NCBI GenBank assembly: GCA_038260455.1
Contig: JBBSNU010000001.1
Coordinates: forward strand, 1 to 59,586
Length of the DNA: 59,586 nt
Source of the DNA: Chroococcales cyanobacterium
GTDB taxonomy: Bacteria > Cyanobacteriota > Cyanobacteriia > Cyanobacteriales > Microcoleaceae
Reading direction: 5' to 3'
The position numbers and the translations under genes were made by a program. The notes below the pieces were generated by a model, which saw nothing but the letters and a program-made list of their open reading frames with translations, had not been told where the DNA came from and did no database searches. Below, piece after piece: positions 1 through 59,586 of this stretch; position 1 is the first letter of the stretch, and the number at the start of each line of letters is the position of its first letter.

Positions 1-162
1 CTTAGCAACTTAATTGATTGCCAAGTTCCAGATATTCAACATACAGGCTCTAAATACGAATACGCTGTAGAATGTCCCCGGCATAAAACATTAAAGAAGC
101 GTTTAGAAGCTTTGGCAAAAGTTGCTGAACTTGATTTAGAAGGGATGCCTTTTAGAAGATGA
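1..162 (+). CDS. 3' end of an unidentified CDS (partial)
   Basis: Frame 1 is open from base 1 to TGA at 160-162: LSNLIDCQVPDIQHTGSKYEYAVECPRHKTLKKRLEALAKVAELDLEGMPFRR*. No recognisable motif. Confidence 0.55.
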   Translation, partial: LSNLIDCQVPDIQHTGSKYEYAVECPRHKTLKKRLEALAKVAELDLEGMPFRR

Positions 163-480
163 GCCGGAAAATGCGATCGCTCCAAACGTTTAAGGTACAC
201 AGGGTTAGGGCTACTGTACGCAGATGGTTACAACAAATCGAACTCTCTCTTGGGCGATCGCTCTCTGGACTGGCGATCGAGTTCGAGGAATGGGCGATCG
301 CACGTCAAAGCTCTCTTGCTTAGCAAAAATGTTGAACGAACCAAAAAATAATTAGATACACGAAAAAACTTGAAGAGTTGCAAGAGTGTATATTTCAGAT
401 ATATGTCAAAATAGCACTTGACGGTTTCAGTGTTAAGATAATTTTCTAGTAACTTTTTATACAAATTCCCTAGAGGTACT

Positions 481-1731
481 GTGATGAGTAAGTTGGTCGT
501 GTTGAGTTTTGGTAATGGCGATTGCGTGGCAGGAGTTCAGAGTGTTACTTTACAGGTATGGCAAAATGGGAATATTTGGCTGACCAAATCTGTTGGGAGT
601 TTGCCACCAGCGCCGGAGATTTCTCAACTTTATACTAATTGGCAGTCAAGTTATCGCCGTCAGATGGAATTGAACTTTCGACGCGAAGAATCAAATAATC
701 CCAAGATGGGATCGAAGTCTCGACTAGAACCAAAATTAGGAGTTACTAACTATTCTAAATTGGATATTAATGATGCGGGTGAGGATTTAAAGGCGCGCAT
801 GAATGAATGGTTGAAATCCCCTAGCTTTACCCGCATCCGAGACCGGTTACTGATGACAGTCAGGCAAGATGATGAAGAAATCAGGTTCATCGTTCAAACT
901 GACAATTCGCAACTAAGGCTGTTACCTTGGCACTTGTGGGAGTTTTTCGATGACCATCCTAACGCAGAAGTAGCTTTAAGCCCCCTGGAATTCGATCGCC
1001 CTTTGAGAGATAGAGTGATTCCCAGAACAGAGGGTCGGATTTTGGCAATTCTTGGCGATAGTACGGGAATTGACATAGAAAGCGATCGCGAAGAGTTGAA
1101 AAAATTGCCGATTCAAACAGTCTTTCTTGCAGAAAAGTCACGGACAGAAGTGAATGACAAACTTTTGGATAGCCAAGGATGGGACATTCTTTTCTTCGCT
1201 GGCCATAGCGTGACAGAAGCTTCGGGGAAAAAAGGGGAATTTTTTATTAACCGCACCGAATCTTTAAATATTTCTAAATTTAAGAATACTTTAAAAAAAG
1301 TTATCAGAAAAGGGTTGAAATTGGCAATTTTTAACTCTTGCGACGGGTTAGGAATAGCTTCTGAGTTAGCATCCTTAAATATTCCTAATATAATTGTAAT
1401 GCGCGAGCCAGTGCCGGATTTGGTAGCTCAAGCATTTTTAAAGTATTTTTTAGAGGCTTTTTCACACCCGAAACCTTTGTATTTAGCAGTACGAGAAGCA
1501 CGGGAAAAATTGGAAGGTTTGGAGTATGACTCTCCTTGTGCTAGTTGGTTGCCAGTCATTTTTCAGAATCCGGCTGAGGAACCAGTGAGTTGGCAAGAAC
1601 TTTCTGGAATTAAATCTGAATGCTCGCAAGTTGTTCAGCCGTCGTTGGCAATAGTAGTTTGTCCATATTGCAAGTATGAAAATCCTGTAAATATTATTTT
1701 TTGTGAACAGTGTGGTTCTCAACTAAAATAA
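481..1731 (+). CDS. CHAT (caspase-like) protease with C-terminal zinc ribbon
   Basis: Catalytic motifs WDILFFAGHS and LAIFNSCDGLG; C-terminal CPYCKYENPVNIIFCEQCG; GAGG upstream of GTG/ATG. Confidence 0.9.
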   Translation: MMSKLVVLSFGNGDCVAGVQSVTLQVWQNGNIWLTKSVGSLPPAPEISQLYTNWQSSYRRQMELNFRREESNNPKMGSKSRLEPKLGVTNYSKLDINDAGEDLKARMNEWLKSPSFTRIRDRLLMTVRQDDEEIRFIVQTDNSQLRLLPWHLWEFFDDHPNAEVALSPLEFDRPLRDRVIPRTEGRILAILGDSTGIDIESDREELKKLPIQTVFLAEKSRTEVNDKLLDSQGWDILFFAGHSVTEASGKKGEFFINRTESLNISKFKNTLKKVIRKGLKLAIFNSCDGLGIASELASLNIPNIIVMREPVPDLVAQAFLKYFLEAFSHPKPLYLAVREAREKLEGLEYDSPCASWLPVIFQNPAEEPVSWQELSGIKSECSQVVQPSLAIVVCPYCKYENPVNIIFCEQCGSQLK

Positions 1732-1899
1732 TAGACATTAATAGAATAGAATAGCCTGTTTTGGGCAGGCTATATGGTCTGCTCCACAAGAATTATTCGA
1801 GATGTCTAATGTTAATTGCGCTCGCTGCGTTTTACTATCCACAAACTTCAGCAGAAATCTGATATTATACCGATTGTCAAAATTTATGCAACATTATCC

Positions 1900-1963
1900 G
1901 TAGGGTGCGGATTCATCGACAATCCTCAAGAAAGAACGATAATCTCACAGAGCCGCACCTTAC
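1900..1963. repeat. GTAG-type REP-like inverted repeat between convergent genes
   Basis: GTAGGGTGCGG (1900-1910) ... CCGCACCTTAC (1953-1963). Confidence 0.55.
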
Positions 1964-2031
1964 ACAATCGTTGAATAAAAAAATCCTAAATCGTTGTGTA
2001 ACAAGACTTTTTATCAATGATATTAATTAGA

Positions 2032-4170
2032 CTAAATTTCGACTTCAATTGCTTGAAAAGCTTGTTTAATACCTTGAGCTAAGCCCATTTTTTGCTGTAA
2101 ACCATAAAGCTCAATCGCTTTGCGATATGCTGACCACAGGGCGCGAAAATTTTCCACCTCGCCATTGCCAGTTTTTATATTGAGCAACACCCAGCCTAAA
2201 TTATGATGTGCCTCGGCATAGTCTGGTCTTAGCTGAATGGCTTTTTCCAAATATGACCGCGCTGGCAACCACTGTCCCTGTCGCGCCAACAATGTACCTA
2301 AACGTAATTGTGTAAAGGCATCAGGCAGAAATTTCTGATGGCAAGCTTCATAGGCTTTGATAGCCCCAGTAATATTTTCTGTATGTTCGCAAACAATTCC
2401 TAAATCCCCAAATATCCAGACAGGGGCTTGTGCTTGGCGCGACGCTTTTTCAAAATTCGGAATAGCATCAGTCCACAGCCCTTGCAAGGCTTGCTTCCAA
2501 CCTATAAATCCCCAGGCAAAACTACTATCAGGAACTTGAATAATAAACTCTTGAAGGCATCGCTCGACATCGCGAGCTTCTTGGGTGACTACTATTCTAT
2601 ATAGGGCGATAGTTAGGCAAGGATATGCCCAGCGTAGCAGTTCGCGATCGCTCTGAAAATTAGCTTGCTTTGCCTTGGAAATAGCTGGTCTAGCATGACC
2701 GATCGCTGTTTTCCAGTCTTTTTGATGCACGGCGATCCATCCTTTCATTCCCAGTACAAAAGCTGATGTGCGCTTGATTTTAGTAAGGTGATCGACTGCA
2801 TCTTCTGCTTCGAGTTGAATGGCGCGCGAGACTGCAATGTCTGCTTGCTGCCAATTCTCTGTCTTGCCTAAAGCCCATGCTAAATTAGCTTGTATCCAAG
2901 CCTCGTGAGAGCAAAGGTTAGCTGCTTGCTGCAACTGTCTGACGGCTTCTGACCAATTTGATTTGCGACAGTTGATCAGGCCCAGCACTCCATAGCCCCT
3001 GCCATCGTTGGGTTTCAGTTGAATGGCTTTCTGTGCCGTAACTTCTGCCTGAGAGTCATTGAGGTGAATCAAAACTAGGGACAATTCTACGGCTGCATCA
3101 CCGTTGTTAGGTTCGTCAGTCAGACATTTTTCGTAAGCTTGGACGGCTTCGGCTAATTTTCCTTGTTTCACTAAATCGTGCGATCGCCTGTGCAGGGGTG
3201 AAACAAAGTGACCTTTGAGCGCATCAATGAGTTGATCGGCAGTTTGAAATCTCTCCTCTACCCTCATTCTCATTCCGGTTAAAATTACCTGTTCAGTTAA
3301 AGCACTAATATCAGGTCGCAATTTTCGAGGTGAAGTGAGGGTTTCTGAGGATACTCGATCGGTAGCAGCGGCTGGTGGCTCCCCAGTTAATAATTCATAC
3401 ATTGAGGCACACAAAGCATAAAAGTCTGTAGCCGGATAGCGTTTACCTTTTGCTGAATACTGTTCAAGAGGAGCATATCCAGGAGTTAGCAACTGCGTCA
3501 TATTAGTAGTTTGATTAGCAATAAACTCTCTAGTAGCACCAAAATCAATCAAAACCGCTCTATTTTGATTGTCGATGATAATATTCTCTGGCTTAATATC
3601 CCTATGTAATAGATTTTGCAAATGCACAACTTTTAAGGCTTCAGCTACTTCAATTATATAGCGTTTTACCCGTTCTTCTGATAAAGGTTTTTCATCTTTC
3701 CATAGCTGATGTAATGATTTGCCCGAAATAAATTCCATAATTATATAAGCAGTATTATTCTCTTCAAACCAGTCGTACACCTTAGCAATATTAGGGTGGA
3801 TACATTTCGATAAATATTTAGCTTCAAGCTGAAATTTGCTGAGTTGCTGTTTCCGCTCTGGAGGAAGAATAGAACTTGACCAAGTAATACTTGTGCCTTG
3901 TCTTAGTGATTTTTCTGGCCACAGTTCTTTGATAGCAACCTCTCGCGAATTTGTCGAGTCAGTACCTTTATAAGTAATGCCAAATCCCCCTTCTCCCAAA
4001 GTTTTTTCTATCCTGTAACGCCCCTGTTTTAGTAATGCGCCAGCAGACAAATGATAGGTAGATGAATTGTTAGTGCTAGAAGTAAAATTCAGACTAAAAC
4101 CACAGGCTGTACAGCTAATTGTACTGTCGGAGTTTTCTGTCATGCAGGCTGGGCAGATAATAGTAGACAT
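2032..4170 (-). CDS. Ser/Thr protein kinase with N-terminal zinc ribbon and C-terminal TPR repeats
   Basis: CPAC...CTACG; GEGGFG, VAIKE, HRDIKPEN, DFG, GYAPLE; TPR-like helices (e.g. AIQLRPDYAEAHHNLG). Start moved from 4239 to the ATG at 4170 (MSTIICPAC), which has a GAGG RBS. Confidence 0.92.
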   Translation of the reverse strand: MSTIICPACMTENSDSTISCTACGFSLNFTSSTNNSSTYHLSAGALLKQGRYRIEKTLGEGGFGITYKGTDSTNSREVAIKELWPEKSLRQGTSITWSSSILPPERKQQLSKFQLEAKYLSKCIHPNIAKVYDWFEENNTAYIIMEFISGKSLHQLWKDEKPLSEERVKRYIIEVAEALKVVHLQNLLHRDIKPENIIIDNQNRAVLIDFGATREFIANQTTNMTQLLTPGYAPLEQYSAKGKRYPATDFYALCASMYELLTGEPPAAATDRVSSETLTSPRKLRPDISALTEQVILTGMRMRVEERFQTADQLIDALKGHFVSPLHRRSHDLVKQGKLAEAVQAYEKCLTDEPNNGDAAVELSLVLIHLNDSQAEVTAQKAIQLKPNDGRGYGVLGLINCRKSNWSEAVRQLQQAANLCSHEAWIQANLAWALGKTENWQQADIAVSRAIQLEAEDAVDHLTKIKRTSAFVLGMKGWIAVHQKDWKTAIGHARPAISKAKQANFQSDRELLRWAYPCLTIALYRIVVTQEARDVERCLQEFIIQVPDSSFAWGFIGWKQALQGLWTDAIPNFEKASRQAQAPVWIFGDLGIVCEHTENITGAIKAYEACHQKFLPDAFTQLRLGTLLARQGQWLPARSYLEKAIQLRPDYAEAHHNLGWVLLNIKTGNGEVENFRALWSAYRKAIELYGLQQKMGLAQGIKQAFQAIEVEI

Positions 4171-4192
4171 TGTAGTTACCTCATGTAAAATT

Positions 4193-5488
4193 TCAAGTAT
4201 CTTGGAAGCGGAAGCGAACTTTACCAAAAGCAATCTCATCCCCTGAAGTTAAAGTTTGAGGTGCAGTGATTTTTGGGCCGAATCTTTTCTCTCCATTCCG
4301 TTTGATGAAGGTTCCGTTGGTTGAATCTAAATCTATGATATTCCACCTTCCCTCCTCTTGATAAATTCCTGCGTGTTCGGCGGATACTGTCTCATCACCA
4401 GAAAAACCAGCAAAATTAATATTTACGGCTTCTGAACATACATCAATTCTCCCTATGATTAATCGGTTTTTATCTAAGACAAATTCTCGGACATGATTTA
4501 GAGATTGTACATAAATCAATTTGGCGGTTGCACCGCTTCCACCGCTTCCTCTTAAAGCTTGAATGAGTTGATCGGCAGTTTGAAATCTTTCCTCTACCTT
4601 CATTCTCATTCCCGTTAAAATGACTTGTTCAATTAAAGGATCAAGCCCAGGAAGTAACTGTCGGGGCGAGACGAGGGTATCTGTGTGAATTCTCTCTGTT
4701 GCCTCTGGGGGAAGTTCACCTGTTAGCACTTCATACATTGAGGCACAGAGAGCATAAATATCTGTGGCTGCATAGCGTTTACTTTTATAGCTATATTGTT
4801 CCAGGGGAGCGTATCCTCGTGTCAGGGTGACGCTCATTTGTCTGGTTTGTCCGGCAATAAACTCTTTGGTAGCGCCAAAATCAATGAGAATTGCTCTATC
4901 TTGTCGATCGATAATGATATTGTCTGGTTTGATGTCTCGGTGCAGCAAATTAGCCCCGTGAATCACTCTCAGAGCTTCTGCTAGTTGAATCAAGTAGCGT
5001 TTGACTCGTTCTTTCGGTAGAGTCCCCTCTTCTTCAATAATTGTTGAGAGCGGTTTTCCGGCAATAAAATCCATTACCACATAGGCGGTATTATTTTCTT
5101 GAAATGAGTCATAAACCCTCACGATGTTTGGGTGTATGCACTTAGATAAACACTCGGCTTCTGTTGCTACTTTCTTCAGTTGCTCATCTCGGCTTTTGGG
5201 AGTAGTTGTGTGCGGCCAAACAACTGTTGTTCCTTGTCGGCTGGCTTTTTCTGGCCAATTTTCTTTGATAGCCACATTCCGGGAATTAACTAAGTCCACT
5301 CCCCCGTAGGTGATGCCAAATCCACCTTCACCAATGATTTTTTCAACGCGGTATTTCCCTTGCAGGAGCAAACTGCCAGCAGGTAAATGATAGGTAGGTG
5401 ATTGCAGTATTAAGGGTGCACCGCAAGTTATACACATTGTTGCGGTGCTCTGATTCTCCTGGGAACAAAACGGACAGATAATTGACAT
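4193..5488 (-). CDS. Ser/Thr protein kinase with N-terminal zinc ribbon and C-terminal FHA domain
   Basis: CPFC...CITCG; GEGGFG, VAIKE, HRDIKPDN, DFG; FHA motifs IIGR, VSAEHA, DLDSTNGT. Confidence 0.93.
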   Translation of the reverse strand: MSIICPFCSQENQSTATMCITCGAPLILQSPTYHLPAGSLLLQGKYRVEKIIGEGGFGITYGGVDLVNSRNVAIKENWPEKASRQGTTVVWPHTTTPKSRDEQLKKVATEAECLSKCIHPNIVRVYDSFQENNTAYVVMDFIAGKPLSTIIEEEGTLPKERVKRYLIQLAEALRVIHGANLLHRDIKPDNIIIDRQDRAILIDFGATKEFIAGQTRQMSVTLTRGYAPLEQYSYKSKRYAATDIYALCASMYEVLTGELPPEATERIHTDTLVSPRQLLPGLDPLIEQVILTGMRMKVEERFQTADQLIQALRGSGGSGATAKLIYVQSLNHVREFVLDKNRLIIGRIDVCSEAVNINFAGFSGDETVSAEHAGIYQEEGRWNIIDLDSTNGTFIKRNGEKRFGPKITAPQTLTSGDEIAFGKVRFRFQDT

Positions 5489-5512
5489 TGCTGGTATCTA
5501 CTCCGGCTAATT

Positions 5513-7483
5513 TTAGTAACTATTTTCTGGATTACAATGAAGTTGTAATGCTAAAAGTGTGGCGTTATCGGGCGCTCCTCCTTTGAGAACGCGATCGATA
5601 GTTTCATCAACGGCTGTTTGTAATATCGACTCTTGGGCAAAAATTCCCGCCAGTTCGTCTTTATCAACTAAATCCCAGACTCCATCCGAACATAAAAGCA
5701 AGATATCCCCATCTTCTAAGAGCATAGATAAGCCTTCGCTAGAACGGCTTAAATCTTGAACGTAGCCGTTGCTTAATCGGCGCTTTGAACCGATCGATTT
5801 AGTGAGAACGTTGCGATCTGGGTGATCTAGACTCTCTTCATAGGTGATTTCACCGCTCGCAACGAGCATGGCGACAAGTGAGTGGTCTTCGCTTAACTGC
5901 TGCAATTCTTTGTTTCTTACCAGGTAAATGCGACTATCTCCGACGTGAGCTATCATTAAGTCTCGCCCGACTGCTAGAACTATACTTAATGTAGTTCCTC
6001 CATCGCGCACGTTAGTGGCTACGGATTCATTGGCTTTTTGGACTAATGAAAGCAGCCATTCTGACTTTTGCTCTACAGTTTTGAACTCAGCAGATATAGG
6101 TTCTTCTAAGGTGGTTTCGACTGCTAATTTGCTAGCAACTTCGCCTTGAGACATACCACCCATGCCATCGGCAACAACTCCCAAAATCAAGGATTCGGAA
6201 TTGCTTAATTGCACTTGTCTAATGCCATAGCTATCTTCGTTTTGAAGGCGGCTAGTTGATAGTCCGACTGTTGAACGGCTGGCGACATTCCACTCGATTC
6301 TTTTAGTAGGGAATGACTGGCGAGTTTCCACTAACAGGCTTAAGAGTTGAGAGAGAGAAAAGCGCTCTTCTGGGATGGGAGAGAGAGAAATTTTGAGCAG
6401 TTGATAAATCCGGGGAATCGGTTGAATATTGATGTCTAATTTGTTGTCGCGGGGTAGGGGTTGTTTGTGAATGGATTGATACAACAAGGCTCCGATCGCA
6501 TAGCTACTCATTGATTCGTGGACGGGATGGGTACCTATGGCAAGTTCGGGGGCGCAGTAGTTTCCCGACAAACCCGATCGCATTTGTTCGCCGATCGCGT
6601 AAACTCCTGTTAAGTCAAAAAATTTGATCGGAGTTCCCATTTGAATCAGTTGGGGGAGGATGTGGACAACACACCAACCTTTCTGGTATATATATCGAAA
6701 AAATTGGCAGACTTGGCTGCTGAGATATAATGAGGATTCTAGAGAATTATCTCCGGCCAGCCAAGCTTCTAATGTTGAGCTTTCTTCTGGAAGATAGCTT
6801 AAAAGGATAAGTTTGTGCTCATCACCCGTTTCAGAAATTATGTCCTTTTGTGGATGGTATTCCTCATCTAAATACTCTGATTTTGCCTCGGTTACTTCCT
6901 CAGCAGCATCCGGTTCATCCCTCGGTGTTTCGCACTTGGGATCAGATTCATCGGGAAATTTCTCGGCTTCGTCTGCTACGGAATTAAGAGATTCATCATT
7001 AATAGATTGTTCTGAACCTGCTACTACATCAGGATCTAGATTCTTAGGTTCATCTGGCTTTGCTAGTGAATCATTAGCTTGATGATTATTGGCTGCATCT
7101 GTCTCTGCTACTAAATCATGAACTTGATGATTATTGGCTGCATCTAAAATTGGTGGGCGGTTTTTATCGCTTTCTTCTTGCTGCAAAGGAGGCCGAAAAT
7201 CTATAACTACCGACTCTTTTGTGGTATGAGCCAGCAGTTCGCCTATCATTTTGTATTCTTTTAAATCCTCCCGCAATTTGAGTTCTCGACTTAGCCCGCC
7301 CTCAGTGGAGCCGACGCGCAGCAAACCTAATTTTCCAGGTTCCGAACTGTCGCTTTTAGGAGAAATATTCACTTGAAAGTAGTAAATACTTGGTGTCAGT
7401 TGACCTAGATACAAGAGAATTTCTACTTGATGGTTTTCTATCTGAATGATGCCTTTTTCTTGAATCACAAGATCAGTGTTCAT
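5513..7483 (-). CDS. PP2C-family Ser/Thr phosphatase fused to an N-terminal degenerate kinase-like domain
   Basis: PP2C motifs RLQNEDS, VADGMGG, HVGDSR, LCSDG, DNAT. The upstream part keeps GNYCAPE and PEERF but lacks HRD and DFG. Confidence 0.88.
   Translation of the reverse strand: MNTDLVIQEKGIIQIENHQVEILLYLGQLTPSIYYFQVNISPKSDSSEPGKLGLLRVGSTEGGLSRELKLREDLKEYKMIGELLAHTTKESVVIDFRPPLQQEESDKNRPPILDAANNHQVHDLVAETDAANNHQANDSLAKPDEPKNLDPDVVAGSEQSINDESLNSVADEAEKFPDESDPKCETPRDEPDAAEEVTEAKSEYLDEEYHPQKDIISETGDEHKLILLSYLPEESSTLEAWLAGDNSLESSLYLSSQVCQFFRYIYQKGWCVVHILPQLIQMGTPIKFFDLTGVYAIGEQMRSGLSGNYCAPELAIGTHPVHESMSSYAIGALLYQSIHKQPLPRDNKLDINIQPIPRIYQLLKISLSPIPEERFSLSQLLSLLVETRQSFPTKRIEWNVASRSTVGLSTSRLQNEDSYGIRQVQLSNSESLILGVVADGMGGMSQGEVASKLAVETTLEEPISAEFKTVEQKSEWLLSLVQKANESVATNVRDGGTTLSIVLAVGRDLMIAHVGDSRIYLVRNKELQQLSEDHSLVAMLVASGEITYEESLDHPDRNVLTKSIGSKRRLSNGYVQDLSRSSEGLSMLLEDGDILLLCSDGVWDLVDKDELAGIFAQESILQTAVDETIDRVLKGGAPDNATLLALQLHCNPENSY
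7078..7145. repeat. In-frame 45-bp-period duplication in the acidic linker (DAANNHQ x2)
   Basis: CTTGATGATTATTGGCTGCATCT at 7078-7100 and 7123-7145. Confidence 0.8.
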
Positions 7484-7538
7484 ATTAATCTGTAAGTAGG
7501 TAATGATTTTTGATTGTTTGCGGTCAGTGTTTGGAGAT

Positions 7539-7565
7539 TTACCTACCCTTTTGGGGGGTAGGTAA
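7539..7565. terminator. Intergenic hairpin (terminator or mRNA-stabilising stem)
   Basis: TTACCTACCC-N7-GGGTAGGTAA, a perfect 10-bp stem between the FHA and PP2C genes. Confidence 0.5.
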
Positions 7566-7679
7566 GTTTTGCAGGATAGTTCTAGACGCAGAACCTAATT
7601 ATGTAGGGTGCAATCTAAGCACCTTACTGCTATCAGTAGCGTTTAAAACTACTTTTTGCGTAAGTTGAGCAGGAGCTAA

Positions 7680-8219
7680 TTAGGGACTTTGAAAGAGGAA
7701 TTTAATTTTGGCGATCGCAATTTCATCTCCACTATTTAAAACTTCAGGGATCGTAATCCTTGCACCGAAGCGAGACTCACCGGAACGTTTAATGAAAATA
7801 CTGTTAACAGAACCGAGATCCTTAATTTTCCAAACCCCTCCTTCTAGATAAATTTCCCCATGCTGGCGCGAAATTGTTTCGTCACCGGGGAACCCTTCTA
7901 AATCAATGTCAACAGGGCCGCTATCTGGGTCAAACTTGCCGATAAGCATATTGCTGCCATCAAGGGGAAACTCTGATGTCGGAGCACCGGCTTGTTTACA
8001 AATGAGTTTGGCGGTTGCTGCTGAGGTGGGGAAAGTAGGAGCTGGATAGTTAGGTTGCGGTGCAGGTTGCGGTGTAAAAATTGGTTCTGGAGACTGAACT
8101 ACAGTGGGCGCTGTGGGTTCCGGCGATCCGGATGCGGTGCTGAGTTCGTAGCCGCAAGCATCGCAGAATTCTGCATCGCTTGGGTTTTCATAATGACAGG
8201 CGGGACAGGTAATAGCCAT
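7680..8219 (-). CDS. Zinc ribbon + Pro-rich linker + FHA domain protein
   Basis: CPACHYENPSDAEFCDACG; FHA LIGK...ISRQHG...DLGSVNS. Confidence 0.9.
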   Translation of the reverse strand: MAITCPACHYENPSDAEFCDACGYELSTASGSPEPTAPTVVQSPEPIFTPQPAPQPNYPAPTFPTSAATAKLICKQAGAPTSEFPLDGSNMLIGKFDPDSGPVDIDLEGFPGDETISRQHGEIYLEGGVWKIKDLGSVNSIFIKRSGESRFGARITIPEVLNSGDEIAIAKIKFLFQSP

Positions 8220-8302
8220 TGAGATTGCTCCTTTGTTTGAGAATAAATAAATTTGATTTTTGGGTTGGTGTTTTGTCGGTTACAAACAGGTAGTAGCACA
8301 AA

Positions 8303-8370
8303 ATTGTAGGTGCGTCATGGGATAAAATACTAATTCTTCGTACTATTTTCCAGCATGACGCACCTACAAT
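8303..8370. repeat. REP/MITE-like element with perfect 17-bp inverted repeats
   Basis: ATTGTAGGTGCGTCATG (8303-8319) / CATGACGCACCTACAAT (8354-8370). Confidence 0.75.
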
Positions 8371-8439
8371 CTAATTAAAGTGTGACTGGTATTTAGCCGC
8401 TTACAAACAGGTAGATTGACCCTAGTAAAAACTATCAAT

Positions 8440-9825
8440 CTAGGTTCCCGATAGCTTGCGAATTTGTTCTTCTGAAAGCTGGTCGTCATTGATATCCCCG
8501 CCCATTTTGACGGTTTTACTTTTGGAACCCATTTTGACGGTTTTGCGAGTTCCATCAGAAATTTTGCGGGTTTTTCGCAACTCGTCTTGAGCTTGATTGA
8601 GAGATTCAGTCATAGCGTCGTTGCCAATTCTTACCGTCATCCGACGGGCTGTTTCTAGCAGTTCTTCAGCTTTTTGAGGATTGCTCTCGGCAACGCGCGT
8701 AGCCTGATTAACGAGTTGGGAAATGTTGGACTGCTGTACATAACTCATGACTTCTGGATCTACTTGGGCGGCAACTTGTCCGGTGACAAATTGTACGAGT
8801 AGATTTTCTGGTGGCAATTCGCCGCGCCGATTTTGTCCTGGAACATCGTAGGTTAAGCCCATTTGGGCAATTCTGACGCGGGATGCGGCGCGACTTTCGA
8901 TGCTGAATTCTAAGATGAAAATAGTCTCATCATTCGCTACAGCATTGCCCAAGGGATAGGGTTCTTGAGTTAGGGGAAATTCGGCTAGAGTCGGATAGAC
9001 GCGGACGATGCGAGTTAGTTTTACGCCTTTAACTGTTTTGATGGTTAAGGCTAAGTTGGTGATAACTTCTTTTTTTGCTTCGCTGAATTCCTGAATGATT
9101 GTATCCGGAAGATTGGTGATGGAAACTGCTGTGCCACCATGATTTTGTTCCGCCACAATGTGCATTTGAGATCCACCCGTCGTATCACTGAGATGGTTAA
9201 GTAAATCTTCGTTAAATTCTCCGACTCCTAATGCTGTAATAGGAACATTGTTGGTGGCAAATTCGCTGGCGATCGCTCTGCATACATCTTCGTCAAAGGT
9301 TTGACCGTCGGTGAACAGCACGGTGCGCCGGATGGTCATGTTTTGCCCCGATAGCAAGCTTAACGCGCCCCGCAAACCCAATCCCATGCGCGTGCCGCCG
9401 GAAAATTCTCGCAAGCGTTCGATCGCACTTTCTAACTGACTGATTTGAGTAGCTGGTGTGAGTCCGATAATCGTAGAAGCTGAGTCATCAAACTGGACAA
9501 TGGCAATGCGATCGCTCGCCCCAAGTTTGCCAGAGTGAATCAGTCTCTTTAGGGACTCCATCACAATGTCAATCTTGGTTCGCCCACCGGTGACTCCCAT
9601 ATACTCTTGACCGTCTACCGTAAATGTTTGACCAGTAGGTACGGACTCGCCCACTACGACTTCGTACATGGAACCGCTGGTATCAATCAGAAAAACAAAA
9701 GTTGTGGATGGGCGCGTATTTGCTACTTCTTTTGTCGGTCGCAGCTTCAGCATTACAAACAGTTTTTGTTCGGCTGCATCGCAGGGCAAAAATTCTCGGT
9801 GGGGTGCAATTTGGACATTCAGCAT
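8440..9825 (-). CDS. Cytoplasmic vWA domain protein
   Basis: MIDAS DTSGSM, GGTRM, LFTDG; helical C-terminus; AAGGA RBS. Confidence 0.9.
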   Translation of the reverse strand: MLNVQIAPHREFLPCDAAEQKLFVMLKLRPTKEVANTRPSTTFVFLIDTSGSMYEVVVGESVPTGQTFTVDGQEYMGVTGGRTKIDIVMESLKRLIHSGKLGASDRIAIVQFDDSASTIIGLTPATQISQLESAIERLREFSGGTRMGLGLRGALSLLSGQNMTIRRTVLFTDGQTFDEDVCRAIASEFATNNVPITALGVGEFNEDLLNHLSDTTGGSQMHIVAEQNHGGTAVSITNLPDTIIQEFSEAKKEVITNLALTIKTVKGVKLTRIVRVYPTLAEFPLTQEPYPLGNAVANDETIFILEFSIESRAASRVRIAQMGLTYDVPGQNRRGELPPENLLVQFVTGQVAAQVDPEVMSYVQQSNISQLVNQATRVAESNPQKAEELLETARRMTVRIGNDAMTESLNQAQDELRKTRKISDGTRKTVKMGSKSKTVKMGGDINDDQLSEEQIRKLSGT

Positions 9826-9880
9826 TGTGTTGTTATCCTTGTGAAAATTATCTCACGATATTTGAAAATTGTTCCGATTC

Positions 9881-10273
9881 TTAACAAAAATTTAGGGGTG
9901 GTAACATTCCCCAAGTGGGTGCTATATCTGCCAAGTCTGGGGGAATGAGACCAGGCAGTTCTTGATTTCCTGTTTCTTGCAACTCGGCAATATTGGATTG
10001 TATGGCCAGGGGTAAATCAAGGGCGATCGCACTGGCTCGATACCCCTCTTTGATATCTAGAATCCAAGCTTGAATAATCTGATTGAGGTGGCAATCATTT
10101 ATTTTACATTGACTTTGGTTTTGCAAGTTTGTTCGCATACTCTCTCGAAATTCTGGGGTGAACACTAGCTCTGGGTTGTTTTCCTGCGGGCTAGTCAGGC
10201 TTAAACTATATAGATACTCCTCGTTAGGGTTTTGGGAACCTTTTACTTTGAGAGCAATTGTGTATTTAACCAC
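9881..10273 (-). CDS. Hypothetical protein
   Basis: Co-oriented ORF. The GTG at 10273 overlaps the stop of the upstream vWA gene (translational coupling). Confidence 0.75.
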   Translation of the reverse strand: MVKYTIALKVKGSQNPNEEYLYSLSLTSPQENNPELVFTPEFRESMRTNLQNQSQCKINDCHLNQIIQAWILDIKEGYRASAIALDLPLAIQSNIAELQETGNQELPGLIPPDLADIAPTWGMLPPLNFC

Positions 10274-11750
10274 CCTTACCCCCATCTATAGAGTTTTCCG
10301 TAGCTGTTTTTACTTCAATCATTACCTCTCCTACTTTTCGCCGATCGCCATTGGCTAGTTCGTGCCTCAAGATTTTCATGCCTTTTAGTTTTTGCATTTG
10401 CTCGTCAAATTCCATAACAATTTTTCCTGATTCTAAGTAAACCTTTGCTGTTACAGGTGGGTATCCTTGGTCTTTTCGCAGGTAGATATGTGCATCTTCT
10501 GAACTCCCTAAAATAATAGGTTGAGTCCCTAGGTTAATATTGGTTTGCTCTGTTGGTGTCCAATGCACGATCAGCCATGCTCTGCGGCTCAAGTCTTCAA
10601 TTAAGGCGATCGCCAAGCCAATGAAAAAGCCGACTATCGCAGCACCGACGAGTCGCCCTACCAGATCTCCCGAAACGGCGGAAACTAATAAGAAACCGAT
10701 CGCCCCCGCAGTACCGCCGATCGCTCCTGCTTGTAAAGCGCGGTTTTTCTGGAGGTTGGGGACAAAGAAGGACATCCCCCCACCTAGGAGGGTGCCTAAG
10801 ATAGCCCAGCCGACGATTCTGCCGCCGAGGGTGAGAATGGGGATGCCTGCAACTGGTAAAAATAAGAGTTGACCGATCGCCCCTGCTGCAAGTCCGGCCG
10901 CTAGGCTGCCCCCTGTACCGATACTTCCCTCACTAAGTGTGAGCAGGCGGCGGCGCAGGTAATGGTTTTGACCGGCGATCAGAGCTAAGGAAGTGCCGAT
11001 CGCTAACAGGGCCGTCCATCCGCCAATTCGCAGCACAGAATAGAGCAAGCTGTAATCGCCTGTGGGCCCCGATTCCACGAGTTGGTTGCTGTAAATGGCT
11101 TGTTCTGCTTGGCGAAACGCTCGATCGAAGTCCCCAGAGTTGGCGTAGAAGACAAGGGATCGATTGCCGGTAAGCTGGGTGAGAAAGTTGGTGTTGGCAT
11201 CCCCAGTAGCGACAGCAACTAGGTTGATACCTTGAGCTTTGGCTGATTGTCCTGCTGTTAGGGTTGTTCCCGCATTGCTTGGTTCTCCGTCAGTAAATAG
11301 CAGAATGTTGCGCGGCTTGGAGGTTGACTGTAGTTCTCGTGCTGCTGCTTCGATGGCGATGTCCATCCTGGTGCCGCCGCCGTCAGACAGTTGGGCGATC
11401 GCGCGATCGAGCATTAATTTATTGCCTGTTAGACTGGCACCAATTTGAACGTTGCTGCCAAATCCGACGACGGCGAGGCGATTCTCTGAGAGGTTTTGTC
11501 GCTGTAGGAAGGCTTGAGCGGCTGATTTGACTTCTTGCAGTTTATTTTTTTCATCCATGCTGCCGGAACAGTCGATTAATAGGACGATCGCTTGGGGCGA
11601 TGAACTGGAAGGTGCAAGTTTAGTTAGTGCTAGGAAAGCTTCACCCAATAATGTTGCGGCACCAAGGCAACCGACTGCTCCGTAAAGACCAAAGAGTATT
11701 GGTTTGCTGAGTTTCTGCCTTAATTGTCCGAAAATATTTTGCACAGTCAA
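10266..11750 (-). CDS. Membrane protein with vWA domain, multiple Gly-rich TM helices and C-terminal FHA-like beta domain
   Basis: MIDAS DCSGSM, LFTDG; about 6 hydrophobic segments; C-terminal IILGSSEDAHIYL. AAGGAG RBS (start TTG 11750 or GTG 11744). Confidence 0.85.
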   Translation of the reverse strand: MTVQNIFGQLRQKLSKPILFGLYGAVGCLGAATLLGEAFLALTKLAPSSSSPQAIVLLIDCSGSMDEKNKLQEVKSAAQAFLQRQNLSENRLAVVGFGSNVQIGASLTGNKLMLDRAIAQLSDGGGTRMDIAIEAAARELQSTSKPRNILLFTDGEPSNAGTTLTAGQSAKAQGINLVAVATGDANTNFLTQLTGNRSLVFYANSGDFDRAFRQAEQAIYSNQLVESGPTGDYSLLYSVLRIGGWTALLAIGTSLALIAGQNHYLRRRLLTLSEGSIGTGGSLAAGLAAGAIGQLLFLPVAGIPILTLGGRIVGWAILGTLLGGGMSFFVPNLQKNRALQAGAIGGTAGAIGFLLVSAVSGDLVGRLVGAAIVGFFIGLAIALIEDLSRRAWLIVHWTPTEQTNINLGTQPIILGSSEDAHIYLRKDQGYPPVTAKVYLESGKIVMEFDEQMQKLKGMKILRHELANGDRRKVGEVMIEVKTATENSIDGGKGG

Positions 11751-11792
11751 ATCTCCTTATAGTTCCTAATGTCAGATATCACTTTTATTCAC

Positions 11793-12578
11793 CTATGGAC
11801 TATCTCTTATCATGGGAAAAATTGTAGAGGCATCAGGTGAACCGATAAATCGCCAGTGCCAAGGTTCAAACATAACGCCTTGGGAATTATTTAGAGGAAA
11901 AGACATTTCAAATCCATATTCTTTTGCGTGTTGATTAAGCCAACGATAGGCATCACTATCGACAAAAGCATTTGTAATATCTTGTTTGGGAAACCGACCA
12001 TCACTTAGATCTACAGCGTAACCCGTATGATGTTCGCTGTAGCCGGCAGGAGCGCTGACTTTTGCAGCAGCTTCATCAGATCCTAGACGTGCCATCTGCT
12101 CGTTAAATAAAAGTTTTTGTCGCTCAACGGTACGAAAACCTGAGACAGGAATAATCCAGACTCCTTCATCACGAGCAACGTAGATAAGCTTCATCAGTGC
12201 TTTTGCAGCTTCCTGATCCAGGTACTCGAATCGCTGATATTGCTGCTGAGCGTAACTGGCTATGAGAATCAGGTGATTCTGAGGGGCTTCTTGATAATAT
12301 AAATGACCCATCAAAGAGCGAGTCAAATTAGTCGGTTGCTGAACTGAAGCTAAAGCAGGTGCAGAGGAAGGAGAAATCGCAGGTAAGGTAGGTGGAGATG
12401 CTTGAACTGTGTTTGACAATCTAGCTCCAGAAATTTCTTTGAAATCTTTGGGGAAATTTGATTGTAGGATCAGCCCTATTGCAAATGTGGTAGTAACGAT
12501 GATCGTAATTACAGTAATTACAAGAGTTGCGAACGAAATCATCTTTAGTAATACTCTAGTATTGCGAGGTTTTTTCAT
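11793..12578 (-). CDS. Membrane-anchored D-alanyl-D-alanine carboxypeptidase (M15B/VanY family)
   Basis: N-terminal TM; SGFR, SEHHTGYAVD (SxHxxGxAxD), EPWHWRF. Confidence 0.92.
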   Translation of the reverse strand: MKKPRNTRVLLKMISFATLVITVITIIVTTTFAIGLILQSNFPKDFKEISGARLSNTVQASPPTLPAISPSSAPALASVQQPTNLTRSLMGHLYYQEAPQNHLILIASYAQQQYQRFEYLDQEAAKALMKLIYVARDEGVWIIPVSGFRTVERQKLLFNEQMARLGSDEAAAKVSAPAGYSEHHTGYAVDLSDGRFPKQDITNAFVDSDAYRWLNQHAKEYGFEMSFPLNNSQGVMFEPWHWRFIGSPDASTIFPMIRDSP

Positions 12579-12598
12579 GTTTTTTTATGTGCAAAGGT

Positions 12599-13552
12599 TC
12601 ATTCAACATTTTCTACTTTCCATTTATTTCCATCTAATCTAAAATAAAAGCGATAATCTTTTGTTTCTGACCCGCTTTTTTCTTGCTGAACTTCACCATT
12701 AACGTATAACACTAGGTCTTCGGTAATATTGACATTGATTTGAGCTTTGTCAGATGATGATGAAAAATTATTCGAGGCGTTAACTTGAGATTTGTTGTAT
12801 TGATAATAAGCATTGTTGTCGCGCATCCATTTAATAGCACCGATAGTTTTGATATAGCGATCGCCAATGGTTAAACTAGCAGCCAATTCCTCATCATAGG
12901 GAGGAGCAAATAGCCGTTTTTTAGCATTTAGCGAGTTTTGAACGAGTTGAACAGCTTCCTTTTCACTCAATCCTGTTACTGGGGATGAAGCAGCAGGAGA
13001 CTCAGAACGAGATTCTGAGGATGAAGGTTTAGACTGTGGGGGAACAGAAGTAGGTGAAGGTATAGAACTTGAAACTGCTTCCAAACTTCCGAAACTCATT
13101 TGTAAGCTAAAACTGCTAGAACCTTTAGGTACAGAAATCTGAACGATGTATTTCCCATCCTGAGTTAAATTGTTCTTGGTGATTATATTTTTCGTGGCTA
13201 TTATATTTTTCGTGTTTAGAAGTTGGGTATCAGGGGCATAAACCCAAATGCAAATATCGTCTGTAGGTCGATAACTTAACTGCTGATTTGATTTTGCTTC
13301 AAAAACATATCCGATGTATTGTCCAGGGATAGCTTGGGGCGATTCTTGAAAAGTTTCAGTTGCTGCACTAAGTGAGATTTGCTTCACATTGTTACTATCT
13401 AAACTTTCTGTCGGCTTTTCTGGACAATCCCCAGATGAGCTTCCAGGTAAAGTTAATCTTGAGGGTAAAATACTTGATACTTGTTGACAACCACTGGCTG
13501 CTAGCAGTGCGAAACAGATTAATGCTTTTGAGCAATAGTGATATATGTTCAT
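12599..13552 (-). CDS. Lipoprotein with PPC-like beta domain and C-terminal ARC6/IMS (DUF4101)-like domain
   Basis: Lipobox LAASGC after MNIYHY (start moved from 13825); Ser/Pro linker; C-terminus EAVQLVQNSLNAKKRLFAPPYD...WMRDNNAYYQY...WKV is typical of IMS domains. Confidence 0.75.
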   Translation of the reverse strand: MNIYHYCSKALICFALLAASGCQQVSSILPSRLTLPGSSSGDCPEKPTESLDSNNVKQISLSAATETFQESPQAIPGQYIGYVFEAKSNQQLSYRPTDDICIWVYAPDTQLLNTKNIIATKNIITKNNLTQDGKYIVQISVPKGSSSFSLQMSFGSLEAVSSSIPSPTSVPPQSKPSSSESRSESPAASSPVTGLSEKEAVQLVQNSLNAKKRLFAPPYDEELAASLTIGDRYIKTIGAIKWMRDNNAYYQYNKSQVNASNNFSSSSDKAQINVNITEDLVLYVNGEVQQEKSGSETKDYRFYFRLDGNKWKVENVE

Positions 13553-13703
13553 GGAAGTTTCATTGTGCATCATGCGTTGATTAACTGTTATGCGTTCATA
13601 AATTATTCTGGCGTTTAATTTCGTTAATTTGCCAAATTCTTGTAAATCAATGAGAATTTTAAAAAAATCGAAATAGATTTTTTCAATAAAGCTTAGCCCC
13701 GTT

Positions 13704-14828
13704 TTATCTAACTTCAATACTAAATATGTAGCTAGCATCACTCGTGGCAGAAACTTCAATTGCGTAATCTCCGCGACTCGGCAGTCGTCTTTGCCATTGC
13801 GAATTGCCATTGTTAGCCCTCCCAATTATTTGCCCGTCTGGATCGATCACCGCTATATCAACACTGCCTTTTTGAATTTGAACCGACATAGATTGTCCGC
13901 CGATGCACCAGAGCAAGTAACGCTTCCGCTGCGCGGGTGTGATACTGCCTTGAATAGAGCCTCCTGTACTACCTTTGTTGAATTTAACTCGCTCGGTTTC
14001 GACTGAAATTTGTGAAGATTTATTGAACACTCTTGTAGGAGGTGCTATGCTTGCACCGCTAGTTTCAGAATTCAAAATATCCCTAAACTCTATGGCTCTT
14101 TGTTTGCTGATAAATGAGGCTACTTGAATAGCTTGTGTTCCGGTATCTTTTCTTTTTTTGGATAAAGCATCGTTGCAAAAACGCGATCGCGCTAGCTGTA
14201 AATTTGCTTCGCTATCGGGCAAATAAACAGGATAAAAATCAACTGGATAATCATTAGGGTTTGCAGGTAAAGGATCGCCGCAACTAGACATGGGGAACTT
14301 GTAGTTAGCAATTTGTTCTGATGAAGGCTTAGAAACACTTGATGAAGCGTTCGCTGAGCTATTAGTCGCCCGTGAAGGTGTCGTTACAGTTGCTGAGGAA
14401 CTAGGAGGACTCGTGGGTGATGGCGAAACAACATCTAAACCCATCGCTATATCGAAAGTAGTAGACCCTTGAGGTGCTGATACTTGAATTGTGTATTTCC
14501 CACTGTTGGGTAAAAATCCACTATTTAAGAGCTGGTTATCAGGCGTAAAAACCCAGATACAAATAGCATTAGTCGTATGATAATTTAGCTTTTGACCAGC
14601 CTTACCTTCAAAGGTATAACCCACTGATTTACTTTGATTTGCGATTTTTGATTCTGTTAGCATTTGATTTTTTAGCACAATTGATTTGACATCGCTAGGA
14701 TCTAATGAATTTTCTGGCTTGGCGGGACAATTGTTTGAAATAGGCTCTACTTTTGCTCCCGAAATTTGAGAGTTAGCCGTACATCCATAGATCATTAAAA
14801 GAGTCAGACAAAAGTAGAGTGTTTTCAT
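13704..14828 (-). CDS. Lipoprotein with PPC-like domains, paralogous N-terminus to the adjacent lipoprotein
   Basis: Lipobox LMIYGC (start MKTLYF at 14828; ORF extends to 14858). CPAKPENSLDPSDVKSI aligns with CPEKPTESLDSNNVKQI of the neighbour; C-terminal LPSRGDYAIEV is PPC-like. Confidence 0.75.
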   Translation of the reverse strand: MKTLYFCLTLLMIYGCTANSQISGAKVEPISNNCPAKPENSLDPSDVKSIVLKNQMLTESKIANQSKSVGYTFEGKAGQKLNYHTTNAICIWVFTPDNQLLNSGFLPNSGKYTIQVSAPQGSTTFDIAMGLDVVSPSPTSPPSSSATVTTPSRATNSSANASSSVSKPSSEQIANYKFPMSSCGDPLPANPNDYPVDFYPVYLPDSEANLQLARSRFCNDALSKKRKDTGTQAIQVASFISKQRAIEFRDILNSETSGASIAPPTRVFNKSSQISVETERVKFNKGSTGGSIQGSITPAQRKRYLLWCIGGQSMSVQIQKGSVDIAVIDPDGQIIGRANNGNSQWQRRLPSRGDYAIEVSATSDASYIFSIEVR

Positions 14829-14888
14829 AAAATTTAGGCACTTTTTACTTGACTTCAATTGCGTTTAAGCAGTAAAGGTTATTGATTC

Positions 14889-16190
14889 CTAAGCTTGAGC
14901 CTCTCGCTTCAAATATTCGGCCCACAGCCAGAATGGTAAAACACCGCCGACAGCTATCACAACTAAGACAGCTAGCAGCATAGTCATGCGGGTATTCAAG
15001 GGAAGCGATCGCCCAAACACAGTAATCGTATAAGACGCTGGTGCTGATTTGACCGATTGGATAACCACCTGAACGTCATGCTTAGAACCGCGTTCAGCAT
15101 TCGGTTGGTTATAGCTGATTTGATACTCGCCCAAAAGCGCATTCAAAAATAACTTAAGTTTGTCGGTAACAGTCTGAGAGTCAGGCGAAAATTCAGCTAT
15201 GCCGCCTGTCGCCTTGGCAATTGCTGCTAAACTGTCCTGATCTACAAAATCGTCCTCTGGAACTTTGCGATCGCCTTTCCCGACATCGGAAATTTTAGCT
15301 GCCCTCCCTAAATTATACTTCTTGCCTAACTCCGCCGGTGTTAAACCGTAGCCCAAAGTATGAATAGTGATTTGATCGTTCTTTTTTAACAGCGATAACA
15401 GGCTATTAAAATCCTTGTCTCGATTAGCCTTATTGTGATATCCGTCCGATAAAACAATAATCGATAATCTAGGCTGAGGTTCATTGGAATCTTTTGGCAC
15501 ATAAAAACCAGGATTAGATGATGGATCAGCTAAAAAACGGACGGCCTTACTGAGAGGTTCATAAATGTTAGTAGAAGCACAGGCTATTTCTTTGGGTAGG
15601 TAGTCATTCAGGTAGCTAGCCAGTTTGTAATCACCGGCTGACATAAAATTATTCAGCTTGTCAGGTGTGACTGGAAAGCCTTTTTCGCAACTAGGGCCGC
15701 CGTCCCCAAAGGGAATAATTGATACTTGCGGCTTCGGACAAGCAACGGTTGAATTTTTAGGGCAGCGATTGGCTAACTCGGTAGTGAATTGTTTAATAGC
15801 ATCGATAGAACCTGCTTTTCTCGTTGTTCCTCGGCTGTCTTTATTGTTCATGCTGCCACTAAAGTCGAGCAGGACGATAATCCAAGCGGGAGGCGGTACA
15901 GCCTCTTCGGGACTTTTCCAATCTTTGCTGCGAAACTCCAGCGGTTTATTGTCCACTATTAAGTTAAAGTCTGTCTCCTGTAAACCTAGTACAGGGCGAT
16001 CGTTAGCATCTTTAGCTTTAATTCTGACAGTCACACGTTCATTTTCCAGAACAGGAGTGCCAATTATTTCGGCACTTTTTACTTGACCGAAACCGGGACT
16101 GCTGAAGGAAAGAGCTAACAGTGCAGACAAGCTAAGCCTGCGGGTCAAGGAAACGATTGTAGTATACAAATCGGTATAATTTTTCTTCAT
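14889..16190 (-). CDS. Exported vWA domain protein with C-terminal membrane anchor
   Basis: Signal-like RRLSLSALLALSFSSPGFG; MIDAS DFSGSM; VLSDG; C-terminal TM. Confidence 0.87.
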   Translation of the reverse strand: MKKNYTDLYTTIVSLTRRLSLSALLALSFSSPGFGQVKSAEIIGTPVLENERVTVRIKAKDANDRPVLGLQETDFNLIVDNKPLEFRSKDWKSPEEAVPPPAWIIVLLDFSGSMNNKDSRGTTRKAGSIDAIKQFTTELANRCPKNSTVACPKPQVSIIPFGDGGPSCEKGFPVTPDKLNNFMSAGDYKLASYLNDYLPKEIACASTNIYEPLSKAVRFLADPSSNPGFYVPKDSNEPQPRLSIIVLSDGYHNKANRDKDFNSLLSLLKKNDQITIHTLGYGLTPAELGKKYNLGRAAKISDVGKGDRKVPEDDFVDQDSLAAIAKATGGIAEFSPDSQTVTDKLKLFLNALLGEYQISYNQPNAERGSKHDVQVVIQSVKSAPASYTITVFGRSLPLNTRMTMLLAVLVVIAVGGVLPFWLWAEYLKREAQA

Positions 16191-17211
16191 CGGGTCTGTC
16201 CTGTTGGAGGGGGTAAAAAGTCAAGATATTGTTGTGTTTGAGAGAAATTGGGTTAGAGGAACTTAGGCGACAGCCATTTACTTCGATAGTGTTGTAAAAC
16301 TTAGGATTAGGTTTGAGAATAGCTTCGCGAACCTTCACTTCTAAGTCTGCTGCGTGCAGGGGTAGTCCCGGAATTTGGATATTTGCCTTGTCAGCCGAAC
16401 CGATTTTAATTGTGCCTGTAGCAGGAAGTTGAATAGACAAGCCCTCTTCAATTTGTTCTGATTCGCTATCGCTAACAAATTGGAGTTTTCCCTCCTTTTT
16501 ATTAATCGTTGGATATTCAGACTTCGACCCACTTGCATCGTAGTAAACATCCCCTGTGTACTCAAAGCCAGAACCTGCTCTCAAAGCGGCCATGTAGCTG
16601 GGAGAAGTCGAGATGCTGAACACGAAGCCGAGTAACATTCCTAGAATTGAAAAGCCGATCGGGTCTTCAAGACCTTTGAGTGCTGCTGGGAATTCTCCGA
16701 TGAATTGCCGCAGGATTTCAAAAATGAGTGCAGCGGCGAGACTGGCGGCAAAACTGGCGATCGTGCTTGTCTGGAATCGTTGCCAGAAACGCTTGGCATC
16801 TCCCGCTTCGATGCTGTGCCACCGCCAACTTACCCCCTCAGCAATGCCTGTAGAAGTGCCGATTAGCAGCCAACTGACAATCCTGAGAATTCTCGTGTCA
16901 AAGCGAACTTGGGGCAGCAATACAATTTGGGAGATTCCGCCTGCAATTAAGCCTGCTAATATCCCCAAAACGGCAGCAATGGCGATCGGAAATAAAGCTA
17001 TGCGCCAGCACAATTTAGGTCTAGTTGGGGTACTGACGAAAATTTCAGTAAACACCATTCCAACGGCCAGCGACACAGCGATGCAGGGAAACAAAACAAG
17101 TTCGGGAAAAGGCTTCAGCAACCCTAAGTCAGTGAGGAACACTTGACCGAGGTTCCAGCCAATTAAGGCTGATGTAATGCCAGCTAGGATGTAAAAGTAT
17201 CTTCTCATCAT
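16132..17211 (-). CDS. Multi-pass membrane protein with C-terminal FHA-like beta domain
   Basis: About 6 TM segments, then IKIGSADKANIQIPG...EVNG...LKHNNILTF (FHA-fold-like, lacking the canonical GR and SxxH). Confidence 0.75.
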   Translation of the reverse strand: MMRRYFYILAGITSALIGWNLGQVFLTDLGLLKPFPELVLFPCIAVSLAVGMVFTEIFVSTPTRPKLCWRIALFPIAIAAVLGILAGLIAGGISQIVLLPQVRFDTRILRIVSWLLIGTSTGIAEGVSWRWHSIEAGDAKRFWQRFQTSTIASFAASLAAALIFEILRQFIGEFPAALKGLEDPIGFSILGMLLGFVFSISTSPSYMAALRAGSGFEYTGDVYYDASGSKSEYPTINKKEGKLQFVSDSESEQIEEGLSIQLPATGTIKIGSADKANIQIPGLPLHAADLEVKVREAILKPNPKFYNTIEVNGCRLSSSNPISLKHNNILTFYPLQQDRPDEEKLYRFVYYNRFLDPQA

Positions 17212-17213
17212 AT

Positions 17214-19367
17214 TTAACCTCTCCCTCCCGGTGGGGTATTAAAATTTTGTGGTGGTGGGTTACTCAGCTTTTTCTTTAGATATTTTCTTAACTCTTGAAC
17301 CGTAGATTTTTCTGATAACATATATCCTGCGGGCAAAGTTTTTTCAGGATTCTTACTTTGATATTGATATATCGCATTAATCCATTCTGTTTTTGTGGTT
17401 TCTTTTGCTTTTACCCCTTTGATAGCATCTGTATAATCAAGATTGATATCTTGAAAAAGCGACTTAAGTTCAAAGATAATTTTTTCTTTATCTAATCCCT
17501 CCTCTTTTACAAGTGCATTGACCACCTCTTCATTCATCACTCGACTGGTTTCAGCAAACTTTTTCAAGGCTTCTTCCTCTTTATCTTGCGGTATTGGAGC
17601 GACTATATTAGTCTTCCTGTCTTTTCGTGGTTGAGTAGCAGTCTGAGCAGGAAAACTATCTCCTTTAGAATTATCTGATGTAGTAGTAGATTGATTTCTT
17701 TCCTGGGAATAAGGTGTTTTTTGAAACAAAGCTTTTCCTCCTAATAAACCGACCATAAATGTCAACAGTATCAGCGGAAATACAATTACAAGTGGCACAA
17801 AAATACCTCCTAATTCCATTAACAAAAATAACAATGATTCTGGGAAACTTACTTGCTTTTTGAGGGTCAATCCATAAACATTAGAATTTCGACCTCCATT
17901 CGAGACTTCAGAAAAAATTCTTTTGGGTACTTCGCCATAGCCTATTTGATAGAAAAATGCTGCTATTTTGGGAGACTGTAATTTATCAAACAATTCAGCC
18001 AACGTCTGATATTGTGTTTGATGCGGATAATACCTGTCTTGCCAATAAACCTTGACATCATTTGCTAACTTTTTCCATTTTTCATCGTGAATTATTTTGC
18101 TGTGTAAGTTGGGTAATTGCCTCACTTTAGGATTCATCAAGCTTAAATCATGGTCAATATCTAGAACCACTTGCTGAGAATAAATATGTCTCCACAATCC
18201 AGAGGGGAAACTCAATAACCAAACAACATTCTCTAACAACTCTGGTTGCTCAATCAATCTAGGAATAATCAGCTTGACCCCTTGAGTTATTTTGAGGGTA
18301 AAATTCTGTGCATTTCCTGCGATTCCGCTGATTGAGCTTTTTATTTCAGATTGAAAAGTCTCAGAAACTTGATAATGATCCTCCTGTTTTCCCCGCTTCT
18401 GCATCCAAGAGAGGAACTCTGGTAATGTCTCAGGAAGGACGATCGCCCTTAGCGTCAACAGGCGCACCATCTGAGGGCTGTAAATTCCCTGAGAGCGCGC
18501 TTGAGCCGCCCCTTGCGCGTTAAAAATTACTTCCCAGTCGCTATCCTGAACTTGGTTCAGCGCTGTTTCAATTGCTTGCACTTGCTCCAGCTTGACGTTT
18601 TCCCGGCTAATCAAACCCTTAATTGCCGATTTAATCTCGTACTCCCCGGTAATGGGGGCAGTATATTGAGGCGTACTGGCGATCGCCCTGTGCAACAATT
18701 GCTCAGCTTTTTCACTAGCAGGCTGAATCACCAAAAAACTTCTGGGTTGTTCCAAGGCTTCCGCCTGAAACGCCCAAGCAACAGGTTGACCGTTTTCTCT
18801 CCCTTTTTCCATTGCCATTTGATTGACAATAAAGGCTGTACAGGGCTGTTGTACAGAAGGAATAATAACTGGAACATTATTAACCAGTAGATTTTGAAGT
18901 TCAGGGGGCAGAGAAATTTGAGGTTGATTCGTGGCTGAACATTCATTCGGCTGCCCCACAACTTTCGTTTCAAAGGGGTTAAAAACAGATATCTTCTTCC
19001 CCGGCTGAGAATATATCCAAGCCAAAATCTTCCACAGGTTGCCGACCCCTTCGCACAGAAAATAACGGTACATAGTAGGTTTTCGACCTTTATCATCTCT
19101 GCCTCTGATGACGACAGCGATCACTGACCAATCTTGCCCGCCACCCCGCACTTCGCGACCAATGATTGCAGGATCGTCGCTGGAGGCACCCTCAGCAACG
19201 GCAAATTCTCGATTGGCGATCGCGCTCTGCACAGAGGCTGGAATAGGGTCAACGGTTTTGTTCATATACTCCCCCACAAATCCGTGCGATACCCACCTGC
19301 CGTCGGGAGTCATTTCTGCTTGGATACCAGTGCTAAATTCGTGAATTTTAATGGTTGCTGAATTCAT
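17214..19367 (-). CDS. GTPase-associated large protein (GAP1-like N-terminus) with C-terminal TM hairpin
   Basis: Directly follows three GTPases; the N-terminal GRDDKGR...YRYF segment resembles GAP1-type domains; TM pair near residues 510-545. Family call is inference from context. Confidence 0.6.
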   Translation of the reverse strand: MNSATIKIHEFSTGIQAEMTPDGRWVSHGFVGEYMNKTVDPIPASVQSAIANREFAVAEGASSDDPAIIGREVRGGGQDWSVIAVVIRGRDDKGRKPTMYRYFLCEGVGNLWKILAWIYSQPGKKISVFNPFETKVVGQPNECSATNQPQISLPPELQNLLVNNVPVIIPSVQQPCTAFIVNQMAMEKGRENGQPVAWAFQAEALEQPRSFLVIQPASEKAEQLLHRAIASTPQYTAPITGEYEIKSAIKGLISRENVKLEQVQAIETALNQVQDSDWEVIFNAQGAAQARSQGIYSPQMVRLLTLRAIVLPETLPEFLSWMQKRGKQEDHYQVSETFQSEIKSSISGIAGNAQNFTLKITQGVKLIIPRLIEQPELLENVVWLLSFPSGLWRHIYSQQVVLDIDHDLSLMNPKVRQLPNLHSKIIHDEKWKKLANDVKVYWQDRYYPHQTQYQTLAELFDKLQSPKIAAFFYQIGYGEVPKRIFSEVSNGGRNSNVYGLTLKKQVSFPESLLFLLMELGGIFVPLVIVFPLILLTFMVGLLGGKALFQKTPYSQERNQSTTTSDNSKGDSFPAQTATQPRKDRKTNIVAPIPQDKEEEALKKFAETSRVMNEEVVNALVKEEGLDKEKIIFELKSLFQDINLDYTDAIKGVKAKETTKTEWINAIYQYQSKNPEKTLPAGYMLSEKSTVQELRKYLKKKLSNPPPQNFNTPPGGRG

Positions 19368-19371
19368 TTTT

Positions 19372-20289
19372 TTAGTCCTTATCTAATTCTTTGTGCCGTT
19401 CGCCTGTGCAAAGCCAATAAATCGGAGCAACTAAGCCAAATGGCCGCCAGCGTTTCGGGTCTTTAATCACAGAACTCGTGCCGTCGCGATCGCGCTTGAG
19501 CCTTGTTGAATTTGGTTCTGGATACCTACTCCCCAACATTCCAAAAGCAGAAGTAGTAAAGTAATCTACTTGACCGCCTCCCATTTGTTCCCACCCTTGC
19601 AATTTCCTAAAAGTTTGAGGAAAACGAGCTTGCGCTAATACTCTTGGCTTGTGCCGACTCACCCACAATTCACACTGTTCGCACTTCGTCATTACAAAGG
19701 CTATGCGCCGTTGGTTGCTGCTAATATCGGTGCGATCTAGAGCCATTAAAAACTTATCCAGACCGTTAGCATACTCAGAATCTTTGCGGTGAGTCGTGCC
19801 ATCTACGAGCAACATAATTCCCGTTGATCTCACGCAATCTTCTAGGTAGTCTACTAGCAGCGAATCTCCGGTTCTGTGGAGGAGGTCGCTAAAAAATTCA
19901 CCTGCATAGTCTTTGCAGCTTATGTTTAACTTGACAAGCTGTGGTTGCAAGGTTACTTTTGGCGTTTTCCAGGTAAATTCCCCTTTAAGAACAATACTTA
20001 AGGTGTAATCTTTGATATCATCAACACTTGCAAGAGCAGTTGCTTCAAGCTGTAGCCCTTGCTCCAAGATATTTTGAGCTTTAGCAACCAGTTCGTTGGC
20101 ATCATCGTTAATAGGCGTGACAGTTTGAACAGGACTAGAAGTATTGGCATTGGGCCAATAAGCTAGCGATGCCATGTAAGCAGTTTTGCCAGAAGCGCGA
20201 TCGCCAATCACTCGAACTTCAGCGCTGCGATCGAGCGGTTCTGAATTACTAGAAGTTTTGGTTTTATTTTGACTTAGCCAATCCAGCAT
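19372..20289 (-). CDS. TRAFAC-like P-loop GTPase (3rd of tandem trio)
   Basis: G1 GDRASGKT, G3 DYAGE, G4 TKCE, G5-like TSAFG. Confidence 0.82.
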   Translation of the reverse strand: MLDWLSQNKTKTSSNSEPLDRSAEVRVIGDRASGKTAYMASLAYWPNANTSSPVQTVTPINDDANELVAKAQNILEQGLQLEATALASVDDIKDYTLSIVLKGEFTWKTPKVTLQPQLVKLNISCKDYAGEFFSDLLHRTGDSLLVDYLEDCVRSTGIMLLVDGTTHRKDSEYANGLDKFLMALDRTDISSNQRRIAFVMTKCEQCELWVSRHKPRVLAQARFPQTFRKLQGWEQMGGGQVDYFTTSAFGMLGSRYPEPNSTRLKRDRDGTSSVIKDPKRWRPFGLVAPIYWLCTGERHKELDKD

Positions 20290-21126
20290 TTACTTGACCT
20301 TTCCTTTTGCTTTAGTTGTTTTACCAAGCCAATAAAGAGGCTCAATCATGTTGTAAGGTTGCCAGCGGGGGGCTTCTCTTAAAACTGAGGCCTTGCCTGA
20401 TTTTCCTTTTTCATCTGTGCGATTTGGTCTGGGGTCAGTTCGGCGTAATACACCAAATGTAGAAATTGCATAGAATCGGAGATTTCGGGGCGCGATTTTA
20501 TCGCGCAAAATATCTTTTGTTCTGGGGAGATGCAATCCAAATAAGTCTGTTTCTGGGTCAAGTCGTCCGGGCCAAAGTTCCCCTCTTTCACACTTACTCA
20601 TTGCCACTGCTAGGCGTAAGTCATTGGCGCGATCGTGAGAATCTATTAATTCTATAAACCGACTCATTACTCGGCTATAAAAACTGTCATCTGCTTTGTC
20701 CCAAGCCGTTAGGAGAATTAAACACCCTCCTACATCTTTCATTAAACATTCGTTAATAAACTCTTCATAAATATTATCCGATATAGTTGGGTCAGCTATT
20801 TTTTCAAATACCTCCCCTGGATAATCTCTAACGTTGAGTTGAAATGACTCTTGATTCGCCAACCAATGTTTTTTGATTTCCAAGTTAAAAGAGTAGTACG
20901 GCAAATCATCAACCGTTTGAATTTCTCGCCCAATGACTGTTGGCTCTACAGAGTCTCCCTGACAAATAATATTTTCAGCTAGATCTGCCAACTTTCTCGA
21001 ATCATCATTTAATGGGACAAGATTAAAATCTTTTGACTTTCCCATTGTTCGTTTTTTGTAGGCTAAGGCAGCTAGATAAGTTGTTTTCCCTGATGCTCTT
21101 GGCCCAATAATGCAAATATTTCCCAT
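20290..21126 (-). CDS. TRAFAC-like P-loop GTPase (2nd of tandem trio)
   Basis: G1 GPRASGKT, G3 DYPGE, G4 SKCE, ISTFG. Confidence 0.82.
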   Translation of the reverse strand: MGNICIIGPRASGKTTYLAALAYKKRTMGKSKDFNLVPLNDDSRKLADLAENIICQGDSVEPTVIGREIQTVDDLPYYSFNLEIKKHWLANQESFQLNVRDYPGEVFEKIADPTISDNIYEEFINECLMKDVGGCLILLTAWDKADDSFYSRVMSRFIELIDSHDRANDLRLAVAMSKCERGELWPGRLDPETDLFGLHLPRTKDILRDKIAPRNLRFYAISTFGVLRRTDPRPNRTDEKGKSGKASVLREAPRWQPYNMIEPLYWLGKTTKAKGKVK

Positions 21127-21139
21127 GATTTTTACTCCT

Positions 21140-21904
21140 TTACTTGGCTAAAAAGCTCGCTAAATAAATCCAAGGAAGTTCTAATAAAGACCGATTGTGA
21201 ATGCTAGTAATAAAGCAACGAACTGATAAGCCGGATACAGTTTTATTGATTTGCTCTATTTGTGGTTGTAGGGGTCGAAAGTATCGTTGAAAGACATAGG
21301 CATCTCGTTGTTGCCAATTCAACTTAGAGCGGTGAGGAATATACGCTAATTTAGAAACATCCACATCAAAATCACAAAATAGATCTGCTTTATTTAAGCA
21401 AATGATTAAATGTCTGACTTGCTTGCAATCGTAGCGAAAAAATTCTACCCACCGATTAAACCTATTACACCATTGCTGTTCAGTAATAAAATCATCAGGA
21501 TTTACATCTGCACCAGGCTTGATAATTTCTCGATATGGTTCAAGTATTAGCAAAATTCCCTCGCTTTTTAGAATAGTTTCTAAAAAATTATTCCATTCAT
21601 TTGGGTTTGCTAATTGCCAACTTTTTCGCCATATTTCCCCCGGCGTATCTATCCAATCTAAAGTAATTTGCTTGTGACCACTAGGAATTTCTACTTTAAT
21701 TTCTAAACTACGATTGTGAGTAGATGACACTGCATCTGTGGCTTTTGTACTCTCTAATTCATTATCATAGAGCATTGCTTTGAGAATTTCATAATCAGGA
21801 TAAGTAACTTTGACGTAGTTACTTTTTGGGTTGGCTAACTCCATCGCTAAATGGGTTTTGCCGGCAGCACGATCGCCAATATAAATCACCCCCATTGTTA
21901 TCAC
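21140..21904 (-). CDS. TRAFAC-like P-loop GTPase (1st of tandem trio)
   Basis: G1 GDRAAGKT, G3 DTPGE, G4 NKAD, TSI. Confidence 0.85.
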   Translation of the reverse strand: MITMGVIYIGDRAAGKTHLAMELANPKSNYVKVTYPDYEILKAMLYDNELESTKATDAVSSTHNRSLEIKVEIPSGHKQITLDWIDTPGEIWRKSWQLANPNEWNNFLETILKSEGILLILEPYREIIKPGADVNPDDFITEQQWCNRFNRWVEFFRYDCKQVRHLIICLNKADLFCDFDVDVSKLAYIPHRSKLNWQQRDAYVFQRYFRPLQPQIEQINKTVSGLSVRCFITSIHNRSLLELPWIYLASFLAK

Positions 21905-21907
21905 CTC

Positions 21908-23485
21908 CTACTGTGCTAAATAATCTGTTAAAAAAGGTTTAGTTGTTGGCGTATGCGAAGTATTCATCCGCACGATCGCACTTTGTCCACTCGGCAGTGC
22001 AGCCAAAGGCCGATTGCTAATCTCCCAAACTCCCAAAACAGGAACTCGTTCGTAGTTGATACTTCTTTGATGGAAGGGACTGGGGCCAACCCCCCCTTGA
22101 GCTACAGTCATACTTATCACCTGCCTTTGATATTCACCTAACGGTTTACTCAGCCACTCTGCTGTTTTGTGACTCACTCCTTGTAAAAAGATTTGCGTTC
22201 GACAGTTGTTGAGTGCTGGCAGAGTTTTTTCTGGAAATTGGTCTATTGATTGGCACATCAAAAAAATGCTTGCTTTCGCATTGCGGCCAATGGCCGTTAG
22301 TTCTTCATAGTTAATATTTTCCAATCTAGGAGCTTCATCGCAGATGATATAAGTCGGAGTCCAGCTATGACTGGGATTTTTCATCCGGCGGTACATCACA
22401 TTCATCACATAGGTAATCATCACCGCTGCCAAAGCAGAGCCAAATTTTCCGTCTGCTAGCGATTGACCAACTACTAAAGCGATCCGAGAAGTGCCATTCA
22501 AAGCTTTTAATAGAAAAATTCCGCTGGCACCGTCGCAAATTTTTCTCACTCTTGGGTCTTTGAAAGGACTGAGTTTATTTTGTAAAAAGCTAATATCTAG
22601 CCCAAATCTGCTATCGGGAAGAGTTAGATAAGAATAAAGGTCTGAACCCCACTGAGAATTAGCTTGCGGTAAATTATCTAACAAACCTTGCACGGCATCT
22701 CTGTCCATAATAAGAGCAGATAAATCGCTTGGGTCAAGTTTGATTAAATTTTGTCGTCTCGCTTCCACAACAACTCCTAAAATGGCACTCAGCCACAGGA
22801 TGTCTCGCTTCCAAAAAGCAGAGTTCGGGTCTGTGTCGTTAAATTGGCCGTAGAGTGCTTGGGCGATCGCCCTAATTTCGTTCTCAGTCCCAAATTTTTC
22901 CAACTCCTCCAAAAAGTTCCAAACAACTAAGTTTTTAGTCCCGCTCAAGTCCCAACAAACTAACTTTGACCCCGCACTGCGAGCCATCCCCGAAAGGCGA
23001 TCGCCCAAAAAACCCGCAGCATCAACGCAAACCAGATTACCCTTAGACATCAAGTTACCAGCAGACTTCAACAGCAGTTCCGTTTTACCTGAACCCGTTG
23101 CCCCCGCAATCAAAACGTGTTGATGTAAAGACTCGTTAGGAATCCAAAGGTCAGTTGTCAATCTAGCTTGACCGCGCCTAAAATTTACATAATTACCCAG
23201 CCAAAAATCACCATTTTTACCATCACCATGTGCTAAATTTTTTACTTCTTTGCTACTGGCTGTTTGCGAATAATCAAAAAGCTCTTGATATCTCACAGAA
23301 GGTTTAAGAGACTCCCCCGGGCCAATAATTAGAAGAGCTTTACTATTGGCAGCAGCACCGACGGACTTGAAACTTTCATGAAATATCCAGCCGAACATTT
23401 TGAAAATTTGTCTGGCAAAAAACCCTAAAACTTTCAGGTAGAGTTGGATTATCCACCAAAAAACACCAAAAAGAAATTGCTCCAT
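21908..23485 (-). CDS. VirD4/TraD-like coupling ATPase (FtsK/HerA superfamily)
   Basis: N-terminal hydrophobic segment, HVLIAGATGSGKT, SAFW motif, Walker B IICDEA, GRN...CQSIDQ, NNCRTQIF, TAEWLSK. Start MEQF at 23485 with AAGGA RBS. Confidence 0.85.
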   Translation of the reverse strand: MEQFLFGVFWWIIQLYLKVLGFFARQIFKMFGWIFHESFKSVGAAANSKALLIIGPGESLKPSVRYQELFDYSQTASSKEVKNLAHGDGKNGDFWLGNYVNFRRGQARLTTDLWIPNESLHQHVLIAGATGSGKTELLLKSAGNLMSKGNLVCVDAAGFLGDRLSGMARSAGSKLVCWDLSGTKNLVVWNFLEELEKFGTENEIRAIAQALYGQFNDTDPNSAFWKRDILWLSAILGVVVEARRQNLIKLDPSDLSALIMDRDAVQGLLDNLPQANSQWGSDLYSYLTLPDSRFGLDISFLQNKLSPFKDPRVRKICDGASGIFLLKALNGTSRIALVVGQSLADGKFGSALAAVMITYVMNVMYRRMKNPSHSWTPTYIICDEAPRLENINYEELTAIGRNAKASIFLMCQSIDQFPEKTLPALNNCRTQIFLQGVSHKTAEWLSKPLGEYQRQVISMTVAQGGVGPSPFHQRSINYERVPVLGVWEISNRPLAALPSGQSAIVRMNTSHTPTTKPFLTDYLAQ

Positions 23486-23518
23486 TTTATGTTCCTTTAG
23501 CAATGCAGCGCGATCGGA

Positions 23519-23845
23519 CTAGATAGATGCAGATGGTGGCTGGGCTGTTGGAGTTGACCGCGATGTTTGAGGAACGCTTTGTTTGAGAGTGGCAAGTTTT
23601 TGTTGATTCGGGGTTTGCTGTGTTTGCTGTTGTTGAGTGGGGGTTTGTGCCTTCAAGTCAGCTAGCTTTTGCTTGAGTTCCGCCATCGTTGGACTGGTTG
23701 TTGTTTGCCCCTGCGTTGCAGTTTGTTGAGTTTTTGGTTGACTCTCTCTTTTGCCAACTTCTTTGTTCTCTATTGCATCGTTTCTTTTCACATCCCAACT
23801 CTCCTGGGGAGTTGGAGCTTTTGGTTTCTGCCGCTGTCTTTCCAT
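23519..23845 (-). CDS. Small Gln/Thr/Pro-rich low-complexity protein
   Basis: First gene of the minus-strand run; ATG 23845 (MERQRQ) with AAGGA upstream; short coiled-coil MAELKQKLADLK. Confidence 0.65.
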   Translation of the reverse strand: MERQRQKPKAPTPQESWDVKRNDAIENKEVGKRESQPKTQQTATQGQTTTSPTMAELKQKLADLKAQTPTQQQQTQQTPNQQKLATLKQSVPQTSRSTPTAQPPSASI

Positions 23846-23956
23846 AAATTTCAATCCTTTTGTCAAACTAGAATTTGAGAGCCCGATCGCCCTAAACAGA
23901 CAGTCCAGGACGCAAGATCGCCACAGACTGGGGGAATCAAGCCGATCGCCCACCGC

Positions 23957-24055
23957 TTGACTGACTGTTTTTTAGACCATACTTAACTTATAGCATACAA
24001 ACATACATTAACATAACATACAATAAAATAAACCAACAGGACATAAGTCAGTCAA
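23957..24055. promoter_or_regulatory. Divergent control region with 9-bp inverted repeat and CATA repeats
   Basis: TTGACTGAC (23957-23965) / GTCAGTCAA (24047-24055) flank an AT-rich tract with repeated CATAC/ACATA. Confidence 0.45.
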
Positions 24056-24127
24056 CCAAAAAGCTTTGTGAACTTCTGGTTATGCTGGAGTCAGTAGGGA
24101 CAGTGCATCGGAAGCAAAAATAAAACT

Positions 24128-25867
24128 ATGGATTTTGAAGAAACCCTAAAACTCGTGGATGCAGCCGTTTTTGCCCAAACGGACAGACACCTCAGCGACC
24201 CGGAAGTAACGATTTTGCGGGGGGCGTGTCTGGGGATGACCTACGAGCAAATGGCCGAGGACTCTCAATATAAGGTGAATTACCTGATGCGAGACATTGG
24301 CCCTAAGTTCTGGAAGCTGCTTTCAGAGGCCTTTGGAGAGGAAGTGAGCAAAGCCAATTTGCGGGCCGCACTGGGGCGACAGTTGCGATCGCCCTCGTTA
24401 CAAGCCCCACAACAAATGCAGCTACCTCAAGCACCACGTCTGTCTGAATCTGCGATCGTTTCTGCTGAAAGTGCGATTCCTCTTGAACACCCGCTGGTGA
24501 ATTGGGGTGAGGCCCCAGATGTTCCTAATTTCTGCGGCCGCACTCAACAACTGAGCGATATCAGACATTGGATTGTCAAAGAAAACTGTCGCTTGGTGGT
24601 GTTGAGCGGAGTCGCCGGAATTGGCAAGACAACTCTGTCGGTCAAGCTAGCCCAACAGTTGAAAGATGAATTTGAGTGCGTGATTTGGCGATCGCTCCAC
24701 CAAGCACCACCTCTCATCAATCTCTTAGATTACCTCATCCAAATTTTTGAGCGATCTGCGCCAATTAATTTACCAGTAGATGTCGATGAAAGTATCACGC
24801 AAGTAATAGCAAGTTTGCGCTCTAAAAAATGTCTGATTGTTTTAGATGCAGTTGAGACAATATTAGAACCGGGTAAGTTAGCCGGACATTATCGAGACGG
24901 CTATGAGAAATATGGAGAATTTCTCAAACGAGTTGCAGAACAACAGCATCAAAGCTGTTTAGTAATAGTGACCAGGGAAATGCCCGAAACTATTGTACCG
25001 CTCGTGGGAACTAATTTCCCCGTCCGAGATTTAAAACTGACTGGTTTGGATGCAGCCGAAGCGCGAGACATTTTTCAGGCTCAAAATCTGTCAGACGAGG
25101 AGAAATGGAGCGATTTGACTAAAATTTATCAGGGGAATCCTTTAGAATTAAAAATTGTAGCTCCTGCTATCCGTGAATTATTTAATGGCAAAGTTTCTGA
25201 GTTTCTTAAACGCAAAACTTTCGTATTTGGGGGAATTAAGGCTTTATTAAATGACCAGTTTCAACGGTTGGTTGACTTAGAGAAATCTATTCTCTATTTG
25301 TTGGCTATCGAACGCCGTCCCGTTTCCCTAGAACAGCTATCCGATAATCTTTTGTGGCCGATATCTAATTCGGATATTTTAGAAGCTTTATCTTCTTTGC
25401 TGCGCCGGGAACTGATTGATAAAAATGCGGGGACTGGTCAAGCTGAATTCATACTTCACCCAGTCTTAATGCAGTACGTGACTGAGCAATTAACAAACGA
25501 GGTTTGCCGCGAAATATTTTCACTTCTCAAAACTCACAAACCAGATTACAAAAATATTAAACTTCTTAAACATTATAAAATGTTTAAAAATCAGAAGCTA
25601 GAATCTGGTGCTAAAAATGCTATTGAACCAAATCCGATTATTACTTCGGTTAACCATACTCTGACTAAGCTATATAAAAGTAATAGCAAAGGATGCGAGG
25701 AGCAGTTAAAAAAAAATTATTCTCTGGTTCAAAATCAGTCTGATTGGGAAACAGGATACCTTCAGGATAATTTAGAAGATTTGCTAGCGGTTATGAAATC
25801 CGATGCAAAAACTATAAAACAAGACGATCCTGAAAAGCTGAAGAAATTACCTGCAAATAGCTTTTAG
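24128..25867 (+). CDS. wHTH + NB-ARC (STAND) ATPase lacking a C-terminal repeat sensor
   Basis: N-terminal TYEQMAE...GPKFWKLLSEAFGEEVSKAN HTH; WGEAPDV, Walker A GVAGIGKT, Walker B LIVLDAVE, GNPLEL; no WD40 follows. Confidence 0.88.
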   Translation: MDFEETLKLVDAAVFAQTDRHLSDPEVTILRGACLGMTYEQMAEDSQYKVNYLMRDIGPKFWKLLSEAFGEEVSKANLRAALGRQLRSPSLQAPQQMQLPQAPRLSESAIVSAESAIPLEHPLVNWGEAPDVPNFCGRTQQLSDIRHWIVKENCRLVVLSGVAGIGKTTLSVKLAQQLKDEFECVIWRSLHQAPPLINLLDYLIQIFERSAPINLPVDVDESITQVIASLRSKKCLIVLDAVETILEPGKLAGHYRDGYEKYGEFLKRVAEQQHQSCLVIVTREMPETIVPLVGTNFPVRDLKLTGLDAAEARDIFQAQNLSDEEKWSDLTKIYQGNPLELKIVAPAIRELFNGKVSEFLKRKTFVFGGIKALLNDQFQRLVDLEKSILYLLAIERRPVSLEQLSDNLLWPISNSDILEALSSLLRRELIDKNAGTGQAEFILHPVLMQYVTEQLTNEVCREIFSLLKTHKPDYKNIKLLKHYKMFKNQKLESGAKNAIEPNPIITSVNHTLTKLYKSNSKGCEEQLKKNYSLVQNQSDWETGYLQDNLEDLLAVMKSDAKTIKQDDPEKLKKLPANSF

Positions 25868-25950
25868 AATTTGTAGGGCGGTGCTCTGTGTCCGCCATGA
25901 TTCGGGGTTTATTCTTGTAAGTTCTACAGTTATGGACGCATCCATACCAA

Positions 25951-26015
25951 AGAAACCGGGTTTTTTACCGGAATTCAAGGTTTGGATACAATATTTTGGT
26001 AAAAACCCCGGTTTC
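25951..26015. repeat. AGAAACCGGG-type intergenic inverted-repeat element
   Basis: AGAAACCGGGTTTTTTACC ... GGTAAAAACCCCGGTTTC; related copies at 29972, 42431 and 50206. Confidence 0.8.
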
Positions 26016-26073
26016 CGGTTCTAGGACAGTTCTATAATGTTGAGTTTTATCGTCGAAAAATTAGGAGGAGATT

Positions 26074-27780
26074 GTGGATAGCTTTGATGAGCAAATGTTG
26101 GGAATTGAAAATATTAGCTACTGCATCAATCCTAAGTGTCAGCAACGCCAAAACCCTGATGACTCGGATACTTGTATCGCTTGCGACACACCATTGTTAA
26201 TCAACAATCGCTATCGAGCGACGAGAATACTATATCAAAACGATCGCACTGAGATTTTTGAATTACAAGATTTCGGGTTTGGTGAAGTAGGTTGGGATGT
26301 TCCCAAAATTTTAAAAATCCTAACCGATGATAGCAATTTTAATTTAGTTCGACTGTTTCAACAAGAAGAACTGATATTGCGACAACTAAAACATCTAGCA
26401 ATCCCTCAAGTATTTCCAGGAGGATACTTTACTTGTGAAACCAGTTATGGTATGAAGTTACACTGTTTAGCAATGGAGCAAGTTGAAGGTGAAAATTTCG
26501 GAATTTGGCTGGAAAAAAACGGAATGATTTCCGAACATCAAGCGATTGATTGGCTCAAGCAATTAACAAATATTTTAGAAGCGGTGCATAACAAAGGTTT
26601 TTTTCACAGAGATATTAAGCCTAGTAATATTATGTATCGTCCCGATGGAAGTTTAGTATTGATTGATTTTGGTGCTGCAAGGGAGATTATGTCTAGTACC
26701 TACGTTGATAAATATGAAAATCAGGATGTTACTTTAATCTGTTCTTCTGGTTATACACCTCCCGAGCAAATTAATCGCGCAGCTATTCCCAAATCAGATT
26801 TGTTTGCTTTGGGACGGACTTTTGTGCATTTCATGACGGAAAAACACCCAGATTGTTTACCAAAAACTGCGAGGGGAGAGTTGATTTGGCGAATTTTTGC
26901 GCCGCAAATATCAGCACCTTTGGCAGATTTAATTGATGAAATGATGGCTGATGATTCTCAGCGCCGTCCTCAAAATACATCCACGGTTTTGCAGCGGCTA
27001 GCTAAAATTGAATGTATCGATCTAATTGTCCAAAAATTTAAATATAAAGCTGCTCTAAAAATAGTAATAAATTCGGGTTACTGGGGTAAAAAACTGATAG
27101 AGTCTCGTTTCGTTCAGTTAGGAGTAGGTGCGTCGCTGTTTCTCGGATTTATGTGTTGGAAATTAGTTGCGCCTGAAATAGCTATTTATTTCAATAATTC
27201 GGCCGCTGCTAGTTACGAATTAAAGAATTTAGACAGCGCTCAATTTTATCTAAAATTAGCAGTGGTGCTTGACCCGCAACTGGGAGAGTCTTATTATACT
27301 GAAGGGTTGATTTTTGATGCCAAGCGAGACTTTCATGCTGCGCGCGATCGCTACGAAAAAGCTGTGGCAAATGTTCCCGCTAAATCTCTCAACAATTTGG
27401 CTCGATTGGATATTCTAGAAAAACAGTATGCGGCTGCTATTCCCCGACTGGAAAAGGGATTGCAGCTTGTTAAAGAGGTGGATTTAAAGTCGGCTTTGCA
27501 CAAGAATATGGGCTGGGTACTGTTGGAGTCGGGTGATTACCAGCAGGCTGAGAGTCACTTAAGTAAGGCGATCGCACTTGATACACAGCGCGCTTCTGCA
27601 TACTGTCTGCTAGCGCGGGTGCGAGAAGCTCAAAGAGATAGCAGCGGGGCATTTACGGCTTGGCAAAGTTGCCTGAGATACGCCCAAAATGAAAAATATC
27701 AGCCGGAACTAGAAAACTGGGTTATTCAGGCACAGCAGCGCTTACAAGTGCCGGAAAATCAAGGGTTCCAGCAACAATAA
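26074..27780 (+). CDS. Receptor-type Ser/Thr kinase: 4-Cys zinc finger, kinase, TM helix, TPR domain
   Basis: CINPKC...CIAC; HRDIKPSN, DFG, GYTPPE; TM LGVGASLFLGFMCWKLVA; TPRs (HKNMGWVLL). AGGAGGAG RBS before GTG. Confidence 0.9.
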   Translation: MDSFDEQMLGIENISYCINPKCQQRQNPDDSDTCIACDTPLLINNRYRATRILYQNDRTEIFELQDFGFGEVGWDVPKILKILTDDSNFNLVRLFQQEELILRQLKHLAIPQVFPGGYFTCETSYGMKLHCLAMEQVEGENFGIWLEKNGMISEHQAIDWLKQLTNILEAVHNKGFFHRDIKPSNIMYRPDGSLVLIDFGAAREIMSSTYVDKYENQDVTLICSSGYTPPEQINRAAIPKSDLFALGRTFVHFMTEKHPDCLPKTARGELIWRIFAPQISAPLADLIDEMMADDSQRRPQNTSTVLQRLAKIECIDLIVQKFKYKAALKIVINSGYWGKKLIESRFVQLGVGASLFLGFMCWKLVAPEIAIYFNNSAAASYELKNLDSAQFYLKLAVVLDPQLGESYYTEGLIFDAKRDFHAARDRYEKAVANVPAKSLNNLARLDILEKQYAAAIPRLEKGLQLVKEVDLKSALHKNMGWVLLESGDYQQAESHLSKAIALDTQRASAYCLLARVREAQRDSSGAFTAWQSCLRYAQNEKYQPELENWVIQAQQRLQVPENQGFQQQ

Positions 27781-27823
27781 TTTTGTTGGACAACTGTTAA
27801 TTTTGACAATCAAGCGGCTACTT

Positions 27824-27853
27824 TGCATAAAAAACCCAGAATACTCCCGATAT
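27824..27853 (+). promoter_or_regulatory. Putative alternative-sigma promoter, copy 1
   Basis: TGCATAA-N17-CGATAT upstream of 27922. Confidence 0.65.
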
Positions 27854-27921
27854 TTCAATAGAGACAAGCGAAACCTTTCAAGCTTGTTGACACCGCACCT
27901 CTGTTGAATTAGGAGTCAGTT

Positions 27922-28107
27922 ATGCGCCGGAAATTCACACTGTTAGAGACTACCTTGATTTCGCTGTTGCTTGCTAATTTGATTGGCAATATCTACTTAG
28001 AATCGAAGACGACTGCTGCTATCGCTGCGCCAGTCGATCGCCCTTCATCTCTGATACCTGTCGCGGGCTACTGCGAGTGTCCGAAAACTCCACCGGGTGG
28101 CAAATAG
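27922..28107 (+). CDS. Small exported peptide (61 aa)
   Basis: AGGAG RBS; basic N-terminus, hydrophobic stretch, AIA cleavage-like site; C-terminus GYCECPKTPPGGK. Confidence 0.7.
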   Translation: MRRKFTLLETTLISLLLANLIGNIYLESKTTAAIAAPVDRPSSLIPVAGYCECPKTPPGGK

Positions 28108-28119
28108 CAGAATTCGATC

Positions 28120-28147
28120 GCATAATTCTCTCCCCCTTAACGGATAT
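28120..28147 (+). promoter_or_regulatory. Putative alternative-sigma promoter, degenerate copy 2
   Basis: GCATAA-N16-GGATAT upstream of 28209. Confidence 0.45.
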
Positions 28148-28208
28148 ACAAATAGCCGCGCCCTTGTGCGCGGCTGTCAACCCTCAAAACTACAGGAACA
28201 TAAAAGTC

Positions 28209-28745
28209 ATGGCTACCACACTCCCTGCGATCGCACATTATCTCGAAAATCGCAACTGGGTTTACAATTTTGATGAGGACAATTCTCGGATTATGACGGG
28301 AGTTAATGCAGAGAATGTCGAGGGTTTTCTTATTGTAATTCAATTAACCGAAAATGGTGAATACGTGCAATTTATTGCTCCACAATTGTTGCAGGTAAAA
28401 GACCAAATTTTTAAAGGCATTCTGTTTCAAACTATGCTGGCTATTAACTCGGAAGTCAAGATGCTGCGGTTTGAATATGACCCGTCTGATGGGGAAGTTC
28501 GCGCTTCTATTGAGTTGCCTTTGGAGGATGCTGAGTTCACGGAACGCCAGTTTAATCGCTGTTTGAGCAGCTTGATTGAGTTGGTGGATGAAGTGGCAAT
28601 GCCTCGGTTAAAAACTGTGCTGGCAACTGGTATCGATCCTGGGAGAAAAAATTTGGCGGCGAGGCTTTTGGATGGGATGCCGGATGAGTTGGTGAGTTTG
28701 TTGGAACAGGCGATCGCTCTTCGTCAAGAACAACATGATATTTAA
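28209..28745 (+). CDS. YbjN / type III secretion chaperone-like protein (paralog 1)
   Basis: LTENGEYVQF, KMLRFEYDPSDGEVRASIELPLED; start MATTL (28209) with AGGA RBS, matching paralog 2. Confidence 0.75.
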   Translation: MATTLPAIAHYLENRNWVYNFDEDNSRIMTGVNAENVEGFLIVIQLTENGEYVQFIAPQLLQVKDQIFKGILFQTMLAINSEVKMLRFEYDPSDGEVRASIELPLEDAEFTERQFNRCLSSLIELVDEVAMPRLKTVLATGIDPGRKNLAARLLDGMPDELVSLLEQAIALRQEQHDI

Positions 28746-28810
28746 AGTTGATCATATTTATTGATTTATGTCAATCAATATGCTGTCAAAGGTTGGGTTC
28801 AGAGGAATTC

Positions 28811-28839
28811 TGCATAATTTCTCTGTGCCGAGTCGATTA
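28811..28839 (+). promoter_or_regulatory. Putative alternative-sigma promoter, copy 3
   Basis: TGCATAA-N16-CGATTA upstream of 28866. Confidence 0.7.
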
Positions 28840-28865
28840 AATTTTGTACCGACTAACTGGGAGAA

Positions 28866-29957
28866 GTGAAGACTATGGGAAGACTCAACGGGCTACAAAG
28901 TGCGATCGCCACTGCTGACAGTACAAGTGCGATCGCCCTACCGGTAAACTTTGCCAGTGATAGCGGCCAAGATGCGTCCTATGAAGTGCGATCGCGCGCC
29001 AGAACCTCAGAAAACGGATTTTTGGGTTTGAAACTGCTGCGGGGAATTAACCAGCAGGAGTGGCAAAAAACCGCCGTAGAGATAAGTTTTTGGGGTGCGG
29101 TGGCTGCCTCGGCGGGTGCGGTTTCCCAGCAGGCGATGTTGGCCCTACCGCTGTCGCTGTGTTTGGGATTGAGTGCGCTGCATCGGCGACAGTGGGAGTC
29201 ACTTTTGCAGCAGCGTCTGGCTGCGACTGCGGAAATAGCGGTTGTTCAACAACGGGAAAATCGCCTTGATGCTGCGGCAATTAGTTCGATTCAGGAACGG
29301 GTTTTGAGGTTGGAGAAGGCTAATTTACCACCGCAAGTTACGCAATTGCAGCAGTGGGTGGCTGATTTGGACGATCGCCTGGACGAATTGGGCGATCGAA
29401 CTCAAAAACTCGATGAAATGCAGCAGCAATTAGCAGCCCTCAAACGATTAGCATCTGTCCCTGCCAAAAAAGGTCGCGGGCGAGTAGCAATATTTATTGA
29501 TGGCGCTAATTTGTTTTATGCGATCGGGGAATTGGGAATCAGAATTGATTATACCAAATTACTGAAATTTTTAGTAGGAGATGATACTTTATTTCGAGCT
29601 TTTTATTATACTGGTGTAGAGGCTACGGATGAAAAACAGCGGGGCTTTTTGTTGTGGATGCGGCATCACGGGTTCCGGGTGGTGTCTAAGCCGGTGTTGC
29701 AGCGGCCGGATGGATCGAAAAAAGCTAATTTGGATGTAGAGATCGGGTTAGATATTGTTGGTTTAGCGGGGGAATACGACACAGCTATTTTAGTCGGCGG
29801 GGATGGAGATTTAGCTTGTGCCTTGAATCAGGTTAGTTTTCAAGGGGGCAGGGTTGAGGTGCTGAGTTTAAGGTCGATGACGAGTGAGGCGCTGATTGAT
29901 GTCGCGGATTGTTATATAAATTTGGAGGATGTTAAGGACAAAATTTATAAGATTTAG
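28866..29957 (+). CDS. NYN (LabA/DUF88, PIN-like) domain protein with N-terminal hydrophobic segment and coiled coil
   Basis: AIFIDGANL, KANLDVEI, GGDGDL, ALIDVAD acidic motifs; coiled coil about residues 105-195. Confidence 0.88.
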   Translation: MKTMGRLNGLQSAIATADSTSAIALPVNFASDSGQDASYEVRSRARTSENGFLGLKLLRGINQQEWQKTAVEISFWGAVAASAGAVSQQAMLALPLSLCLGLSALHRRQWESLLQQRLAATAEIAVVQQRENRLDAAAISSIQERVLRLEKANLPPQVTQLQQWVADLDDRLDELGDRTQKLDEMQQQLAALKRLASVPAKKGRGRVAIFIDGANLFYAIGELGIRIDYTKLLKFLVGDDTLFRAFYYTGVEATDEKQRGFLLWMRHHGFRVVSKPVLQRPDGSKKANLDVEIGLDIVGLAGEYDTAILVGGDGDLACALNQVSFQGGRVEVLSLRSMTSEALIDVADCYINLEDVKDKIYKI

Positions 29958-29971
29958 AGATGAGGAATTTT

Positions 29972-30078
29972 AGGACTTACACGCGGGGACTCAGAAACCT
30001 GGTTTTTACGAAAAAGCTTGGTTTTGACTGGCAGATTCGGTAAAAACCAGGTTTCTTTGGTCGGAGTGCGTAAGTCCT
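29972..30078. repeat. Nested inverted-repeat element (AGGACTTAC...GTAAGTCCT enclosing AGAAACCTGGTTTTTAC...GTAAAAACCAGGTTTCT)
   Basis: Read directly; same family as 25951, 42431 and 50206. Confidence 0.8.
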
Positions 30079-30109
30079 GTTTTTACTACTTTATCGAGGA
30101 AGCACAGTC

Positions 30110-33100
30110 ATGAACGAACAACGCCAGCAAGACTATCTTAATTTGATTCAAGCATTATTGGACTGTCCTCATGGGGAAGAGGTTAATATACTCAACGCCC
30201 ATCCACACCTGGTAGATGAAGGTTTGGTGCAGGTGATGGGACAAGTAGCAGAAATTATGACGCAACAAGGTAATGAGAACATCGCGAGATTTTTAACTGA
30301 TGGGGCACAGGAAATAGCAGCGTATCTAGGCAACGCCTCATCGACAGCACCCCCAGAAGAATATATCCTTTTCTTAGCTGAAGTCGTGCAAGCAACTGCT
30401 GATAGCAATGGCGATGCAGAAGTAGTCTATCCGATTCTTACGGCTAATCAAGATAAATTAAATGATACTTTAGTGACACTCTATCAAAAGTTGTCTAGCA
30501 CTATTTTCTCAAAAATTGTACCTGAGCATTCTCAAAGTTTTGCCGTAGTTTACGGCAATTTTAGCAAATTAATTCAACAATTTTCTTTAGGGAATATAGC
30601 TAGTAACTTAGAAATTGCGATTATTGGTTATGAATTAGTTTTAAGCGTCTTCACTCGCGACAAATTTCCCCAAGAGTGGGCAATAGTTCAAAATAATTTT
30701 GGTACGGCTTACAGTAACAGACTAAAGGGAGATAAAGCGAAGAATTTGGAAACAGCTATTCACTGTTACCAAAAAGCTTTATTGGAATGTACTCGCGACA
30801 AATTTCCCCAAGATTGGGCAATGCTTCAAAATAGTTTGGGAAGAATTTACGAGGACAGACTCGAAGGAGATAAAGCAGAAAATTTGGAAATAGTGATTAA
30901 GTGTTACCAAGAAGCTTTACTGGAATGCACACACAATAAATTTCCCCTAGATTGGGTAAGGACTCAAATTAGTTTGGGAAATGCATACCTTAACAGACTT
31001 AAGGGAGATAAAGCGGAGAATTTGGAAACGGCAATCGCCTGTTACCAGCAAATTTTACGAGAAGAGATTAGTACCCAGTTTTCCGAAATTTGGGCAATAG
31101 CTCAAGGTGTTTTGGGAAATGCTTATAGTCAGAGACTTAAGGGAGATAAAGCGGAGAATCTGGAAAAAGCAATTGAGTATTTGCAACTCGCTTTACAGGT
31201 AATTACAAAAGACAACTTTCCCCCAGATTGGGCAGGAACTCAATATTATTTAGGGAATGCTTACCAAATACGACTATTAGGAGATGAAGCCGAGAATCTG
31301 GAAAAGGCGATCGCTTGTTACGAACTCGCTTTACAGGTATGTACAAAAGACAACTTTCCGAAGAATTGGGCCATGACTCAAAATAGTTTGGGGATTGCTT
31401 ACAGTAACAGATTCAAGGGGAATAAAACGGAGAATTTGGAAACAGCGATTGCTTGTTATGAACTCGCTTTACAGGTAAAGGCTCAGGATAAATTTCCCCA
31501 AGATTGGGTAAACACTCAATGTAATTTGGGTAATGCTTACCAAGAACGAATATTAGGAGATAAAGCCGAGAATTTGGAACGCGCGAGGAATTGTTACGAA
31601 CTCGCTTTACTGGAATGTAAAAATGATAACTTTTCCCAAGATTGGGGAACGCTTCAAAATGAGTTGGGAAACATTTATTTATACAAAATCACTGGAGACA
31701 AAGCAGAGAATTTGGAAAAGGCAATCTCTTGTTACAAACTCGCTTTACAGGTACGTACAAAAGACAACTTTCCCCAAGATTGGGCAGCAACTCAAAATAA
31801 TTTGGGGAATGTTTACAGAGAAAGAGTTGTAGGAGATAAAGCCGAGAATTTGGAAAAAGCGATCGCCTGTTGCCAACTTGCTTTACAGGTACGTACAAAA
31901 GACAACTTTCCCAAAGGTTGGGCAACGAATCAACATACTTTGGGTAATGCTTATTGCGAAAGAGTTTTAGGAGATAAGGCAGAGAACTGGGAAAAAGCGA
32001 TCGCGTGTTACGAACTCGCTTTACTGGAACGCACTCAGGATAATTTCCCCCAAGATTGGGCTGCAACTCAAAATAACTTAGGTATTGCTTACCAAGAACG
32101 AATATTAGGAAATAAAGCCGAGAATTTAGAACGGGCGATCGCTTGTCACACACTCGCTTTACGGGAACGCACTCAGGACAAATTTCCCGAAGATTGGGCA
32201 ATGACTCAAAATAGTTTGGGAAATGACTACTGGAAGAGACTCAAGGGAGATAAAGCGGAGAATTTGGAAATGGCGATCGCGTGTTGGCGATCGGCACTAA
32301 CAATTAACACTCCTACCACCTTCCCACTACACTGTCTAATAGCAGGCAATAACTTAGGTAATGCAGCATTCACCGCCGGCAAATGGGAAATTGCCATTGA
32401 AGGATACAAACAAGCGATTGATGCTGTCGAAGAAAGTCGCACTCAAGCGCTGAATGACAAACGCCGCCAGGAAATAATTACCGAAGCTGTCGGGGTTTAT
32501 AGCGATATTGTACAAGCTTACATTAACCTAGGTCAAATCGACAAGGCAATCGAATATGCAGACCGATCGCGTTCCAAACGTTTGGTAGACTTAATGGCAA
32601 GTAACGACCTCTACGCAGGCGGCGAAATTCCTCCCCAAGTTCAGCAATATTTGCAGCAACATGATACACTGCAAGCACAAATTGATGCTGAACGAGAACG
32701 CCTCCAAGCAGAGTCCGACTCTAGCAAACAACAGACAGACAAACCAACAGACAAAGGCAGTTTAGCCCTCGCCCGCGCCACGAGAGAAGCCGCCACCCAA
32801 ACCATCATCGAGTTGGAAGCCCAGAAACAACAAGTCTGGGAACAAATGCGCCGTTTAGACCCCATTTTGGCCGGAGAAATTAAAGTCACTCCCCTAGATT
32901 TTGCCACCATCCAAAAACTCATCGACTCCCCCAAAATCGCCATCCTCAATTTCTTCACCACCAACAACGACACCCACATTTTCATCATCTACAAAAACCA
33001 ATCACCGCAACTGCACACCTGCACCGGCTTTGGCTATCAAACTTTGCGCGAGTTAGTCATTGACGAATGGTTAAATCCATATCTTAACAAGAAAAATGAT

Positions 33101-34288
33101 GGCGGCATTTGGTATGCAAAAATCTCTGAGTTTTTGCAAAAAATAGCCGAAAAATTGCAACTCACAACCTTAGTCGAAAAACATCTAACAAACATTGAGG
33201 AATTGATTATCATCCCGCACCTATTTTGGCATCAAATTCCCTTTGCAGCCTTACCTTTAACTCGCCCCACTCAGAACAATTCTCAGCCACCGGAAATTCA
33301 GCCATCAGGAATCATCCGCCAAGTCATCGAAATCTTTACCAGACTGGAGAAGAAAAACAACACCATAAATAATATCAGTACAATTCCCCCTGAAACAGAA
33401 ATAATGTCAACCCAATACTTAGGCGATAAATTCCGCCTGCGTTATGTTCCCAGTTGCCAGATTTTGCAATATTGCCAACAGCGTCCCCCCCTAGACAAAA
33501 TTAATTACGGCACTGTAGAAAATGCAGATGGTACACTTTCTGGTGCAGGGTTTGAAGGAGAAAAAATTGCCCAACTCTACAATATCCCCCAAAATCAGCG
33601 GTTAAGAGGTATCACCCAAGCCACCGTTAAAAATTATCGCCAATTAGCTAACCAAGTCCAAGTTTTGCACTCCAGCCATCACGCCTCATCACGCCTCGAC
33701 AGCCCCTTAGAATCGCGCCTAATTCTTGCCGATGGCAATATTACTTTAGGTCAAATCATGACCCCTGGGTTTCGACTTCCCAATCTCTCCGACGTGTTTC
33801 TTTCCTGTTGCGAAACCAATCTCAGTGTGGTTGGCATTAGCGATGATATTTTATCATTATCAACAGGGTTTCTCTGTGCGGGGGCGCGGAGTGTGGTGAG
33901 TACCTTGTGGTCAGTTGATGATTTAGCCACAGCTTTATTTTCCATTAGTTACTATCGGTATCGCCGCCAAGGTAAAAGCCGTTCCGAAGCCTTGCAAACA
34001 GCACAAAATAACTTGCGTAACTTGAAACTGGCAAAGGTAAAAGCTGATTTAGCATCGGATTTTCAGTTAATCAATGAAGCGCGGCAAGCTGCTAGGGATA
34101 AACTAAAAAAAGCGGATATAAATTCAGTAATTTATCAGCAATTACAAGATGATGTGATAAATTTCACCACTATTTCTGACGCAATTTATAACTTTCAGAC
34201 AAAAAGATTGCCGTCTTACGGTCAACAAGAATATCCTTTTGCCGATCCCTTTTATTGGGCTGGGTTCATCTGTTCCGGTTTGGCTTGA
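30110..34288 (+). CDS. TPR-repeat CHAT protease
   Basis: 12 tandem 46-aa TPR-like repeats; IIIPH, VLHSSHHA, VFLSCCET, GARSVVSTLWSVDD, PFYWAGF. Confidence 0.93.
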   Translation: MNEQRQQDYLNLIQALLDCPHGEEVNILNAHPHLVDEGLVQVMGQVAEIMTQQGNENIARFLTDGAQEIAAYLGNASSTAPPEEYILFLAEVVQATADSNGDAEVVYPILTANQDKLNDTLVTLYQKLSSTIFSKIVPEHSQSFAVVYGNFSKLIQQFSLGNIASNLEIAIIGYELVLSVFTRDKFPQEWAIVQNNFGTAYSNRLKGDKAKNLETAIHCYQKALLECTRDKFPQDWAMLQNSLGRIYEDRLEGDKAENLEIVIKCYQEALLECTHNKFPLDWVRTQISLGNAYLNRLKGDKAENLETAIACYQQILREEISTQFSEIWAIAQGVLGNAYSQRLKGDKAENLEKAIEYLQLALQVITKDNFPPDWAGTQYYLGNAYQIRLLGDEAENLEKAIACYELALQVCTKDNFPKNWAMTQNSLGIAYSNRFKGNKTENLETAIACYELALQVKAQDKFPQDWVNTQCNLGNAYQERILGDKAENLERARNCYELALLECKNDNFSQDWGTLQNELGNIYLYKITGDKAENLEKAISCYKLALQVRTKDNFPQDWAATQNNLGNVYRERVVGDKAENLEKAIACCQLALQVRTKDNFPKGWATNQHTLGNAYCERVLGDKAENWEKAIACYELALLERTQDNFPQDWAATQNNLGIAYQERILGNKAENLERAIACHTLALRERTQDKFPEDWAMTQNSLGNDYWKRLKGDKAENLEMAIACWRSALTINTPTTFPLHCLIAGNNLGNAAFTAGKWEIAIEGYKQAIDAVEESRTQALNDKRRQEIITEAVGVYSDIVQAYINLGQIDKAIEYADRSRSKRLVDLMASNDLYAGGEIPPQVQQYLQQHDTLQAQIDAERERLQAESDSSKQQTDKPTDKGSLALARATREAATQTIIELEAQKQQVWEQMRRLDPILAGEIKVTPLDFATIQKLIDSPKIAILNFFTTNNDTHIFIIYKNQSPQLHTCTGFGYQTLRELVIDEWLNPYLNKKNDGGIWYAKISEFLQKIAEKLQLTTLVEKHLTNIEELIIIPHLFWHQIPFAALPLTRPTQNNSQPPEIQPSGIIRQVIEIFTRLEKKNNTINNISTIPPETEIMSTQYLGDKFRLRYVPSCQILQYCQQRPPLDKINYGTVENADGTLSGAGFEGEKIAQLYNIPQNQRLRGITQATVKNYRQLANQVQVLHSSHHASSRLDSPLESRLILADGNITLGQIMTPGFRLPNLSDVFLSCCETNLSVVGISDDILSLSTGFLCAGARSVVSTLWSVDDLATALFSISYYRYRRQGKSRSEALQTAQNNLRNLKLAKVKADLASDFQLINEARQAARDKLKKADINSVIYQQLQDDVINFTTISDAIYNFQTKRLPSYGQQEYPFADPFYWAGFICSGLA
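30671..32326 (+). repeat. Coding tandem repeat, 12 x 138 bp
   Basis: Unit QDWAxTQNxLGNAYxxRxxGDKAENLExAIACYELALxxxTxDNFP; unit starts at 30671, 30809 and onward. Confidence 0.9.
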
Positions 34289-34369
34289 TAAATGTCTTTG
34301 GAGTAAGCTGTTTAGCGCTTTGAGGAATTCAGTCCTCACTACAAACTAATTTGTGATCTTCGGCAACTC

Positions 34370-34398
34370 TGCATAACGATCGCCCTTACTGTCGATAT
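34370..34398 (+). promoter_or_regulatory. Putative alternative-sigma promoter, copy 4
   Basis: TGCATAA-N16-CGATAT upstream of 34429. Confidence 0.7.
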
Positions 34399-34428
34399 AG
34401 CAGTAGCACCGTAAGGAGAGCAACAGCC

Positions 34429-35166
34429 ATGAGCCGATATTACCACCCGACGCGCCACACCCGCAGCAGCCTGCAACCAACCGCCGCACCCACCCAAACA
34501 AATACAACTTGGTTCAAGTCGCCGGCGATTATTTTAGCAATGCTTCTAGGTGTTGGCGCTGTCGGCGCTACCCTATTCGTTGAGTTTACCACCCAGCACG
34601 TCATCCACGTTCGCGCCGACGACAGTTCCGATTCTGCTAAGAATTACACCGAACAGCGACAACAACACTGTCAAGCAAGCGTTCAGCACTACAAACCAGG
34701 CGATACTGCTATTAACATCGCTTTTGCCGATCGCCCCGTCACCACCCAAAACATCTCCATTCTCAACAGTTTATCTGTACTCGGTCAGTGCCAAAATACC
34801 AAAGCCCCGATTAGCAACAAGCAGCCCGGTACTTCTCTGATTTTACTCCTAGAGCGCATTCAAAATGTTGTCAAAAAAGAGCGCGATCGCAAAAATGACA
34901 ATCCCGTAGTGGTGACAGTCGAGATCCAAGATAGCGAACCGGGGCCAAATCAGCCCAATCCCAAGGATATTCAGCGCGTTAAGACACTTGTCCGCAGCAT
35001 TATCTCTGGCGGAGGTGCGATCGCGATCGCCGTTGAAGATGAAGCATTAAGAAACCAGCTAGACACAGCGTTAACTGACGAGGGAAATGTACAAATTTCC
35101 GCTTTCAACAATATCGCTTCCTCTGTTGATTGGGCTTTTACAACAGGTCGTAAAACCCACAATTAG
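34429..35166 (+). CDS. Membrane-anchored hypothetical protein, possibly a degenerate vWA-like fold
   Basis: AAGGAG RBS; single TM; DDSSDS, IAFAD, PGTSL and IQDSE resemble MIDAS positions. Confidence 0.65.
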   Translation: MSRYYHPTRHTRSSLQPTAAPTQTNTTWFKSPAIILAMLLGVGAVGATLFVEFTTQHVIHVRADDSSDSAKNYTEQRQQHCQASVQHYKPGDTAINIAFADRPVTTQNISILNSLSVLGQCQNTKAPISNKQPGTSLILLLERIQNVVKKERDRKNDNPVVVTVEIQDSEPGPNQPNPKDIQRVKTLVRSIISGGGAIAIAVEDEALRNQLDTALTDEGNVQISAFNNIASSVDWAFTTGRKTHN

Positions 35167-35280
35167 TAACCTGAAAAAGCAATCAATAATACCAATTATA
35201 AAAAGTATTGCTACATCTAGCATCTGTAGGAAAACGGTATTTTCGTTTCTTTACAGCGAACTTTTTTAAATTAGTATTTA

Positions 35281-35390
35281 CTCGTTCCCAAGCCAGAGCC
35301 TGGTAACAGAGATCCGGGGGCTCTGCCTCCTTTCTCCAAGCGAGGCAGAGCCTCTGGATCTCTGTTACCAGATCCGAGCCTAGAAACCAG
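35281..35390. mobile_element. MITE-like nested palindromic element
   Basis: CTCGTTCCCAAGCCAGAGCCTGGTAACAGAGATCC..GGCTCTGCCTC / GAGGCAGAGCC..GGATCTCTGTTACCAG, a long hairpin of a repeat type common in filamentous cyanobacteria. Confidence 0.6.
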
Positions 35391-35464
35391 TTAAAAGTTA
35401 CAAAATTATTTCTATTCAAACTTTTGTGGGGTGGGCTTTTAGCCCGCCCAAAATCAAAAGCACT

Positions 35465-35493
35465 TGCATAACTTCTGACAATTCGCTCGATTA
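35465..35493 (+). promoter_or_regulatory. Putative alternative-sigma promoter, copy 5
   Basis: TGCATAA-N16-CGATTA upstream of 35534. Confidence 0.7.
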
Positions 35494-35533
35494 AAACTTA
35501 CAAGCAATCAAACTATTTACCGAGAATTTTATC

Positions 35534-36844
35534 ATGAACAGACCTCAATCAGAACGCAATAACACTCGTCAAATCCATATCTGGCAATTTGTAGACAACT
35601 GGCGGCAGCTTCCGTCCGAAGTCATCAACCGCTTACCTAAAAAATTGCGGGCTGACATGACAGAACGAGTCGGAATATCAGGAGAATCTCGCATCGCTGA
35701 TTCCCGCATAGAAGACATGGCTCCGATTGCCAAGAAACAGCATTCACCAACAACGAAAAAAGCAACTAAAATTATTGTTGCTATCATCGGCACTCTGACA
35801 TTCAGTGCAGGAACTCAAGTCCTCACATCGCGTCTGGGTGCAGCCGCATTACCTGCGGCAATGCTTGGGGGCGGTCTGGCGACTTTTTTGGTAGACGATC
35901 GCGCCACCAAAACTATTACGAAAATGCGAATTACTCACAGTACCAAACAAGAACTGCAAGCGATCGCCCGCCAACAGCAGGCTCATCCTCCAGTTAATGA
36001 ATTGGACGAACGATTTTACTCGCTCCAGACAGCATTAGTGCAGCAAGTTGAGGGCAGAAACCTGGAAAAACAATTGCGGATAGATGCCGTACTAGCCGTG
36101 TCGATGAGTGCAGCAGAATGGACGATCAATATGTGGATTATCTCACAAATGGGCTTGCCAGGGGGATTTTTGATAGAGGCGATTGCAGCAAGTTTGCCCA
36201 TCACGATTATTTGGATGGCCGCGGCGTTTCAGAGCGATCGTTTTGAATTACCAGAACACTATGCCGATTTGATGCACAAATATGAGTCTTATCTATTTCC
36301 ACCTTCAGGAATGCCGGAAGCAGAAGTAACAGAATTGTTGGCAGATAAGGAAGCTCAAGAATCTCGCATTGACTGGCTAGTGAAATTCGTAGCTGACGGA
36401 GATGACGGCGGGCGGCTGAAGAATTTGGCGATGGCGGAGGCTGACTATGACTTGAACTTAGCCCGGAAGGAGAAGCAACAATTGGAGGAAGAGCGCAATT
36501 GTGCGATCGAACAGCGTCTGTTTCAACACCGGGCTGAAGTTGCCGAACTTCCGAATCAATTCCGAGCATCAAAGACGGATATAACAGGCTGGAGTCCTCA
36601 ACAAATGAGGGAGAACAAGCAAAGATTAGAGCGGTTGCGAGTGCAGTGGGTGCAGCATAAAACTGCTGAATTGGAAGCTACTCAGGCTCAAGATATCCAG
36701 TTAATTATTCCTCACCGCTACAGCACCAAAATTCGGCAGCGGGAGGAGGATATGGCTGAAGCCCAAAAGCGGTACGAGGAGGGACGGGACAACTGGAGCG
36801 AGGCAAATGAGGGCGCTGAGGGCGATTTAGGTGATGCGGCTTAG
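35534..36844 (+). CDS. Hypothetical membrane protein, 4 hydrophobic segments + long C-terminal coiled coil
   Basis: Two hydrophobic hairpins; E/Q/R-rich heptads in the C-terminal 150 aa. Confidence 0.75.
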   Translation: MNRPQSERNNTRQIHIWQFVDNWRQLPSEVINRLPKKLRADMTERVGISGESRIADSRIEDMAPIAKKQHSPTTKKATKIIVAIIGTLTFSAGTQVLTSRLGAAALPAAMLGGGLATFLVDDRATKTITKMRITHSTKQELQAIARQQQAHPPVNELDERFYSLQTALVQQVEGRNLEKQLRIDAVLAVSMSAAEWTINMWIISQMGLPGGFLIEAIAASLPITIIWMAAAFQSDRFELPEHYADLMHKYESYLFPPSGMPEAEVTELLADKEAQESRIDWLVKFVADGDDGGRLKNLAMAEADYDLNLARKEKQQLEEERNCAIEQRLFQHRAEVAELPNQFRASKTDITGWSPQQMRENKQRLERLRVQWVQHKTAELEATQAQDIQLIIPHRYSTKIRQREEDMAEAQKRYEEGRDNWSEANEGAEGDLGDAA

Positions 36845-36892
36845 TCAGTGATGCGGCTTAGGTGATGCGGCTTAGTCAGTGATGCGGCTTAG
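36831..36892 (+). repeat. Tandem repeat: 2 x 31 bp = 4 x GTGATGCGGCTTAG
   Basis: Copies at 36831, 36848, 36862 and 36879; the first contains the stop codon of the 35534 gene. Confidence 0.9.
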
Positions 36893-36973
36893 GGCGATCG
36901 AGAGTTGGTGAGGTGGGGGGTGCTTTCTAGGTGATAATGGAAGCATCCCCTTTTTTCTCTGATTGAAGCCCGT

Positions 36974-37690
36974 ATGGATGATGCGTCGTTGTGCCTATTG
37001 ATTCAAGAAGCCTTGCACGATCCTAACAGGGTTGAGGCACTAGCACTGGCGATCGACCAGTTGCCAGAAGTTAAGAGATATCTCGGCCCAGGTTGGCAAC
37101 CCTATTACGATCGAGCTTTGCCAACAACACAAAAAGATGTCCAGAGGAACATTAATAAATTTCCTCAAATGTATAAATTGAATATGGGAGATGTTAATCA
37201 CAAAAATACATCGAATTCTGCTCAGGTTCGGAAATACTTTATTAACTGGGTGGTGATGATTCTCGAAAAAGATTGCCATGATGTTAAGCGCAAAAAACGT
37301 CCAATTATTGTTAGCACGGACACTCCCATAGGAAAAGATGGCTTAACAATTGAAGAAACAATAGATAGCCGTCAAACTTGGAACCTAAACGATATCCCTA
37401 CCCTTGATGATTTAGATATTATAATAGCTGAAGAAGAGTTTGTAGAAAATCAAAAAAAGGTAGCGTTAATCCAGAGTTTGCTAGAAGAAAAATTATCAAA
37501 CTGCTATCCGGCTGGATGCCCCCAAGGAAATTGTTATGAATTAGTCCAAAGGAGGCTATTGAGAACACCACCGCAACAATGGCAAAATATTTCCAAAGAA
37601 TTACAAACCCCTTACGGAACTGTTACTGCTCACTGGAATAGAAAATGTAAACCGCTCCTAAGTCAAATCGAGCAAAATCTATCATTGTAA
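36974..37690 (+). CDS. Divergent sigma-70-like (HetZ-related) protein
   Basis: Region-2-like FINWVVMILEKDCHD, STDTPIG linker, C-terminal HTH WQNISKELQTPYGTVTAHWNRKCKPLL; directly upstream of DUF1822. Confidence 0.7.
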   Translation: MDDASLCLLIQEALHDPNRVEALALAIDQLPEVKRYLGPGWQPYYDRALPTTQKDVQRNINKFPQMYKLNMGDVNHKNTSNSAQVRKYFINWVVMILEKDCHDVKRKKRPIIVSTDTPIGKDGLTIEETIDSRQTWNLNDIPTLDDLDIIIAEEEFVENQKKVALIQSLLEEKLSNCYPAGCPQGNCYELVQRRLLRTPPQQWQNISKELQTPYGTVTAHWNRKCKPLLSQIEQNLSL

Positions 37691-37707
37691 TCAAAGGAGT
37701 TAAAACG

Positions 37708-38985
37708 ATGACAACTACAGCAAACATTTCTTTAAATATTCAGTTAACCAAGCAAGCGCATGGAGATGGTCGTACATTTGCATCTAAGCAATGCAGTCAA
37801 GAAAAAGCTAAACAAGTTTACCTGAATACGCTAGCAGTTTATGCTGTTAGTAATTTCCTGGAATGGCTGAATATAGAAACAGATTTAGCCGCCGGAGACA
37901 GTTGGAATTCGGTGATTAGACTATTCAATGATGTCGCAGATTTAGTTATTCCTAATTTGGGTAAACTGGAATGCCGTCCTGTTTTGCCAGGAGAAACTGT
38001 TATTACTTTACCTCCAGAAGTAACTGAGGACAGAATTTGCTATATTGCAGTTCAGTTTCAGGAACAATTGAACGAAGTGCAGCTATTGGGATTTATGCCT
38101 GCTTTAGATCCAGAAGAGCCTTTGTCACAAATTGAAATCGCCAATCTTCAACCCATAGAAAACTTAATTGACTACCTCGATCGCCTAGAATCAGCCCAAG
38201 ATTTTTTACACAGCGATGATGAAGTGGCTATCAAAGTAAGAAAAAGATTAAATACCGAGTCTTTCTCTGAAATTGTAGCTCAAATCGAACGAATTGTTCG
38301 GACTTGCAAACCATATAACTGGCGCTATGCTGGCGGGGATTTTTTAGCTAACTACGTTAATCCAGAACAGGGAATAGCTTTCAGAAGTGCTCCATCTCGT
38401 TCTGAGCGAGACGAATCTAATCGATCGCCAAACAGTGATTTACAAGATTTGGCTGAGAAATTGCTAGACAAGTTGAGTGAAATTTGGGGTATACAAAACG
38501 AAGAGGAAAATTCTGTTTGGATTGACTTGAGCGAATGGTTCCAAAATTCGGAAATTTTACTTAGGTATAATTTCCAAACTCTTGAATCTTTTTTGCTCGA
38601 ACAGGAAGAAAGTTTAGTATTTCGATTCGCGACTACACCCCGATCGCGCCAAGGAGCAACTGATGACAGTCTAGCAAATATTACGGGGGTGCAGCCAATA
38701 CAACTGCAAGAACACGCTTTAGCTTTGGCTGTGTGTTTGCAACTAGGAACAGACCATAAAACGGATGTACTTCTACGATTGTATCCTGCGGGAGAGAGTA
38801 CATATCTACCTAGTGGTTTGCAATTGATTGTCATAGATAGTGAATCTGGGGAGATGTTCTTGGAAGCTCAAGCGCGAAGTGCTGATAATTGGATTCAATT
38901 AGAGTTCCGAGGTGAACCCGGAGAACGCTTTAATGTTAAGGTAGCGCTTGGTGATTTGAGTGTTACGGATAATTTCGTGATTTAA
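37708..38985 (+). CDS. DUF1822 family protein
   Basis: KAKQVYLNTLAVYAV, GKLECRPV, YIAVQF; C-terminus ARSADNWIQLEFRGEPGERFNVKVALGD...FVI. Confidence 0.88.
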   Translation: MTTTANISLNIQLTKQAHGDGRTFASKQCSQEKAKQVYLNTLAVYAVSNFLEWLNIETDLAAGDSWNSVIRLFNDVADLVIPNLGKLECRPVLPGETVITLPPEVTEDRICYIAVQFQEQLNEVQLLGFMPALDPEEPLSQIEIANLQPIENLIDYLDRLESAQDFLHSDDEVAIKVRKRLNTESFSEIVAQIERIVRTCKPYNWRYAGGDFLANYVNPEQGIAFRSAPSRSERDESNRSPNSDLQDLAEKLLDKLSEIWGIQNEEENSVWIDLSEWFQNSEILLRYNFQTLESFLLEQEESLVFRFATTPRSRQGATDDSLANITGVQPIQLQEHALALAVCLQLGTDHKTDVLLRLYPAGESTYLPSGLQLIVIDSESGEMFLEAQARSADNWIQLEFRGEPGERFNVKVALGDLSVTDNFVI

Positions 38986-38995
38986 GTTGGGTTAA

Positions 38996-39202
38996 ATGAG
39001 ACGGCGGCTGGTGGCGGTTAATAGCCACCAGTTGCAGCAAATTGCCCAGTTATTGCGGTTTTTGGACGATCGCCCTGCGGTGGTGTTGACTGTGAAGTGC
39101 GATCGACAATTACGGGAAGTTCGCATTAATGTTGAGTGCTTCTCGATCGAAAAAATGTTTGAAATGTTAAAAAATGATAACAGGTGGGAGTTGTGGCTAT
39201 AA
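38996..39202 (+). CDS. Small hypothetical protein
   Basis: ATG 10 nt after the DUF1822 stop, same strand; no motif. Confidence 0.4.
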   Translation: MRRRLVAVNSHQLQQIAQLLRFLDDRPAVVLTVKCDRQLREVRINVECFSIEKMFEMLKNDNRWELWL

Positions 39203-39465
39203 AAATGTGAATGTTATGTTTTGCTACTCCTGTAGTTTTCAAATCAAGAAATGATTTTGCTAATATAGTAATTTTTAGGATATGTGGAGGGAAAAGAAGT
39301 TTGATGTCACTTCATAAATTAAGAAGTTTGCCAAGAAACCAGGTTTATCCTGTTTCATACAAGATTCAAAAAACCGATGTTCTTAATGTTTGAACAAAAG
39401 CAAACTTGCGAGTTCAGTGAATGTTTCACTAATTGCTTTTTTTATTGACGTGTTTGTAACTAAAT

Positions 39466-42399
39466 ATGCTTCAAAACTTCTCTGGTCAAAATCTTCAAAG
39501 GCGAAATTTTCAAGGTCAAAACCTCACGGGTGCGAACTTCTCTCACGCAGATCTTCGAGAGGCTAATTTTACAAGGGCTATTCTTCAAGAATCTAGTTTT
39601 AGTAATGCTGATATACGAGGGACAAACTTTACAAATGCCGATCTCACCAAATCAAAATTTAATGAAGCAATAGCTGGAATGAAGCTTTCATCGATTATTT
39701 TTCTGATGTTGGCAATAATAGTATCAATCACTGGTATGGGATTTGCTTTTGGGATTGGTGCATTTCTAATGGGAGGAATTTTAAACACGAATAATGTTCA
39801 GCAGTATTTACTACCTATAAAAGTTTTTGTATCTTTAGCTGCTATTATAGGAAGTTACATAATCCATCGAGGAGATCGGTTGGCGCAGGAAACAAACTGG
39901 GATATTAATAATGAAAGAAAATTAGCATTAAAAACTTCCCAATTTTTTATTGGTTTAGGAATTATTTTAGTTATTATATCAATTATTCTAAATATCAACA
40001 AACAGTTTGATTTCTTTGGAATTCTTATCATTGCTACTACTTTAGTTTATGGTTTTAGCTTTGTATTGGCTTTAGCTGTAGCAGGTGCATTAGCAATAGC
40101 CGGTCGCTTAGGAATTTTTGGAGTATTTGCAGGCACAATGTCTCTGTTAGGCGCTATATCAGTAATTTTGGTTGATAATAAGTTTTTGAATTTTGATGGT
40201 GCTAGATGTTTGTTGCTTACTTTGTCTTTAATAATTAGTTTATTCGGAACATTTCTTGGTTACAAATGTATAAATAATGCCAAACATCTAGAAAAATTTA
40301 AAATTATTATAATAGATTTGGTTGCTTTAGGTGGGACAAGTTTTCGTGGTTCTAACTTAACAGAAGCTGATTTTACTATGGCAACTCTTAGCAATACCGA
40401 TTTCCGAAGAGCAAATTTAACACGAACCTGTTGGTATTCAGCTAAGAAAATTGATGTCGCTAGGATTGACAGAACTATACTAGAGTCATCATCAGCGAGG
40501 AATTTACTGATTAATCCTGAAAAAGGAAACAATAAATCTTACATGGACGCTAATTTGCGGGGAGCATATTTAGTGGAAGCAAATTTATCAAATGCCAATC
40601 TAAGCGGAGCAGATATCAGTGATTCAAATTTTTCGGGAGCAAATTTAGAAGGGGCGAATTTGAGTTTAATTCAAGCAGTTAATGCTAACTTTAATCGAGT
40701 TCAAATGACAGGAGCTTGTTTGGAAGCGTGGAATATTGATAGTAGTACGAAACTGGAGAATGTCGATTGTCGATTTATTTATCTTTTAGAAAATCCAAAG
40801 CCTGGAAGCGATGGCCGCGAACGTCGTCCCAGCAGCGGCGAGTTTGCACCCGGAGAATTTACAAAACTCTTCCAAGAAGTTCTAACTACTGTTGATTTAA
40901 TCTTTCGCAACGGTGTTGACTGGAAAACTTTTAGCGAAACCTTCAAAAAAGTGCAGGTTGAGAATGAAGATACTGAACTAACTATCCAGAGTATTGAAAA
41001 TAAAGGCGATGGCGTTGTTGTTGTCAGAGTAAGCGTTCCTCCCAATACCAACAAAGAAAAGATTCATAGCGAATTTACCCAAAACTACGAACTTGCTCTG
41101 AAAGCTATAGAGGAAAAATATCAAGGAATCATCGCAGGTAAAGAAGGACAGATTGAAATCTATCGCCAGCAGTTGGGGTATGAACGCCAGAGACACAAGG
41201 AACAAAACGCAGATCTGAAAGAGATTATTAGTATGCTGTCTAGCAAACCTGCGAATGTTCCCGTTAATATTCGTGAAGTAGAAGCAATTTCCGAAGATAA
41301 ATTAAGAAATAATAACTTAGTTATACTTACGCTAGAAAATGGCGATTTTAAAAAAGGTTTTTCATCTGTCATAGCTCAAGTTTGGACTGAGGGTGAAAGA
41401 CTACCAACTCAACATACAGGTCAGTTGCCACCAGAACCAGAGATAGTTGAACTTTATCATCATTGGCAGTCAGAATATAACCGTTTCATTGCACATCTTA
41501 AACCAAGCCGGATGGATAAACAGCTAGGACAAGTAACCAATTTTGCTACTGTAGAAATGTCTAATTTAGCGAAAAAATTAGAAAAAAAACTGAATCAATG
41601 GCTTATATCAGAACAATTTATTCCGATCGATCGCATATTGCGCCAAAATTTCAACCCAGGTGACGAACTCCAAATCATCATTCAATCTCAAAACCCAGAT
41701 GTGCGAAAACTCCCCTGGCATCTGTGGGAATTTTTTAACTCATACCCCTACGCAGAAATAGCCTTAAGTGCGCCTTTTTATGACCGAGTAGAAAAAATAG
41801 CACGTCCGAGAAATGAAATTAGAATCTTATCGATATTGGGTGATAACAAAAACATAAATACCAATCCAGATAGAAAAATCATCTCAACTCTCGTTCCCAA
41901 AGCAAATTTTTTAGATAAACCAAATCGCCAACAGTTAGATACTCAATTGTGGTCAGAACAAGGTTGGGATATCCTGTGTTTCTCCGGTCACAGTTCCAGC
42001 ACAATGGATGGCAGCGAGGGTTATATTTGTATCAACGATACGGATAAACTAACAATTCCTGACCTCAAATATGCTCTCCGAACAGCGATCGCACGCGGTT
42101 TGCAAATCGCCATTTTCAACTCTTGCGACGGTTTAGGCCTAGCGCGTCAACTGGCCGAATTGCACATCCCACAAATAATCGTTTTCCGAGAACCCGTTCC
42201 CGATCGCGTCGCACAGGAATTCTTGAAAAACTTCCTCACCGCCTTCGCTGGTGGGAAATCCTCTTATCTGGCAGTACGAGAAGCAAGAGAAAAACTATAC
42301 CACCTAGAAAAAGACTTTCCCTGCGCCACTTGGCTACCAGTCATCTGTCAAAACCCCGCCGAAGTGCCGCCCACATGGCGATCGCTCCAGCATCCCTAA
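39466..42399 (+). CDS. Pentapeptide-repeat membrane protein fused to C-terminal CHAT protease
   Basis: A(D/N)Lxx repeats, about 6 TM helices, GACLEAWNID...RRPSSGEFAPGEF block, coiled coil, WDILCFSGHS and IFNSCDGLG. Confidence 0.9.
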   Translation: MLQNFSGQNLQRRNFQGQNLTGANFSHADLREANFTRAILQESSFSNADIRGTNFTNADLTKSKFNEAIAGMKLSSIIFLMLAIIVSITGMGFAFGIGAFLMGGILNTNNVQQYLLPIKVFVSLAAIIGSYIIHRGDRLAQETNWDINNERKLALKTSQFFIGLGIILVIISIILNINKQFDFFGILIIATTLVYGFSFVLALAVAGALAIAGRLGIFGVFAGTMSLLGAISVILVDNKFLNFDGARCLLLTLSLIISLFGTFLGYKCINNAKHLEKFKIIIIDLVALGGTSFRGSNLTEADFTMATLSNTDFRRANLTRTCWYSAKKIDVARIDRTILESSSARNLLINPEKGNNKSYMDANLRGAYLVEANLSNANLSGADISDSNFSGANLEGANLSLIQAVNANFNRVQMTGACLEAWNIDSSTKLENVDCRFIYLLENPKPGSDGRERRPSSGEFAPGEFTKLFQEVLTTVDLIFRNGVDWKTFSETFKKVQVENEDTELTIQSIENKGDGVVVVRVSVPPNTNKEKIHSEFTQNYELALKAIEEKYQGIIAGKEGQIEIYRQQLGYERQRHKEQNADLKEIISMLSSKPANVPVNIREVEAISEDKLRNNNLVILTLENGDFKKGFSSVIAQVWTEGERLPTQHTGQLPPEPEIVELYHHWQSEYNRFIAHLKPSRMDKQLGQVTNFATVEMSNLAKKLEKKLNQWLISEQFIPIDRILRQNFNPGDELQIIIQSQNPDVRKLPWHLWEFFNSYPYAEIALSAPFYDRVEKIARPRNEIRILSILGDNKNINTNPDRKIISTLVPKANFLDKPNRQQLDTQLWSEQGWDILCFSGHSSSTMDGSEGYICINDTDKLTIPDLKYALRTAIARGLQIAIFNSCDGLGLARQLAELHIPQIIVFREPVPDRVAQEFLKNFLTAFAGGKSSYLAVREAREKLYHLEKDFPCATWLPVICQNPAEVPPTWRSLQHP

Positions 42400-42430
42400 C
42401 TCCCCACACCTGACATCTTGCACCAATATC

Positions 42431-42496
42431 AGAAACCGGGTTTCTGGGAAAGACTCTGCAACAAAGCCCTTATTTATCGTCAGAGACCCGGTTTCT
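42431..42496. repeat. AGAAACCGGG-type intergenic inverted-repeat element
   Basis: AGAAACCGGGTTTCT ... AGAGACCCGGTTTCT. Confidence 0.8.
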
Positions 42497-42551
42497 TGAT
42501 ACTTCTTGAGAATGCTGCAAGATGTCAGCCCGCACGACTTTCCCAGAAAAC

Positions 42552-42580
42552 TGCATAAAATTCCCAAGCCGCCACGAGAA
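42552..42580 (+). promoter_or_regulatory. Putative alternative-sigma promoter, copy 6
   Basis: TGCATAA-N16-CGAGAA upstream of 42620. Confidence 0.6.
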
Positions 42581-42619
42581 AGATATAGCAAACAACAACA
42601 CCCCCTCAACGAGGTTCTC

Positions 42620-43168
42620 ATGGCCGCCACTCTCAACCAAATTGCTCAGTATCTCGACAACCGCGACTGGAAATACGACTCTCAACCCGAAAACTCCCGC
42701 ATCATCACCGGAGTTAAAGCCGAGTCCGTTGACCGATTGGCGATCGCAATTAGCCTCAAAGAAAACGGCGAATACCTAGAATTAGCCGCCCCCAACCTCC
42801 TCCACGTCAAAAGCCACGTCTACAAAGGCGTACTCTTTCAAACCATGCTCGCTATTTCCTGGGAAACAAAAATGATTCGCTGGGAATATGACCCCCTAGA
42901 CGGCGAAATTCGCGCTTCCATCGCCTTTCCCCTCGAAGACGCACCCCTTACCAAACCACAATTCGATCGCGCTTTGAGCGGCTTAATTCACATTGTTGAC
43001 TCCCTATCTATGCCGCGACTCCAAGCAGTGCTCGCCACCGGCATCGATCCAGGAGAAAAAGAATTAGGCGAAAAATTGCTGGAGACTTTGCAGGAAATTC
43101 TGCCCGACGGTTCCCTGAAAATGTTGCAAGATGCGATCGTCGCCCGCAAACAGCGAGGCACTATTTAA
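42620..43168 (+). CDS. YbjN / type III secretion chaperone-like protein (paralog 2)
   Basis: LKENGEYLEL, KMIRWEYDPLDGEIRASIAFPLED; start MAATL with GAGG RBS. Confidence 0.75.
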   Translation: MAATLNQIAQYLDNRDWKYDSQPENSRIITGVKAESVDRLAIAISLKENGEYLELAAPNLLHVKSHVYKGVLFQTMLAISWETKMIRWEYDPLDGEIRASIAFPLEDAPLTKPQFDRALSGLIHIVDSLSMPRLQAVLATGIDPGEKELGEKLLETLQEILPDGSLKMLQDAIVARKQRGTI

Positions 43169-43172
43169 ATGT

Positions 43173-43201
43173 TGCATAAATCGTTGCACCTGTAGCGATT
43201 A
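43173..43201 (+). promoter_or_regulatory. Putative alternative-sigma promoter, copy 7 (in front of a sigma-like gene)
   Basis: TGCATAA-N16-CGATTA upstream of 43238. Confidence 0.7.
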
Positions 43202-43237
43202 CAAATTATCAACCGTTTACTTGGGAGTTACCTCCAC

Positions 43238-44842
43238 ATGAGCATATCGAAATTTTGCAGGTTCTTTCGCGGCCCTAATTGGGTGACAGACAAACGATTA
43301 GAAGAAAATTTAGACTACTTACAGAAGCAAGGCCGCGATCTGAATGATGAAATCGGCTTGCTGCGATATTTCTGTGAAGCTGTCCTGCTGCATTCAGACT
43401 CCTTAGCATTGCGACATTTATCGGCTTATTTGGAATCAGCTTGTGTATCTGCGGCTTGGAAACTCCACCAAAAAGATAACACACAAGAGTACACTTTGTT
43501 GGACTTTGTACAAATAGCCAGACTTCGCTTGTCAGAACCCACACTGATTAAAAATCAACAGGGCGTTGAACGAGAAGTTCCTTATTTTGTCAGTTTGTGT
43601 TTGAAGTATGACCCCGCTCAAGGTAAAATCACGACTTACGCCTATTTGAAACTTCGTTCTGCGATTGTATCAAAGGTGTACAAAAATCAGCAAACCCAAC
43701 GATTATCCGGTTGGGCTTTGTTGAAAAAAACTGGAAAATCAACTCTCACAACCGCCTTAAAACAAGGTGGAACTCCTGATGCCAAAATTAAACGTTGCTT
43801 AAATTGCTTGCAAGCATTTCATGCAGTTTACGGTAAATTCACCGTTGGTAAAAATTGTATATTGACTGAACCAACCGAAGCACAATGGATGGCAATCTGT
43901 CAATATTTATATGAACAAAATTTAGCGGTGAATCTTCCCGAAGTGAAGAATCTGTTAAACACCTGCGTTGAGGTATTGCGAGCTCGTGATAAAATCCAAA
44001 TCACCGCCTTGGATGGCGTGGATGAGACAGCGCAGGAAAGGCAACAATTAGAAATTGTTGAACAGTGGGAAACTCAACTGTTAGACTCGGAAGAAAAACA
44101 GGAGTTATTGACACAGGATGAAGAATTGATGGATTGTGTAGGAAGGGCGATCGCGACAATTCCTAAAAAGAAACCTCAAAAAGGTAAACTATCGATCGAT
44201 CCGCGCCAAGTCCTAATTTTATCTTACGCTTTACCCGGATTAACCGAGACTAAAATCGCTGCTTTGTTTGCGGTAAATCAATCAACCATTTCTCGTTATT
44301 TACACGGATACAAAACCTCGATTCTCAAAAGTTTGGCTGGCTGGCTTCATAGTGAACGAGGTTGGGAATTAACGACACAAAAAATTGATACTCTGTCTGA
44401 ACAATTAGAATTTTGGTTAAAATCCTATTGCAGAAGTCGGGTTGTCTACTGTTTTTTGCGGCAAGGTTTGAAATATCATCCTGAGTTGAGAAACAATCTG
44501 AACTTATTGTCAAATCATTTTGGCAATTTACCCGAAAAAACTTGGGCTAAAGCCAACAGTTTAGAACGGTATTTCAAGCCATCAGAATTAAGTGAGCAAT
44601 TGTCTTACTTAAATCAAGCGGCGCGTCCACAGTGCACAGAAATGCCAGATCAAGCTAAGTTGGAAGCCGCCAAAGCTAAGTTACATCAACAATTAACAAT
44701 TTGGCTGCAACAAACTTTGGGTTTAAAGGACTGTGATTTAAGTGCGATCGCTCGCCCTTCGAGTTTATTGATTGACTGTTTTCTGTATCAAGCTGACTAC
44801 GCCCTTTTACAACAAGAACGGAGATCAAACCATGCTATCTAG
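43238..44842 (+). CDS. Large divergent sigma-70-like (HetZ-related) protein
   Basis: HLSAYLESAC, region-2-like KYDPAQGKITTYAY, SGWALLK, region-4 HTH LTETKIAALFAVNQSTISRY; overlaps the DUF1822 start. Confidence 0.75.
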   Translation: MSISKFCRFFRGPNWVTDKRLEENLDYLQKQGRDLNDEIGLLRYFCEAVLLHSDSLALRHLSAYLESACVSAAWKLHQKDNTQEYTLLDFVQIARLRLSEPTLIKNQQGVEREVPYFVSLCLKYDPAQGKITTYAYLKLRSAIVSKVYKNQQTQRLSGWALLKKTGKSTLTTALKQGGTPDAKIKRCLNCLQAFHAVYGKFTVGKNCILTEPTEAQWMAICQYLYEQNLAVNLPEVKNLLNTCVEVLRARDKIQITALDGVDETAQERQQLEIVEQWETQLLDSEEKQELLTQDEELMDCVGRAIATIPKKKPQKGKLSIDPRQVLILSYALPGLTETKIAALFAVNQSTISRYLHGYKTSILKSLAGWLHSERGWELTTQKIDTLSEQLEFWLKSYCRSRVVYCFLRQGLKYHPELRNNLNLLSNHFGNLPEKTWAKANSLERYFKPSELSEQLSYLNQAARPQCTEMPDQAKLEAAKAKLHQQLTIWLQQTLGLKDCDLSAIARPSSLLIDCFLYQADYALLQQERRSNHAI

Positions 44843-46031
44843 CTTAGAACAATTACGACTCGCTTTTCCAAATCATTTATGGGTTGAGTTGACATCGGAA
44901 GAGTTGCGTAAATCTTTGCCATCTGCTGAAAAATTTTCCCACGAAGCAGCGGTTTATCGTGCTTATTTGAATCAGCTTTGTATCGATTATTTATTACCAT
45001 TATTTCCTGAAATTGCCAATGTGGAAGCATCACCGAAGATTGCCGCCCCATCCCAGAGGAATAGTTTGTGGGAATTGATTAATGGAACTGCGATCGAATT
45101 TTGCGGTCATCGTTTGATTATTATTCCCAGTGAAAGCATTGATGTGGATGAATTTGTCATTGAACAAGAATGGGTAGATATTCCCGAATTAGCCGGGGAT
45201 TATTATTTGGCGGTGCAGGTAAATTTAGAGGATGGATGGTTGCGAGTGTGCGGTTTTACCACCCATCGGAAGCTGAAAACAGAGGGGAGATATGATACGG
45301 GCGATCGCACTTATGCTCTAGATTCAGAGGAATTATTTGAAAATATCAATACTCTGTGGGTTTCCCAGGAACTTTGTAAGGCCGAAAAAGCAGAGATTCC
45401 ACCGTTACCAAGTTTATCTAGCAGCCAAGTAGAAAGGTTAATGGCAGAATTAGCTAAACCTTCACTTTATTCCCCGCGTTTGAAAGTGCCTTTTCCCCAG
45501 TGGGCGGCGCTTGTAGCTGCTGATAATTGGCGGCAGCAACTTTATAATCGCCGTATTGGCAAAGAATCGGTGGTGGAAAAATTGGTAAATTTGAGTCAGA
45601 ATATTTTTTCAGAATTGTGGTTGATGGCGAATGAATTGGTGCTAAGCTATGGGATTAATCTGGCTGTAGCGAGGAGTGGATCTCGTTCTGGAGACGCTGA
45701 GGGCGATCGACCTTTTCAAATGCGGGGAAGAATGATTGATTTGGGAATTCAATTATTTGGTAAACCTGTAGCATTAATTGTCTATTTCACACCAGAATCG
45801 GAGAATAAATGGAATATCCTTTTGCAGATTAAACCCGGTGGGGGGCAAACGTACTTGCCGCCAGATGTGGAACTGATTGTGTTGGATGATACTGGTGAGG
45901 TGTTTCTGGAAGCGCGATCTAGAAGTGCGGATAATTGGATTCAGTTGGAGTTTCGGGGTGAGCCTAGGGAACGGTTCAGTGTTAAAGTGGCTTTAGGTGA
46001 TGCCAATATTATTGAAAATTTCGTTATCTAA
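44832..46031 (+). CDS. DUF1822 family protein
   Basis: RAYLNQLC, QEWVDIPELAGDYYLAVQV, SPRL; C-terminus SRSADNWIQLEFRGEPRERFSVKVALGD...FVI. Start MLSS with GGAG RBS. Confidence 0.88.
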   Translation: MLSSLEQLRLAFPNHLWVELTSEELRKSLPSAEKFSHEAAVYRAYLNQLCIDYLLPLFPEIANVEASPKIAAPSQRNSLWELINGTAIEFCGHRLIIIPSESIDVDEFVIEQEWVDIPELAGDYYLAVQVNLEDGWLRVCGFTTHRKLKTEGRYDTGDRTYALDSEELFENINTLWVSQELCKAEKAEIPPLPSLSSSQVERLMAELAKPSLYSPRLKVPFPQWAALVAADNWRQQLYNRRIGKESVVEKLVNLSQNIFSELWLMANELVLSYGINLAVARSGSRSGDAEGDRPFQMRGRMIDLGIQLFGKPVALIVYFTPESENKWNILLQIKPGGGQTYLPPDVELIVLDDTGEVFLEARSRSADNWIQLEFRGEPRERFSVKVALGDANIIENFVI

Positions 46032-46052
46032 GCAAAGGAAAAATAGCAAGCT

Positions 46053-49001
46053 ATGGGTAAGTTAGTTGTCCTGATTGTTGGAGAAGGAAATTTTCAGCAA
46101 GGTTTTCCAGTCACGTTAGAAATTGGAGAAGAGGGCGATCGCCCTTTTCTTAAAATCACTGGATATCTGCCGCAAAATATAAGCATTGCTAACTTATATA
46201 GTAGTTGGCAGTCAAAGTATCATAGCCATATCAATAACGGACTAAGATTAGAAAAACCCAAAGAGCAAAAGTCTAATAGCTCAAATGATGAAATCAAAGA
46301 AAAAGCTAATGATTTGAGTGCAAATTTAAATTTTTGGCTGGGAACGCAGCAGTTTAGCCAGATTCGAGAAGAGTTGCTAACCAATCTTAAACCAGATGAC
46401 GAAATACGGTTTATCATTCAAACATCAAACATTCAGCTACGGCAACTACCCTGGCATATTTGGGATTTATTTAAGGACTATCCCTTGGCAGAAGTTGCCT
46501 TGAGTGTAGCAAATTACGGTCAAGTATCCTCACCTAAAACTTCCACAAATAAAGTCAGAATTTTAGCTGTTTTGGGTAATAGCAATGGGATTAATATTCA
46601 AAAAGACCGAGCTTTGCTAGACAAATTACCCAGTGCCGAAACTAAATTCTTATCTGAACCAAAGCAGCAAGAAATCACTGACCATCTGTTGAAGCATTCC
46701 TGGGATATTTTATTCTTTGCCGGTCACAGTCAAACAGAAGGAGAAAAGGGACGAATATTTATTAACAACAATAACGACAGCTTAACCATTAGCCAGTTAA
46801 AAAATGCACTAACAAAAGCGATTAGAAAAGGTCTAAAACTAGCTATTTTTAACTCTTGTGATGGATTGGGTTTAGCACAGGAACTAGCTGATTTGCAAAT
46901 TCCTCAAATCATTGTCATGCGAGAGCCTGTTCCTGACCCAGTAGCTCAGGAATTTTTAAAATATTTTCTAGCGGCTTTTGCAGATGGTAAATCTCTATAT
47001 CTATCAGTCAAAGAAGCACGAGAAAATTTACAAAAATTAGAACAAAATTGGCCTGGTATTTCTTGGTTGCCGATTATTTGCCAAAATCCGAGTCAATTAA
47101 TGCCAAATTGGGATAAGTTACGCACTGCTTCAAGTACGAGAACTCGTTCAACAATCTGGAATACAAAACGCTCTCCTCAAAAATTAGGCAATCGAAATGA
47201 CTTACTAGAAAAAGTAAAAAACGAAGTGGAAAATCGTTGGAAACAGTCACTGTACAATCAAGTAGTTATTCAATTACCAAAGGAACAGCAGCCCAAACAA
47301 GTACAACGACCTTGGGATGTAGAGGTCAAACTCAGTCATCTACCGAATCAAGTATTGGCTCCAGGAAAAGAATTAATAGATGTTTTAAAGCAGGGTAATA
47401 TCGCTGGAAAGTTATTAATTATAGGCGATCCAGGAAGCGGTAAAACGACAACTCTCTTAGAACTAGCAAAGCAGCTAATTACCCAGGCTGAAAACGATAC
47501 AGATGAGCCAATTCCTATTTTGTTAAACCTCTCATCCTGGAAAGATGAAAACCAATCTTTTACTAAATGGCTGATTGCTGAACTTGTCTCGAAATATCAT
47601 GTCAGTATAAATATTGCTCAATCGTGGTTAGAAAATCGGCAGATTTTGCCACTTCTTGACGGTTTAGACGAATTAGAAACAATCCCCCAAGAACGCTGTG
47701 TAGAGCAGATTAATCAATTGCTAGAAAGTCCCTATCGCCCCCGTGGTTTGGTTGTATGCAGTCGCGAGAAAGGATACGAATTTATTAACACCAAGCTCAA
47801 ACTGAACGGGGCAATCTGTTTGCAACCGGTAGCTAAGGCAGAAATTCAAAAATATTTCACAGATGTCAGAGGTCAAAACTTATGGGAAACAATTAAAGAA
47901 TATGACGCTTTCTTGAAAATATTAGAGTCTCCACTAATGTTGAATCTTATGGCGTTAGTAGGTCAGGAAATAGCGCTTGAAGATGATGTACAATTTAAGT
48001 CCACTAAAGAACTAGAAGATAGTTTGTTGAATGCTTACATTCAGCAAATGCTAAAACGGGAGATTACAAATGTATCCTATTCTCATCAAACAGAGCCATC
48101 CGCTAAAAAAACTCAGGACTGGTTAACATGGCTAGCTAACAAATATCAAGACGACTCTCAGACAGAGTTTTCAGGATTTTCGCTGGAGCAAATGCAGCCA
48201 TCTTGGTTGCCGAATCGTTATAAACAGATTTATGCTTTGGGAGTCGGACTAAATTTTGGTTTAAGTTTGGCGCTGATTGTTGGTAGCATTGTCTGGTTAA
48301 CTGTTGGCATACTTTTTGAGCCATTTTGGGGAATGGTTCTGGTTTTGGCGATCGCGCTTTTTGTAATTATACCCTCCAGCCTGTGGGCTTTTTTAACAGT
48401 TGGACAAGCTGAAAAAATAGAACCTGTAGAAACCCTAATTTTTTCACCCAAAAAGTTATTCAAGTCTTTAGTTGGAGGTCTGATAGCTGGACTAATTACT
48501 TGGAAATTGTCAGGAATGATGGTTTTCTCGATAGTTGGAATCCTCGTTGGATTGATTTATGGAGTGAGTGGTTCTAATCTTGAAAAAATAAAAATTCCCA
48601 ACCAAGGCATTTGGCAATCAGTCAAAAATGCAAGTTTATTTGCACTGATAGGCGCAATCAGTATGGCTATACCCGCTGCTATTCTGAGCCCACAGCTTCT
48701 GGCAATGATAGTCGAATCATCGGTTCTACAAAATAGAATTGGGACTACAAATATTGTTTTATCTGCCATTATTGTTGGCGGAGCTTTTGGATTAACTCAA
48801 GCAGGGATGGCTGGCATTCAACACTTCACCTTGCGCTTAATTCTTTGGTACAAGGGATATATGCCTTGGAACTATGCTCGTTTTCTCAACTATGCCACCG
48901 AACGAAGATTTTTGCAGCGAGTTGGCGGACGTTATCAATTCATTCATAAGTTATTACAAGTTCATTTGGCTACATGGGAACCTGATTTAGGGAAAAAGTA
49001 A
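46053..49001 (+). CDS. CHAT protease + NACHT NTPase + C-terminal TM helices
   Basis: FAGHS and NSCDG; Walker A GDPGSGKT, Walker B LLDGLDE; about 6 TM; NYARFLNYATERRFLQRVGGRYQFIH tail. Confidence 0.92.
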   Translation: MGKLVVLIVGEGNFQQGFPVTLEIGEEGDRPFLKITGYLPQNISIANLYSSWQSKYHSHINNGLRLEKPKEQKSNSSNDEIKEKANDLSANLNFWLGTQQFSQIREELLTNLKPDDEIRFIIQTSNIQLRQLPWHIWDLFKDYPLAEVALSVANYGQVSSPKTSTNKVRILAVLGNSNGINIQKDRALLDKLPSAETKFLSEPKQQEITDHLLKHSWDILFFAGHSQTEGEKGRIFINNNNDSLTISQLKNALTKAIRKGLKLAIFNSCDGLGLAQELADLQIPQIIVMREPVPDPVAQEFLKYFLAAFADGKSLYLSVKEARENLQKLEQNWPGISWLPIICQNPSQLMPNWDKLRTASSTRTRSTIWNTKRSPQKLGNRNDLLEKVKNEVENRWKQSLYNQVVIQLPKEQQPKQVQRPWDVEVKLSHLPNQVLAPGKELIDVLKQGNIAGKLLIIGDPGSGKTTTLLELAKQLITQAENDTDEPIPILLNLSSWKDENQSFTKWLIAELVSKYHVSINIAQSWLENRQILPLLDGLDELETIPQERCVEQINQLLESPYRPRGLVVCSREKGYEFINTKLKLNGAICLQPVAKAEIQKYFTDVRGQNLWETIKEYDAFLKILESPLMLNLMALVGQEIALEDDVQFKSTKELEDSLLNAYIQQMLKREITNVSYSHQTEPSAKKTQDWLTWLANKYQDDSQTEFSGFSLEQMQPSWLPNRYKQIYALGVGLNFGLSLALIVGSIVWLTVGILFEPFWGMVLVLAIALFVIIPSSLWAFLTVGQAEKIEPVETLIFSPKKLFKSLVGGLIAGLITWKLSGMMVFSIVGILVGLIYGVSGSNLEKIKIPNQGIWQSVKNASLFALIGAISMAIPAAILSPQLLAMIVESSVLQNRIGTTNIVLSAIIVGGAFGLTQAGMAGIQHFTLRLILWYKGYMPWNYARFLNYATERRFLQRVGGRYQFIHKLLQVHLATWEPDLGKK

Positions 49002-49007
49002 GTTATC

Positions 49008-49337
49008 TTACCCCACTGCAAAATCAGTAAATTGACCTACATAAGGAGCTTTAAAAGCTAAAACAATATCCTCTTTAGGAACTCCAGCAGCTACCAACTC
49101 ATTCGCCACTCCTGCTTCGGTTCTATCCCTTTGAATCCAAATTTTTTCTTTTTTTATATCAACGTGAATTGCACAACCGTAAACCCGTTTTTGCTCCTCC
49201 CAGCCCAAATGAAGCACTTGATAATGCTCCCGTTCCGTATCAAAAACTAATTGTACTTCTGTCTCAGTATCTAGGTCATTCCCTGAGTGTTGAGATAGAA
49301 TTGTTTGGACTAATTCTCCGTAATTTATTCTTTCCAT
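49008..49337 (-). CDS. xisI: XisI-family protein
   Basis: FDTEREHYQV, GW, HVDIKKEKIWIQRDRTE, LVAAGVPKEDIVLAF. Confidence 0.9.
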   Translation of the reverse strand: MERINYGELVQTILSQHSGNDLDTETEVQLVFDTEREHYQVLHLGWEEQKRVYGCAIHVDIKKEKIWIQRDRTEAGVANELVAAGVPKEDIVLAFKAPYVGQFTDFAVG

Positions 49338-49420
49338 AAAACTATCTCCTCTTTAATAGCTTCAAAAAAGATTTTATCTAATTCTGCTAGGTGCTCTTGA
49401 TTTAGAGAGGGCCGCATCAT
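49325..49420 (-). pseudogene. Remnant of xisH 3' end
   Basis: 31-aa ORF ending FEAIKEEIVLWKE*, overlapping the xisI ATG as xisH normally does; the rest of xisH is absent. Confidence 0.55.
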
Positions 49421-49558
49421 TCCGTCATCATATCATTACAGCGAATCCCGATCGCCCTCCCGAACTTTTCCCCCATCCGCATAACCATCCGCCTCACCCC
49501 CGATAAAGCAATAGCAGGCAAAAACCAGAGAGTCCAATTCAGTATTCCCCAGCAACCC

Positions 49559-49587
49559 TGCATAAAACCACAAACCCTTCACGACTA
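49559..49587 (+). promoter_or_regulatory. Putative alternative-sigma promoter, copy 8
   Basis: TGCATAA-N16-CGACTA upstream of 49616. Confidence 0.7.
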
Positions 49588-49615
49588 AACAATAGCCAAC
49601 AATCAAGAGGTAATT

Positions 49616-50158
49616 ATGACTCAGCAAGTAGATCTCAACGAAGTCAGAAACCGCGTGCTCAGCAACCAGCAAAGCGACACAGACTTGCCCAATTCAACGG
49701 ATCGCAGCGTTTTCGTAGACTCCGAAGGCAACATCATCCTGCGGCCCCAAGCAGGTACCGAACGTCAACTCTCCCGCGTTCCCCAGAAAACCTTCGCCAC
49801 CAGTCTCACAATCGATCGCCAAACCGTTGCTCAAAAACTCCCCAACAACACCCAGGAAATGTCCGTCAGCGGCGTTACAGGCTGGACATACAGCATTGTC
49901 AGCGAACTCGGCGACCAGTACACCATGTTTGCTTACAGCGACGGCAGCCTATACCAAGTGATGGTTTTGTTCCCAGCAGTCGCCGGCAAATTCAATGTCC
50001 ACGATGCCCACCTGTTTAGCGATGGTCGCATCTGCTTCGGCGATGGAGGCGGCTTGCCTACATTAGAACAAGCCTTTGCTAAATCAGTCCTTTGGGCAAC
50101 AGGCTTCAGCAGTTACCTGCGTACCGGGTTGTTCCCCTTTTCCATCAACAACCTCTAA
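49616..50158 (+). CDS. E2 (ubiquitin-conjugating)-like protein with ~60-aa N-terminal extension
   Basis: HLFSDGRICFG matches the E2 HxxxxGxIC active-site pattern (Cys140); GAGG RBS; adjacent to a JAB/E1 gene. Confidence 0.7.
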   Translation: MTQQVDLNEVRNRVLSNQQSDTDLPNSTDRSVFVDSEGNIILRPQAGTERQLSRVPQKTFATSLTIDRQTVAQKLPNNTQEMSVSGVTGWTYSIVSELGDQYTMFAYSDGSLYQVMVLFPAVAGKFNVHDAHLFSDGRICFGDGGGLPTLEQAFAKSVLWATGFSSYLRTGLFPFSINNL

Positions 50159-50168
50159 AAGGGCGATC

Positions 50169-50270
50169 GGGCAACCACAGGGGGTTTGCCCCTACCAGCG
50201 ATCAAAGAAACCGGGTTTTTACCGAATCTGTCGGCTACAACCAAATATTTTCGTAAAAAACCCGGTTTCT
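50169..50270. repeat. Composite intergenic repeats (GGGCAACCACAGGGGGTTTGCCCCTAC + AGAAACCGGG element)
   Basis: Hairpin 50169-50195; AGAAACCGGGTTTTTAC...GTAAAAAACCCGGTTTCT 50206-50270. Confidence 0.8.
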
Positions 50271-50345
50271 GGGCCCCCATCACCTGCCGACAAGGCATAC
50301 AAAACCTTGCCCTTTACCTGCCAACAATTATTTCAATTAACAACC

Positions 50346-52241
50346 ATGATGCTGTACATTTCAGAATCAGTTCTGCACGAAATTCAGACTGCGATTTCAG
50401 ACCATCCGCCCGAACGCGGAGGAGCCATTCTAGGGCCTGTGGGTCAGCCCATAATCACCCACTTTCTCTTAGACGAAGAAGCCCATACCAGCGGTGCTAG
50501 CTACCTTCCGTCTCCGCAATTAACTCAGCGGGTGCAGCAGCTAGAAATGATGGAAAGACTAGAGTTTAAAGGCGTAATTCACTCGCACCCCGGCGGCTTA
50601 GACCGGCCTTCCGGCCCCGATGAAACTGCCATGCTCGAAGGGCTGAATCTCAACCCTCACATCCCCTATTTTGTAGCTCCGATTGTCACTTTACAACGTC
50701 CTTGGGGACACTTGCGCGAACACGAATTGTTCCTCGGTCAAGGTAAAATTTCCTGCTATGTTGCTTACCGCGATCGCAACAAATTGCGAGTGGAAACGAT
50801 CGCGGTTAACAAAGTGTGCGATCGCGAATTGTCGCGCATTTTGCAAACCCTAGAACCAACAGCCTCGCGATCGCCCAAACGGATACCGCTACAAGCTGAC
50901 TTAGAGCGACTTTGCCAGACTTTTGGCAGCACTCAACCGCCCACAGTCTTTATGACAGAGGTGGAAGGGCGAACCATCCCCGCTGGCATCGTTATCCTGA
51001 ATGGTGGCTTAGAATTACTATTCCTGGTCAGTGAATCCTATCCCGTCACACCACCGATCGTCATGGTGACACAGCCGGGGGAAGATACCGAAGCACTGCA
51101 ACTTCCTTGGTCGCTGTCAACGCCCGCAGAGGAACGTCTGTTAATTGCAGTCAAAAGTGCGATCGCAGGTGAGGGCCCTTACCGGAAGGTGTACGGCCCT
51201 TTGGGAAAGTCTCCGGTGACAGCAGACGGCGATCGCGCGTGTTTGGCTGGTTGGAGTGGTTGCTATTCGGACGCTGACCCCCAGATAGCCGCCAATGAAG
51301 TGCAGCAGGGGCTATTTGCTCGCAGCCAAGGGCTTCTCAGCCAACATTTGACCAAAAAACGGGTTTTAGTCGTTGGCACGGGTTCTGTGGGCTCCTACAT
51401 GGCTGAATTGTTAGTCCGCAGCGGTTTAGGCGCGATCGCACTTATTGACCCTGAAACGGTGGAAGCAGCGAATTTGTGCCGCACGACTTACGATTTGACT
51501 GATTTGGGTCGTCCGAAAGTGGAGGCGATCGCACGGCGACTGCTCAATATTAACCCGCTGCTGGATGTAACATTGCAGGCAAAGAGTCTGATGGACTTCG
51601 ATGTCGCAGAATTCGAGGCGAGGGTGCAGGAGGCGGATTTGGTAGTGGCCGCCACTGATGACACAGCAGCACAGCGTATTATCAACCGTTTCGCCTATTT
51701 TCACGGCAAACCGACTCTGTTTGTGGGGCTCTACCGGGGTGCGGAAGGGGGAGAGGTGATTTTTACGATTCCCGATCGCACTCCCTGCTATCTTTGTGCT
51801 ACGGCCAACCGCCACAAGGCTGAATCGGATTTGGGACGGGTGAGTGCGGATGCGGATTACGGCAGCAATGGTCGTGTGATGGGTGAAGTTGCGATCGCAG
51901 CGGACATTCACCATGTTACCAGCGCGGCGGTGAAAATCGCTCTGTCGCTGCTGTTGCCGGAGGATGCTGAAGCGAAACTCAAGGGTTTCTTGAATCGGGC
52001 GATCGATGGGGGTTTAAATTATCTCACGCTTTCGATGGTTCCGAATTACTGGTTCTATCCCAATGTGTTTGGAGATACGCCGGGACAGTATGCTTATCAA
52101 ACCGTTTGGCTTACGGCAAAGTCTGGCGAAGAGTGTCCTGTGTGTGGTGGCGTACACCATCGGGTTGAGCCGCGCACTGTACCGTTGCGGGAGTTTCAGG
52201 CGGATGATGTTCGCGCTGCTTTGAATCTTACCGCTTCCTAG
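50346..52241 (+). CDS. JAB/MPN peptidase - E2-like - ThiF/E1 fusion protein
   Basis: ERGG...HSHPGGLDRPSGPD (JAMM); SYPVTPPIV (UBC-fold-like); VVGTGSVGS, DPETVEAANLCR, ATDD, PCYLC, CPVCG. Start MMLYIS at 50346. Confidence 0.88.
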   Translation: MMLYISESVLHEIQTAISDHPPERGGAILGPVGQPIITHFLLDEEAHTSGASYLPSPQLTQRVQQLEMMERLEFKGVIHSHPGGLDRPSGPDETAMLEGLNLNPHIPYFVAPIVTLQRPWGHLREHELFLGQGKISCYVAYRDRNKLRVETIAVNKVCDRELSRILQTLEPTASRSPKRIPLQADLERLCQTFGSTQPPTVFMTEVEGRTIPAGIVILNGGLELLFLVSESYPVTPPIVMVTQPGEDTEALQLPWSLSTPAEERLLIAVKSAIAGEGPYRKVYGPLGKSPVTADGDRACLAGWSGCYSDADPQIAANEVQQGLFARSQGLLSQHLTKKRVLVVGTGSVGSYMAELLVRSGLGAIALIDPETVEAANLCRTTYDLTDLGRPKVEAIARRLLNINPLLDVTLQAKSLMDFDVAEFEARVQEADLVVAATDDTAAQRIINRFAYFHGKPTLFVGLYRGAEGGEVIFTIPDRTPCYLCATANRHKAESDLGRVSADADYGSNGRVMGEVAIAADIHHVTSAAVKIALSLLLPEDAEAKLKGFLNRAIDGGLNYLTLSMVPNYWFYPNVFGDTPGQYAYQTVWLTAKSGEECPVCGGVHHRVEPRTVPLREFQADDVRAALNLTAS

Positions 52242-52269
52242 GGCGAAACTAGAGATTGATGCGATCGCG

Positions 52270-52306
52270 CCCAGGGGAAGAAATGCTTTCCTCTGGGTCT
52301 GTTTTT
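52270..52306 (+). terminator. Putative intrinsic terminator
   Basis: CCCAGGGGAAG-loop-TTTCCTCTGGG stem followed by TCTGTTTTT after the E1 stop. Confidence 0.55.
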
Positions 52307-52384
52307 ATCTGGTACTGTAGAGGTTTGAGGGGAATCCTCGGAATATGGGTAAAAAGGGCGATCGGCGCTTATAAAAGTTGATCT

Positions 52385-54256
52385 ATGGGAAAATTAATTG
52401 TTATCGGATTGGATGGGACTTTCAAGATAGGTTTTCGAGTTTCCCTGCGAATTGCGGAAGATGGCAAGCCACATCACAATGAGCTAATTGCCAGTTTACC
52501 TCCAGATCCAGAACTTGACAAGTTTTATGAAGACTTGAAACAAGAAGGGTTTAAGCCTTATATGAAGAAGAAATACTATCCTTCATCAAGTTCATTCAAA
52601 AACCTTCTGAATCCTTGGATGACCTCTTCACAATTTCTTGAAAAATGGGACAGATTAAAAACAGATTGCACGTCTCAGGATATTATTCGAGTTATTCTCC
52701 AACCTTCCGACTCCGATTTGGCAAAGCTTCCCTGGCATCTCTGGAATTTTTTTGAAAATTACCCTCTAGCCGAAATAGCCTTTAGTTTGCCAGAATACAA
52801 AATTCAACCTTGTTATTCAACTAGAACGGAAGTCAGAATTATAGCAATACTGGGAGATAGTACAGGAATTGACACTACCGTAGATGAACGAGAATTCAAA
52901 CAATTGTCGCCCCAAACCTTATTTTTGCCAGAAAAAGACCAGGAAACTATTTTTCGGCACTTGAGGGATGAAGAGTCCTGGGACATCTTGTTTTTTGCAG
53001 GTCATAGTAAAACTTCAAATGAAGAAGGTATTATTTATATCAATCAAACAGATAATATCAGAATTAATGACTTAGAAAATGCAGTAAAACAAGCCATTGG
53101 CAAAGGATTGAAGCTGGCTATTTTTAATTCCTGCGATGGCTTGGGTTTAGCAAAAACTTTAGCCAGTTGGAACCTTCCCCAAGTTATCGTCATGCGTCAA
53201 CCAATTCCCGATGAAGTCGCGCACAAATTTTTGAAGTTTTTTCTAGAAGCTTTTGTGAAAAGCAAAATTGTTATTAATGGCAAAACTTATGATAAAACTT
53301 TATATTTAGCCCTGCGGGAAGCCAGGGAAAATCTCCAAGGATTAGAAGGAAAGTATCCTCTAGCCAGTTGGTTGCCAGTGATGTATGACCAGAGTTTTGC
53401 TGCTGAACCTTCCCCAACTTGGAAACAGTTAAACAAAACTGATTCGGATTCCCAAGCATCAGCTAATTCAATCGTTACTAAACAAAATAACGACAAATTT
53501 CACGAAGCATTACTGCGGTTAAATTACAAACAGCAAGTTAAACTATTCCGAACTGTTGTCGAATCAAAACCCATCATTGCTTGGTTGATTCATGGCGAAG
53601 AAGAAAGCGGTCAAAAATGGCTATTGAATCGGTTGATCAAGTTTGTTCCTGATTCCACAACAGCCAAAATTGTTCCAGTGAATCTCAGCCGTAAGTCTCG
53701 TGCTACCTATACAAAAGCTTTGTGGCGAGAACTGGGAGGTCGAGTTGGTTTGATGAATCAACCTTTACCTGCACTAATTGTAGATAAAGTCTCTCAATGG
53801 TGTCAAAATCAAACAGTAGTTTTAATTTTTGATGACCTCCATGAGATGCCAGAGGAATGTATGAGTGAATTTATTAGCGAATTTTGGTTGCCCTTGGTAA
53901 CAAAGGTACGCAGCCTAACTGAGTTCAAGCCTCGATTACTAATGTTTTTAATTGACCATAGTGGTTGTGTTGAAGAGTGGAATGTAGATTTTGCTGATAA
54001 ACTAGATATCGACTGGGAACCCCACATCCCTGTTAAACTGCCCAAAATTACTAAACTGTGCGAACAAGATTTGACATCTTGGATTGAAAATTCTCTGGAT
54101 GACTTGCCCCTTAAATTGAGTAATCAAGTTGAGGAAATAGTCCGAGACATCCTCGAAAGCAGCGAGGGTGGTTTGCCTCAAGGAGCACTACACAGAATTT
54201 GCGAATTGTGCGATTATGATTGGTATGAGAGGGAAACAACATGGCTGAAATACTGA
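52385..54256 (+). CDS. CHAT protease fused to inactive STAND (iSTAND) domain
   Basis: FAGHS and NSCDG; LLRLNYKQQ, degenerate Walker A HGEEESGQKWL, VLIFDDL, EFWLPLV; directly upstream of MoxR. Confidence 0.85.
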   Translation: MGKLIVIGLDGTFKIGFRVSLRIAEDGKPHHNELIASLPPDPELDKFYEDLKQEGFKPYMKKKYYPSSSSFKNLLNPWMTSSQFLEKWDRLKTDCTSQDIIRVILQPSDSDLAKLPWHLWNFFENYPLAEIAFSLPEYKIQPCYSTRTEVRIIAILGDSTGIDTTVDEREFKQLSPQTLFLPEKDQETIFRHLRDEESWDILFFAGHSKTSNEEGIIYINQTDNIRINDLENAVKQAIGKGLKLAIFNSCDGLGLAKTLASWNLPQVIVMRQPIPDEVAHKFLKFFLEAFVKSKIVINGKTYDKTLYLALREARENLQGLEGKYPLASWLPVMYDQSFAAEPSPTWKQLNKTDSDSQASANSIVTKQNNDKFHEALLRLNYKQQVKLFRTVVESKPIIAWLIHGEEESGQKWLLNRLIKFVPDSTTAKIVPVNLSRKSRATYTKALWRELGGRVGLMNQPLPALIVDKVSQWCQNQTVVLIFDDLHEMPEECMSEFISEFWLPLVTKVRSLTEFKPRLLMFLIDHSGCVEEWNVDFADKLDIDWEPHIPVKLPKITKLCEQDLTSWIENSLDDLPLKLSNQVEEIVRDILESSEGGLPQGALHRICELCDYDWYERETTWLKY

Positions 54257-55182
54257 ATAGAGAAGGACTGAGATACACAGGTGAGGTACAGCCTCAACCA
54301 GGAGAAATAGATGAAAATGGTCAACTGCTTTATCCTTATCTTCCTGAACCGGATTTAGTTGAAGCTGTTAACTTAGCAATTCAATTAGAACGCCCGTTGC
54401 TAATTAAGGGAGAACCAGGTTGCGGTAAAACTCGATTAGCCCGCGCTGTTGCGTATGAATTGGGACTGCCCTATGAAGCTTGGAATATTAAGTCTACAAG
54501 CAGGGGAAAAGATGGACTTTATACCTATGATGCCGTGGGGCGTTTGCGGGATGCCCAATTAGCCGCAGCAGGCCGCCTCAGTGATGACAAAATTCAGGAA
54601 ATTGACCAGCCTGAGACTTATATTAAATGGGGGTCATTGGGGCGTGCTTTTCTTAATGAACAAACCACCGTGGTGCTCATTGATGAAATAGATAAGGCTG
54701 ATATTGACTTTCCTAATGATTTGCTCTTAGAACTCGATGAACAGCGGTTTGTGATTGAGGAGACGGGAGAAAAAAAGCAGGCTAAGGCTGTACCGATTGT
54801 GTTTATTACTAGCAATGATGAGAAAGATTTACCCGATGCTTTCTTGCGACGCTGTTTATTTCACTTTCTTGAATTTCCCAAACGTCAGCAGTTAATTGAG
54901 ATTATCAATGCTCATTTTACAGCTTCTCCAGAAAAATTAGTGAATGCGATTATCGATCGCTTTTTGGAGTTGCGTGAAGAGATGCGGAAAGATAAGGGAG
55001 AATCTGGTAAAAAAGTTAGTACCAGTGAATTGATGGATTGGTTTCGGGTGTTGCGTCACTATCCTGAAGATAAAGTTTTAACTGAGTTACCTCAAAAACT
55101 TTTATATCCGGGCGTGTTGCTGAAGAGTTGGGATGATTACAATCGCTATGCCAAAGAAAGGCGTATTGGGGGTAGCTTATGA
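54241..55182 (+). CDS. MoxR-family AAA+ ATPase
   Basis: RPLLIKGEPGCGKT, YDAVGRLRDAQ, LIDEIDKADIDFPNDLL, ITSNDEKDLPDAFLRRC. Confidence 0.93.
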   Translation: MAEILNREGLRYTGEVQPQPGEIDENGQLLYPYLPEPDLVEAVNLAIQLERPLLIKGEPGCGKTRLARAVAYELGLPYEAWNIKSTSRGKDGLYTYDAVGRLRDAQLAAAGRLSDDKIQEIDQPETYIKWGSLGRAFLNEQTTVVLIDEIDKADIDFPNDLLLELDEQRFVIEETGEKKQAKAVPIVFITSNDEKDLPDAFLRRCLFHFLEFPKRQQLIEIINAHFTASPEKLVNAIIDRFLELREEMRKDKGESGKKVSTSELMDWFRVLRHYPEDKVLTELPQKLLYPGVLLKSWDDYNRYAKERRIGGSL

Positions 55183-56684
55183 TTAGACATCAGAGTTTTG
55201 AAGGACTTTTAGAAATTACCATTGATCAAGCACTGGCAATTGTAGAGTATGTAATGAATGACGAGCATTTGAACGAACTTCAAGAAATTGTCTTTCGTCT
55301 GTCTTGGGAAAGAAAATCTTATCAGGAAATAGCCCAATTCACCGGCATTGCACCGAATTATATCAGGGATGTTGGATCTCAACTCTGGAATCAACTTTCA
55401 ACATCATTTGGCGAACAGGTTGGAAAAGCTAATTTTCAATCAGTCATCAAGCGATACTTAAAGCGAAATCAAGTAATTGTCAATCGCAATCAGGCTATTG
55501 GAGATATCCCAAAATTATTAGAGGGTAGGCAAGATGCCTGCCCACCCGATGCTTTTATGCAGACCTCTATTGTTGATGAACTTCCACTGATTGAGCTTTT
55601 TACTCAACTGCGGGAGGCAGGTTTTTTGCTAGGTATCAGCGAATATAAGCTGTTGCTGCAAGCTTTACACAAGGGGTTTGGAACGATAAATCGCGATTCT
55701 TTATACCGCTTATGTAAAACTCTGTGGGTAAAATCGGATGAAGATAAGCGCCTGTTTGACTATCACTTTGAAATAATTATCAAAGACAGTCAGGAAACAG
55801 CATCAGCCATCCCCGAAGAACAAGATATTTCGCAAAAAACCGAGAATTATGATACAATCGAAACAGCAACCGCGACAACTGAACTAACTACTGAAACTGT
55901 AATTCATGCCCCGCAGCCTGAGTTAACAGCAGCAATAGAAGATGAAGTGCAAGCTGCTAAGGCGGTGATGCAAGCTACGAATGCTGATGAGCAGATTTCT
56001 TACAAAAATTTCATCCTGACATCGGAATATTTTCCGGTGACGCGGCGACAGATGAAGCAGAGTTGGCGTTATTTACGCCGTCCCGTGCGAGAAGGGCCGC
56101 TGGTAGAATTAAATGTGGAAGCTACAGTTAACCAGATTGGGAGACAGGGGATTTTATTGAGTCCGGTAATGATGCCGCGCCGGGTAAATCAGTCGGAATT
56201 ACTATTATTAATCGATCGCGATGGTTCGATGGTTCCCTTTCACGATTTGTCAGAACGGTTAGCAGAAACAGCGGTGCGGGGTGGACGTTTAGGCAATGCT
56301 GGCATTTATTATTTTCACAATTGTCCGGTGGATTATCTCTACCGCGATCCCTATCATTTGGAAGCCGCAAAAATTGAGAACTTGTTGGCTAAATTGCGGC
56401 CTCAGAGGTGTGCTATCTTACTTTTTGGTGATGCTGGGGCGGCTCGCGGGGGTTATAGTGAAGATCGGGTGAAGTTGACGGCGTTGTTTCTCAAGCAGAT
56501 TAAGGCCAAAGTGCGGTATGTAGCTTGGCTGAATCCTATGCCGATGTCGCGCTGGGAAGGAACGACGGCGGGTGAGGTGGCGCGTTTGGTGCCGATGTTT
56601 GAGATGACGCGGGGGGGATTGCAAAATGCGATCGCCCTGTTACGCGGAAAGAGTCAGAATTCGGTTTTTGTCGGGACTGAGTAG
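55179..56684 (+). CDS. MoxR-associated vWA protein with N-terminal wHTH
   Basis: SYQEIAQ...VGSQLWNQLS...VGKANF HTH; LIDRDGSMVPF, DAGAARG, WLNPMP; ATGA overlap with moxR. Confidence 0.88.
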   Translation: MIRHQSFEGLLEITIDQALAIVEYVMNDEHLNELQEIVFRLSWERKSYQEIAQFTGIAPNYIRDVGSQLWNQLSTSFGEQVGKANFQSVIKRYLKRNQVIVNRNQAIGDIPKLLEGRQDACPPDAFMQTSIVDELPLIELFTQLREAGFLLGISEYKLLLQALHKGFGTINRDSLYRLCKTLWVKSDEDKRLFDYHFEIIIKDSQETASAIPEEQDISQKTENYDTIETATATTELTTETVIHAPQPELTAAIEDEVQAAKAVMQATNADEQISYKNFILTSEYFPVTRRQMKQSWRYLRRPVREGPLVELNVEATVNQIGRQGILLSPVMMPRRVNQSELLLLIDRDGSMVPFHDLSERLAETAVRGGRLGNAGIYYFHNCPVDYLYRDPYHLEAAKIENLLAKLRPQRCAILLFGDAGAARGGYSEDRVKLTALFLKQIKAKVRYVAWLNPMPMSRWEGTTAGEVARLVPMFEMTRGGLQNAIALLRGKSQNSVFVGTE

Positions 56685-56695
56685 AGGGAGATGAA

Positions 56696-58693
56696 ATGAA
56701 ACCAGAAGTAGCCCGCAGGCGGATTGAAGCTTTTGAGAGACGATTCGGAAAAGTGCATTTAATTTTTGCGTGTCATGCGGCATTTCCTTTGGCGCTAACA
56801 CCGGATTTGTTATATAAGTTGTGGGCAAATTTCCAGTGGGATATTCACGGGAAGGTGTTGGGAATTACGTGGGTAATTGTGGCAGATTTGTTGCTTTCGA
56901 GTTTGTGCGATGAGGTGGGGCGAGAACTTTATGAGATCGATACAGCGGTGCGAAAATTGCTGTTAAATAGGTTGAAGGAGGATGAGAATTTTGGGCAGTT
57001 GCGGATTAATGAATTGTCGGATTTTTTGCTTGTTTATGTGCGGCAGCAACTTAATAGTAATGACCAGGAAGTGCGGGATTTTGCTCAGGCGCAACGGTGG
57101 ACGGCTTTGGCTTATGTAAGACCCAGCGAGGCCGCGCGTGAATTAGGTTTGGCTTTAAGCAAATTTTGCGGACAAAATATAACTATAACAGACAAAACAG
57201 AGATAGTGCGTATAGCATCATTGGTAGAAACTTTTGCAGAACCACTTGAAGGATTTCAGCCACTGCTAGTTTTTGCGCGTAGTTTTAGCAATTTTGCGTA
57301 TGGTGATTTAGAGGGTGCTGCTACTGAATTAAAAAAAATATCTAGGCAAACTCGCCAAACAGAAAACAGTTTGTCTACTTCTAACCAAACATCATATCAA
57401 AGTAATAAATCGATAGACGAAACTAGCCTTGCAAATAAATCCCCGTCGAGTATGTTAGTTATTCTTACTCTGGAAGATGGTGATTTTAACAAAGGGTTTC
57501 CGGTGACATTGCAGATTGGCGAAGAAGGCTATCCCTGCCACAGCATGAACAGTGGCAAATTACCGCCGTTTCCCCAAATCCCATCGCTGTATACTTCTTG
57601 GCAGTCTGAGTATTGCGATTTTCTCATACCTTTTAGAAGACAGTCACCAAAGCTTGGAAAAAAGTCAGCCATATTACAAAAAAATTCATATTCTGTTAAT
57701 GATGTCTATGAAAAAAGTGCAGATTTAATTAAAAATCTGAATAGCTGGCTCAACTCGGAGACATTCAGCCCGATTAAAGAGACGTTTTTAAAAAACATAA
57801 AATACGATGACACTGTGCGGGTGATTATTCAGACGGAAGATCCGCTATTGCAACGACTACCTTGGTATTTATGGGATTTATTTGCACATTACAGTTTCTC
57901 AGAAGTGGCCCTTTCCTCCGCTGCATTTGAACCCGTTGATCCGTCCATACAACCTAAACCCAAAGTGCGGATATTAGCTATTTTAGGCGATTATTCTAAT
58001 GATCAAAATGGTATCTCCTTGAATCTCAATGCCGATAAGCATTTATTGGATAATTTACCAGACGCTGAAACGGTATTTCTCGTGGGACCAACACTGTCTC
58101 AATTAAATGAGCAGCTTTGGGATGAACGCGGTTGGGATATTTTATTTTTTGATGGACATAGTAGCAGTCAACCCGATGGTATCGGGAAAATGTTTATTAA
58201 TTCTCATGAAAGTTTGACTATACCAGATTTAAAGCTTGGTCTACAAAAGGCGATTAAACGAGGATTGCAATTAGCGATTTTCCAGTCCTCCGATGGGTTG
58301 GGAATTGCGAGAGATTTGGCACAGTTGCAGATTCCCCAAATTATTGTCATGCGGGAAGCAGTAGCGGATTTAGTTGCTCAAAAATTCTGCGAATATTTTT
58401 TCAGTTCCTTTTTTAACGGTAAATCTTTATATCTTGCATTCAGAGAAGCGCGGGAAAGATTATATGGATTAGAAAACATTAATCCCTGTGCCAGTTGGTT
58501 ACCAGTTTTATTCTCAAATGCTGCGACAAACCCTCCACTATCGCAAGATTTTATTAATATAGGAGCCGAAAACAATAAGTTACTGAACTTGAGTGATTCA
58601 CTTCAAGACTTGGCAGATCAGTTCTTAGCTCAGGGTTGGCAAAGGATAGAAGATTTGCCCCCTGAAATCAGAATTGCACAAGTTCCCAGGTAA
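56696..58693 (+). CDS. vWA/MoxR-associated helical domain fused to a catalytically inactive CHAT domain
   Basis: HAAFPLALTPDLL...ADLLLSSLC...VRKLLL N-terminal domain; CHAT with FDGHS and IFQSSDGLG (Cys replaced by Ser). Confidence 0.82.
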   Translation: MKPEVARRRIEAFERRFGKVHLIFACHAAFPLALTPDLLYKLWANFQWDIHGKVLGITWVIVADLLLSSLCDEVGRELYEIDTAVRKLLLNRLKEDENFGQLRINELSDFLLVYVRQQLNSNDQEVRDFAQAQRWTALAYVRPSEAARELGLALSKFCGQNITITDKTEIVRIASLVETFAEPLEGFQPLLVFARSFSNFAYGDLEGAATELKKISRQTRQTENSLSTSNQTSYQSNKSIDETSLANKSPSSMLVILTLEDGDFNKGFPVTLQIGEEGYPCHSMNSGKLPPFPQIPSLYTSWQSEYCDFLIPFRRQSPKLGKKSAILQKNSYSVNDVYEKSADLIKNLNSWLNSETFSPIKETFLKNIKYDDTVRVIIQTEDPLLQRLPWYLWDLFAHYSFSEVALSSAAFEPVDPSIQPKPKVRILAILGDYSNDQNGISLNLNADKHLLDNLPDAETVFLVGPTLSQLNEQLWDERGWDILFFDGHSSSQPDGIGKMFINSHESLTIPDLKLGLQKAIKRGLQLAIFQSSDGLGIARDLAQLQIPQIIVMREAVADLVAQKFCEYFFSSFFNGKSLYLAFREARERLYGLENINPCASWLPVLFSNAATNPPLSQDFINIGAENNKLLNLSDSLQDLADQFLAQGWQRIEDLPPEIRIAQVPR

Positions 58694-59418
58694 ATGAAGT
58701 ACAAAAAACCCTTTCCCGTAGGGACTGTGGATGGTGCAGCGCCTGCTTTCCTAGTTTCTACTGTGTACTTGCTCAACCTGCAATCTGCTGTAATTTGGAC
58801 TCACTTAGACGAGGTACATACCAAAAATCGAAAATCTTGACTTTCATAGAATTTGGCGTACCTCATGTCAGTAAAAAGAGCTATAGTGATAATCCAGATA
58901 TCAAATAATATAACTTTTCAAAACTAACCTTTCCTTAGACAATTACTCCCAGTCAGAATAACTCATTCAGCTTTCCTGTAGGTTATCAATAATCCTTGCA
59001 TCACCATTTTCAGTCTCATTTATCAAGTATCGATCGCCCAAAATGTCCCCAAACATTAATTATGCGATATTTTTGGTGCTCAATCCGCTATCCTTTTGCC
59101 GATGTTCACCAACACCAGCCACTTCCTCAAACCATCAACCTGTAAAGCATACAGCCTAAAGATAGTTATAATCTGGCGATCGGATGAAAACTCACAACAG
59201 GTTTTAATTTGGCTTAGATATCTTCCCACAATACGGGTCGAAACCTCAACAAAAAGATATCCCCAGCAACGTAGATATTGTCAACATTACATATCTCACA
59301 GATTTCGCTGTACTTTTTAAGCCGGTAATCTGCTATCAATCGGATAATTAGGTGATAAATAAATCAAAAAGCTAACGCTTATTAAGAGAATGATAAAATT
59401 AGCACCAGGCACTAACTA

Positions 59419-59586
59419 ATGATTCAAGCTTTACTAGAACGACCGCAGGAATTTAAACAAATTCCCTTCGCACTCAAACCGCAACAACAGCAAGCCCTAG
59501 AAAAAGTAAGAGCCTTTCTAACCAGTACCGAGTCATTCTTCTTGCTTTGCGGTTACGCAGGCACAGGAAAAAGTACAATTGTCTTC
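59419..59586 (+). CDS. 5' end of RecD/Dda-like SF1 helicase (partial)
   Basis: MIQALLERPQEFKQIPFALKPQQQQALEKVRAFLTSTESFFLLCGYAGTGKSTIVF..: Q motif + Walker A GYAGTGKS; runs off the window. Confidence 0.75.
   Translation, partial: MIQALLERPQEFKQIPFALKPQQQQALEKVRAFLTSTESFFLLCGYAGTGKSTIVF

Follow-up and report, generated by a model that had tools for sequence, protein, structure and literature searches.

An 18-gene cassette found in the stretch of cyanobacterial DNA analysed here (59,586 nucleotides, referred to as the window) may add a third type, found in cyanobacteria, to the DO-GTPase/GAP1 conflict systems. It would form a surveillance complex anchored in the cell wall that is predicted to detect intruders or a breached envelope and to respond via GTPases and threonine phosphorylation; we give this reading an even chance. 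It is supported by the DO-GTPase motifs, the GAP1-like position of the partner gene, a fusion of the two, the hypervariability of the components, carriage on plasmids and neighbours of defence type. No paper describing the cassette was found in the literature searched, which lies outside subscription journals, and the source-data supplement of PMC7159879 may list some of the loci.

Composition of the cassette

The earlier note proposed 18 co-oriented genes in a given order, and the 18 minus-strand ORFs at 2032-23845 bear this out (Table 1). The genes were also said to be separated mostly by short gaps or overlaps. Based on the likely starts, 14 of the 17 junctions are overlaps or gaps of no more than 60 nt, the three longer gaps lying between lipoproteins 1 and 2 (151 nt), the cytoplasmic vWA and Zn-FHA genes (220 nt), and the Zn-FHA and PP2C genes (196 nt). 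The Q/T-rich gene has an ATG at 23845. The promoter scan (42 vs. 34.1 ± 5.5) and the terminator scan (18 vs. 18.7 ± 4.5) both remained at the shuffle level. Seven RNA runs contain small shares of the region. The Q/T, ATPase, GTPase, TM and vWA genes are partly covered by contigs from four runs, and contigs are no evidence of transcription or co-transcription.

The domain labels were upheld as well. Pfam and other models support T4SS-DNA_transf, TraG-D_C and TrwB in the ATPase and DO-GTPase1/2 in the three GTPases, as well as three vWA domains, VanY, the ARC6-like IMS domain, two FHA domains, PP2C, two kinases and TPR. The DxSxS motif is intact in all three vWA proteins. PADLOC returned only generic kinase, PP2C and ATPase models in the cassette and no system-specific match, and no toxic effector was found in it.

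Table 1. Features of the cassette and the adjacent gene pair; for the 18 minus-strand genes the upper coordinate is the likely start.
Feature	Position	Strand	Basis or remark
Q/T-rich 108-aa protein	23519..23845	-	partner of VirD4-like gene in close relatives
VirD4/TrwB-like ATPase, N-terminal TM, optional module	21908..23485	-	PF02534, E 4e-15
GTPase G1, canonical NKxD, DO-GTPase-related	21140..21904	-	DO-GTPase1 27.7 bits, cut-off 27
GTPase G2 (DYPGE, SKCE), DO-GTPase-related	20290..21126	-	DO-GTPase1 33.6 bits
GTPase G3 (DYAGE, TKCE), G2 paralogue	19372..20289	-	DO-GTPase2 24.8 bits, below cut-off
717-aa membrane protein, TagF/GAP1-N-like N-domain	17214..19367	-	no Pfam match; predicted fold
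Multi-TM protein (359 aa), degenerate FHA-like C-terminal domain	16132..17211	-	alignment reading; no Pfam hit
Exported vWA, C-terminal TM anchor, intact MIDAS	14889..16190	-	domain and TM calls
Lipoprotein 1: Cys-containing N-domain shared with lipoprotein 2, weak C-terminal PPC hit	13704..14828	-	member of variable paralogue arrays
Lipoprotein 2: same N-domain as lipoprotein 1, ARC6-like IMS	12599..13552	-	PF13355, E 7e-17
Membrane-anchored VanY-family peptidoglycan peptidase, swappable hydrolase slot	11793..12578	-	PF02557, E 3e-39
vWA - multi-TM - FHA-like protein, optional	10266..11750	-	
Conserved 134-aa protein, no known family	9881..10285	-	
Cytoplasmic vWA, intact MIDAS	8440..9825	-	
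Zn-ribbon - FHA protein	7680..8219	-	
Degenerate kinase-like region and PP2C phosphatase	5513..7483	-	PF13672/PF00481, NF033484
Zn-ribbon - Ser/Thr kinase - FHA, optional	4193..5488	-	
Zn-ribbon - Ser/Thr kinase - TPR	2032..4170	-	ORF open to 4239
Divergent pair NB-ARC/STAND and kinase-TPR, likely linked regulator	24128..27780	+	

The GTPases and their membrane partner

The three GTPases appear from their motifs to be relatives of the DO-GTPases. In Pfam, DO-GTPase1 is above the cut-off for G1 and G2, and the DO-GTPase2 match of G3 is below its cut-off; DO-GTPase1 ranks first for 21 of the 22 members aligned. D101, G104 and E105 of their DxxGE Walker B are at least 90% conserved, and the Walker B glutamate belongs to the family definition of DO-GTPases in section 27 of PMC7159879. 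G3 is 33% identical to G2. No likeness to TssM emerged beyond the P-loop: PF14331 has no hit in the cassette, and hhalign of the GTPases against a single TssM, from Rhizobium, does not extend beyond 14 columns at the P-loop. A PDB sequence search likewise yielded only generic P-loop GTPases. One lineage has a P-loop-dead GTPase beside the ATPase, a pairing that fits a conflict system since inactive modules are typical of such systems.

The order of three GTPases followed directly downstream by the gene for the 717-aa protein recurs in 27 of the 39 cyanobacterial loci. The latter gene is present in one to three divergent copies per locus, and its family comprises 613 clusters at 50% identity. 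The protein consists of an N-domain (residues 1-230), a helical middle, TM segments at about 512-547, a linker and a C-terminal helical domain; 7 of 42 homologues have a PG-binding domain at the C-terminus. Structure matches for the middle and C-terminal parts of the model do not go beyond generic helical ones. The N-domain model matches TagF with Z 7.0 (rmsd 4.0, 191 aligned), the next row being at Z 4.2, and longin/DENN folds follow weakly at Z about 4. With Foldseek the six best rows are all TagF, at E 0.01-0.025. The TagF match as such lies below the confident range of the tool. TagF_N (PF09867) has no hit in the N-domain, hhalign against TagF is not significant, and no sequence or profile test supported the kinship.

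A DxxGR hairpin is common to the N-domain, TagF and GAP1-N2. D91 and R95 of the N-domain are near-invariant, DxxGR or DxxNR occurs in 120 of 145 N-domains, and D80 and R84 are invariant in 50 GAP1-N2 proteins. The TagF residues S-x-D-x-x-G-R, required for Fha binding according to the available text of PMC5995506, match the motif of the cassette N-domain. Hhalign of the N-domain against GAP1-N2 gave E values of 0.018 and 0.053 that are centred on DxxGR and not significant (probability <3%), next to controls of two unrelated alignments only (E 0.31 and 0.34). GAP1-N2 has no profile match to a six-sequence TagF alignment, and no cassette gene has a GAP1, GASH or FNIII Pfam hit. The nearest named Atlas clusters for one homologue's N-domain are all GAP1-N1 or GAP1-N2, with scores of 0.82-0.88, a lead only. 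In one genome (G034) a G2-type GTPase is fused to the N-domain (hhalign 99.7%, E 2.6e-26), and GAP1 is sometimes fused to a GTPase in known systems, as stated in the available part of PMC7159879. A GUN4-GTPase fusion in another genome (G256) turned out to have no N-domain. The TagF-like fold, the hairpin shared with TagF and GAP1-N2, and the GTPase fusion make the N-domain a likely third GAP1 type.

A broader proposal, which we regard as speculative, is that GAP1-N, TagF and the cassette N-domain belong to a single superfamily of longin/DENN-like GTPase regulators in bacteria. The cassette would then be a needle-less GTPase-gated envelope machine sharing the ancestry of the T6SS control module, with a VirD4-type ATPase recruited in one lineage to pump substrate or trap incoming conjugative DNA. 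No paper connecting TagF or GAP1 with DENN/longin folds surfaced in the literature listings. A fold-level bridge from GAP1 via TagF, a T6SS repressor, and more weakly to longin/DENN regulators would suggest a biochemical role for GAP1 and TagF that can be tested.

Variable modules and distribution

The coupling ATPase had been counted as part of the operon. Together with the Q/T-rich protein it is optional rather than core, yet specific to the cassette: both are present in 5 of 36 carrier genomes, the ATPase being absent from the other 31, but when present it almost always lies directly upstream of the GTPases. This is the case for 10 of 11 close orthologues in the family, the eleventh occupying the effector slot of another conflict system, and for 10 of 10 informative metagenome loci. 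In 20 linked cases, which include some near-identical loci, a cassette GTPase follows immediately downstream. The Walker A (GATGSGKT) and Walker B (ICDEAPR) motifs are intact and conserved in 20 homologues. The closest PDB relatives are TrwB and DotL, and the ATPase forms a separate subfamily with 45-98% identity within and no more than 30% outside. Q/T-rich homologues (61-77%) are found upstream of the ATPase in six loci, and a Q-rich 94-aa ORF takes their place in a seventh. In one genome (G461) the VirD4-like domain is found in a gene of a MoxR-vWA system, where it fills the variable slot at the C-terminus. No relaxase or mating-pair gene was detected among the 37 window proteins scanned.

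The cassette is envelope-anchored, as follows from its TM protein, which has a PG-binding tail in homologues, its lipoproteins and its wall hydrolases. For both proteins called lipoproteins, the Cys after the hydrophobic leader is invariant in 20 of 20 aligned homologues and the preceding Gly is at least 90% conserved, although neither matches a strict lipobox regex. There are 0-5 lipoproteins per locus. The VanY-family peptidase scores below the cut-offs of the resistance VanY models; its slot is filled alternately by three unrelated wall hydrolases (VanY, a class-A serine hydrolase and an AmiA-like amidase) and is empty in many loci. The vWA protein labelled as exported has a C-terminal TM near residue 404. 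As for the 359-aa protein described as TM-FHA-like, its multi-TM part was borne out, but the tail has no Pfam hit and no GR and SxxH phospho-Thr residues.

The vWA/FHA/PP2C/kinase block can come apart from the rest of the cassette. It is inverted upstream in four loci, replaced by an AAA gene in four, absent in two genomes and orphaned in one, and loci of the kinase-less subtype still have the 134-aa protein. The pseudokinase label derives from degenerate kinase motifs that can be read from the sequence but have no Pfam hit. In PADLOC, which includes TerY-P models, neither vWA is matched and the PP2C matches nothing but PDC-M21C. An NB-ARC/STAND and kinase-TPR pair also stands beside the cassette in two other loci, and a STAND and TPR pair does so in a third; a canonical GAP1-N2 system with an IMS protein and a divergent STAND and TPR pair occurs in one genome.

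A gene-neighbourhood check recovered the cassette order in dozens of cyanobacterial genomes, so it is not due to chance. The possibility that a stray coupling-protein gene, a GTPase block and a vWA/PP2C/kinase triad came together here by accident, to which the inverted, missing or orphaned kinase blocks might point, is extremely improbable and largely refuted by synteny: the downstream run as far as the kinase is kept in 16 of the 39 loci, across many families, and the ATPase abuts the GTPases in the family and metagenome loci counted above. What stands of the claim of a single unit is a conserved, mobile unit related to DO-GTPase/GAP1 systems, with an optional ATPase and a separable kinase block. 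The GTPases are carried on eight plasmids, some of them small, and in Trichormus variabilis ATCC 29413 over half of a 35.8-kb plasmid consists of the cassette. This location makes the cassette tractable, the function of this class of systems being so far only predicted. In a phylum sample 29 of 401 genomes have any match, and 41 of 144 genomes of the own family carry the GTPases, as do 8 of 79 in the own genus. In some genera of the family the GTPases are fixed (12/12, 7/7 and 4/4). The window also contains iSTAND/MoxR, JAB-ThiF, CHAT and NACHT genes.

Possible mechanism and relation to known systems

In the surveillance model, the 717-aa protein would span the inner membrane and grip peptidoglycan, the lipoprotein array and the exported vWA would serve as variable sensors, and the hydrolase would make room in the wall. 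The cytoplasmic TagF/GAP1/longin-like N-domain would govern which nucleotide G1-G3 carry, and it may bind the FHA-like membrane protein of the adjacent gene in the way that TagF binds Fha. Kinase and PP2C, acting against each other, could set a second threshold read by the FHA proteins. The predicted output is a local membrane assembly on a vWA/GTPase scaffold, by which the incoming element would be confined or put out of action. The VirD4-like ATPase would be an add-on with a sensor or effector function; a plausible role is that of a decoy for conjugative DNA or relaxase entering the cell, and it is probably not the motor of the whole machine. The lack of GAP1, GASH and FNIII Pfam hits, of a toxic effector and of a system-specific PADLOC match speaks against a conflict system.

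The earlier note left open whether the machine senses or translocates. Sensing or conflict is the better-supported half, because no channel, sheath or substrate gene stands behind translocation. A needle-less trans-envelope export or assembly machine, resembling the T6SS membrane complex with TagF, Fha, PpkA, PppA and TagX-type parts, is nevertheless conceivable, if doubtful. It might be powered in some lineages by the VirD4-like ATPase, with the Q/T-rich protein as substrate or adaptor. Likenesses to these T6SS accessories, as presented in the available parts of PMC5995506 and PMC13584744, include the TagF-like fold with its hairpin and Fha-binding residues, the FHA, PP2C and kinase neighbours, the lipoproteins and a VanY-family wall peptidase; the FHA-like TM gene comes directly after the 717-aa gene, and the alternating hydrolases recall TagX (VanY family) or MltE, which serve T6SS assembly (available part of PMC13584744). 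In the cassette, however, the TagF-like domain is part of a membrane protein, its match to TagF is below the confident range and has no sequence support, and GTPases with no TssM-like match beyond the P-loop occupy the tssM position. The ATPase and the hydrolase are frequently missing, and no outer-membrane channel, pilus, relaxase or known substrate was found among the scanned genes. The sheath TssC (PF05943) is found in 0 of 25 carriers, with the E. coli control positive and one carrier, G000, only 75% complete. Obligate pairing with a contractile tail was considered and rejected, a phage-type sheath being present in only 13 of 28 carriers and in none of several closed genomes. With the type IV coupling proteins VirD4, TrwB and DotL the ATPase shares its family, the N-terminal TM and intact Walker motifs. 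It differs in having no relaxase or VirB genes alongside and in being tied to a GTPase cassette or fused into a MoxR-vWA system, a use of this ATPase family outside conjugation.

Housekeeping or developmental envelope remodelling with no anti-invader role (wall-stress repair, septum or cell-contact remodelling, vesicle formation) seems unlikely. It would be akin to the FtsZl1/vWA/GTPase operons of Makarova and Koonin (2010, PMC2875224), a computational study in which membrane remodelling was proposed for operons of vWA, kinases, divergent GTPases and PG-binding proteins. Shared are vWA proteins, Ser/Thr kinases, divergent P-loop GTPases, and PG-binding and TM proteins in one operon, whereas no FtsZ/tubulin-like gene was found in the cassette by Pfam scan. 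The PG-binding tail, wall hydrolases and ARC6-like IMS domain are consistent with remodelling, and the weak longin/DENN matches point to GTPase control of the membrane-traffic type. Fixation of the GTPases in several genera would suit a housekeeping envelope role as well as a conflict system. At the same time, the cassette is missing from about 93% of the phylum genomes sampled and, within its own genus, from 71 of 79, is carried on small plasmids, and its sensor-side genes diversify fast.

The TerY-P triad consists of vWA, PP2C and kinase, and the cassette likewise has these genes adjacent. It adds Zn-FHA and TPR and sits in a larger envelope cassette, with no specific PADLOC hit for vWA.

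The DO-GTPase/GAP1 systems of the GAP1-N2 type were described computationally by Kaur et al. (2020, PMC7159879), and the statements here refer to the available part of that paper. Their defence role is a computational prediction. They have one or two GTPase paralogues, whereas the cassette has three (in 27 of 39 loci), without Zn ribbons, and its partner protein is not recognised by GAP1 models. Their third component, GASH (N1) or FNIII repeats (N2), has no Pfam hit in the 18 genes at E ≤ 0.01, and by analogy the lipoprotein arrays may be its counterpart. The wall hydrolase slot and the optional VirD4-like ATPase are found only in the cassette; the available text has 0 mentions of VirD4. Both share GTPases with a Walker B Glu, a partner encoded immediately downstream and in some cases fused, TM segments together with extracellular domains of PG-binding/NTF2 type, highly variable components and the kinase, PP2C and vWA theme. 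These systems are reported there to be nearly absent from cyanobacteria and the kinase theme to be limited to actinobacteria, a gap that the cassette would fill as a widespread, unannotated third type.

Composition and conservation of the cassette

The 18 co-oriented minus-strand open reading frames listed by the earlier note are all present in the sequence. At 14 of the 17 junctions the neighbouring frames overlap or are no more than 60 nt apart, and at the other three the gap is 150-220 nt. Searches of Pfam and NCBIfam with the cassette proteins upheld the ATPase, vWA, VanY, IMS, FHA, PP2C, kinase and TPR labels. No family match was obtained in these two collections for the 717-aa membrane protein encoded directly after the third GTPase, the 359-aa multi-TM FHA-like protein, the conserved 134-aa protein (hyp134) or the Q/T-rich protein. 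The two lipoproteins have a common N-domain, with the leader Cys invariant in 20/20 aligned homologues. The source genome is 75% complete, and its nearest protein relatives bear Microcoleus names.

A protein search with the second of the three GTPases (G1, G2 and G3) gave matches in 29 of 401 genomes of the phylum and on 8 plasmids. One copy of the cassette lies on plasmid B of T. variabilis ATCC 29413. The G2 profile is positive in 41 of the 144 Microcoleaceae genomes: it matches 8/79 genomes of the source organism's own genus and every member of three other genera of the family (12, 7 and 4 genomes). The annotated set comprises 39 loci (34 genome loci around phylum matches and 5 plasmids; G and L numbers below denote genomes and loci). 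As expected of the single unit proposed in the earlier note, the gene order is conserved elsewhere: G1-G2-G3-717-like genes are contiguous in 27 of the 39 loci, two of them assigned by clustering. The remaining 12 include one without G1, one cut by a contig end and ten with solo, fused or distant GTPases. The complete run through to the kinase is retained in 16 of the 39, and a set of 14 loci shows identical order as far as the available DNA extends, with broken genes in three.

Conservation is layered: the core G1-G2-G3-717 is followed by the TM-FHA-like and exported vWA genes, and these by hyp134, vWA, Zn-FHA, PP2C and kinases. G240 and L103/L106/L108 have the hyp134-to-kinase block upstream in inverted orientation; the block is missing in G103 and G378, and gives place to an AAA gene in four loci, which also have an upstream radical-SAM gene. 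A kinase-less subtype (L067, L069, L071 and L073, from G398, G097, G151 and G172) carries an uncharacterised 358-aa gene and a radical-SAM gene upstream, and an AAA ATPase after hyp134. The slot separating the two vWA-TM genes varies: it contains 0-5 lipoproteins and in some loci a single wall enzyme, which is VanY in the window, G009, L007 and L015, a class-A serine hydrolase in L003, L006, L014 and on three plasmids, and an AmiA-like amidase in G211. The copy in a Planktothrix MAG (L003:7987-16811) is fragmented, with an ATPase fragment and split G1, 717-like and vWA genes, due to either decay or assembly error. Dynamin-family genes occur at L064:1925-4126, L033:36400-39045, L087 and L088. 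In two of these loci they are in or beside the cassette, and in the other two they precede distant DO-GTPase2-like genes.

The GTPases and the 717-aa protein

G1, G2 and G3 all contain GxxxxGKT and DxxGE, together with NKxD in G1 and [ST]KCE in G2 and G3. In Pfam, G2 and G1 score above the DO-GTPase1 threshold and G3 falls narrowly under that of DO-GTPase2; DO-GTPase1 is listed for 21 of 22 aligned GTPase members (E up to 1). According to the accessible part of Kaur et al. (PMC7159879), DO-GTPases are defined by a Walker-B glutamate, and DO-GTPase/GAP1 systems are nearly absent from cyanobacteria. Consistent with this near-absence, the GAP1-N2 model matched only 1/401 phylum genomes (G309), in a canonical system separate from the cassette. 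That DO-GTPase2/GAP1-N2/GrpE system (L116:5116-15572) includes a relative of the cassette's IMS protein. Fusions of solo G3-like GTPases, with GUN4 in two genomes or with a Ser/Thr kinase, are found at L078:11048-14722, L028:2205-5294 and L084:7729-9411.

The AlphaFold model of the 717-aa protein is confident (pLDDT 86.6). An alpha/beta N-domain (residues 1-230) leads into a helical middle part and a TM hairpin region at ~512-547, after which a linker connects to a small helical C-domain. PG_binding_1 matches 7 of 42 homologues (best E 1.7e-9), and the family is large and divergent, forming 613 clusters at 50% identity, with at most 3 copies per locus. Folded alone (pLDDT 93.3), the N-domain aligns with Acinetobacter TagF, a T6SS regulator, at Z 7.0 (rmsd 4.0, 191 residues), a value below 8 that, by the tool's own warning, may reflect a common arrangement. 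Below TagF, at Z ~4, come GTPase regulators of the longin/DENN type, such as GATOR1, DENND1A and MON1. All top six Foldseek rows are TagF, none significant. D91 and R95 are near-invariant. Of 145 N-domains, 120 contain DxxGR or DxxNR; the motif is shared by all six TagF sequences examined and by GAP1-N2, where D80/R84 are invariant across 50 proteins. The available text of PMC5995506 reports that TagF requires S79/D81/R85 for Fha binding. Because of the Z gap to the second rank and the shared motif, we argue for a likeness to TagF beyond a common arrangement.

Profile comparisons of the N-domain centre on the DxxGR hairpin and are non-significant (GAP1-N2, E 0.018 and 0.053; TagF, E 0.37). In the Atlas, the closest named look-alikes of one 717-aa homologue are GAP1-N1/N2 clusters, under the Atlas 0.9 mark. 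The strongest functional link comes from G034, where G1 and G3 flank an 836-aa gene in which the N-domain (hhalign 99.7%, E 2.6e-26) is fused to a G2-type GTPase. The 717-aa protein is therefore read as a GAP1-like partner and as a candidate, rather than an established, member of GAP1.

The VirD4-like ATPase and the surrounding genes

What distinguishes the window locus is its VirD4-like ATPase, which combines an N-terminal TM with intact Walker motifs and has TrwB and DotL as its best solved relatives. The subfamily is tight, with 53 matches at 45-98% before a fall to <=30%. Only 5 of 36 genomes carrying the cassette GTPases have the ATPase, directly upstream of G1 in all five. A close orthologue occurs in 11 of the 144 family genomes. 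In 10 of these it precedes the G2 match by ~0.8-0.9 kb, and the 10 include seven of the eight carriers in the source organism's own genus. Metagenomes yielded 12 ATPase loci, and a cassette-type GTPase comes next in 10/10 with downstream DNA; two loci share 98% identity with the window, and five others have a neighbouring GTPase with a degenerate P-loop. The 401-genome sample holds only two distant matches (26-30%), both in genomes without a GTPase match. In the eleventh family orthologue (G461), the ATPase follows, within one fused gene, a domain that shares 55% identity with the N-terminus of window gene 56696-58693; the fusion sits in a MoxR-vWA cluster, and the window copy bears CHAT in that place. 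The ATPase is therefore an optional and specific component that conflict systems can use as a plug-in module.

In the lineage of L103, L105-L108 and L079, the gene after the ATPase encodes a GTPase without the GKT lysine in its P-loop, and the vWA/kinase block lies upstream in divergent orientation. Distant VirD4-like genes (25-26%) at L032:9011-13822 and L113 are near JAB/MPN genes, not conjugation genes. In the close relatives L099:270-2162, L101 and L102, an inserted CHAT-trypsin gene separates the Q/T gene from the divergent NB-ARC gene.

In the window's iSTAND system, the N-domain of the fourth gene has no Pfam family and its C-terminal module is swappable (VirD4-like in G461). CHAT-NACHT-TM and pentapeptide-CHAT genes lie close to the DUF1822-CHAT repeats.

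Positions of the cassette and neighbouring features in the window
Feature	Positions	Strand	Content
Cassette	2032-23845	-	18 genes
YbjN-like proteins	28077-28745 and 42506-43168	+	Two similar proteins, each after kinase-TPR or CHAT genes
DUF1822-CHAT repeats	36974-38985 and 43238-49001	+	Uncalled helical protein, then DUF1822-type protein and CHAT gene, twice
Bacterial ubiquitin-like conjugation module	49616-52241	+	180-aa gene, then JAB...ThiF fusion
iSTAND ternary conflict system	52385-58693	+	CHAT-iSTAND, MoxR-type AAA, unscored gene at vWA position, fourth gene with CHAT tail

Functional readings and relation to known systems

The chances seem about even that the cassette is a wall-anchored surveillance system whose thresholds would be set by the GTPases and threonine phosphorylation; we infer all of its signalling and output steps. 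The anatomy of the cassette suits two readings, conflict and T6SS-like export. If it is read as a conflict system, the DO-GTPases and their GAP1-like partner with its fusion find an explanation, as do the fast-diverging arrays on the sensor side, carriage on plasmids, the plug-in ATPase and the nearby iSTAND/MoxR, JAB-ThiF, CHAT and NACHT genes. Against this, no toxic effector was found, PADLOC gave no system-specific match, and the GTPases are fixed in some genera.

A T6SS-like export machine, which we consider unlikely, would fit the TagF fold, FHA, kinase, PP2C, lipoproteins and the VanY enzyme, the latter resembling TagX of the T6SS as described in the accessible part of PMC13584744. However, TssC is found in 0/25 carriers and a phage-type sheath in 13/28, the GTPases have no TssM match, no channel or substrate gene was seen, and the motor, i.e. 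the ATPase, is absent from most carriers. Envelope remodelling of the FtsZl1 kind (PMC2875224, in its available text) is less likely still, and a chance grouping of the genes is highly improbable.

A literature search found no paper describing the cassette, and the earlier note did not recognise the full combination as characterised; the part of a 2026 preprint (10.64898/2026.10.19.760177) that was available mentions DO-GTPases only in passing. The cassette is likely a variant of the DO-GTPase conflict systems, a class whose role in defence is itself a prediction. In the sections of PMC7159879 at hand, the kinase/PP2C/vWA theme of these systems is limited to actinobacteria and each system has one or two GTPases, whereas the cassette has three.

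Follow-up and report, generated by a model that had tools for sequence, protein, structure and literature searches.

Neighbourhoods in which EACC2-caspase genes lie with an ECF sigma factor and DUF1822 were catalogued in 2021, and protease activation ending in a transcriptional response was proposed for them (Kaur, Iyer, Burroughs, Aravind, eLife; PMC8195603). In its accessible parts, that paper gives no promoter, targets or role for DUF1822. The island described here lies in a window of 59,586 nt (the whole stretch of DNA that was analysed) and, like those systems, has sigma and DUF1822 genes next to CHAT/caspase genes whose C-termini vary (STAND, multi-TM, repeats); the likeness rests on the sigma, DUF1822 and CHAT genes. 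Compared with what the accessible text of that paper describes, the island adds two sigma-DUF1822 pairs, a likely promoter with predicted transcription starts, a list of targets and an anti-sigma interface predicted by a model. The 2021 prediction came without an output, and the promoter and predicted starts supply named targets for it. We found no published report of a promoter for the caspase-sigma-DUF1822 gene set, a matter of novelty on which subscription papers and the PNAS and eLife supplements may bear.

In Anabaena PCC 7120, HetF cuts PatU3 after Arg117 (PMC13342950, PMC9457339), and the proven HetZ promoter is TCCGGA-N16-17-TGNA-N7-9-T (PMC13342950). Like the HetZ/PatU3/HetF system, the island combines a sigma that carries inserted domains, an inhibitor gene (putative here) next to it and a CHAT protease, and the promoters are equally spaced, with a 6-nt box, N16-17, a 4-nt box, N7-9 and a T. 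By contrast, all island sites have GCATAA rather than TCCGGA as -35 box, DUF1822 takes the partner's place, heterocyst genes are not among the targets, and the genome's HetZ is encoded separately, on contig C29. The -10 core of the island, CGATA(A), matches the end of GCCGATAA of sigma28/FliA, but the -35 there is TCTAAAG and the spacing differs by 1-2 nt (PMC12784957). Class A sites (defined below) need no extended GC and there are no flagellar genes; the resemblance is one of motif only. In the type III-E CRISPR Csx29/Csx30/CASP-sigma system, a sigma is gated by a CHAT protease. The island shares this logic of TPR-CHAT protease, inhibitor and sigma, except that its predicted inhibitor is DUF1822, and the window showed no CRISPR or Cas genes.

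The two-box motif and its putative start element

The features below are given in order. Class A sites have a 16-nt spacer (N16) and class B sites a 17-nt spacer (N17); each site runs from the base before GCATAA to the predicted +1. In the text, sites are named by the first base of GCATAA and proteins by the first base of their genes.

27824..27860, + strand: class B site before the 61-aa peptide gene; predicted +1 27860; homologous N17 site in locus L320
27922..28107, + strand: 61-aa peptide, apolar N-terminus, no Pfam match
28119..28154, + strand: class A site, CGCATAA/GGA variant; predicted +1 28154
28209..28745, + strand: YbjN-like protein 1 (PF10722, E 1.7e-4; 55% identity to 42620)
28811..28846, + strand: class A site; predicted +1 28846; also found at 2 of 4 close NYN orthologues
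28866..29957, + strand: coiled-coil and NYN (LabA-like) nuclease-domain protein, by domain matches
30110..34288, + strand: TPR-CHAT protease with His/Cys dyad, no site of its own
34370..34405, + strand: class A site; predicted +1 34405
34429..35166, + strand: 245-aa single-TM protein, no family match
35465..35500, + strand: class A site; predicted +1 35500
35534..36844, + strand: 436-aa membrane protein, 3 hydrophobic segments, coiled-coil-like C-terminal region
36974..37690, + strand: short sigma-like protein (238 aa) and second candidate reader, without a site immediately before it
37708..38985, + strand: DUF1822 partner of the short sigma (PF08852, E 1e-70)
39466..42399, + strand: pentapeptide-repeat, multi-TM, CHAT protease, dyad intact
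42552..42587, + strand: class A site; predicted +1 42587; kept in 3 of 3 YbjN orthologues
42620..43168, + strand: YbjN-like protein 2, 55% identical to the 28209 product
43173..43208, + strand: class A site before the long sigma's own gene (self-site); predicted +1 43208
43238..44842, + strand: long sigma-70-family protein, 534 aa, main candidate reader
44832..46031, + strand: DUF1822 partner, predicted anti-sigma; overlaps the stop of sigma 43238
46053..49001, + strand: CHAT-NACHT-multi-TM protein, candidate sensor protease, His/Cys dyad intact
49478..49513, + strand: class A site, distal; predicted +1 49513; kept in 3 of 3 orthologous loci
49559..49594, + strand: class A site, proximal; predicted +1 49594; kept in 3 of 3 orthologous loci
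49616..50158, + strand: 180-aa protein with E2/UBC fold, closest to CdnG-E2 (Z 8.3, rmsd 5.5, 124 aligned)
50346..52241, + strand: JAB, middle domain and E1/ThiF fusion, by domain matches

The original prediction listed eight sites (27825, 28120, 28812, 34371, 35466, 42553, 43174 and 49560), and their coordinates, spacers and second boxes were all verified. On both strands of the window, GCATAA-N16/17-CGA had 8 matches compared with a mean of 0.93 in shuffled sequence (maximum 4; 0 of 100 shuffles reached 8). These matches are seven of the listed sites and an additional one at 49479, absent from that list; the site at 28120 has GGA and falls outside the pattern. With spacers from 8 to 25 nt, there were 7 matches at N16, 1 at N17 and at most 1 at every other spacer. 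Across the genome the two-box spectrum is flat (34 at N16 versus 19-46 at other spacers), so the N16 excess is local to the window. A genome-wide N16 regulon was looked for in the source genome and not found.

All nine sites read along the + strand, and none falls within a gene when ATG starts are used, in a window that is 8.8% intergenic, which agrees with the sense, intergenic placement first reported; 28120 and 42553 lie inside longer ORF calls with GTG/TTG starts, and the homologues begin at ATG. The second box had been placed about 30-70 nt before the start codon, and we measured 32-74 nt, with 115 nt for 49479. Spacers are unrelated, as claimed (mean identity 0.28 among the eight N16 sites). 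The first box had been given as TGCATAA; the GCATAA part stands, and the leading T is not constant since that base is T or C. The core columns of the PWM are circular because its training sites were picked by regex from related loci.

A third element played no part in defining the motif. All 9 sites have a T-purine pair precisely 11 nt past the base that opens box 2 (P 1.2e-7, allowing for the 20 offsets tried), and this fixed offset fits a transcription start. The motif is thus likely a promoter. Fixed spacing, orientation and frequency above chance, together with the start element, support the sigma-type two-box promoter originally proposed, and from sequence the class A form is likely YGCATAA-N16-(C/G)GA-N8-TR. 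The label ECF-type applies loosely, with a -10 core that is sigma28-like and a candidate sigma that scores under the curated ECF cut-off (below). Three-part N16 sites (two boxes and start element) number 8 in 60 kb here. Two RNA runs of one study (contigs only) contained 7% of words.

It seems very improbable that a DNA-binding regulator, such as the winged-helix STAND protein 24128, uses the motif as its operator, or that the motif is a repeat remnant. Winged-helix-like genes are divergent from class B sites on contigs C3 and C27, and some class B sites are tandem near-copies, as either idea would have it, but dyad symmetry is absent, orientation is strictly sense, spacers are unrelated and the T-purine sits at start-site distance. 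Also, long-sigma loci in housekeeping surroundings have a single site, directly before the sigma gene.

The site at 27825 belongs to a separate genome-wide class of 14 N17 sites. A sigma of the same family on contig C26, outside the window, has an N17 self-site, as has its class, and it is likely that this sigma reads 27825. Inclusion of the peptide gene 27922, originally counted in the regulon, is not supported, its N17 site being of this second class, and a single regulon for all sites is rejected.

Sigma factors of the island and of other genomes

The 43238 product is a DUF1822-coupled sigma-70 protein. It consists of sigma2 (~11-156), an inserted helical domain (~157-258), sigma4 (~292-371) and a C-terminal extension. 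Its sigma2 aligns with pro-sigmaK (Z 8.7, rmsd 2.9, 99 aligned) and its sigma4 with sigmaE region 4 (Z 7.0, rmsd 1.9, 69 aligned); the best of the weak fold matches include sigmaD, WhiG and other group 2/3 sigmas. Against the ECF sigma profile TIGR02937 it scores 28.2 bits (E 1.2e-6), under the curated cut-off of 42.9 bits, and it has a profile probability of 100% with relatives that exceed this cut-off. A PDB sequence search with 43238 gave nothing below E 0.29, Foldseek gave no match at E 0.001 and a single-protein metagenome scan found no relative. Relatives of 400 aa match NF041236 weakly. The proposed HetZ link fails as family membership: NF037963 picks out the genome's own HetZ, on C29, and no protein of the window. 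Membership of 43238 itself is ruled out by a profile-profile probability of 5.5% and the lack of an NF037963 match, and no TCCGGA promoter was found within 300 nt of its gene.

All 18 rows of the 43238 clade have a self-site within 330 nt of the sigma gene, as do 28 of the 31 rows for the two long clades; none was found in the 46 rows of the 400-aa clade or the 4 of another. Fourteen long-sigma loci hold 34 three-part N16 sites versus 0-3 at other spacers; the loci are related, so these counts are not independent. Autoregulation of 43238 through 43173..43208 is likely given this conservation across its clade, as is the island regulon, with sites ahead of eight island genes and of related genes in other genomes. 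The TPR-CHAT gene 30110 is possibly transcribed by read-through from the site 28811..28846.

The island's DUF1822-coupled sigmas, most likely 43238, probably read the eight N16 sites as promoters. We consider it unlikely that the short sigma 36974 is the sole reader, made from a housekeeping promoter and freed by proteolysis, with 43238 merely a target in a cascade. This idea draws on G481 and G051, where N16 sites lie around short-sigma cassettes and a long-clade gene was not found. In G481 (99% complete) a syntenic island carries 4 N16 sites, and the long-sigma profile finds nothing in this genome. In G051, N16 sites precede homologues of 34429 and 35534 beside a short sigma, and only 400-aa-type matches occur; the unit of 34429, 35534, short sigma, DUF1822 and TPR-CHAT travels without the long sigma. 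Against it, the cargo of G481 is partly truncated, and its sites may be orphans or targets of its 213-aa short sigmas. In G043 and G525 the long sigma and its site are present while two profiles find no short sigma, 15 of the 34 N16 sites fall in 7 long-sigma loci without a 36974-type gene, and the close 36974 relatives in loci L139 and L140 have no nearby site. Among the 12 closest relatives of 36974, a direct site occurs in 1 and a TATAAT/TATAAA hexamer instead in 7. Short sigmas with a 36974-like helix (GTxTxHW) are mostly found among N15 sites, of which the window has none.

That 43238 drives the regulon therefore stands as far as its being the main candidate reader, and exclusive control is doubtful; since two near-complete genomes without a 43238-type gene keep N16 sites around 36974 relatives, the reader is not uniquely 43238, and 36974 possibly reads N16 sites as well. 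In G043 (99% complete, short sigma not found), the self-site has GGATA, and 8 of the 16 genome-wide matches listed are TGCATAA-N16-GGATA, none of those listed being CGATA; two further sigmas coupled to DUF1822 are encoded in this genome as well. Each spacer length (15, 16 or 17 nt) goes with a different sigma clade. The sigma4 helices differ strongly among clades sharing GCATAA, which is odd for one -35 sequence.

A sigma elsewhere (the family member on C26 or C411, one that the assembly lacks, or a host sigma unrelated to them) could read all sites, with the island sigmas downstream, and to this we give marginally less credence than to 36974 alone. The source assembly is 74.6% complete, so another reader may be missing. 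DUF1822 is present in 202 of 301 cyanobacterial genomes, and co-occurrence with the motif is weak: two-box matches exceed a reversed control 2.9-fold in genomes with DUF1822 and ~2.2-fold in the 99 without a match (300 genomes), the reversed pattern being a poor control. Three-part sites occur at 0.18 versus 0.09 per Mb with and without DUF1822, and the start-element fraction is 0.28 versus 0.21 (p 0.20; 200 genomes for both). A three-part match occurs in 15 of 69 DUF1822-less genomes; among 5 of these checked, 3 have no short-sigma match and 2 weak ones only. By contrast, a short sigma was present in 3 of 4 DUF1822-negative genomes checked, one adjoining a site. Also at odds with a distant reader, three-part N16 sites are at background across the other 5.0 Mb (12 versus 4-18 at other spacers), and the C26 self-site and class are N17.

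On the PCC 7120 alpha plasmid, a candidate site with its start element off by one precedes a CHASE2-domain gene by 118 nt; this gene and a sigma-DUF1822 pair are divergent. A second match falls within a coding region.

DUF1822, CHAT proteases and a proposed switch

The complex model of 43238 with DUF1822 44832 scored 0.89 compared with 0.00 for the best of 3 controls; the mark for this score is reached by 116 of 157 solved pairs and 2 of 215 mismatched pairs. Model runs share at least 88% of contacts and partner pLDDT is at least 78. The model supports the idea that DUF1822 covers the DNA-reading helix of the sigma. In the proposed switch, DUF1822 44832 would bind over sigma2, the insert and the recognition helix of sigma4 and keep 43238 inactive. 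On some signal a nearby CHAT protease, by analogy to HetF-PatU3-HetZ, may cut the Arg-rich DUF1822 linker after an Arg and free the sigma; the CHAT dyads are intact in 30110, 39466 and 46053, and the region N-terminal to CHAT in 46053 has no domain assignment. The freed sigma would switch on its own gene in a positive feedback loop and then drive a burst of the YbjN-like proteins, NYN nuclease, two membrane proteins and E2/JAB/E1 module, probably as a stress or counter-invader response. We consider the whole model, from promoter and island sigma readers through DUF1822 hold and CHAT release to regulon burst, probable.

If true, it assigns DUF1822 an anti-sigma role, names an output for prokaryotic caspase-like signalling in mat-forming cyanobacteria and makes such regulons callable from sequence. 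The predicted starts open the sigma, boxes and spacer to testing in HetZ's three-plasmid E. coli system.

More tentatively, and with somewhat less than even confidence, we suggest a large caspase-gated sigma family of cyanobacteria with a common -35 box (GCATAA), -10 core (xGAT) and start element, whose regulons are separated mainly by spacer (15 nt for one short-sigma clade, 16 for the 43238 clade, 17 for the C26 clade). There would then be two insulated regulons in one Microcoleus-like genome, and the island would be a self-amplifying, protease-triggered defence or death programme with E2/JAB/E1 and a nuclease. Such a spacer-length code would be an unusual insulation of paralogous sigma factors and could supply orthogonal, protease-switched promoters.

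PADLOC returned generic E1-E2 and NYN matches only. The ubiquitin-like label given to 49616-52241 is apt, with E2 fold, JAB and E1 all found, and in the 49616 product H132 is invariant and C140 nearly so.

Two-box sites and their putative target genes

The window is the whole of one contig (C1) in a 5.1-Mb assembly of 759 contigs that is 74.6% complete. Named relatives of its genes belong to Microcoleus and other Oscillatoriales, and a Microcoleus-like filamentous cyanobacterium is therefore the likely host. From 24 kb on, nearly every gene is on the plus strand, and the gene content includes CHAT proteases, STAND NTPases and two DUF1822 proteins, each of whose genes is directly preceded by a gene for an unannotated protein (36974 and 43238; genes are named by start). 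GCATAA (box 1), a spacer of 16 or 17 nt (N16, N17) and CGA (box 2) gave 8 matches in the window versus 0.93 expected and a maximum of 4 in any of 100 shuffles, so the motif in the original prediction is above chance. Seven of the 8 matches were on its site list; 49479 had been missed, and the listed site 28120 has GGA, not CGA, as box 2. On the contig there were 7 matches with N16, 1 with N17 and at most 1 with any other spacer, and the spectrum across the whole genome was flat. All nine sites are intergenic and on the sense strand, with spacers unrelated to one another and box 2 lying 32–74 nt from the start codon (115 nt at 49479). A position matrix built from 43 sites of other genomes ranked seven N16 sites on top (scores 19.9–24.5), then a minus-strand match in a coding region at 29521 (16.8) and then 43174 (13.9). 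The genes linked to sites encode:

two YbjN-like proteins, an NYN nuclease and two membrane proteins not assigned to a family
the sigma–DUF1822–CHAT/NACHT operon itself
an E2-fold protein and a JAB-E1 fusion, which bear out the earlier label of a ubiquitin-like operon

Both sites of the E2 gene (49616) are at the orthologous place in 3/3 loci, and the site is kept ahead of YbjN orthologues in 3/3 and NYN orthologues in 2/4. Orthologues of 34429 have it in L120, L123, L124, L138 and L146, and those of 35534 in L123, L124, L176 and L146. Because these sites were picked by their boxes, only presence at the orthologous place is evidence, not box identity. Across 23 orthologue pairs, spacer identity was 49% and upstream flank identity 43%.

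Tandem repeats (unit 14–18 nt) occur at 36830–36893, across the stop of 35534 and between it and the short sigma gene. Short intergenic repeats at 50200–50280 and 35416–35430, matched by many RNA contigs of other loci, are likely dispersed repeats.

A probable start element and two spacer classes

Aligned on box 2, 9/9 sites carry a T at offset 11 and a purine at offset 12. This step has a frequency of 0.12 in local intergenic DNA, giving P = 1.2e-7 when 20 offsets are allowed for. It is present in 11/12 N17 sites elsewhere in the genome, in 14/20 sites of other genomes that were chosen before the element was noticed and in 10/31 looser matches; the figures are 3/16 for N16 matches outside the contig and 12/62 for wrong-spacer controls. 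Bacterial transcription usually starts at a pyrimidine–purine step at -1/+1. Starts predicted from this element are:

27860, plus strand, N17 site 27825
28154, plus strand, N16 site 28120
28846, plus strand, N16 site 28812
34405, plus strand, N16 site 34371
35500, plus strand, N16 site 35466
42587, plus strand, N16 site 42553
43208, plus strand, N16 site 43174
49513, plus strand, N16 site 49479
49594, plus strand, N16 site 49560

The sites share their layout of boxes, spacer and T with the proven HetZ promoter consensus, TCCGGA-N16-17-TGNA-N7-9-T (PMC13342950). This layout and the T-purine step at the start-site place are the strongest reason to prefer a promoter to an operator. Judged from sequence, the nine-site feature is real and very probably a promoter; that the sites are something else is highly improbable. 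Their -10 core is similar to the sigma28 element GCCGATAA (PMC12784957).

N16 sites with both boxes and the T-purine step number 8 in the 60-kb island and are at background level in the rest of the genome, in line with the predicted enrichment near the island. N17 with C[ACT]GATA occurs 14 times in the genome versus 0–3 at other spacers, and most of these sites continue with an AT-rich stretch and then TAG. They include 27825 and a site 65 nt ahead of an operon on contig C26 (279-aa short sigma, DUF1822, CHAT); sigmas of this type have a self-site at 64–65 nt in 23/30 loci, mostly within the genus. Because 27825 shares this pattern with the C26 site, the peptide gene 27922, originally placed with the others, likely belongs to a different regulon. 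Tandem near-copies of N17 sites, 140–250 nt apart, lie upstream of genes for very large or TPR proteins, with winged-helix-like genes in divergent orientation (C3:18649, 18791; C27:3586, 3744, 3919; C26:11325, 11574, 11828).

Sigma factors and DUF1822

The long sigma 43238 (534 aa) matches TIGR02937 under the cut-off. Its structure model (pLDDT 77) contains sigma2, an inserted helical domain, sigma4 and a C-terminal extension, and its best Foldseek rows were sigma factors, none of them reaching E 0.001. In profile–profile comparison it is homologous across 377 columns (probability 100%) to widespread 400-aa DUF1822-coupled sigmas. The short sigma 36974 matches that profile with 96% probability and is, on profile evidence, a short, distant member of this group. 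The HetZ label does not hold: the HetZ-family match of 43238 had a probability of 5.5%, in the sigma4 region only, and a HetZ model found the genome's own HetZ on contig C29.

The self-site was compared on a FastTree phylogeny of 84 distinct proteins, leaving out rows with <330 nt of upstream DNA. It is present in 18/18 rows of the 43238 clade (support 86) and 28/31 rows of the two long clades together, and in 0/46 of the 400-aa clade, 0/4 of another clade and 0/3 unplaced rows. In 14 long-sigma loci, three-part sites number 34 with N16 versus 0–3 at other spacers. These data support 43238 as a driver, as originally proposed. Sole control is countered by two genomes: G481 keeps the syntenic island and four N16 sites, with no long sigma found, and in G051 N16 sites precede both membrane genes next to a short sigma. 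That 43238 alone reads the N16 sites is rather doubtful. We tentatively favor, at somewhat below an even chance, reading by both 43238 and 36974. Reading by 36974 alone is unlikely; a direct site was found in 1/12 of its closest relatives, and relatives whose sigma4 helix resembles that of 36974 lie mostly among N15 sites. Two profiles found no short sigma in genome G043, where the self-site and all 7 dispersed sites are GGATA; this genome also carries two other DUF1822-coupled sigmas. A reader from outside the island is slightly less likely still.

The modeled complex of 43238 with its DUF1822 partner 44832 scored 0.89 (best control 0.00); the mark is reached by 116/157 solved complexes and 2/215 mismatched pairs and is only roughly valid with the alignments used here. 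Runs shared at least 88% of contacts, with partner pLDDT of at least 78. Predicted contacts involve residues 140–156, 163–227 and 349–390 of 43238, including the sigma4 recognition helix, and are confined to residues 4–218 of 44832. DUF1822 has a variable Arg-rich linker ahead of its C-terminal domain. HetF cleaves PatU3 after Arg117 via its CHAT domain (PMC9457339); PatU3 inhibits sigma-HetZ via the sigma-HetZ inserts and sigma4. By analogy, a CHAT protease might cut DUF1822. CHAT dyads are intact in 30110, 39466, 46053, 52385 and 481, and 56696 has Ser in place of the catalytic Cys.

In a 375-aa gene with its own N16 site, the DUF1822 C-terminal domain is fused to a region resembling a short sigma (L122:5761–6888, L126, L131). 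At long-sigma matches in L068 and L070 (G615, G540), 966-aa open frames suggest that sigma and DUF1822 share one frame or that read-through occurs.

Distribution and genomic surroundings

In distant cyanobacteria the motif precedes genes for small proteins and for large ones that appear to be secreted. A short sigma was found in 3/4 DUF1822-negative genomes tested; in 5 further such genomes with motif matches, short-sigma matches were absent or weak. The genome-scale link to DUF1822 is weak: motif excess over a reversed control, itself poor, was 2.9 with and 2.2 without DUF1822, and the start element gave p 0.20. Spacer length sorts by sigma clade (N15, N16, N17) in the loci compared, which are kin and so not independent; exceptions include the 478-aa long clade, whose self-sites are N17, and L137, with one N16 site. 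A spacer code separating sigma clades is possible. Conserved three-part sites also precede unannotated 113–126-aa proteins in L241–L248 (family f50 genomes), where the surroundings are of housekeeping type and the sigma gene is distant. Plasmid alpha of PCC 7120 carries a sigma–DUF1822 pair, with a candidate site ahead of a divergent CHASE2-domain gene (L311; NC_003276.1, 339026–339051), and this model strain offers a ready genetic test bed.

Candidate targets in other loci include a GNAT acetyltransferase and more CHAT genes. The cargo shows turnover and frequent truncation between strains, resembling conflict systems, and may serve defence or death. The gene set fits the caspase–ECF–DUF1822 neighborhoods described in eLife 2021 (section 9), where no promoter is given; no report of the motif was found in the literature searched. 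This analysis adds the start element, a division into N16 and N17 regulons within a single genome, a possible spacer code and a modeled anti-sigma interface, and it discards the HetZ label.

Two neighboring clusters contain no motif sites. The first (2032–23953, minus strand), headed by a VirD4/TraG-like ATPase, is long and encodes Double-GTPase-like proteins, FHA proteins and three vWA proteins, along with two Ser/Thr kinases, a PP2C phosphatase, and VanY and ARC6-like IMS domains. The second (52385–58693) is a MoxR–vWA ternary-type system with CHAT-iSTAND, MoxR-like AAA, HTH-vWA and a CHAT with Ser for the catalytic Cys. A lone xisI gene lies at 49008–49337 (minus strand); XisI and small toxin–antitoxin-like genes are repeated inserts in related islands.

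What the first reader, a model, noticed from the sequence alone, without database searches (positions are those of the whole stretch)
36974..49001. Two sigma-like / DUF1822 / CHAT triads: a putative protease-gated sigma-antisigma switch
Seen: the order sigma-like -> DUF1822 -> CHAT fusion occurs twice (36974/37708/39466 and 43238/44832/46053) with different sensors (pentapeptide-TM vs NACHT-TM). The DUF1822 C-termini are near-identical (RSADNWIQLEFRGEPxERFxVKVALGD) and are preceded by Arg-containing flexible linkers (FRFATTPRSRQG; LAVARSGSRSG). Established: the CHAT protease Csx29 cleaves Csx30 to release a sigma factor in type III-E CRISPR loci, and HetF (CHAT) cleaves PatU3, encoded next to hetZ. 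Inference: DUF1822 is an anti-sigma cleaved in that linker by the sensor-activated CHAT, releasing sigma to the TGCATAA-N16-CGA promoters. This would be a CRISPR-independent, NLR-like caspase-to-transcription pathway.
Basis: partly seen in the sequence, partly recalled or inferred. Interest (0 to 1): 0.88.

Follow-up and report, generated by a model that had tools for sequence, protein, structure and literature searches.

The report
Caspase-gated sigma switches in cyanobacterial island
Two gene trios in a cyanobacterial island each pair a divergent sigma-like transcription factor with a partner predicted to hold it inactive and a caspase-like protease that would cut the partner to switch on a shared, likely promoter; the gene set was catalogued by computer in 2021 and works like a proven developmental switch, but no test of it was found in the papers searched.

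Summary
Both trios exist, both CHAT domains keep His/Cys, and the motif TGCATAA-N16-CGA is real: 6 of 10 genome-wide copies lie in this contig, each with a transcription-start signature 20-34 nt before a gene. The trio is the ECF-sigma/DUF1822/EACC2-caspase neighbourhood described in silico by Kaur et al. 2021. A CRISPR-independent CHAT→inhibitor→sigma path is already supported in cyanobacteria (HetF-PatU3-σHetZ), so the idea is not new. This scan noted the same module on other DNA at least 8 times.

Added here:
- Sigma A co-folds with the DUF1822 N-domain (0.81 vs 0.01 control).
- DUF1822 models as a restriction-nuclease-like fold plus Arg linker plus β-sandwich, not TPR.
- The linker's R-[S/G] is enriched (82/147 vs 37.5 shuffled).
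- The C-module is a portable tag, also fused directly to sigma factors.

Corrections:
- Only the C-terminal ~95 aa are alike (57%).
- Trio 1's pentapeptide-CHAT neighbour is probably secondary, since deletion scars of the usual partner lie between.
- Which sigma reads the motif is unresolved.

Cleavage, RNAP binding and the trigger are untested. Verdict: new member of a known, untested kind, with sharp testable predictions.

The parts
35465..35500 (+). Promoter-like motif TGCATAA-N16-CGA with TA at predicted -1/+1; precedes 35534 and possibly the sigma A operon
36974..37690 (+). Sigma A: divergent ECF-like factor, 238 aa, with sigma-2-like (1-108) and sigma-4-like (150-238) domains
   Evidence: AF2 model pLDDT 83; 44 of the top 44 VIA rows are mostly sigma or HTH proteins, e.g. 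SigC region 2 Z 6.8, CnrH region 4 Z 7.8 rmsd 1.6 over 67; Foldseek best E 2.9e-3
37708..38985 (+). DUF1822-A, 425 aa: N-domain (aa 9-165, PD-(D/E)xK-like fold, predicted sigma binder), helical middle domain (168-262), W-helix plus Arg linker (270-320), beta-sandwich (321-425)
38371..38424 (+). Disordered loop 1 of DUF1822-A (aa 222-239) with conserved F-R226-[G/S]; candidate cut site after R226 (38383-38385)
   Evidence: pLDDT <50; R in 60 of 72 rows with a residue, G/S next in 65 of 72
38608..38667 (+). Linker 2 of DUF1822-A (FRFATTPRSRQG); candidate cut site after R312 (38641-38643)
   Evidence: R312 68/86, S313 71/86; family-wide R[S/G] enrichment
39005..39251 (+). Deletion scars: tail of a trypsin-PDZ-like gene (39005-39130) and weak zinc-ribbon tail of the soluble EACC2-CHAT gene (39192-39251)
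   Evidence: tblastn 70% over 43 aa, E 4e-11; 57% over 21 aa, E 0.05; blastn 71-75% to the 3' ends of that gene in 6 loci
39466..42399 (+). Pentapeptide repeats - about 7 TM - pentapeptide repeats - unassigned alpha/beta domain - EACC2-type module plus CHAT at the C-terminus (41311-42387; H842, C887)
42552..42587 (+). Promoter-like motif before the YbjN-like gene
42620..43168 (+). YbjN-like protein; 54% identical to 28077, which has a sub-threshold YbjN hit
43173..43208 (+). Promoter-like motif 30 nt before the sigma B start (likely autoregulation or cascade input)
43238..44842 (+). Sigma B: 534-aa sigma-70-family factor with insertions
   Evidence: TIGR02937 E 1.2e-6, below cut-off; its profile hits FliA sigma-2 and sigma-4, E 1.1e-5; relatives pass the TIGR02937 cut-off
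44832..46031 (+). DUF1822-B, 399 aa: distinct N-domain type, Arg linker LAVARSGSRSG (candidate cuts after R281 at 45672 or R285 at 45684), beta-sandwich
46053..49001 (+). EACC2-type module plus CHAT (46053-47123; H225, C269) - NACHT (47415-47861, Walker A GDPGSGKT, Walker B LLDGLDE) - about 5 TM
49559..49594 (+). Promoter-like motif before the 49616 gene and the JAB/E1-like gene
28811..28846 (+). Promoter-like motif before the NYN-nuclease gene
34370..34405 (+). Promoter-like motif before 34429
27824..27860 (+). N17 variant of the motif upstream of 28077
481..1731 (+). Soluble EACC2-CHAT-zinc-ribbon protein, 52% identical to the gene that follows DUF1822-A in relatives; candidate protease for trio 1
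30110..34288 (+). TPR-CHAT protein; homologues follow short DUF1822 proteins that have only N and middle domains; candidate second protease for DUF1822-A

Best explanation
Each DUF1822 is likely a cleavable anti-sigma adaptor: its N-domain is predicted to clamp the neighbouring sigma-like factor, its C-terminal beta-sandwich would dock on the EACC2-caspase (CHAT) module, and the protease, once its sensor is triggered, would cut the Arg-Ser/Gly linker between them so that the sigma is freed, probably after further degradation, to transcribe from the likely promoter TGCATAA-N16-CGA. Shown from sequence and tools: gene order, intact dyads, sigma-2/sigma-4 folds, conserved linker Arg, motif enrichment and start signature, type-matched sigma/N-domain pairing. 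Predicted by model: sigma A - DUF1822-A binding, covering sigma-2 helix 88-106, the linker and sigma-4. Inferred only: docking of the C-module on EACC2, cleavage at R226/R312 (A) and R281/R285 (B), activation by NACHT or membrane sensors, RNAP binding, and a defence or stress role. Trio 2 is a canonical member. Trio 1 probably uses the soluble EACC2-CHAT (481) or another of the island's proteases rather than, or as well as, the adjacent pentapeptide-TM protein. Sigma B is the likelier reader of the motif (about 55%; both about 25%; sigma A alone about 20%).
For: (a) Co-fold sigma A + DUF1822-A(1-165): ipSAE 0.81 vs best control 0.01. The mark was reached by 116 of 157 solved and 2 of 215 mismatched pairs; these counts hold only roughly because my own alignments were used. 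Runs agree in at least 75% of contacts, partner pLDDT at least 88. No solved DUF1822 relative was found by sequence. (b) Type-matched pairing: 32 of 37 sigma-A-type genes are followed by an A-type N-domain and none by a B-type. Sigma-B-type genes are followed by B-type proteins that the A profile does not hit. The C-module is shared by both. (c) Rosetta stones: sigma fused directly through an Arg linker to the C-module without the N-domain (L036, L095, P0205, P0264, P0273). The C-module is also fused to TRADD-N, HTH and PIN domains, which links Kaur's two neighbourhood types. (d) The C-module sits before EACC2-CHAT genes: next ORF in 21, second ORF in 3, of 32 C-module ORFs with downstream room (my count; loci related, not independent). 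Short DUF1822s lacking the module are followed by TPR-CHAT-like genes (L051, L052, L103, L120, L126). (e) Linker R[S/G] in 82 of 147 scorable representatives clustered at 50% identity (152 examined) vs shuffle mean 37.5, maximum 53; P1' is S 65, G 17. HetF cuts PatU3 at R117/S118 (PMC9457339). (f) Promoter: YR at predicted -1/+1 in 7 of 7 window sites, with 20-34-nt leaders for the six N16 sites; 30 of 32 distinct sites across loci vs 28 of 92 off-island controls. Geometry T-35..A-30, A-10 matches the σHetZ promoter TCCGGA-N16-17-TGNA-N7-9-T (PMC13342950). The motif lies within 450 nt upstream of 13 of 15 long-clade sigma B genes and 0 of 31 other sigma-B-family genes. (g) Precedents: HetF/PatU3/σHetZ, Csx29/Csx30/CASP-σ, CalpL/CalpT/CalpS.
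Against: No experiment exists. Docking and cleavage were not modelled. Sigma evidence is individually weak (Z about 7-8 is within background for helical models; no Foldseek E below 1e-3). 65 of 147 linkers lacked R[S/G] in the fixed window; some have HEAT inserts that shift the site. The window's sigma B recognition helix (NQSTISR) differs from the KQYxISR of most motif-bearing relatives. DUF1822-A keeps D78/E88/R90 at nuclease active-site positions. Eight of 32 C-module ORFs have no EACC2 gene among the next two ORFs. PADLOC gave no hit for any of the six trio proteins.
Confidence: 0.62

Rival explanations
1. Kaur-type autopeptidase model: the EACC2-caspase cuts itself or other targets on sensing, and DUF1822 is an uncleaved scaffold or chaperone of the sigma.
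For: Proposed in PMC8195603 section 9. DdvA is suggested to autoproteolyse (PMC11506125). The co-fold shows binding, not cleavage.
Against: Conserved R[S/G] in low-confidence linkers, and the same linker retained in sigma-C-module fusions, point to DUF1822 as substrate.
Confidence: 0.15
2. DUF1822-A is a caged PD-(D/E)xK nuclease effector: cleavage unleashes it, and sigma A binding is the cage or a second output (toxin-antitoxin-like).
For: The N-domain matches Hje/Hjc (Z 8.0, rmsd 2.8-2.9 over 101-104 aa) and I-Ssp6803I (Z 7.6). D78 57/65, E88 59/65 and R90 55/65 are conserved. They are not among the listed interface residues. The C-module also carries PIN domains.
Against: Lys is replaced by Arg. 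The B-type N-domain lacks these acids in the weak profile alignment (prob 7.6). Z 8 is borderline. CalpT shows that a nuclease-like fold can serve as a non-toxic anti-sigma.
Confidence: 0.1
3. The proteases signal to something other than these sigmas (pore formation by the TM parts, or cleavage of other island proteins), and the motif is read by a different or chromosomal sigma, so the trios are co-located but not one switch.
For: The motif with YR is found in 65 of 151 genomes, including ones without sigma B. The gene after DUF1822 is swapped freely between relatives. Trio 1's adjacency arises from a deletion.
Against: Tight sigma-DUF1822-EACC2 packing across families; motif concentrated in the island; some outside hits are chance matches inside coding regions (L107-L109).
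Confidence: 0.13

Closest known systems
EACC2-caspase neighbourhoods with ECF sigma and DUF1822 (Kaur, Iyer, Burroughs, Aravind 2021, eLife, PMC8195603)
   Same: Constant alpha/beta + caspase module with variable partners (STAND NTPase, multi-TM, repeats), plus ECF sigma and DUF1822 genes; predicted to end in transcription.
   Different: The paper calls DUF1822 a TPR protein and proposes autopeptidase activation. Here it models as nuclease-like fold + linker + beta-sandwich and is proposed as the substrate. The 39466 protein has the module at its C-terminus. The passages read give no promoter or cut site.
HetF - PatU3 - σHetZ (Anabaena PCC 7120; PMC9457339, PMC13342950)
   Same: Cyanobacterial CHAT protease cutting after Arg (R/S), an inhibitor encoded next to an atypical ECF sigma with insertions, CRISPR-independent; same promoter geometry.
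   Different: The CHATs score 18-27 bits on the HetF model (cut-off 1200), while a much closer HetF match lies elsewhere in this genome (618 bits on a 571-aa ORF). Different -35/-10 sequence. Sensor fusions and a patchy island rather than core development. Homology of DUF1822 to PatU and of sigma B to HetZ was not shown.
Type III-E Craspase Csx29 / Csx30 / CASP-σ (PMC10028731)
   Same: A CHAT protease cleaves an anti-sigma whose N-domain binds an ECF sigma; the sigma's sites lie inside its own locus.
   Different: No Cas7-11 or CRISPR array in the window; the trigger is not RNA; EACC2-type rather than TPR-CHAT in the trios.
CalpL / CalpT / CalpS (bioRxiv 10.1101/2024.05.08.593097)
   Same: Anti-sigma built from a nuclease-like N-domain that holds sigma plus a small C-domain that binds the protease, cut between them; release needs a second degradation step.
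   Different: Lon-SAVED protease, cA4 trigger, MazF-like domain, Ala-Ala cut; here caspase-type, Arg cut, restriction-nuclease-like fold.
DdvA / DdvS of Myxococcus xanthus (PMC11506125)
   Same: CHAT-containing control of an ECF sigma that drives a defence island through several in-island promoters.
   Different: Anti-sigma and CHAT are one transmembrane protein with a periplasmic CHAT; here they are separate and the anti-sigma has no TM segment.

Membership tests
EACC2-caspase / ECF sigma / DUF1822 neighbourhood (Kaur 2021) | Constant N-terminal alpha/beta domain + caspase, followed by a variable C-terminal part (trio 2, 46053) | tested here: met
   A 357-aa module at residues 1-357, shared at 39-50% identity with four other window proteins; CHAT 119-331, then NACHT and TM
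EACC2-caspase / ECF sigma / DUF1822 neighbourhood (Kaur 2021) | Same module at the N-terminus (trio 1, 39466) | tested here: not met
   The module is at residues 616-974, after pentapeptide and TM parts; a variant architecture
EACC2-caspase / ECF sigma / DUF1822 neighbourhood (Kaur 2021) | Sequence match to the published EACC2 domain | not tested
   No Pfam hit for the segment and the paper's source data were not read; the name is assigned by position
EACC2-caspase / ECF sigma / DUF1822 neighbourhood (Kaur 2021) | Adjacent DUF1822 and ECF-like sigma genes | tested here: met
Clan CD / CHAT peptidase | His-Cys dyad | tested here: met
   FSGH...FNSC and FAGH...FNSC
Sigma-70 family, ECF-like | [quoted passage not shown] | tested here: met
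   Sigma A model matches isolated region 2 and region 4 structures; sigma B profile matches both regions of FliA; both proteins are below curated HMM cut-offs
Sigma-70 family, ECF-like | Binds core RNA polymerase and directs initiation | not testable with these tools
   Needs biochemistry
Anti-sigma factor | Binds the cognate sigma | tested here: inconclusive
   The model supports but does not show binding for pair A (0.81 vs 0.01); pair B was not modelled
HetF-PatU3-σHetZ | HetF orthologue | tested here: not met
   18.2 and 26.6 bits vs cut-off 1200
HetF-PatU3-σHetZ | DIF1 promoter TCCGGA-N16-17-TGNA | tested here: not met
   The motif here is TGCATA-N16-NCGA; same spacing, different sequence
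HetF-PatU3-σHetZ | Homology of sigma to HetZ and of DUF1822 to PatU | tested here: inconclusive
   No HetZ/PatU-named hit in NCBIfam or PDB sequence searches; no direct comparison with those sequences was made
Type III-E CRISPR Craspase | Cas7-11 and CRISPR array; Csx29 | tested here: not met
   No Cas family among 40 window ORFs; no 23-mer occurring 3 or more times; 30110 scores 54 bits vs Csx29 cut-off 300
CalpL-CalpT-CalpS | Lon-SAVED protease | tested here: not met
   No Lon or SAVED hit among 40 ORFs
PD-(D/E)xK nuclease (DUF1822-A N-domain) | Fold and catalytic D...(D/E)xK | tested here: inconclusive
   Fold Z 8.0 (borderline); D78...E88-C-R90, with Arg for Lys

The most novel reading that the evidence does not exclude
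The DUF1822 C-module (W-helix, FxFR/S linker, beta-sandwich) is a portable 'caspase address tag' that puts any attached nucleic-acid-acting payload (pseudo-nuclease anti-sigma, sigma itself, HTH, PIN, TRADD-N proteins) under EACC2-caspase control. The island is then a multi-input immune circuit: four catalytically intact EACC2-caspases with exchangeable NLR-like or membrane sensors, plus a TPR-CHAT, converge on one private promoter, and DUF1822-A integrates two protease classes through its two Arg loops. That would be a bacterial NLR-caspase-transcription pathway with a modular substrate code.
Probability: 0.35. Interest if true: 0.75.

Novelty: new member of a known kind. Interest (0 to 1): 0.5.

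Why it matters
The module is widespread: sigma-A-type hits in 90 of 151 and sigma-B-type hits in 54 of 151 genomes of the order. No experimental study turned up in the library searches. If the reading holds, the HetF-PatU3-σHetZ logic that controls heterocyst development is one case of a general cyanobacterial caspase-to-sigma signalling kit, here wired to NACHT and membrane sensors in a variable island. That would give DUF1822 a function and supply a non-CRISPR, sensor-programmable protease-to-transcription switch. Named cut sites, interface residues, start sites and target genes make it testable in a few experiments.

Tried and rejected
- ESM Atlas gave no answer.
- TRADD-N identity for 39466 aa 466-560: no Pfam hit; my profile gave no hit and hhalign prob 0.2. 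Left unassigned.
- Sigma A vs sigma B profile comparison: only the HTH aligns, prob 20. Treated as two separate types.
- An enriched TAGGT-N14-TTATGCA upstream of common 400-aa sigma-B relatives looked like the motif on the opposite strand. I set it aside because it appears to overlap start codons and only 4 of 23 such loci had an opposite-strand site with YR.
- A motif copy conserved across the genus lies inside a coding region (L107-L109): chance.
- The sigma-70 consensus scan gave no excess (30 vs 32.8).
- RNA runs: two runs of one study held 0.07 of the words. Laid contigs of related strains cover short pieces (e.g. 36944-37356, 49617-49843), but contigs cannot show starts, strand or level, and DNA carry-over is possible. 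No evidence either way.
- PADLOC: no hit for the trio proteins.
- PDB sequence search with the DUF1822-A profile: nothing below E 0.7.
- Foldseek of whole DUF1822-A gave only generic beta-sandwich matches.
- Literature: 'DUF1822' 2 papers; 'EACC2' 36 hits, 20 listed, only Kaur relevant among those listed; some searches found precedents but no test of DUF1822. The library lacks most subscription papers.


Full report
Observation. Pfam gives DUF1822 for 37708 and 44832, CHAT for 39466 and 46053, pentapeptide repeats for the first and NACHT for the second. Hydropathy suggests 7 and 5 TM segments, and both CHATs keep His and Cys. The quoted C-terminal stretch is 25/27 identical, but the C-domains are 57% identical over 95 aa and the N-halves do not align. 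The motif is real: 7 hits vs 0.73 expected, and 6 of the 10 exact N16 copies in the 5.1-Mb, 75%-complete assembly are in this contig. The named closest homologues are Microcoleaceae proteins, so the host is probably such a filamentous cyanobacterium.

Setting. The window is one large island. Its gene order recurs in several genomes of the genus, while sigma-B hits occur in only 16 of 79 genus genomes. It holds kinases, vWA and MoxR proteins, double-GTPase-like proteins, an NYN nuclease, a JAB/E1-like fusion, a TPR-CHAT and five copies of a 360-aa protease module at 39-50% identity. Four of these keep the dyad; 56696 has Ser in place of Cys. In relatives the domains fused to this module change from locus to locus: NACHT, NB-ARC, nSTAND1, periplasmic binding protein, trypsin, HEAT.

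The sigma-like proteins. The AF2 model of the 238-aa protein (pLDDT 83) matches isolated sigma-2 structures with its N-half and sigma-4 structures with its C-half (Z 6.8-7.8). Foldseek's list is almost all sigma factors, but none is below E 1e-3. The 534-aa protein hits TIGR02937 below cut-off; its profile hits both regions of FliA, and relatives pass the cut-off. The two proteins are different types. RNAP binding is untested.

DUF1822 anatomy. The model of DUF1822-A (pLDDT 84) has an alpha/beta N-domain matching Holliday-junction resolvases Hje/Hjc (Z 8.0, borderline), a helical middle domain with a disordered loop (222-239), a short helix plus linker, and a beta-sandwich. It is not a TPR protein. 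N-domain types track sigma types: 32 of 37 sigma-A-type genes are followed by an A-type N-domain, none by a B-type, and the A profile misses all 38 B-type N-domains. The C-module is shared. Co-folding sigma A with residues 1-165 gave 0.81 against 0.01 for the best of three controls; this mark was reached by 116 of 157 solved and 2 of 215 mismatched pairs, roughly applicable here, with runs agreeing in at least 75% of contacts and partner pLDDT at least 88. The interface spans the sigma-2 helix, the linker and sigma-4, with DUF1822 helix 67-74 against L195/L229. That this would block the RNAP flap-tip pocket is my inference from general sigma structure. Sigma domains have many solved anti-sigma complexes, so some memory effect cannot be excluded, although no DUF1822 relative is solved.

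Substrate evidence. Among 150 representatives at 50% clustering plus the two window proteins, 147 could be scored. 82 have R[S/G] in the 25 residues before the sandwich, against a shuffle mean of 37.5 and maximum 53; the consensus is about [LP]-A-F-x-F-R/[SG]. An independently anchored count gave 69 of 116 vs 35.4. HetF cuts PatU3 between R117 and S118 (PMC9457339 passages). In DUF1822-A both R312-S313 and the unnoticed R226-[G/S] are conserved. Short DUF1822s with only N and middle domains keep an Arg in that loop (14 of 14 regex-selected, related sequences) and are followed by TPR-CHAT-like genes. C-module proteins are followed by EACC2-CHAT genes as next ORF in 21 and second ORF in 3 of 32 cases (my count; two ORFs at locus ends dropped; loci are kin). 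The C-module also occurs alone (L035) and fused to sigma factors without an N-domain (L036, L095, P0205, P0264, P0273), and to TRADD-N, HTH and PIN domains. Of the 152 sequences, 60 had no recognised N-domain, many of them fragments. This fits an address-plus-cut-site tag. Docking and cleavage themselves were not modelled.

Correction to trio 1. In relatives the three-domain DUF1822-A is usually followed within 15-30 nt by an EACC2-CHAT gene, mostly a soluble 400-aa form ending in a zinc ribbon. The 480-nt gap here contains the tail of a trypsin-PDZ-like gene and weak traces of that CHAT gene's end. A 52%-identical copy sits at 481-1731. The pentapeptide-TM-CHAT protein, whose module is C-terminal, is thus probably a secondary neighbour. 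Trio 2 is canonical.

The promoter. All seven window sites have a pyrimidine-purine pair at the same distance after CGA, and the six N16 sites predict 20-34-nt leaders. Across loci 30 of 32 distinct, partly orthologous sites show this, against 28 of 92 off-island controls. The geometry equals that of σHetZ promoters (PMC13342950 section 8 and passages). The motif lies just upstream of 13 of 15 long-clade sigma B genes and 0 of 31 other family members, and occurs four times in L013, which shows sigma B only. Against exclusivity: it is upstream of only 1 of 12 sigma A genes and near 4 of 37 others, plus one CCA variant. Yet two single-contig genomes without a sigma B hit carry it in sigma-A-type loci, and this window's sigma B recognition helix is atypical. 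Predicted targets are the NYN nuclease, two YbjN-like genes, 34429, 35534 (possibly through to sigma A), the sigma B operon and the 49616/JAB-E1 unit.

Mechanism. Sensor (NACHT or membrane part) activates EACC2-caspase; the caspase binds the beta-sandwich and cuts after Arg; the N-fragment is probably degraded further, as shown for CalpT (preprint passages) and suggested for Csx30 (PMC10028731 passages); sigma is released and transcribes the island, including its own operon. Confidence 0.62. Rivals: autoproteolysis with an uncut scaffold (0.15), unrelated outputs (0.13), caged nuclease (0.10). A defence role is inferred from context only; PADLOC does not recognise the trio.

What is known. Kaur et al. 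2021 (section 9 read in full) describe EACC2-caspase proteins with variable C-termini next to an ECF sigma and DUF1822, and propose a transcriptional output. HetF-PatU3-σHetZ gives a cyanobacterial, CRISPR-independent precedent: cleavage shown, sigma function shown, PatU3 inhibition shown and described as a likely anti-sigma. The trio is not HetF, Craspase or Calp by membership tests, but works like them. PMC11506125, PMC9679502 and PMC10907252 were seen as passages only. No supplements were read; Kaur's source data and the σHetZ homologue tree may already list these families. Earlier notes of this scan report the same module on other DNA at least eight times; they are not independent evidence.

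Verdict. A real, well-formed new member (trio 2) and a rearranged variant (trio 1) of a catalogued family for which no experimental test was found. The specific predictions (fold of DUF1822, binding surface, two cut loops, portable tag, start sites) are the value. Interest 0.5.

Noticed in passing
window 56696-58693: Fifth EACC2-CHAT module has Ser in place of the catalytic Cys (IFQSSDG): likely a pseudo-protease, at the end of the iSTAND/MoxR/vWA unit.
   Followed up: partly
window 52385-56684: CHAT-iSTAND, MoxR-like AAA and vWA genes: looks like an iSTAND-type ternary conflict system, conserved in relatives.
   Followed up: no
window 49616-52241: 180-aa protein with an E2-like H...C motif (label recalled, no library hit) followed by a JAB plus ThiF/E1 fusion with PADLOC E1-E2 hits; preceded by the motif and highly conserved in relatives.
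   Followed up: no
window 2032-23953 (- strand): Long divergent operon: TraG/VirD4-like ATPase, three double-GTPase-like proteins, vWA proteins, VanY-like peptidase, FHA, PP2C and two Ser/Thr kinases; same order in G035, G058 and G033.
   Followed up: no
L036:14999-16126 and L095:1279-2406: Natural fusion of a sigma-A-type factor to the DUF1822 C-module through an Arg-rich linker, with the motif directly upstream.
   Followed up: yes
L034:9870-10589, L036:2610-3329, L041, L045, L083: An extra sigma-A-type gene inserted in reverse orientation, without its own DUF1822, between two EACC2-CHAT genes.
   Followed up: no
L038:1026-2300, L041:1789-3060, L043:16875-18146: The sigma A slot is filled by a 423-aa protein with only partial sigma-A likeness and no library hit, still followed by an A-type DUF1822.
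   Followed up: partly
P0203, P0236, P0239, P0249, P0255: C-module fused to an N-terminal 'PGEIW' domain that recalls MazF/PemK-like folds (recalled; no Pfam hit in the four scanned), which would parallel CalpT.
   Followed up: partly
L093:3875, L094:14699: Motif variant TGCATAA-N16-GGA upstream of a sister sigma B clade with a different recognition helix (EQYEVSR).
   Followed up: partly
L103 (G000:C411) and L104 (G000:C26): Two more sigma/DUF1822 loci in the same genome: a short DUF1822 before a TPR protein homologous to 30110, and a full one before an EACC2-CHAT.
   Followed up: partly
window 36830-36891: Short tandem repeats (GTGATGCGGCTTAG units) between 35534 and sigma A.
   Followed up: no

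What the first reader, a model, noticed from the sequence alone, without database searches (positions are those of the whole stretch)
49616..52241. Two-gene ubiquitin-like conjugation system (E2 + JAB-E2-E1) with no Ubl and no CD-NTase
Seen: an E2-like protein with active-site Cys, then a single polypeptide holding a JAMM peptidase, a UBC-like segment and a ThiF/E1 domain. It has its own promoter copy and terminator. No beta-grasp/GG-ending protein or nucleotidyltransferase is recognisable nearby. Established: bacterial E1/E2/JAB sets act in CBASS (Cap2/Cap3) and Bil-type antiphage systems, with a CD-NTase or Ubl as the conjugated moiety. Inference: a distinct minimal system with an unknown modifier, induced by the island sigma factor.
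Basis: partly seen in the sequence, partly recalled or inferred. Interest (0 to 1): 0.82.

Follow-up and report, generated by a model that had tools for sequence, protein, structure and literature searches.

The report
Ubiquitin-style tagging with non-ubiquitin peptide tag
Two cyanobacterial genes encode ubiquitin-type enzymes whose seemingly missing tag is most likely the first 61 residues of the smaller protein, a non-ubiquitin peptide ending in Phe-Ala that the neighbouring protease is predicted to cut free and the other enzymes would then attach to target proteins, which would be a previously undescribed kind of bacterial protein tagging.

Summary
The two genes are real: a 180-aa protein with a Cys-type E2, and a 631-aa JAB / Cys-less E2-like / E1 fusion. 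Residues 1-61 of the small protein are a separate conserved module ending Phe-Ala. It accompanies the E2 in 116 of 116 adequately covered loci. It is also encoded alone, with a stop 0-4 codons after Phe-Ala (52 of 55 genes, against 10 of 110 in other frames), and as head-to-tail 2-3-mers, like polyubiquitin. A complex prediction puts its tail in the JAB groove (0.67, best control 0.00). It matched no Ubl family and is not predicted as a beta-grasp. The E1 crossover loop has no Cys and an invariant Tyr (68 of 68), at about the position of catalytic Tyr370 of Bub. The layout resembles Type I Bub, but tag, E2 nucleophile, extra domain and lack of BubE differ. The family is patchy across about nine phyla. 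I did not find it described in six answered searches on it. Conjugation, E1 binding, targets and antiphage role are untested; flanking genes give little support for defence outside cyanobacteria. Verdict: new variant of a known kind.

The parts
49479..49503 (+). Distal copy of island promoter-like motif GCATAA-N16-CGA
   Evidence: at least one copy within 260 nt upstream in 20 of 24 cyanobacterial loci (pattern allowing C or G before GA)
49560..49584 (+). Proximal copy of the same motif
49616..49798 (+). Predicted modifier, residues 1-61 of gene A: helix 7-19, short hairpin, extended tail ending Phe60-Ala61; predicted JAB cut after Ala61
   Evidence: stand-alone, fused and tandem forms; model; tail in JAB groove
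49799..50158 (+). E2 (UBC fold), His132 and catalytic-position Cys140 (codon 50033-50035)
50200..50282 (.). Dispersed inverted repeat between the genes; not specific to the system
   Evidence: 156 hits of 50 nt or more among 164 hits on 111 contigs of the own genome
50346..50825 (+). Gene B JAB/JAMM metallopeptidase domain (E23, H79, H81, S89, D92)
50883..51170 (+). Gene B Cys-less E2/RWD-like domain; predicted to bind the modifier's N-terminal helix
51279..52241 (+). Gene B ThiF/E1 adenylation domain with ATP motifs, two Zn-type CxxC pairs and invariant crossover-loop Tyr505 (codon 51858-51860); no crossover Cys
52269..52308 (+). Terminator-like hairpin with T-rich tail
   Evidence: not above chance alone; a similar hairpin follows the gene in L001, L002, L005, L006, L081

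Best explanation
The operon is most likely a self-contained protein-tagging system whose tag is the 61-residue non-ubiquitin module fused in front of the E2, which the JAB domain is predicted to release and the E1 and E2 would then attach to target proteins. Shown by sequence: the module, the Cys E2, intact JAMM and adenylation motifs, and a Tyr with no Cys in the E1 crossover loop. Step 1 (predicted, about 0.85): JAB cuts after Phe60-Ala61 while the inactive E2-like domain holds the tag's helix; in other lineages it trims a 1-4 residue cap or splits tandem copies. Step 2 (inferred): the E1 dimer adenylates the Ala61 carboxyl. Step 3 (inferred from Bub, about 0.6): Tyr505 forms an aryl ester and hands the tag to E2 Cys140 as a thioester; otherwise Cys140 attacks the adenylate directly. 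Step 4 (inferred): E2 transfers the tag to lysines without an E3, and JAB may reverse this. Role (weak, about 0.5): an inducible mark used in conflict or stress responses, in this genome under the island's alternative sigma factor, possibly read by AAA ATPases in other lineages.
For: The module co-occurs with the E2 in 116 of 116 loci with at least 400 nt on both sides, and no third gene family is shared across the loci. Of 105 distinct module copies in 143 loci, 57 are stand-alone, 47 fused to E2 and 1 fused to E1. Stand-alone genes stop 0-4 codons after the module in 52 of 55 cases (12 exactly at it) against 10 of 110 in the other frames; 34 of the 55 lie downstream of the E2, so they are not broken fusions. 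A profile search of 1.84 billion representatives gave 370 hits. Of the 150 listed, 14 were hairpin-only matches and were dropped; of the other 136, 67 are alone, 54 E2-fused, 3 fused to JAB or E1 and 12 other. 17 have 2-3 detected copies, several joined directly after F-A or F-Y, and 102 of 136 end Phe-Ala. The complex scored 0.67 against 0.00 for the best control; this mark was reached by 116 of 157 solved and 2 of 215 mismatched pairs (rough here, own alignments plus ATP); runs agree in at least 91% of contacts, partner pLDDT at least 59. Tag residues 50-61 contact JAB residues including H79, S89 and D92, with Phe60 touching D92 and Y53; helix 7-19 and the middle domain are also in the interface. 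68 of 68 distinct crossover loops have Asp/Asn-Tyr and no Cys. Tyr505 lies within about one residue of BubCD Tyr370, counted from the following helix. Precedents: JAB cleavage of BubAB and the need for Tyr370 (PMC11601596); a cGAS C-terminus ending Phe-Ala is adenylated by Cap2 and cut by Cap3 (10.1101/2022.03.31.486616).
Against: No biochemistry. The one complex job, with a single copy of gene B, placed the tail in JAB rather than in the E1 site, so nothing here ties the tag to E1 directly. The crossover loop is low confidence in the model (pLDDT under 50 at 498-516), and the profile-profile alignment to BubCD stopped at residue 488, before the Tyr; MAFFT did not put the two Tyr in one column. 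In Bub the Tyr serves a Ser E2; a Tyr-to-Cys relay has no precedent that I found. About a quarter of modules end otherwise (F-Y 10, F-H 6, others), which asks the E1 to accept bulky termini. Many loci are near-duplicates (Microcoleus, Anaeromyxobacter, freshwater metagenomes), so counts overstate independence. For defence: of 96 flanking proteins only generic AAA, HerA and sigma-54-type cross-hits and one MzaB matched PADLOC.
Confidence: 0.76

Rival explanations
1. Same tag, but no E1 covalent intermediate: E2 Cys140 attacks the tag-adenylate directly and Tyr505 only positions the substrate or the E2.
For: In Cap2 the E1 Cys was dispensable in vitro and the E2 Cys stood in (figure legend). No E1 Cys exists here. 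This is a variant of the best explanation and its probability is counted within it.
Against: Tyr is invariant at about the Bub catalytic position, and Y370F abolished Bub conjugation.
Confidence: 0.3
2. The module is not transferred. It is a pro-peptide, tether or pseudosubstrate inhibitor of the JAB domain, and the E1/E2 act on a substrate encoded elsewhere (host ThiS/MoaD, a CD-NTase or a phage protein).
For: The model docks it on JAB and the inactive E2, not on E1. It is also found fused to JAB or E1 N-termini.
Against: It is conserved when encoded alone and ends exactly at Phe-Ala in 12 of 55 such genes. Tandem precursors exist. No other candidate substrate travels with the operon.
Confidence: 0.11
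3. The module is a RiPP-like precursor: E1 activates its C-terminus (as MccB does) and E2 passes it to a small amine, lipid, nucleotide or its own N-terminus, giving a diffusible or cyclic product rather than a protein conjugate.
For: ThiF-family MccB and PaaA are among the sequence and structure neighbours. The peptide is small and poorly folded alone (Atlas model of stand-alone homologue P0226: pLDDT 0.47).
Against: No conserved exporter, immunity or tailoring gene. The whole module is conserved with no variable core. A JAB plus Cys E2 set is typical of conjugation systems (own knowledge).
Confidence: 0.09
4. Sulfur-carrier or cofactor pathway: the activated C-terminus becomes a thiocarboxylate.
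For: E1 folds like MoeB/ThiF (Z 26); JAB trimming of sulfur carriers is known (PMC1779556 passages).
Against: Scores are far below ThiF/MoeB equivalog cut-offs (97 vs 275 bits). The genome has a separate ThiF-family gene on contig C41 with the canonical loop Cys. An E2 is always present and no rhodanese or cofactor gene recurs.
Confidence: 0.03

Closest known systems
Type I Bub (formerly 6E.1; Ye et al., PMC11601596; read abstract, Results parts 1-2 of 3, Discussion and figure legends)
   Same: Tag-E2 fusion gene plus JAB-E1 fusion gene; JAB releases the tag; homodimeric-type E1 without catalytic Cys and with an invariant crossover Tyr; no E3.
   Different: Bub tag is 1-3 beta-grasp domains ending in Gly, its E2 uses Ser-His, and BubE (DUF6527) is always present. 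Here the tag is a 55-66 aa non-Ubl ending Phe-Ala, E2 has His/Cys, a Cys-less E2-like domain sits between JAB and E1, and no BubE was found. No profile similarity to BubA or BubB of a same-genus Bub locus (probability 0.3% and 0.1%, single-sequence templates).
Type II CBASS Cap2/Cap3 and the stand-alone CBASS E2 (10.1101/2022.03.31.486616, passages; PDB 7to3, 8hsb)
   Same: Non-beta-grasp substrate recognised by an extended tail; the E. cloacae cGAS tail also ends Phe-Ala; Cys E2 is the best fold match; PADLOC E1-E2 models are the best defence hits of gene B (E 4e-29).
   Different: No CD-NTase or effector. The tag is a short non-enzymatic peptide. The active E2 is on the tag gene, not fused to E1. 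E1 lacks the catalytic Cys.
Bil types I and II (Chambers et al., PMC10557695; read abstract, introduction and start of Results)
   Same: Complete E1/E2/JAB set with a Cys E2; JAB trims a pro-tag.
   Different: Bil uses a beta-grasp Ubl with C-terminal Gly, four genes, and an IAD-AAD-CYS E1 with catalytic Cys.
Ubl-conjugation module of FtsH ternary systems (Kaur et al. 2020, PMC7159879, passages)
   Same: Tag-E2 fusion predicted to be released by JAB, in multicellular-bacteria conflict islands such as this one (iSTAND-MoxR-vWA genes follow at 52385-56684).
   Different: True Ubl with EAD1, separate JAB and E1 genes, and a RING E3.
Pup (recalled, not from a call)
   Same: About 60-aa, largely unstructured bacterial tag with an interaction helix; AAA ATPase reader.
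   Different: Pup is ligated by PafA through a Glu side chain; no E1, E2 or JAB.

Membership tests
Type I Bub | Tag-E2 fusion and JAB-E1 fusion | tested here: met
   an extra E2-like domain lies inside the JAB-E1 fusion
Type I Bub | E1 crossover loop with invariant Tyr and no Cys | tested here: met
   68 of 68 loops; register within about one residue of Tyr370 by counting from the next helix
Type I Bub | Tag ends in conserved Gly | tested here: not met
   0 of 73 aligned modules end in Gly; 102 of 136 end Phe-Ala, 3 end in Gly
Type I Bub | Tag has beta-grasp fold | tested here: inconclusive
Type I Bub | E2 with catalytic Ser-His | tested here: not met
   His132/Cys140; His...Cys in 93 of 122 E2-like domains of the loci, 25 not matched by the pattern
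Type I Bub | BubE (DUF6527) in the operon | tested here: not met
   No match in window neighbours, own genome (74.6% complete) or 82 flanking proteins
Type II CBASS | CD-NTase and effector in the operon | tested here: not met
   10 window proteins; 82 flanking proteins; 96 flanking proteins
Type II CBASS | E2-E1 fusion with two catalytic Cys | tested here: not met
   Only four invariant Cys in gene B, as two CxxC pairs; none conserved in the middle domain
Bil I/II | Ubl with C-terminal Gly; IAD-AAD-CYS E1 | tested here: not met
   Single adenylation domain, no CYS insertion; GG-ending ORFs in 2 of 134 loci, both from one contig and low-complexity
E1/E2 protein conjugation systems in general | ATP-dependent covalent transfer of the tag to a target | not testable with these tools
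   needs biochemistry
Antiphage systems | Protection on phage challenge | not testable with these tools
   context only: conflict island here; little defence signal in other lineages
ThiF/MoeB sulfur relay | Equivalog score, GG carrier, cofactor gene context | tested here: not met

The most novel reading that the evidence does not exclude
An undescribed family of bacterial protein conjugation, spread over about nine phyla, in which E1/E2/JAB enzymes handle a Pup-sized, non-beta-grasp tag ending Phe-Ala, made as E2 fusions, capped monomers or polyubiquitin-like arrays, and pass it through a hybrid Tyr-ester (E1) to Cys-thioester (E2) relay, with a dedicated inactive E2 domain as tag receptor and AAA ATPases as readers in some lineages.
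Probability: 0.5. Interest if true: 0.88.

Novelty: new variant of a known kind. Interest (0 to 1): 0.8.

Why it matters
It would show that ubiquitin-type enzymes can use a dedicated tag that is neither a beta-grasp protein nor an enzyme, and that the ubiquitin precursor logic (fusion, cap, tandem array) arose on an unrelated peptide. It would link the Cys-based (CBASS, Bil) and Tyr/Ser-based (Bub) chemistries in one relay. At two genes and about 2.6 kb, with a predicted cut site and nucleophiles, it is directly testable and could serve as a compact orthogonal ligation tool. It also suggests that other 'Ubl-less' E1/E2/JAB operons hide their tag in a fusion.

Tried and rejected
Families for the module: no credible Pfam or NCBIfam match in 73 members. 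PDB profile hits are NHL-repeat hairpins only and the single-sequence search gave nothing. The ESM Atlas gave no usable feature hit and TM under 0.5 for homologue P0226. These blanks do not prove a new fold. Gene A alignment: no Prok-E2 or UBC Pfam hit in 67 members. The middle domain is not detectably similar to the system's own E2 (hhalign 0.1%). Stand-alone modules as sequencing errors: possible for a few (for example L071, in-frame stop) but not for the 34 lying downstream of E2. Sigma-70 consensus promoter: none. Plasmid and phage collections: no match for gene A; one viral-collection contig for gene B. Expression: contigs of four metatranscriptomes partly cover both genes at low depth; this does not show transcription, and I laid no silent control stretch. 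No E1 tree was built because only two Bub E1s were recovered. Earlier scan findings by sequence and place: none. Literature: searches did not return a description of this family, judged from listings and the papers cited; search 71 concerned the island sigma. Burroughs et al. 2011 (PMC5938088) was not held, subscription journals are not covered, and supplementary operon tables of the Aravind and Corbett papers were not seen and could list members. L062 is an unrelated E1 and was kept only as an outgroup.
Full report
Observation. The window is cyanobacterial; the closest named relatives are Microcoleus and Tychonema. Gene A (49616-50158) encodes 180 aa and gene B (ATG 50346-52241) 631 aa. Gene B has a JAB domain and a ThiF/E1 domain. 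In an alignment of 92 sequences (the query and 91 of the 120 listed homologues) the JAMM residues, the nucleotide-binding Gly motif, R326, D368, R379, K391, D438 and two CxxC pairs are invariant. Its middle domain has an alpha-beta-beta-beta-beta-alpha order with YPxxPP and no conserved Cys, with weak RWD/UBC matches. Gene A residues 62-180 model as a UBC fold, with the CBASS E2, Cap2 E2 and BubB among the top rows (Z 8.4, 7.1, 7.0; these Z values are middling). His132 and Cys140 are nearly invariant.

The missing modifier. Residues 1-61 of gene A are conserved separately, with consensus DLNxLR...VxVDxxGxI...LSEVxQxxFA. I fetched 143 loci and searched them with profiles of each domain. The module occurs in 116 of 116 loci whose E2 has 400 nt of context on both sides. 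Of 105 distinct copies, 57 are separate genes, 47 are fused to E2 and 1 to E1. The main gene orders are E2 | tag | JAB-iE2-E1 (26 loci, mostly Anaeromyxobacter), tag-E2 | JAB-iE2-E1 (25, as here), tag | E2 | JAB-iE2-E1 (19, plus 8 with two E2s) and JAB-iE2 | tag-E2 | E1 (about 10). Separate tag genes stop within four codons of the module's end in 52 of 55 cases, 12 of them immediately, against 10 of 110 in the other frames; 34 lie downstream of the E2. A profile search of 1.84 billion representatives found 370 proteins. Among the 150 listed, 14 hairpin-only matches were dropped; the other 136 show the same forms, including 17 with two or three copies, several joined directly after Phe-Ala or Phe-Tyr, and 102 end Phe-Ala. 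Exact ends, short caps, N-terminal fusions and head-to-tail arrays are the pattern of ubiquitin precursors (own knowledge). Loci are redundant, so these are not independent events, but record titles span lineages that I assign to about nine phyla. The system is rare: 4 of 301 genomes of the order, own genome included.

What the tag is. The model shows a helix (7-19), a short hairpin and an extended tail. No Ubl or other family matched credibly. It has no Cys, and 11 of 73 modules have no Lys, so lysine-linked chains are not a universal feature. A stand-alone homologue models poorly alone, so it may fold only when bound. I could not fold-search it alone, so 'not beta-grasp' rests on length, element order and the absence of profile matches.

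Processing. The complex prediction of gene B with the module scored 0.67 against 0.00 for the best of three controls (mark reached by 116 of 157 solved and 2 of 215 mismatched pairs; rough here; runs agree in at least 91% of contacts; partner pLDDT at least 59). Residues 50-61 lie along the JAB groove: Ser53-Val55 against the invariant N103 and neighbours 60, 63, 64, 99, and Phe60 against Y53 and the zinc ligand D92. The N-terminal helix and the middle domain (202-250) are also in the interface. This supports, but does not show, cleavage after Ala61 and a tag-binding role for the inactive E2. The run did not place the tail in the E1 site; it held one copy of an enzyme family that works as a dimer.

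Chemistry. All 68 distinct crossover loops that my pattern recovered lack Cys and contain Asp/Asn-Tyr. In Type I Bub the E1 likewise lacks Cys, Tyr370 is the only invariant loop residue, and Y370F abolishes conjugation (PMC11601596). A Bub locus from a same-genus genome (L148) aligns to the BubCD structure sequence (E 8e-45). Counting back from the post-loop helix puts Tyr505 within about one residue of Tyr370, though automatic alignments did not pair them. Bub hands the tag to an E2 Ser; here the E2 has Cys. A Tyr-ester to Cys-thioester hand-off is chemically reasonable because aryl esters exchange with thiols (own knowledge). Direct attack of the E2 Cys on the adenylate is the main alternative, with precedent in Cap2. 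Activation of a Phe-Ala terminus also has precedent: the E. cloacae cGAS tail ends this way, is adenylated by Cap2 and cut by Cap3.

Context and role. Here the operon sits between a sigma-like / DUF1822 / CHAT-NACHT set and an iSTAND-MoxR-vWA set, the latter a conflict system of multicellular bacteria (PMC7159879). A GCATAA-N16-CGA motif occurs 7 times in the window, each copy in front of a + strand ORF, including the sigma-like gene and twice before gene A, against 34 in the whole genome. It is present upstream in 20 of 24 cyanobacterial loci. Control by the island sigma is a fair inference. Elsewhere no third gene is universal. Among flanking proteins of at least 110 aa from a subset of loci there was no Ubl, CD-NTase or BubE (82 scanned with Pfam; 96 with PADLOC); Ubls under 110 aa were tested only by a GG-end scan. 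Defence hits were few and generic. One recurring neighbour is an AAA ATPase with one or two AAA modules, co-oriented with the operon, in 28 loci forming 10 clusters at 60% identity. A ClpB-like ATPase is fused to a Cys-less E2 paralogue in L049 and L108. This hints at a tag-then-remodel role, but is only a lead.

Comparison and verdict. It works like Type I Bub in layout and E1 type, and like CBASS in tail and E2 type, but fails membership of Bub (Gly end, Ser E2, BubE), CBASS (CD-NTase, two catalytic Cys) and Bil (Ubl, CYS domain). It also matches none of the operon types 6a-6e as described in PMC1779556 (passages). Six answered literature searches returned no description; unseen supplements and subscription papers may list members. 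Earlier notes of this scan propose other non-ubiquitin tags in other genomes (unchecked) but none with this sequence. I rate it a new variant of a known kind, interest 0.8: comparative evidence for the tag is strong, the mechanism is inferred, and the biological role is open.

Noticed in passing
window 28812, 34371, 35466, 42553, 43174, 49479, 49560 (+): GCATAA-N16-CGA motif before several island genes, including the sigma-70-like gene upstream of DUF1822; a candidate promoter consensus and regulon for this sigma family.
   Followed up: partly
L051, L056, L057, L074, L089-L139 subset; L049:3862-5235, L108:112-1470: AAA ATPases (AAA plus AAA_lid_6, usually two modules) adjoin the operon in actinobacterial, Bacillota and metagenomic loci; a ClpB-like AAA is fused to a Cys-less copy of the E2 in two loci. 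Possible readers of the tag.
   Followed up: partly
L013:4922-5416, L014:7810-8250, L030:7477-8742, L073:5298-6575: SH3-domain membrane proteins directly downstream begin with PxLExLR[RK], resembling the tag's N-terminal helix; possible docking motif or target.
   Followed up: no
L010:2445-3374, L016:4437-5204, L028:4975-5946, L092:1196-1792, L099:4322-5125: Second, Cys-less E2 paralogues, some fused to DUF1232; in L099 the tag is fused to the inactive copy and the active E2 is separate.
   Followed up: no
window 50200-50282: Dispersed inverted repeat with about 160 copies in the genome, abundant in metatranscriptome contigs.
   Followed up: partly
window 14889-23503 (-): Cluster with a vWA-like protein, a 717-aa protein, three tandem P-loop GTPase-like genes and a TraD-like ATPase, resembling a GTPase-centric ternary conflict system (family names recalled, not scanned).
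   Followed up: no
window 36974-38985 and 43238-46031: Two sigma-like plus DUF1822-like gene pairs followed by CHAT proteins; YbjN-like genes at 28077 and about 42570 (YbjN label recalled).
   Followed up: no
L148:3763-6446: Complete Bub operon in a same-genus genome with BubA and BubB as separate ORFs, next to an HTH and a metallopeptidase-like gene pair.
   Followed up: partly
G067 and G255: Gene A homologue has one in-frame TAG; in sibling Arthrospira-like loci it may only mark a shorter C-terminus. Not cut out to check.
   Followed up: no
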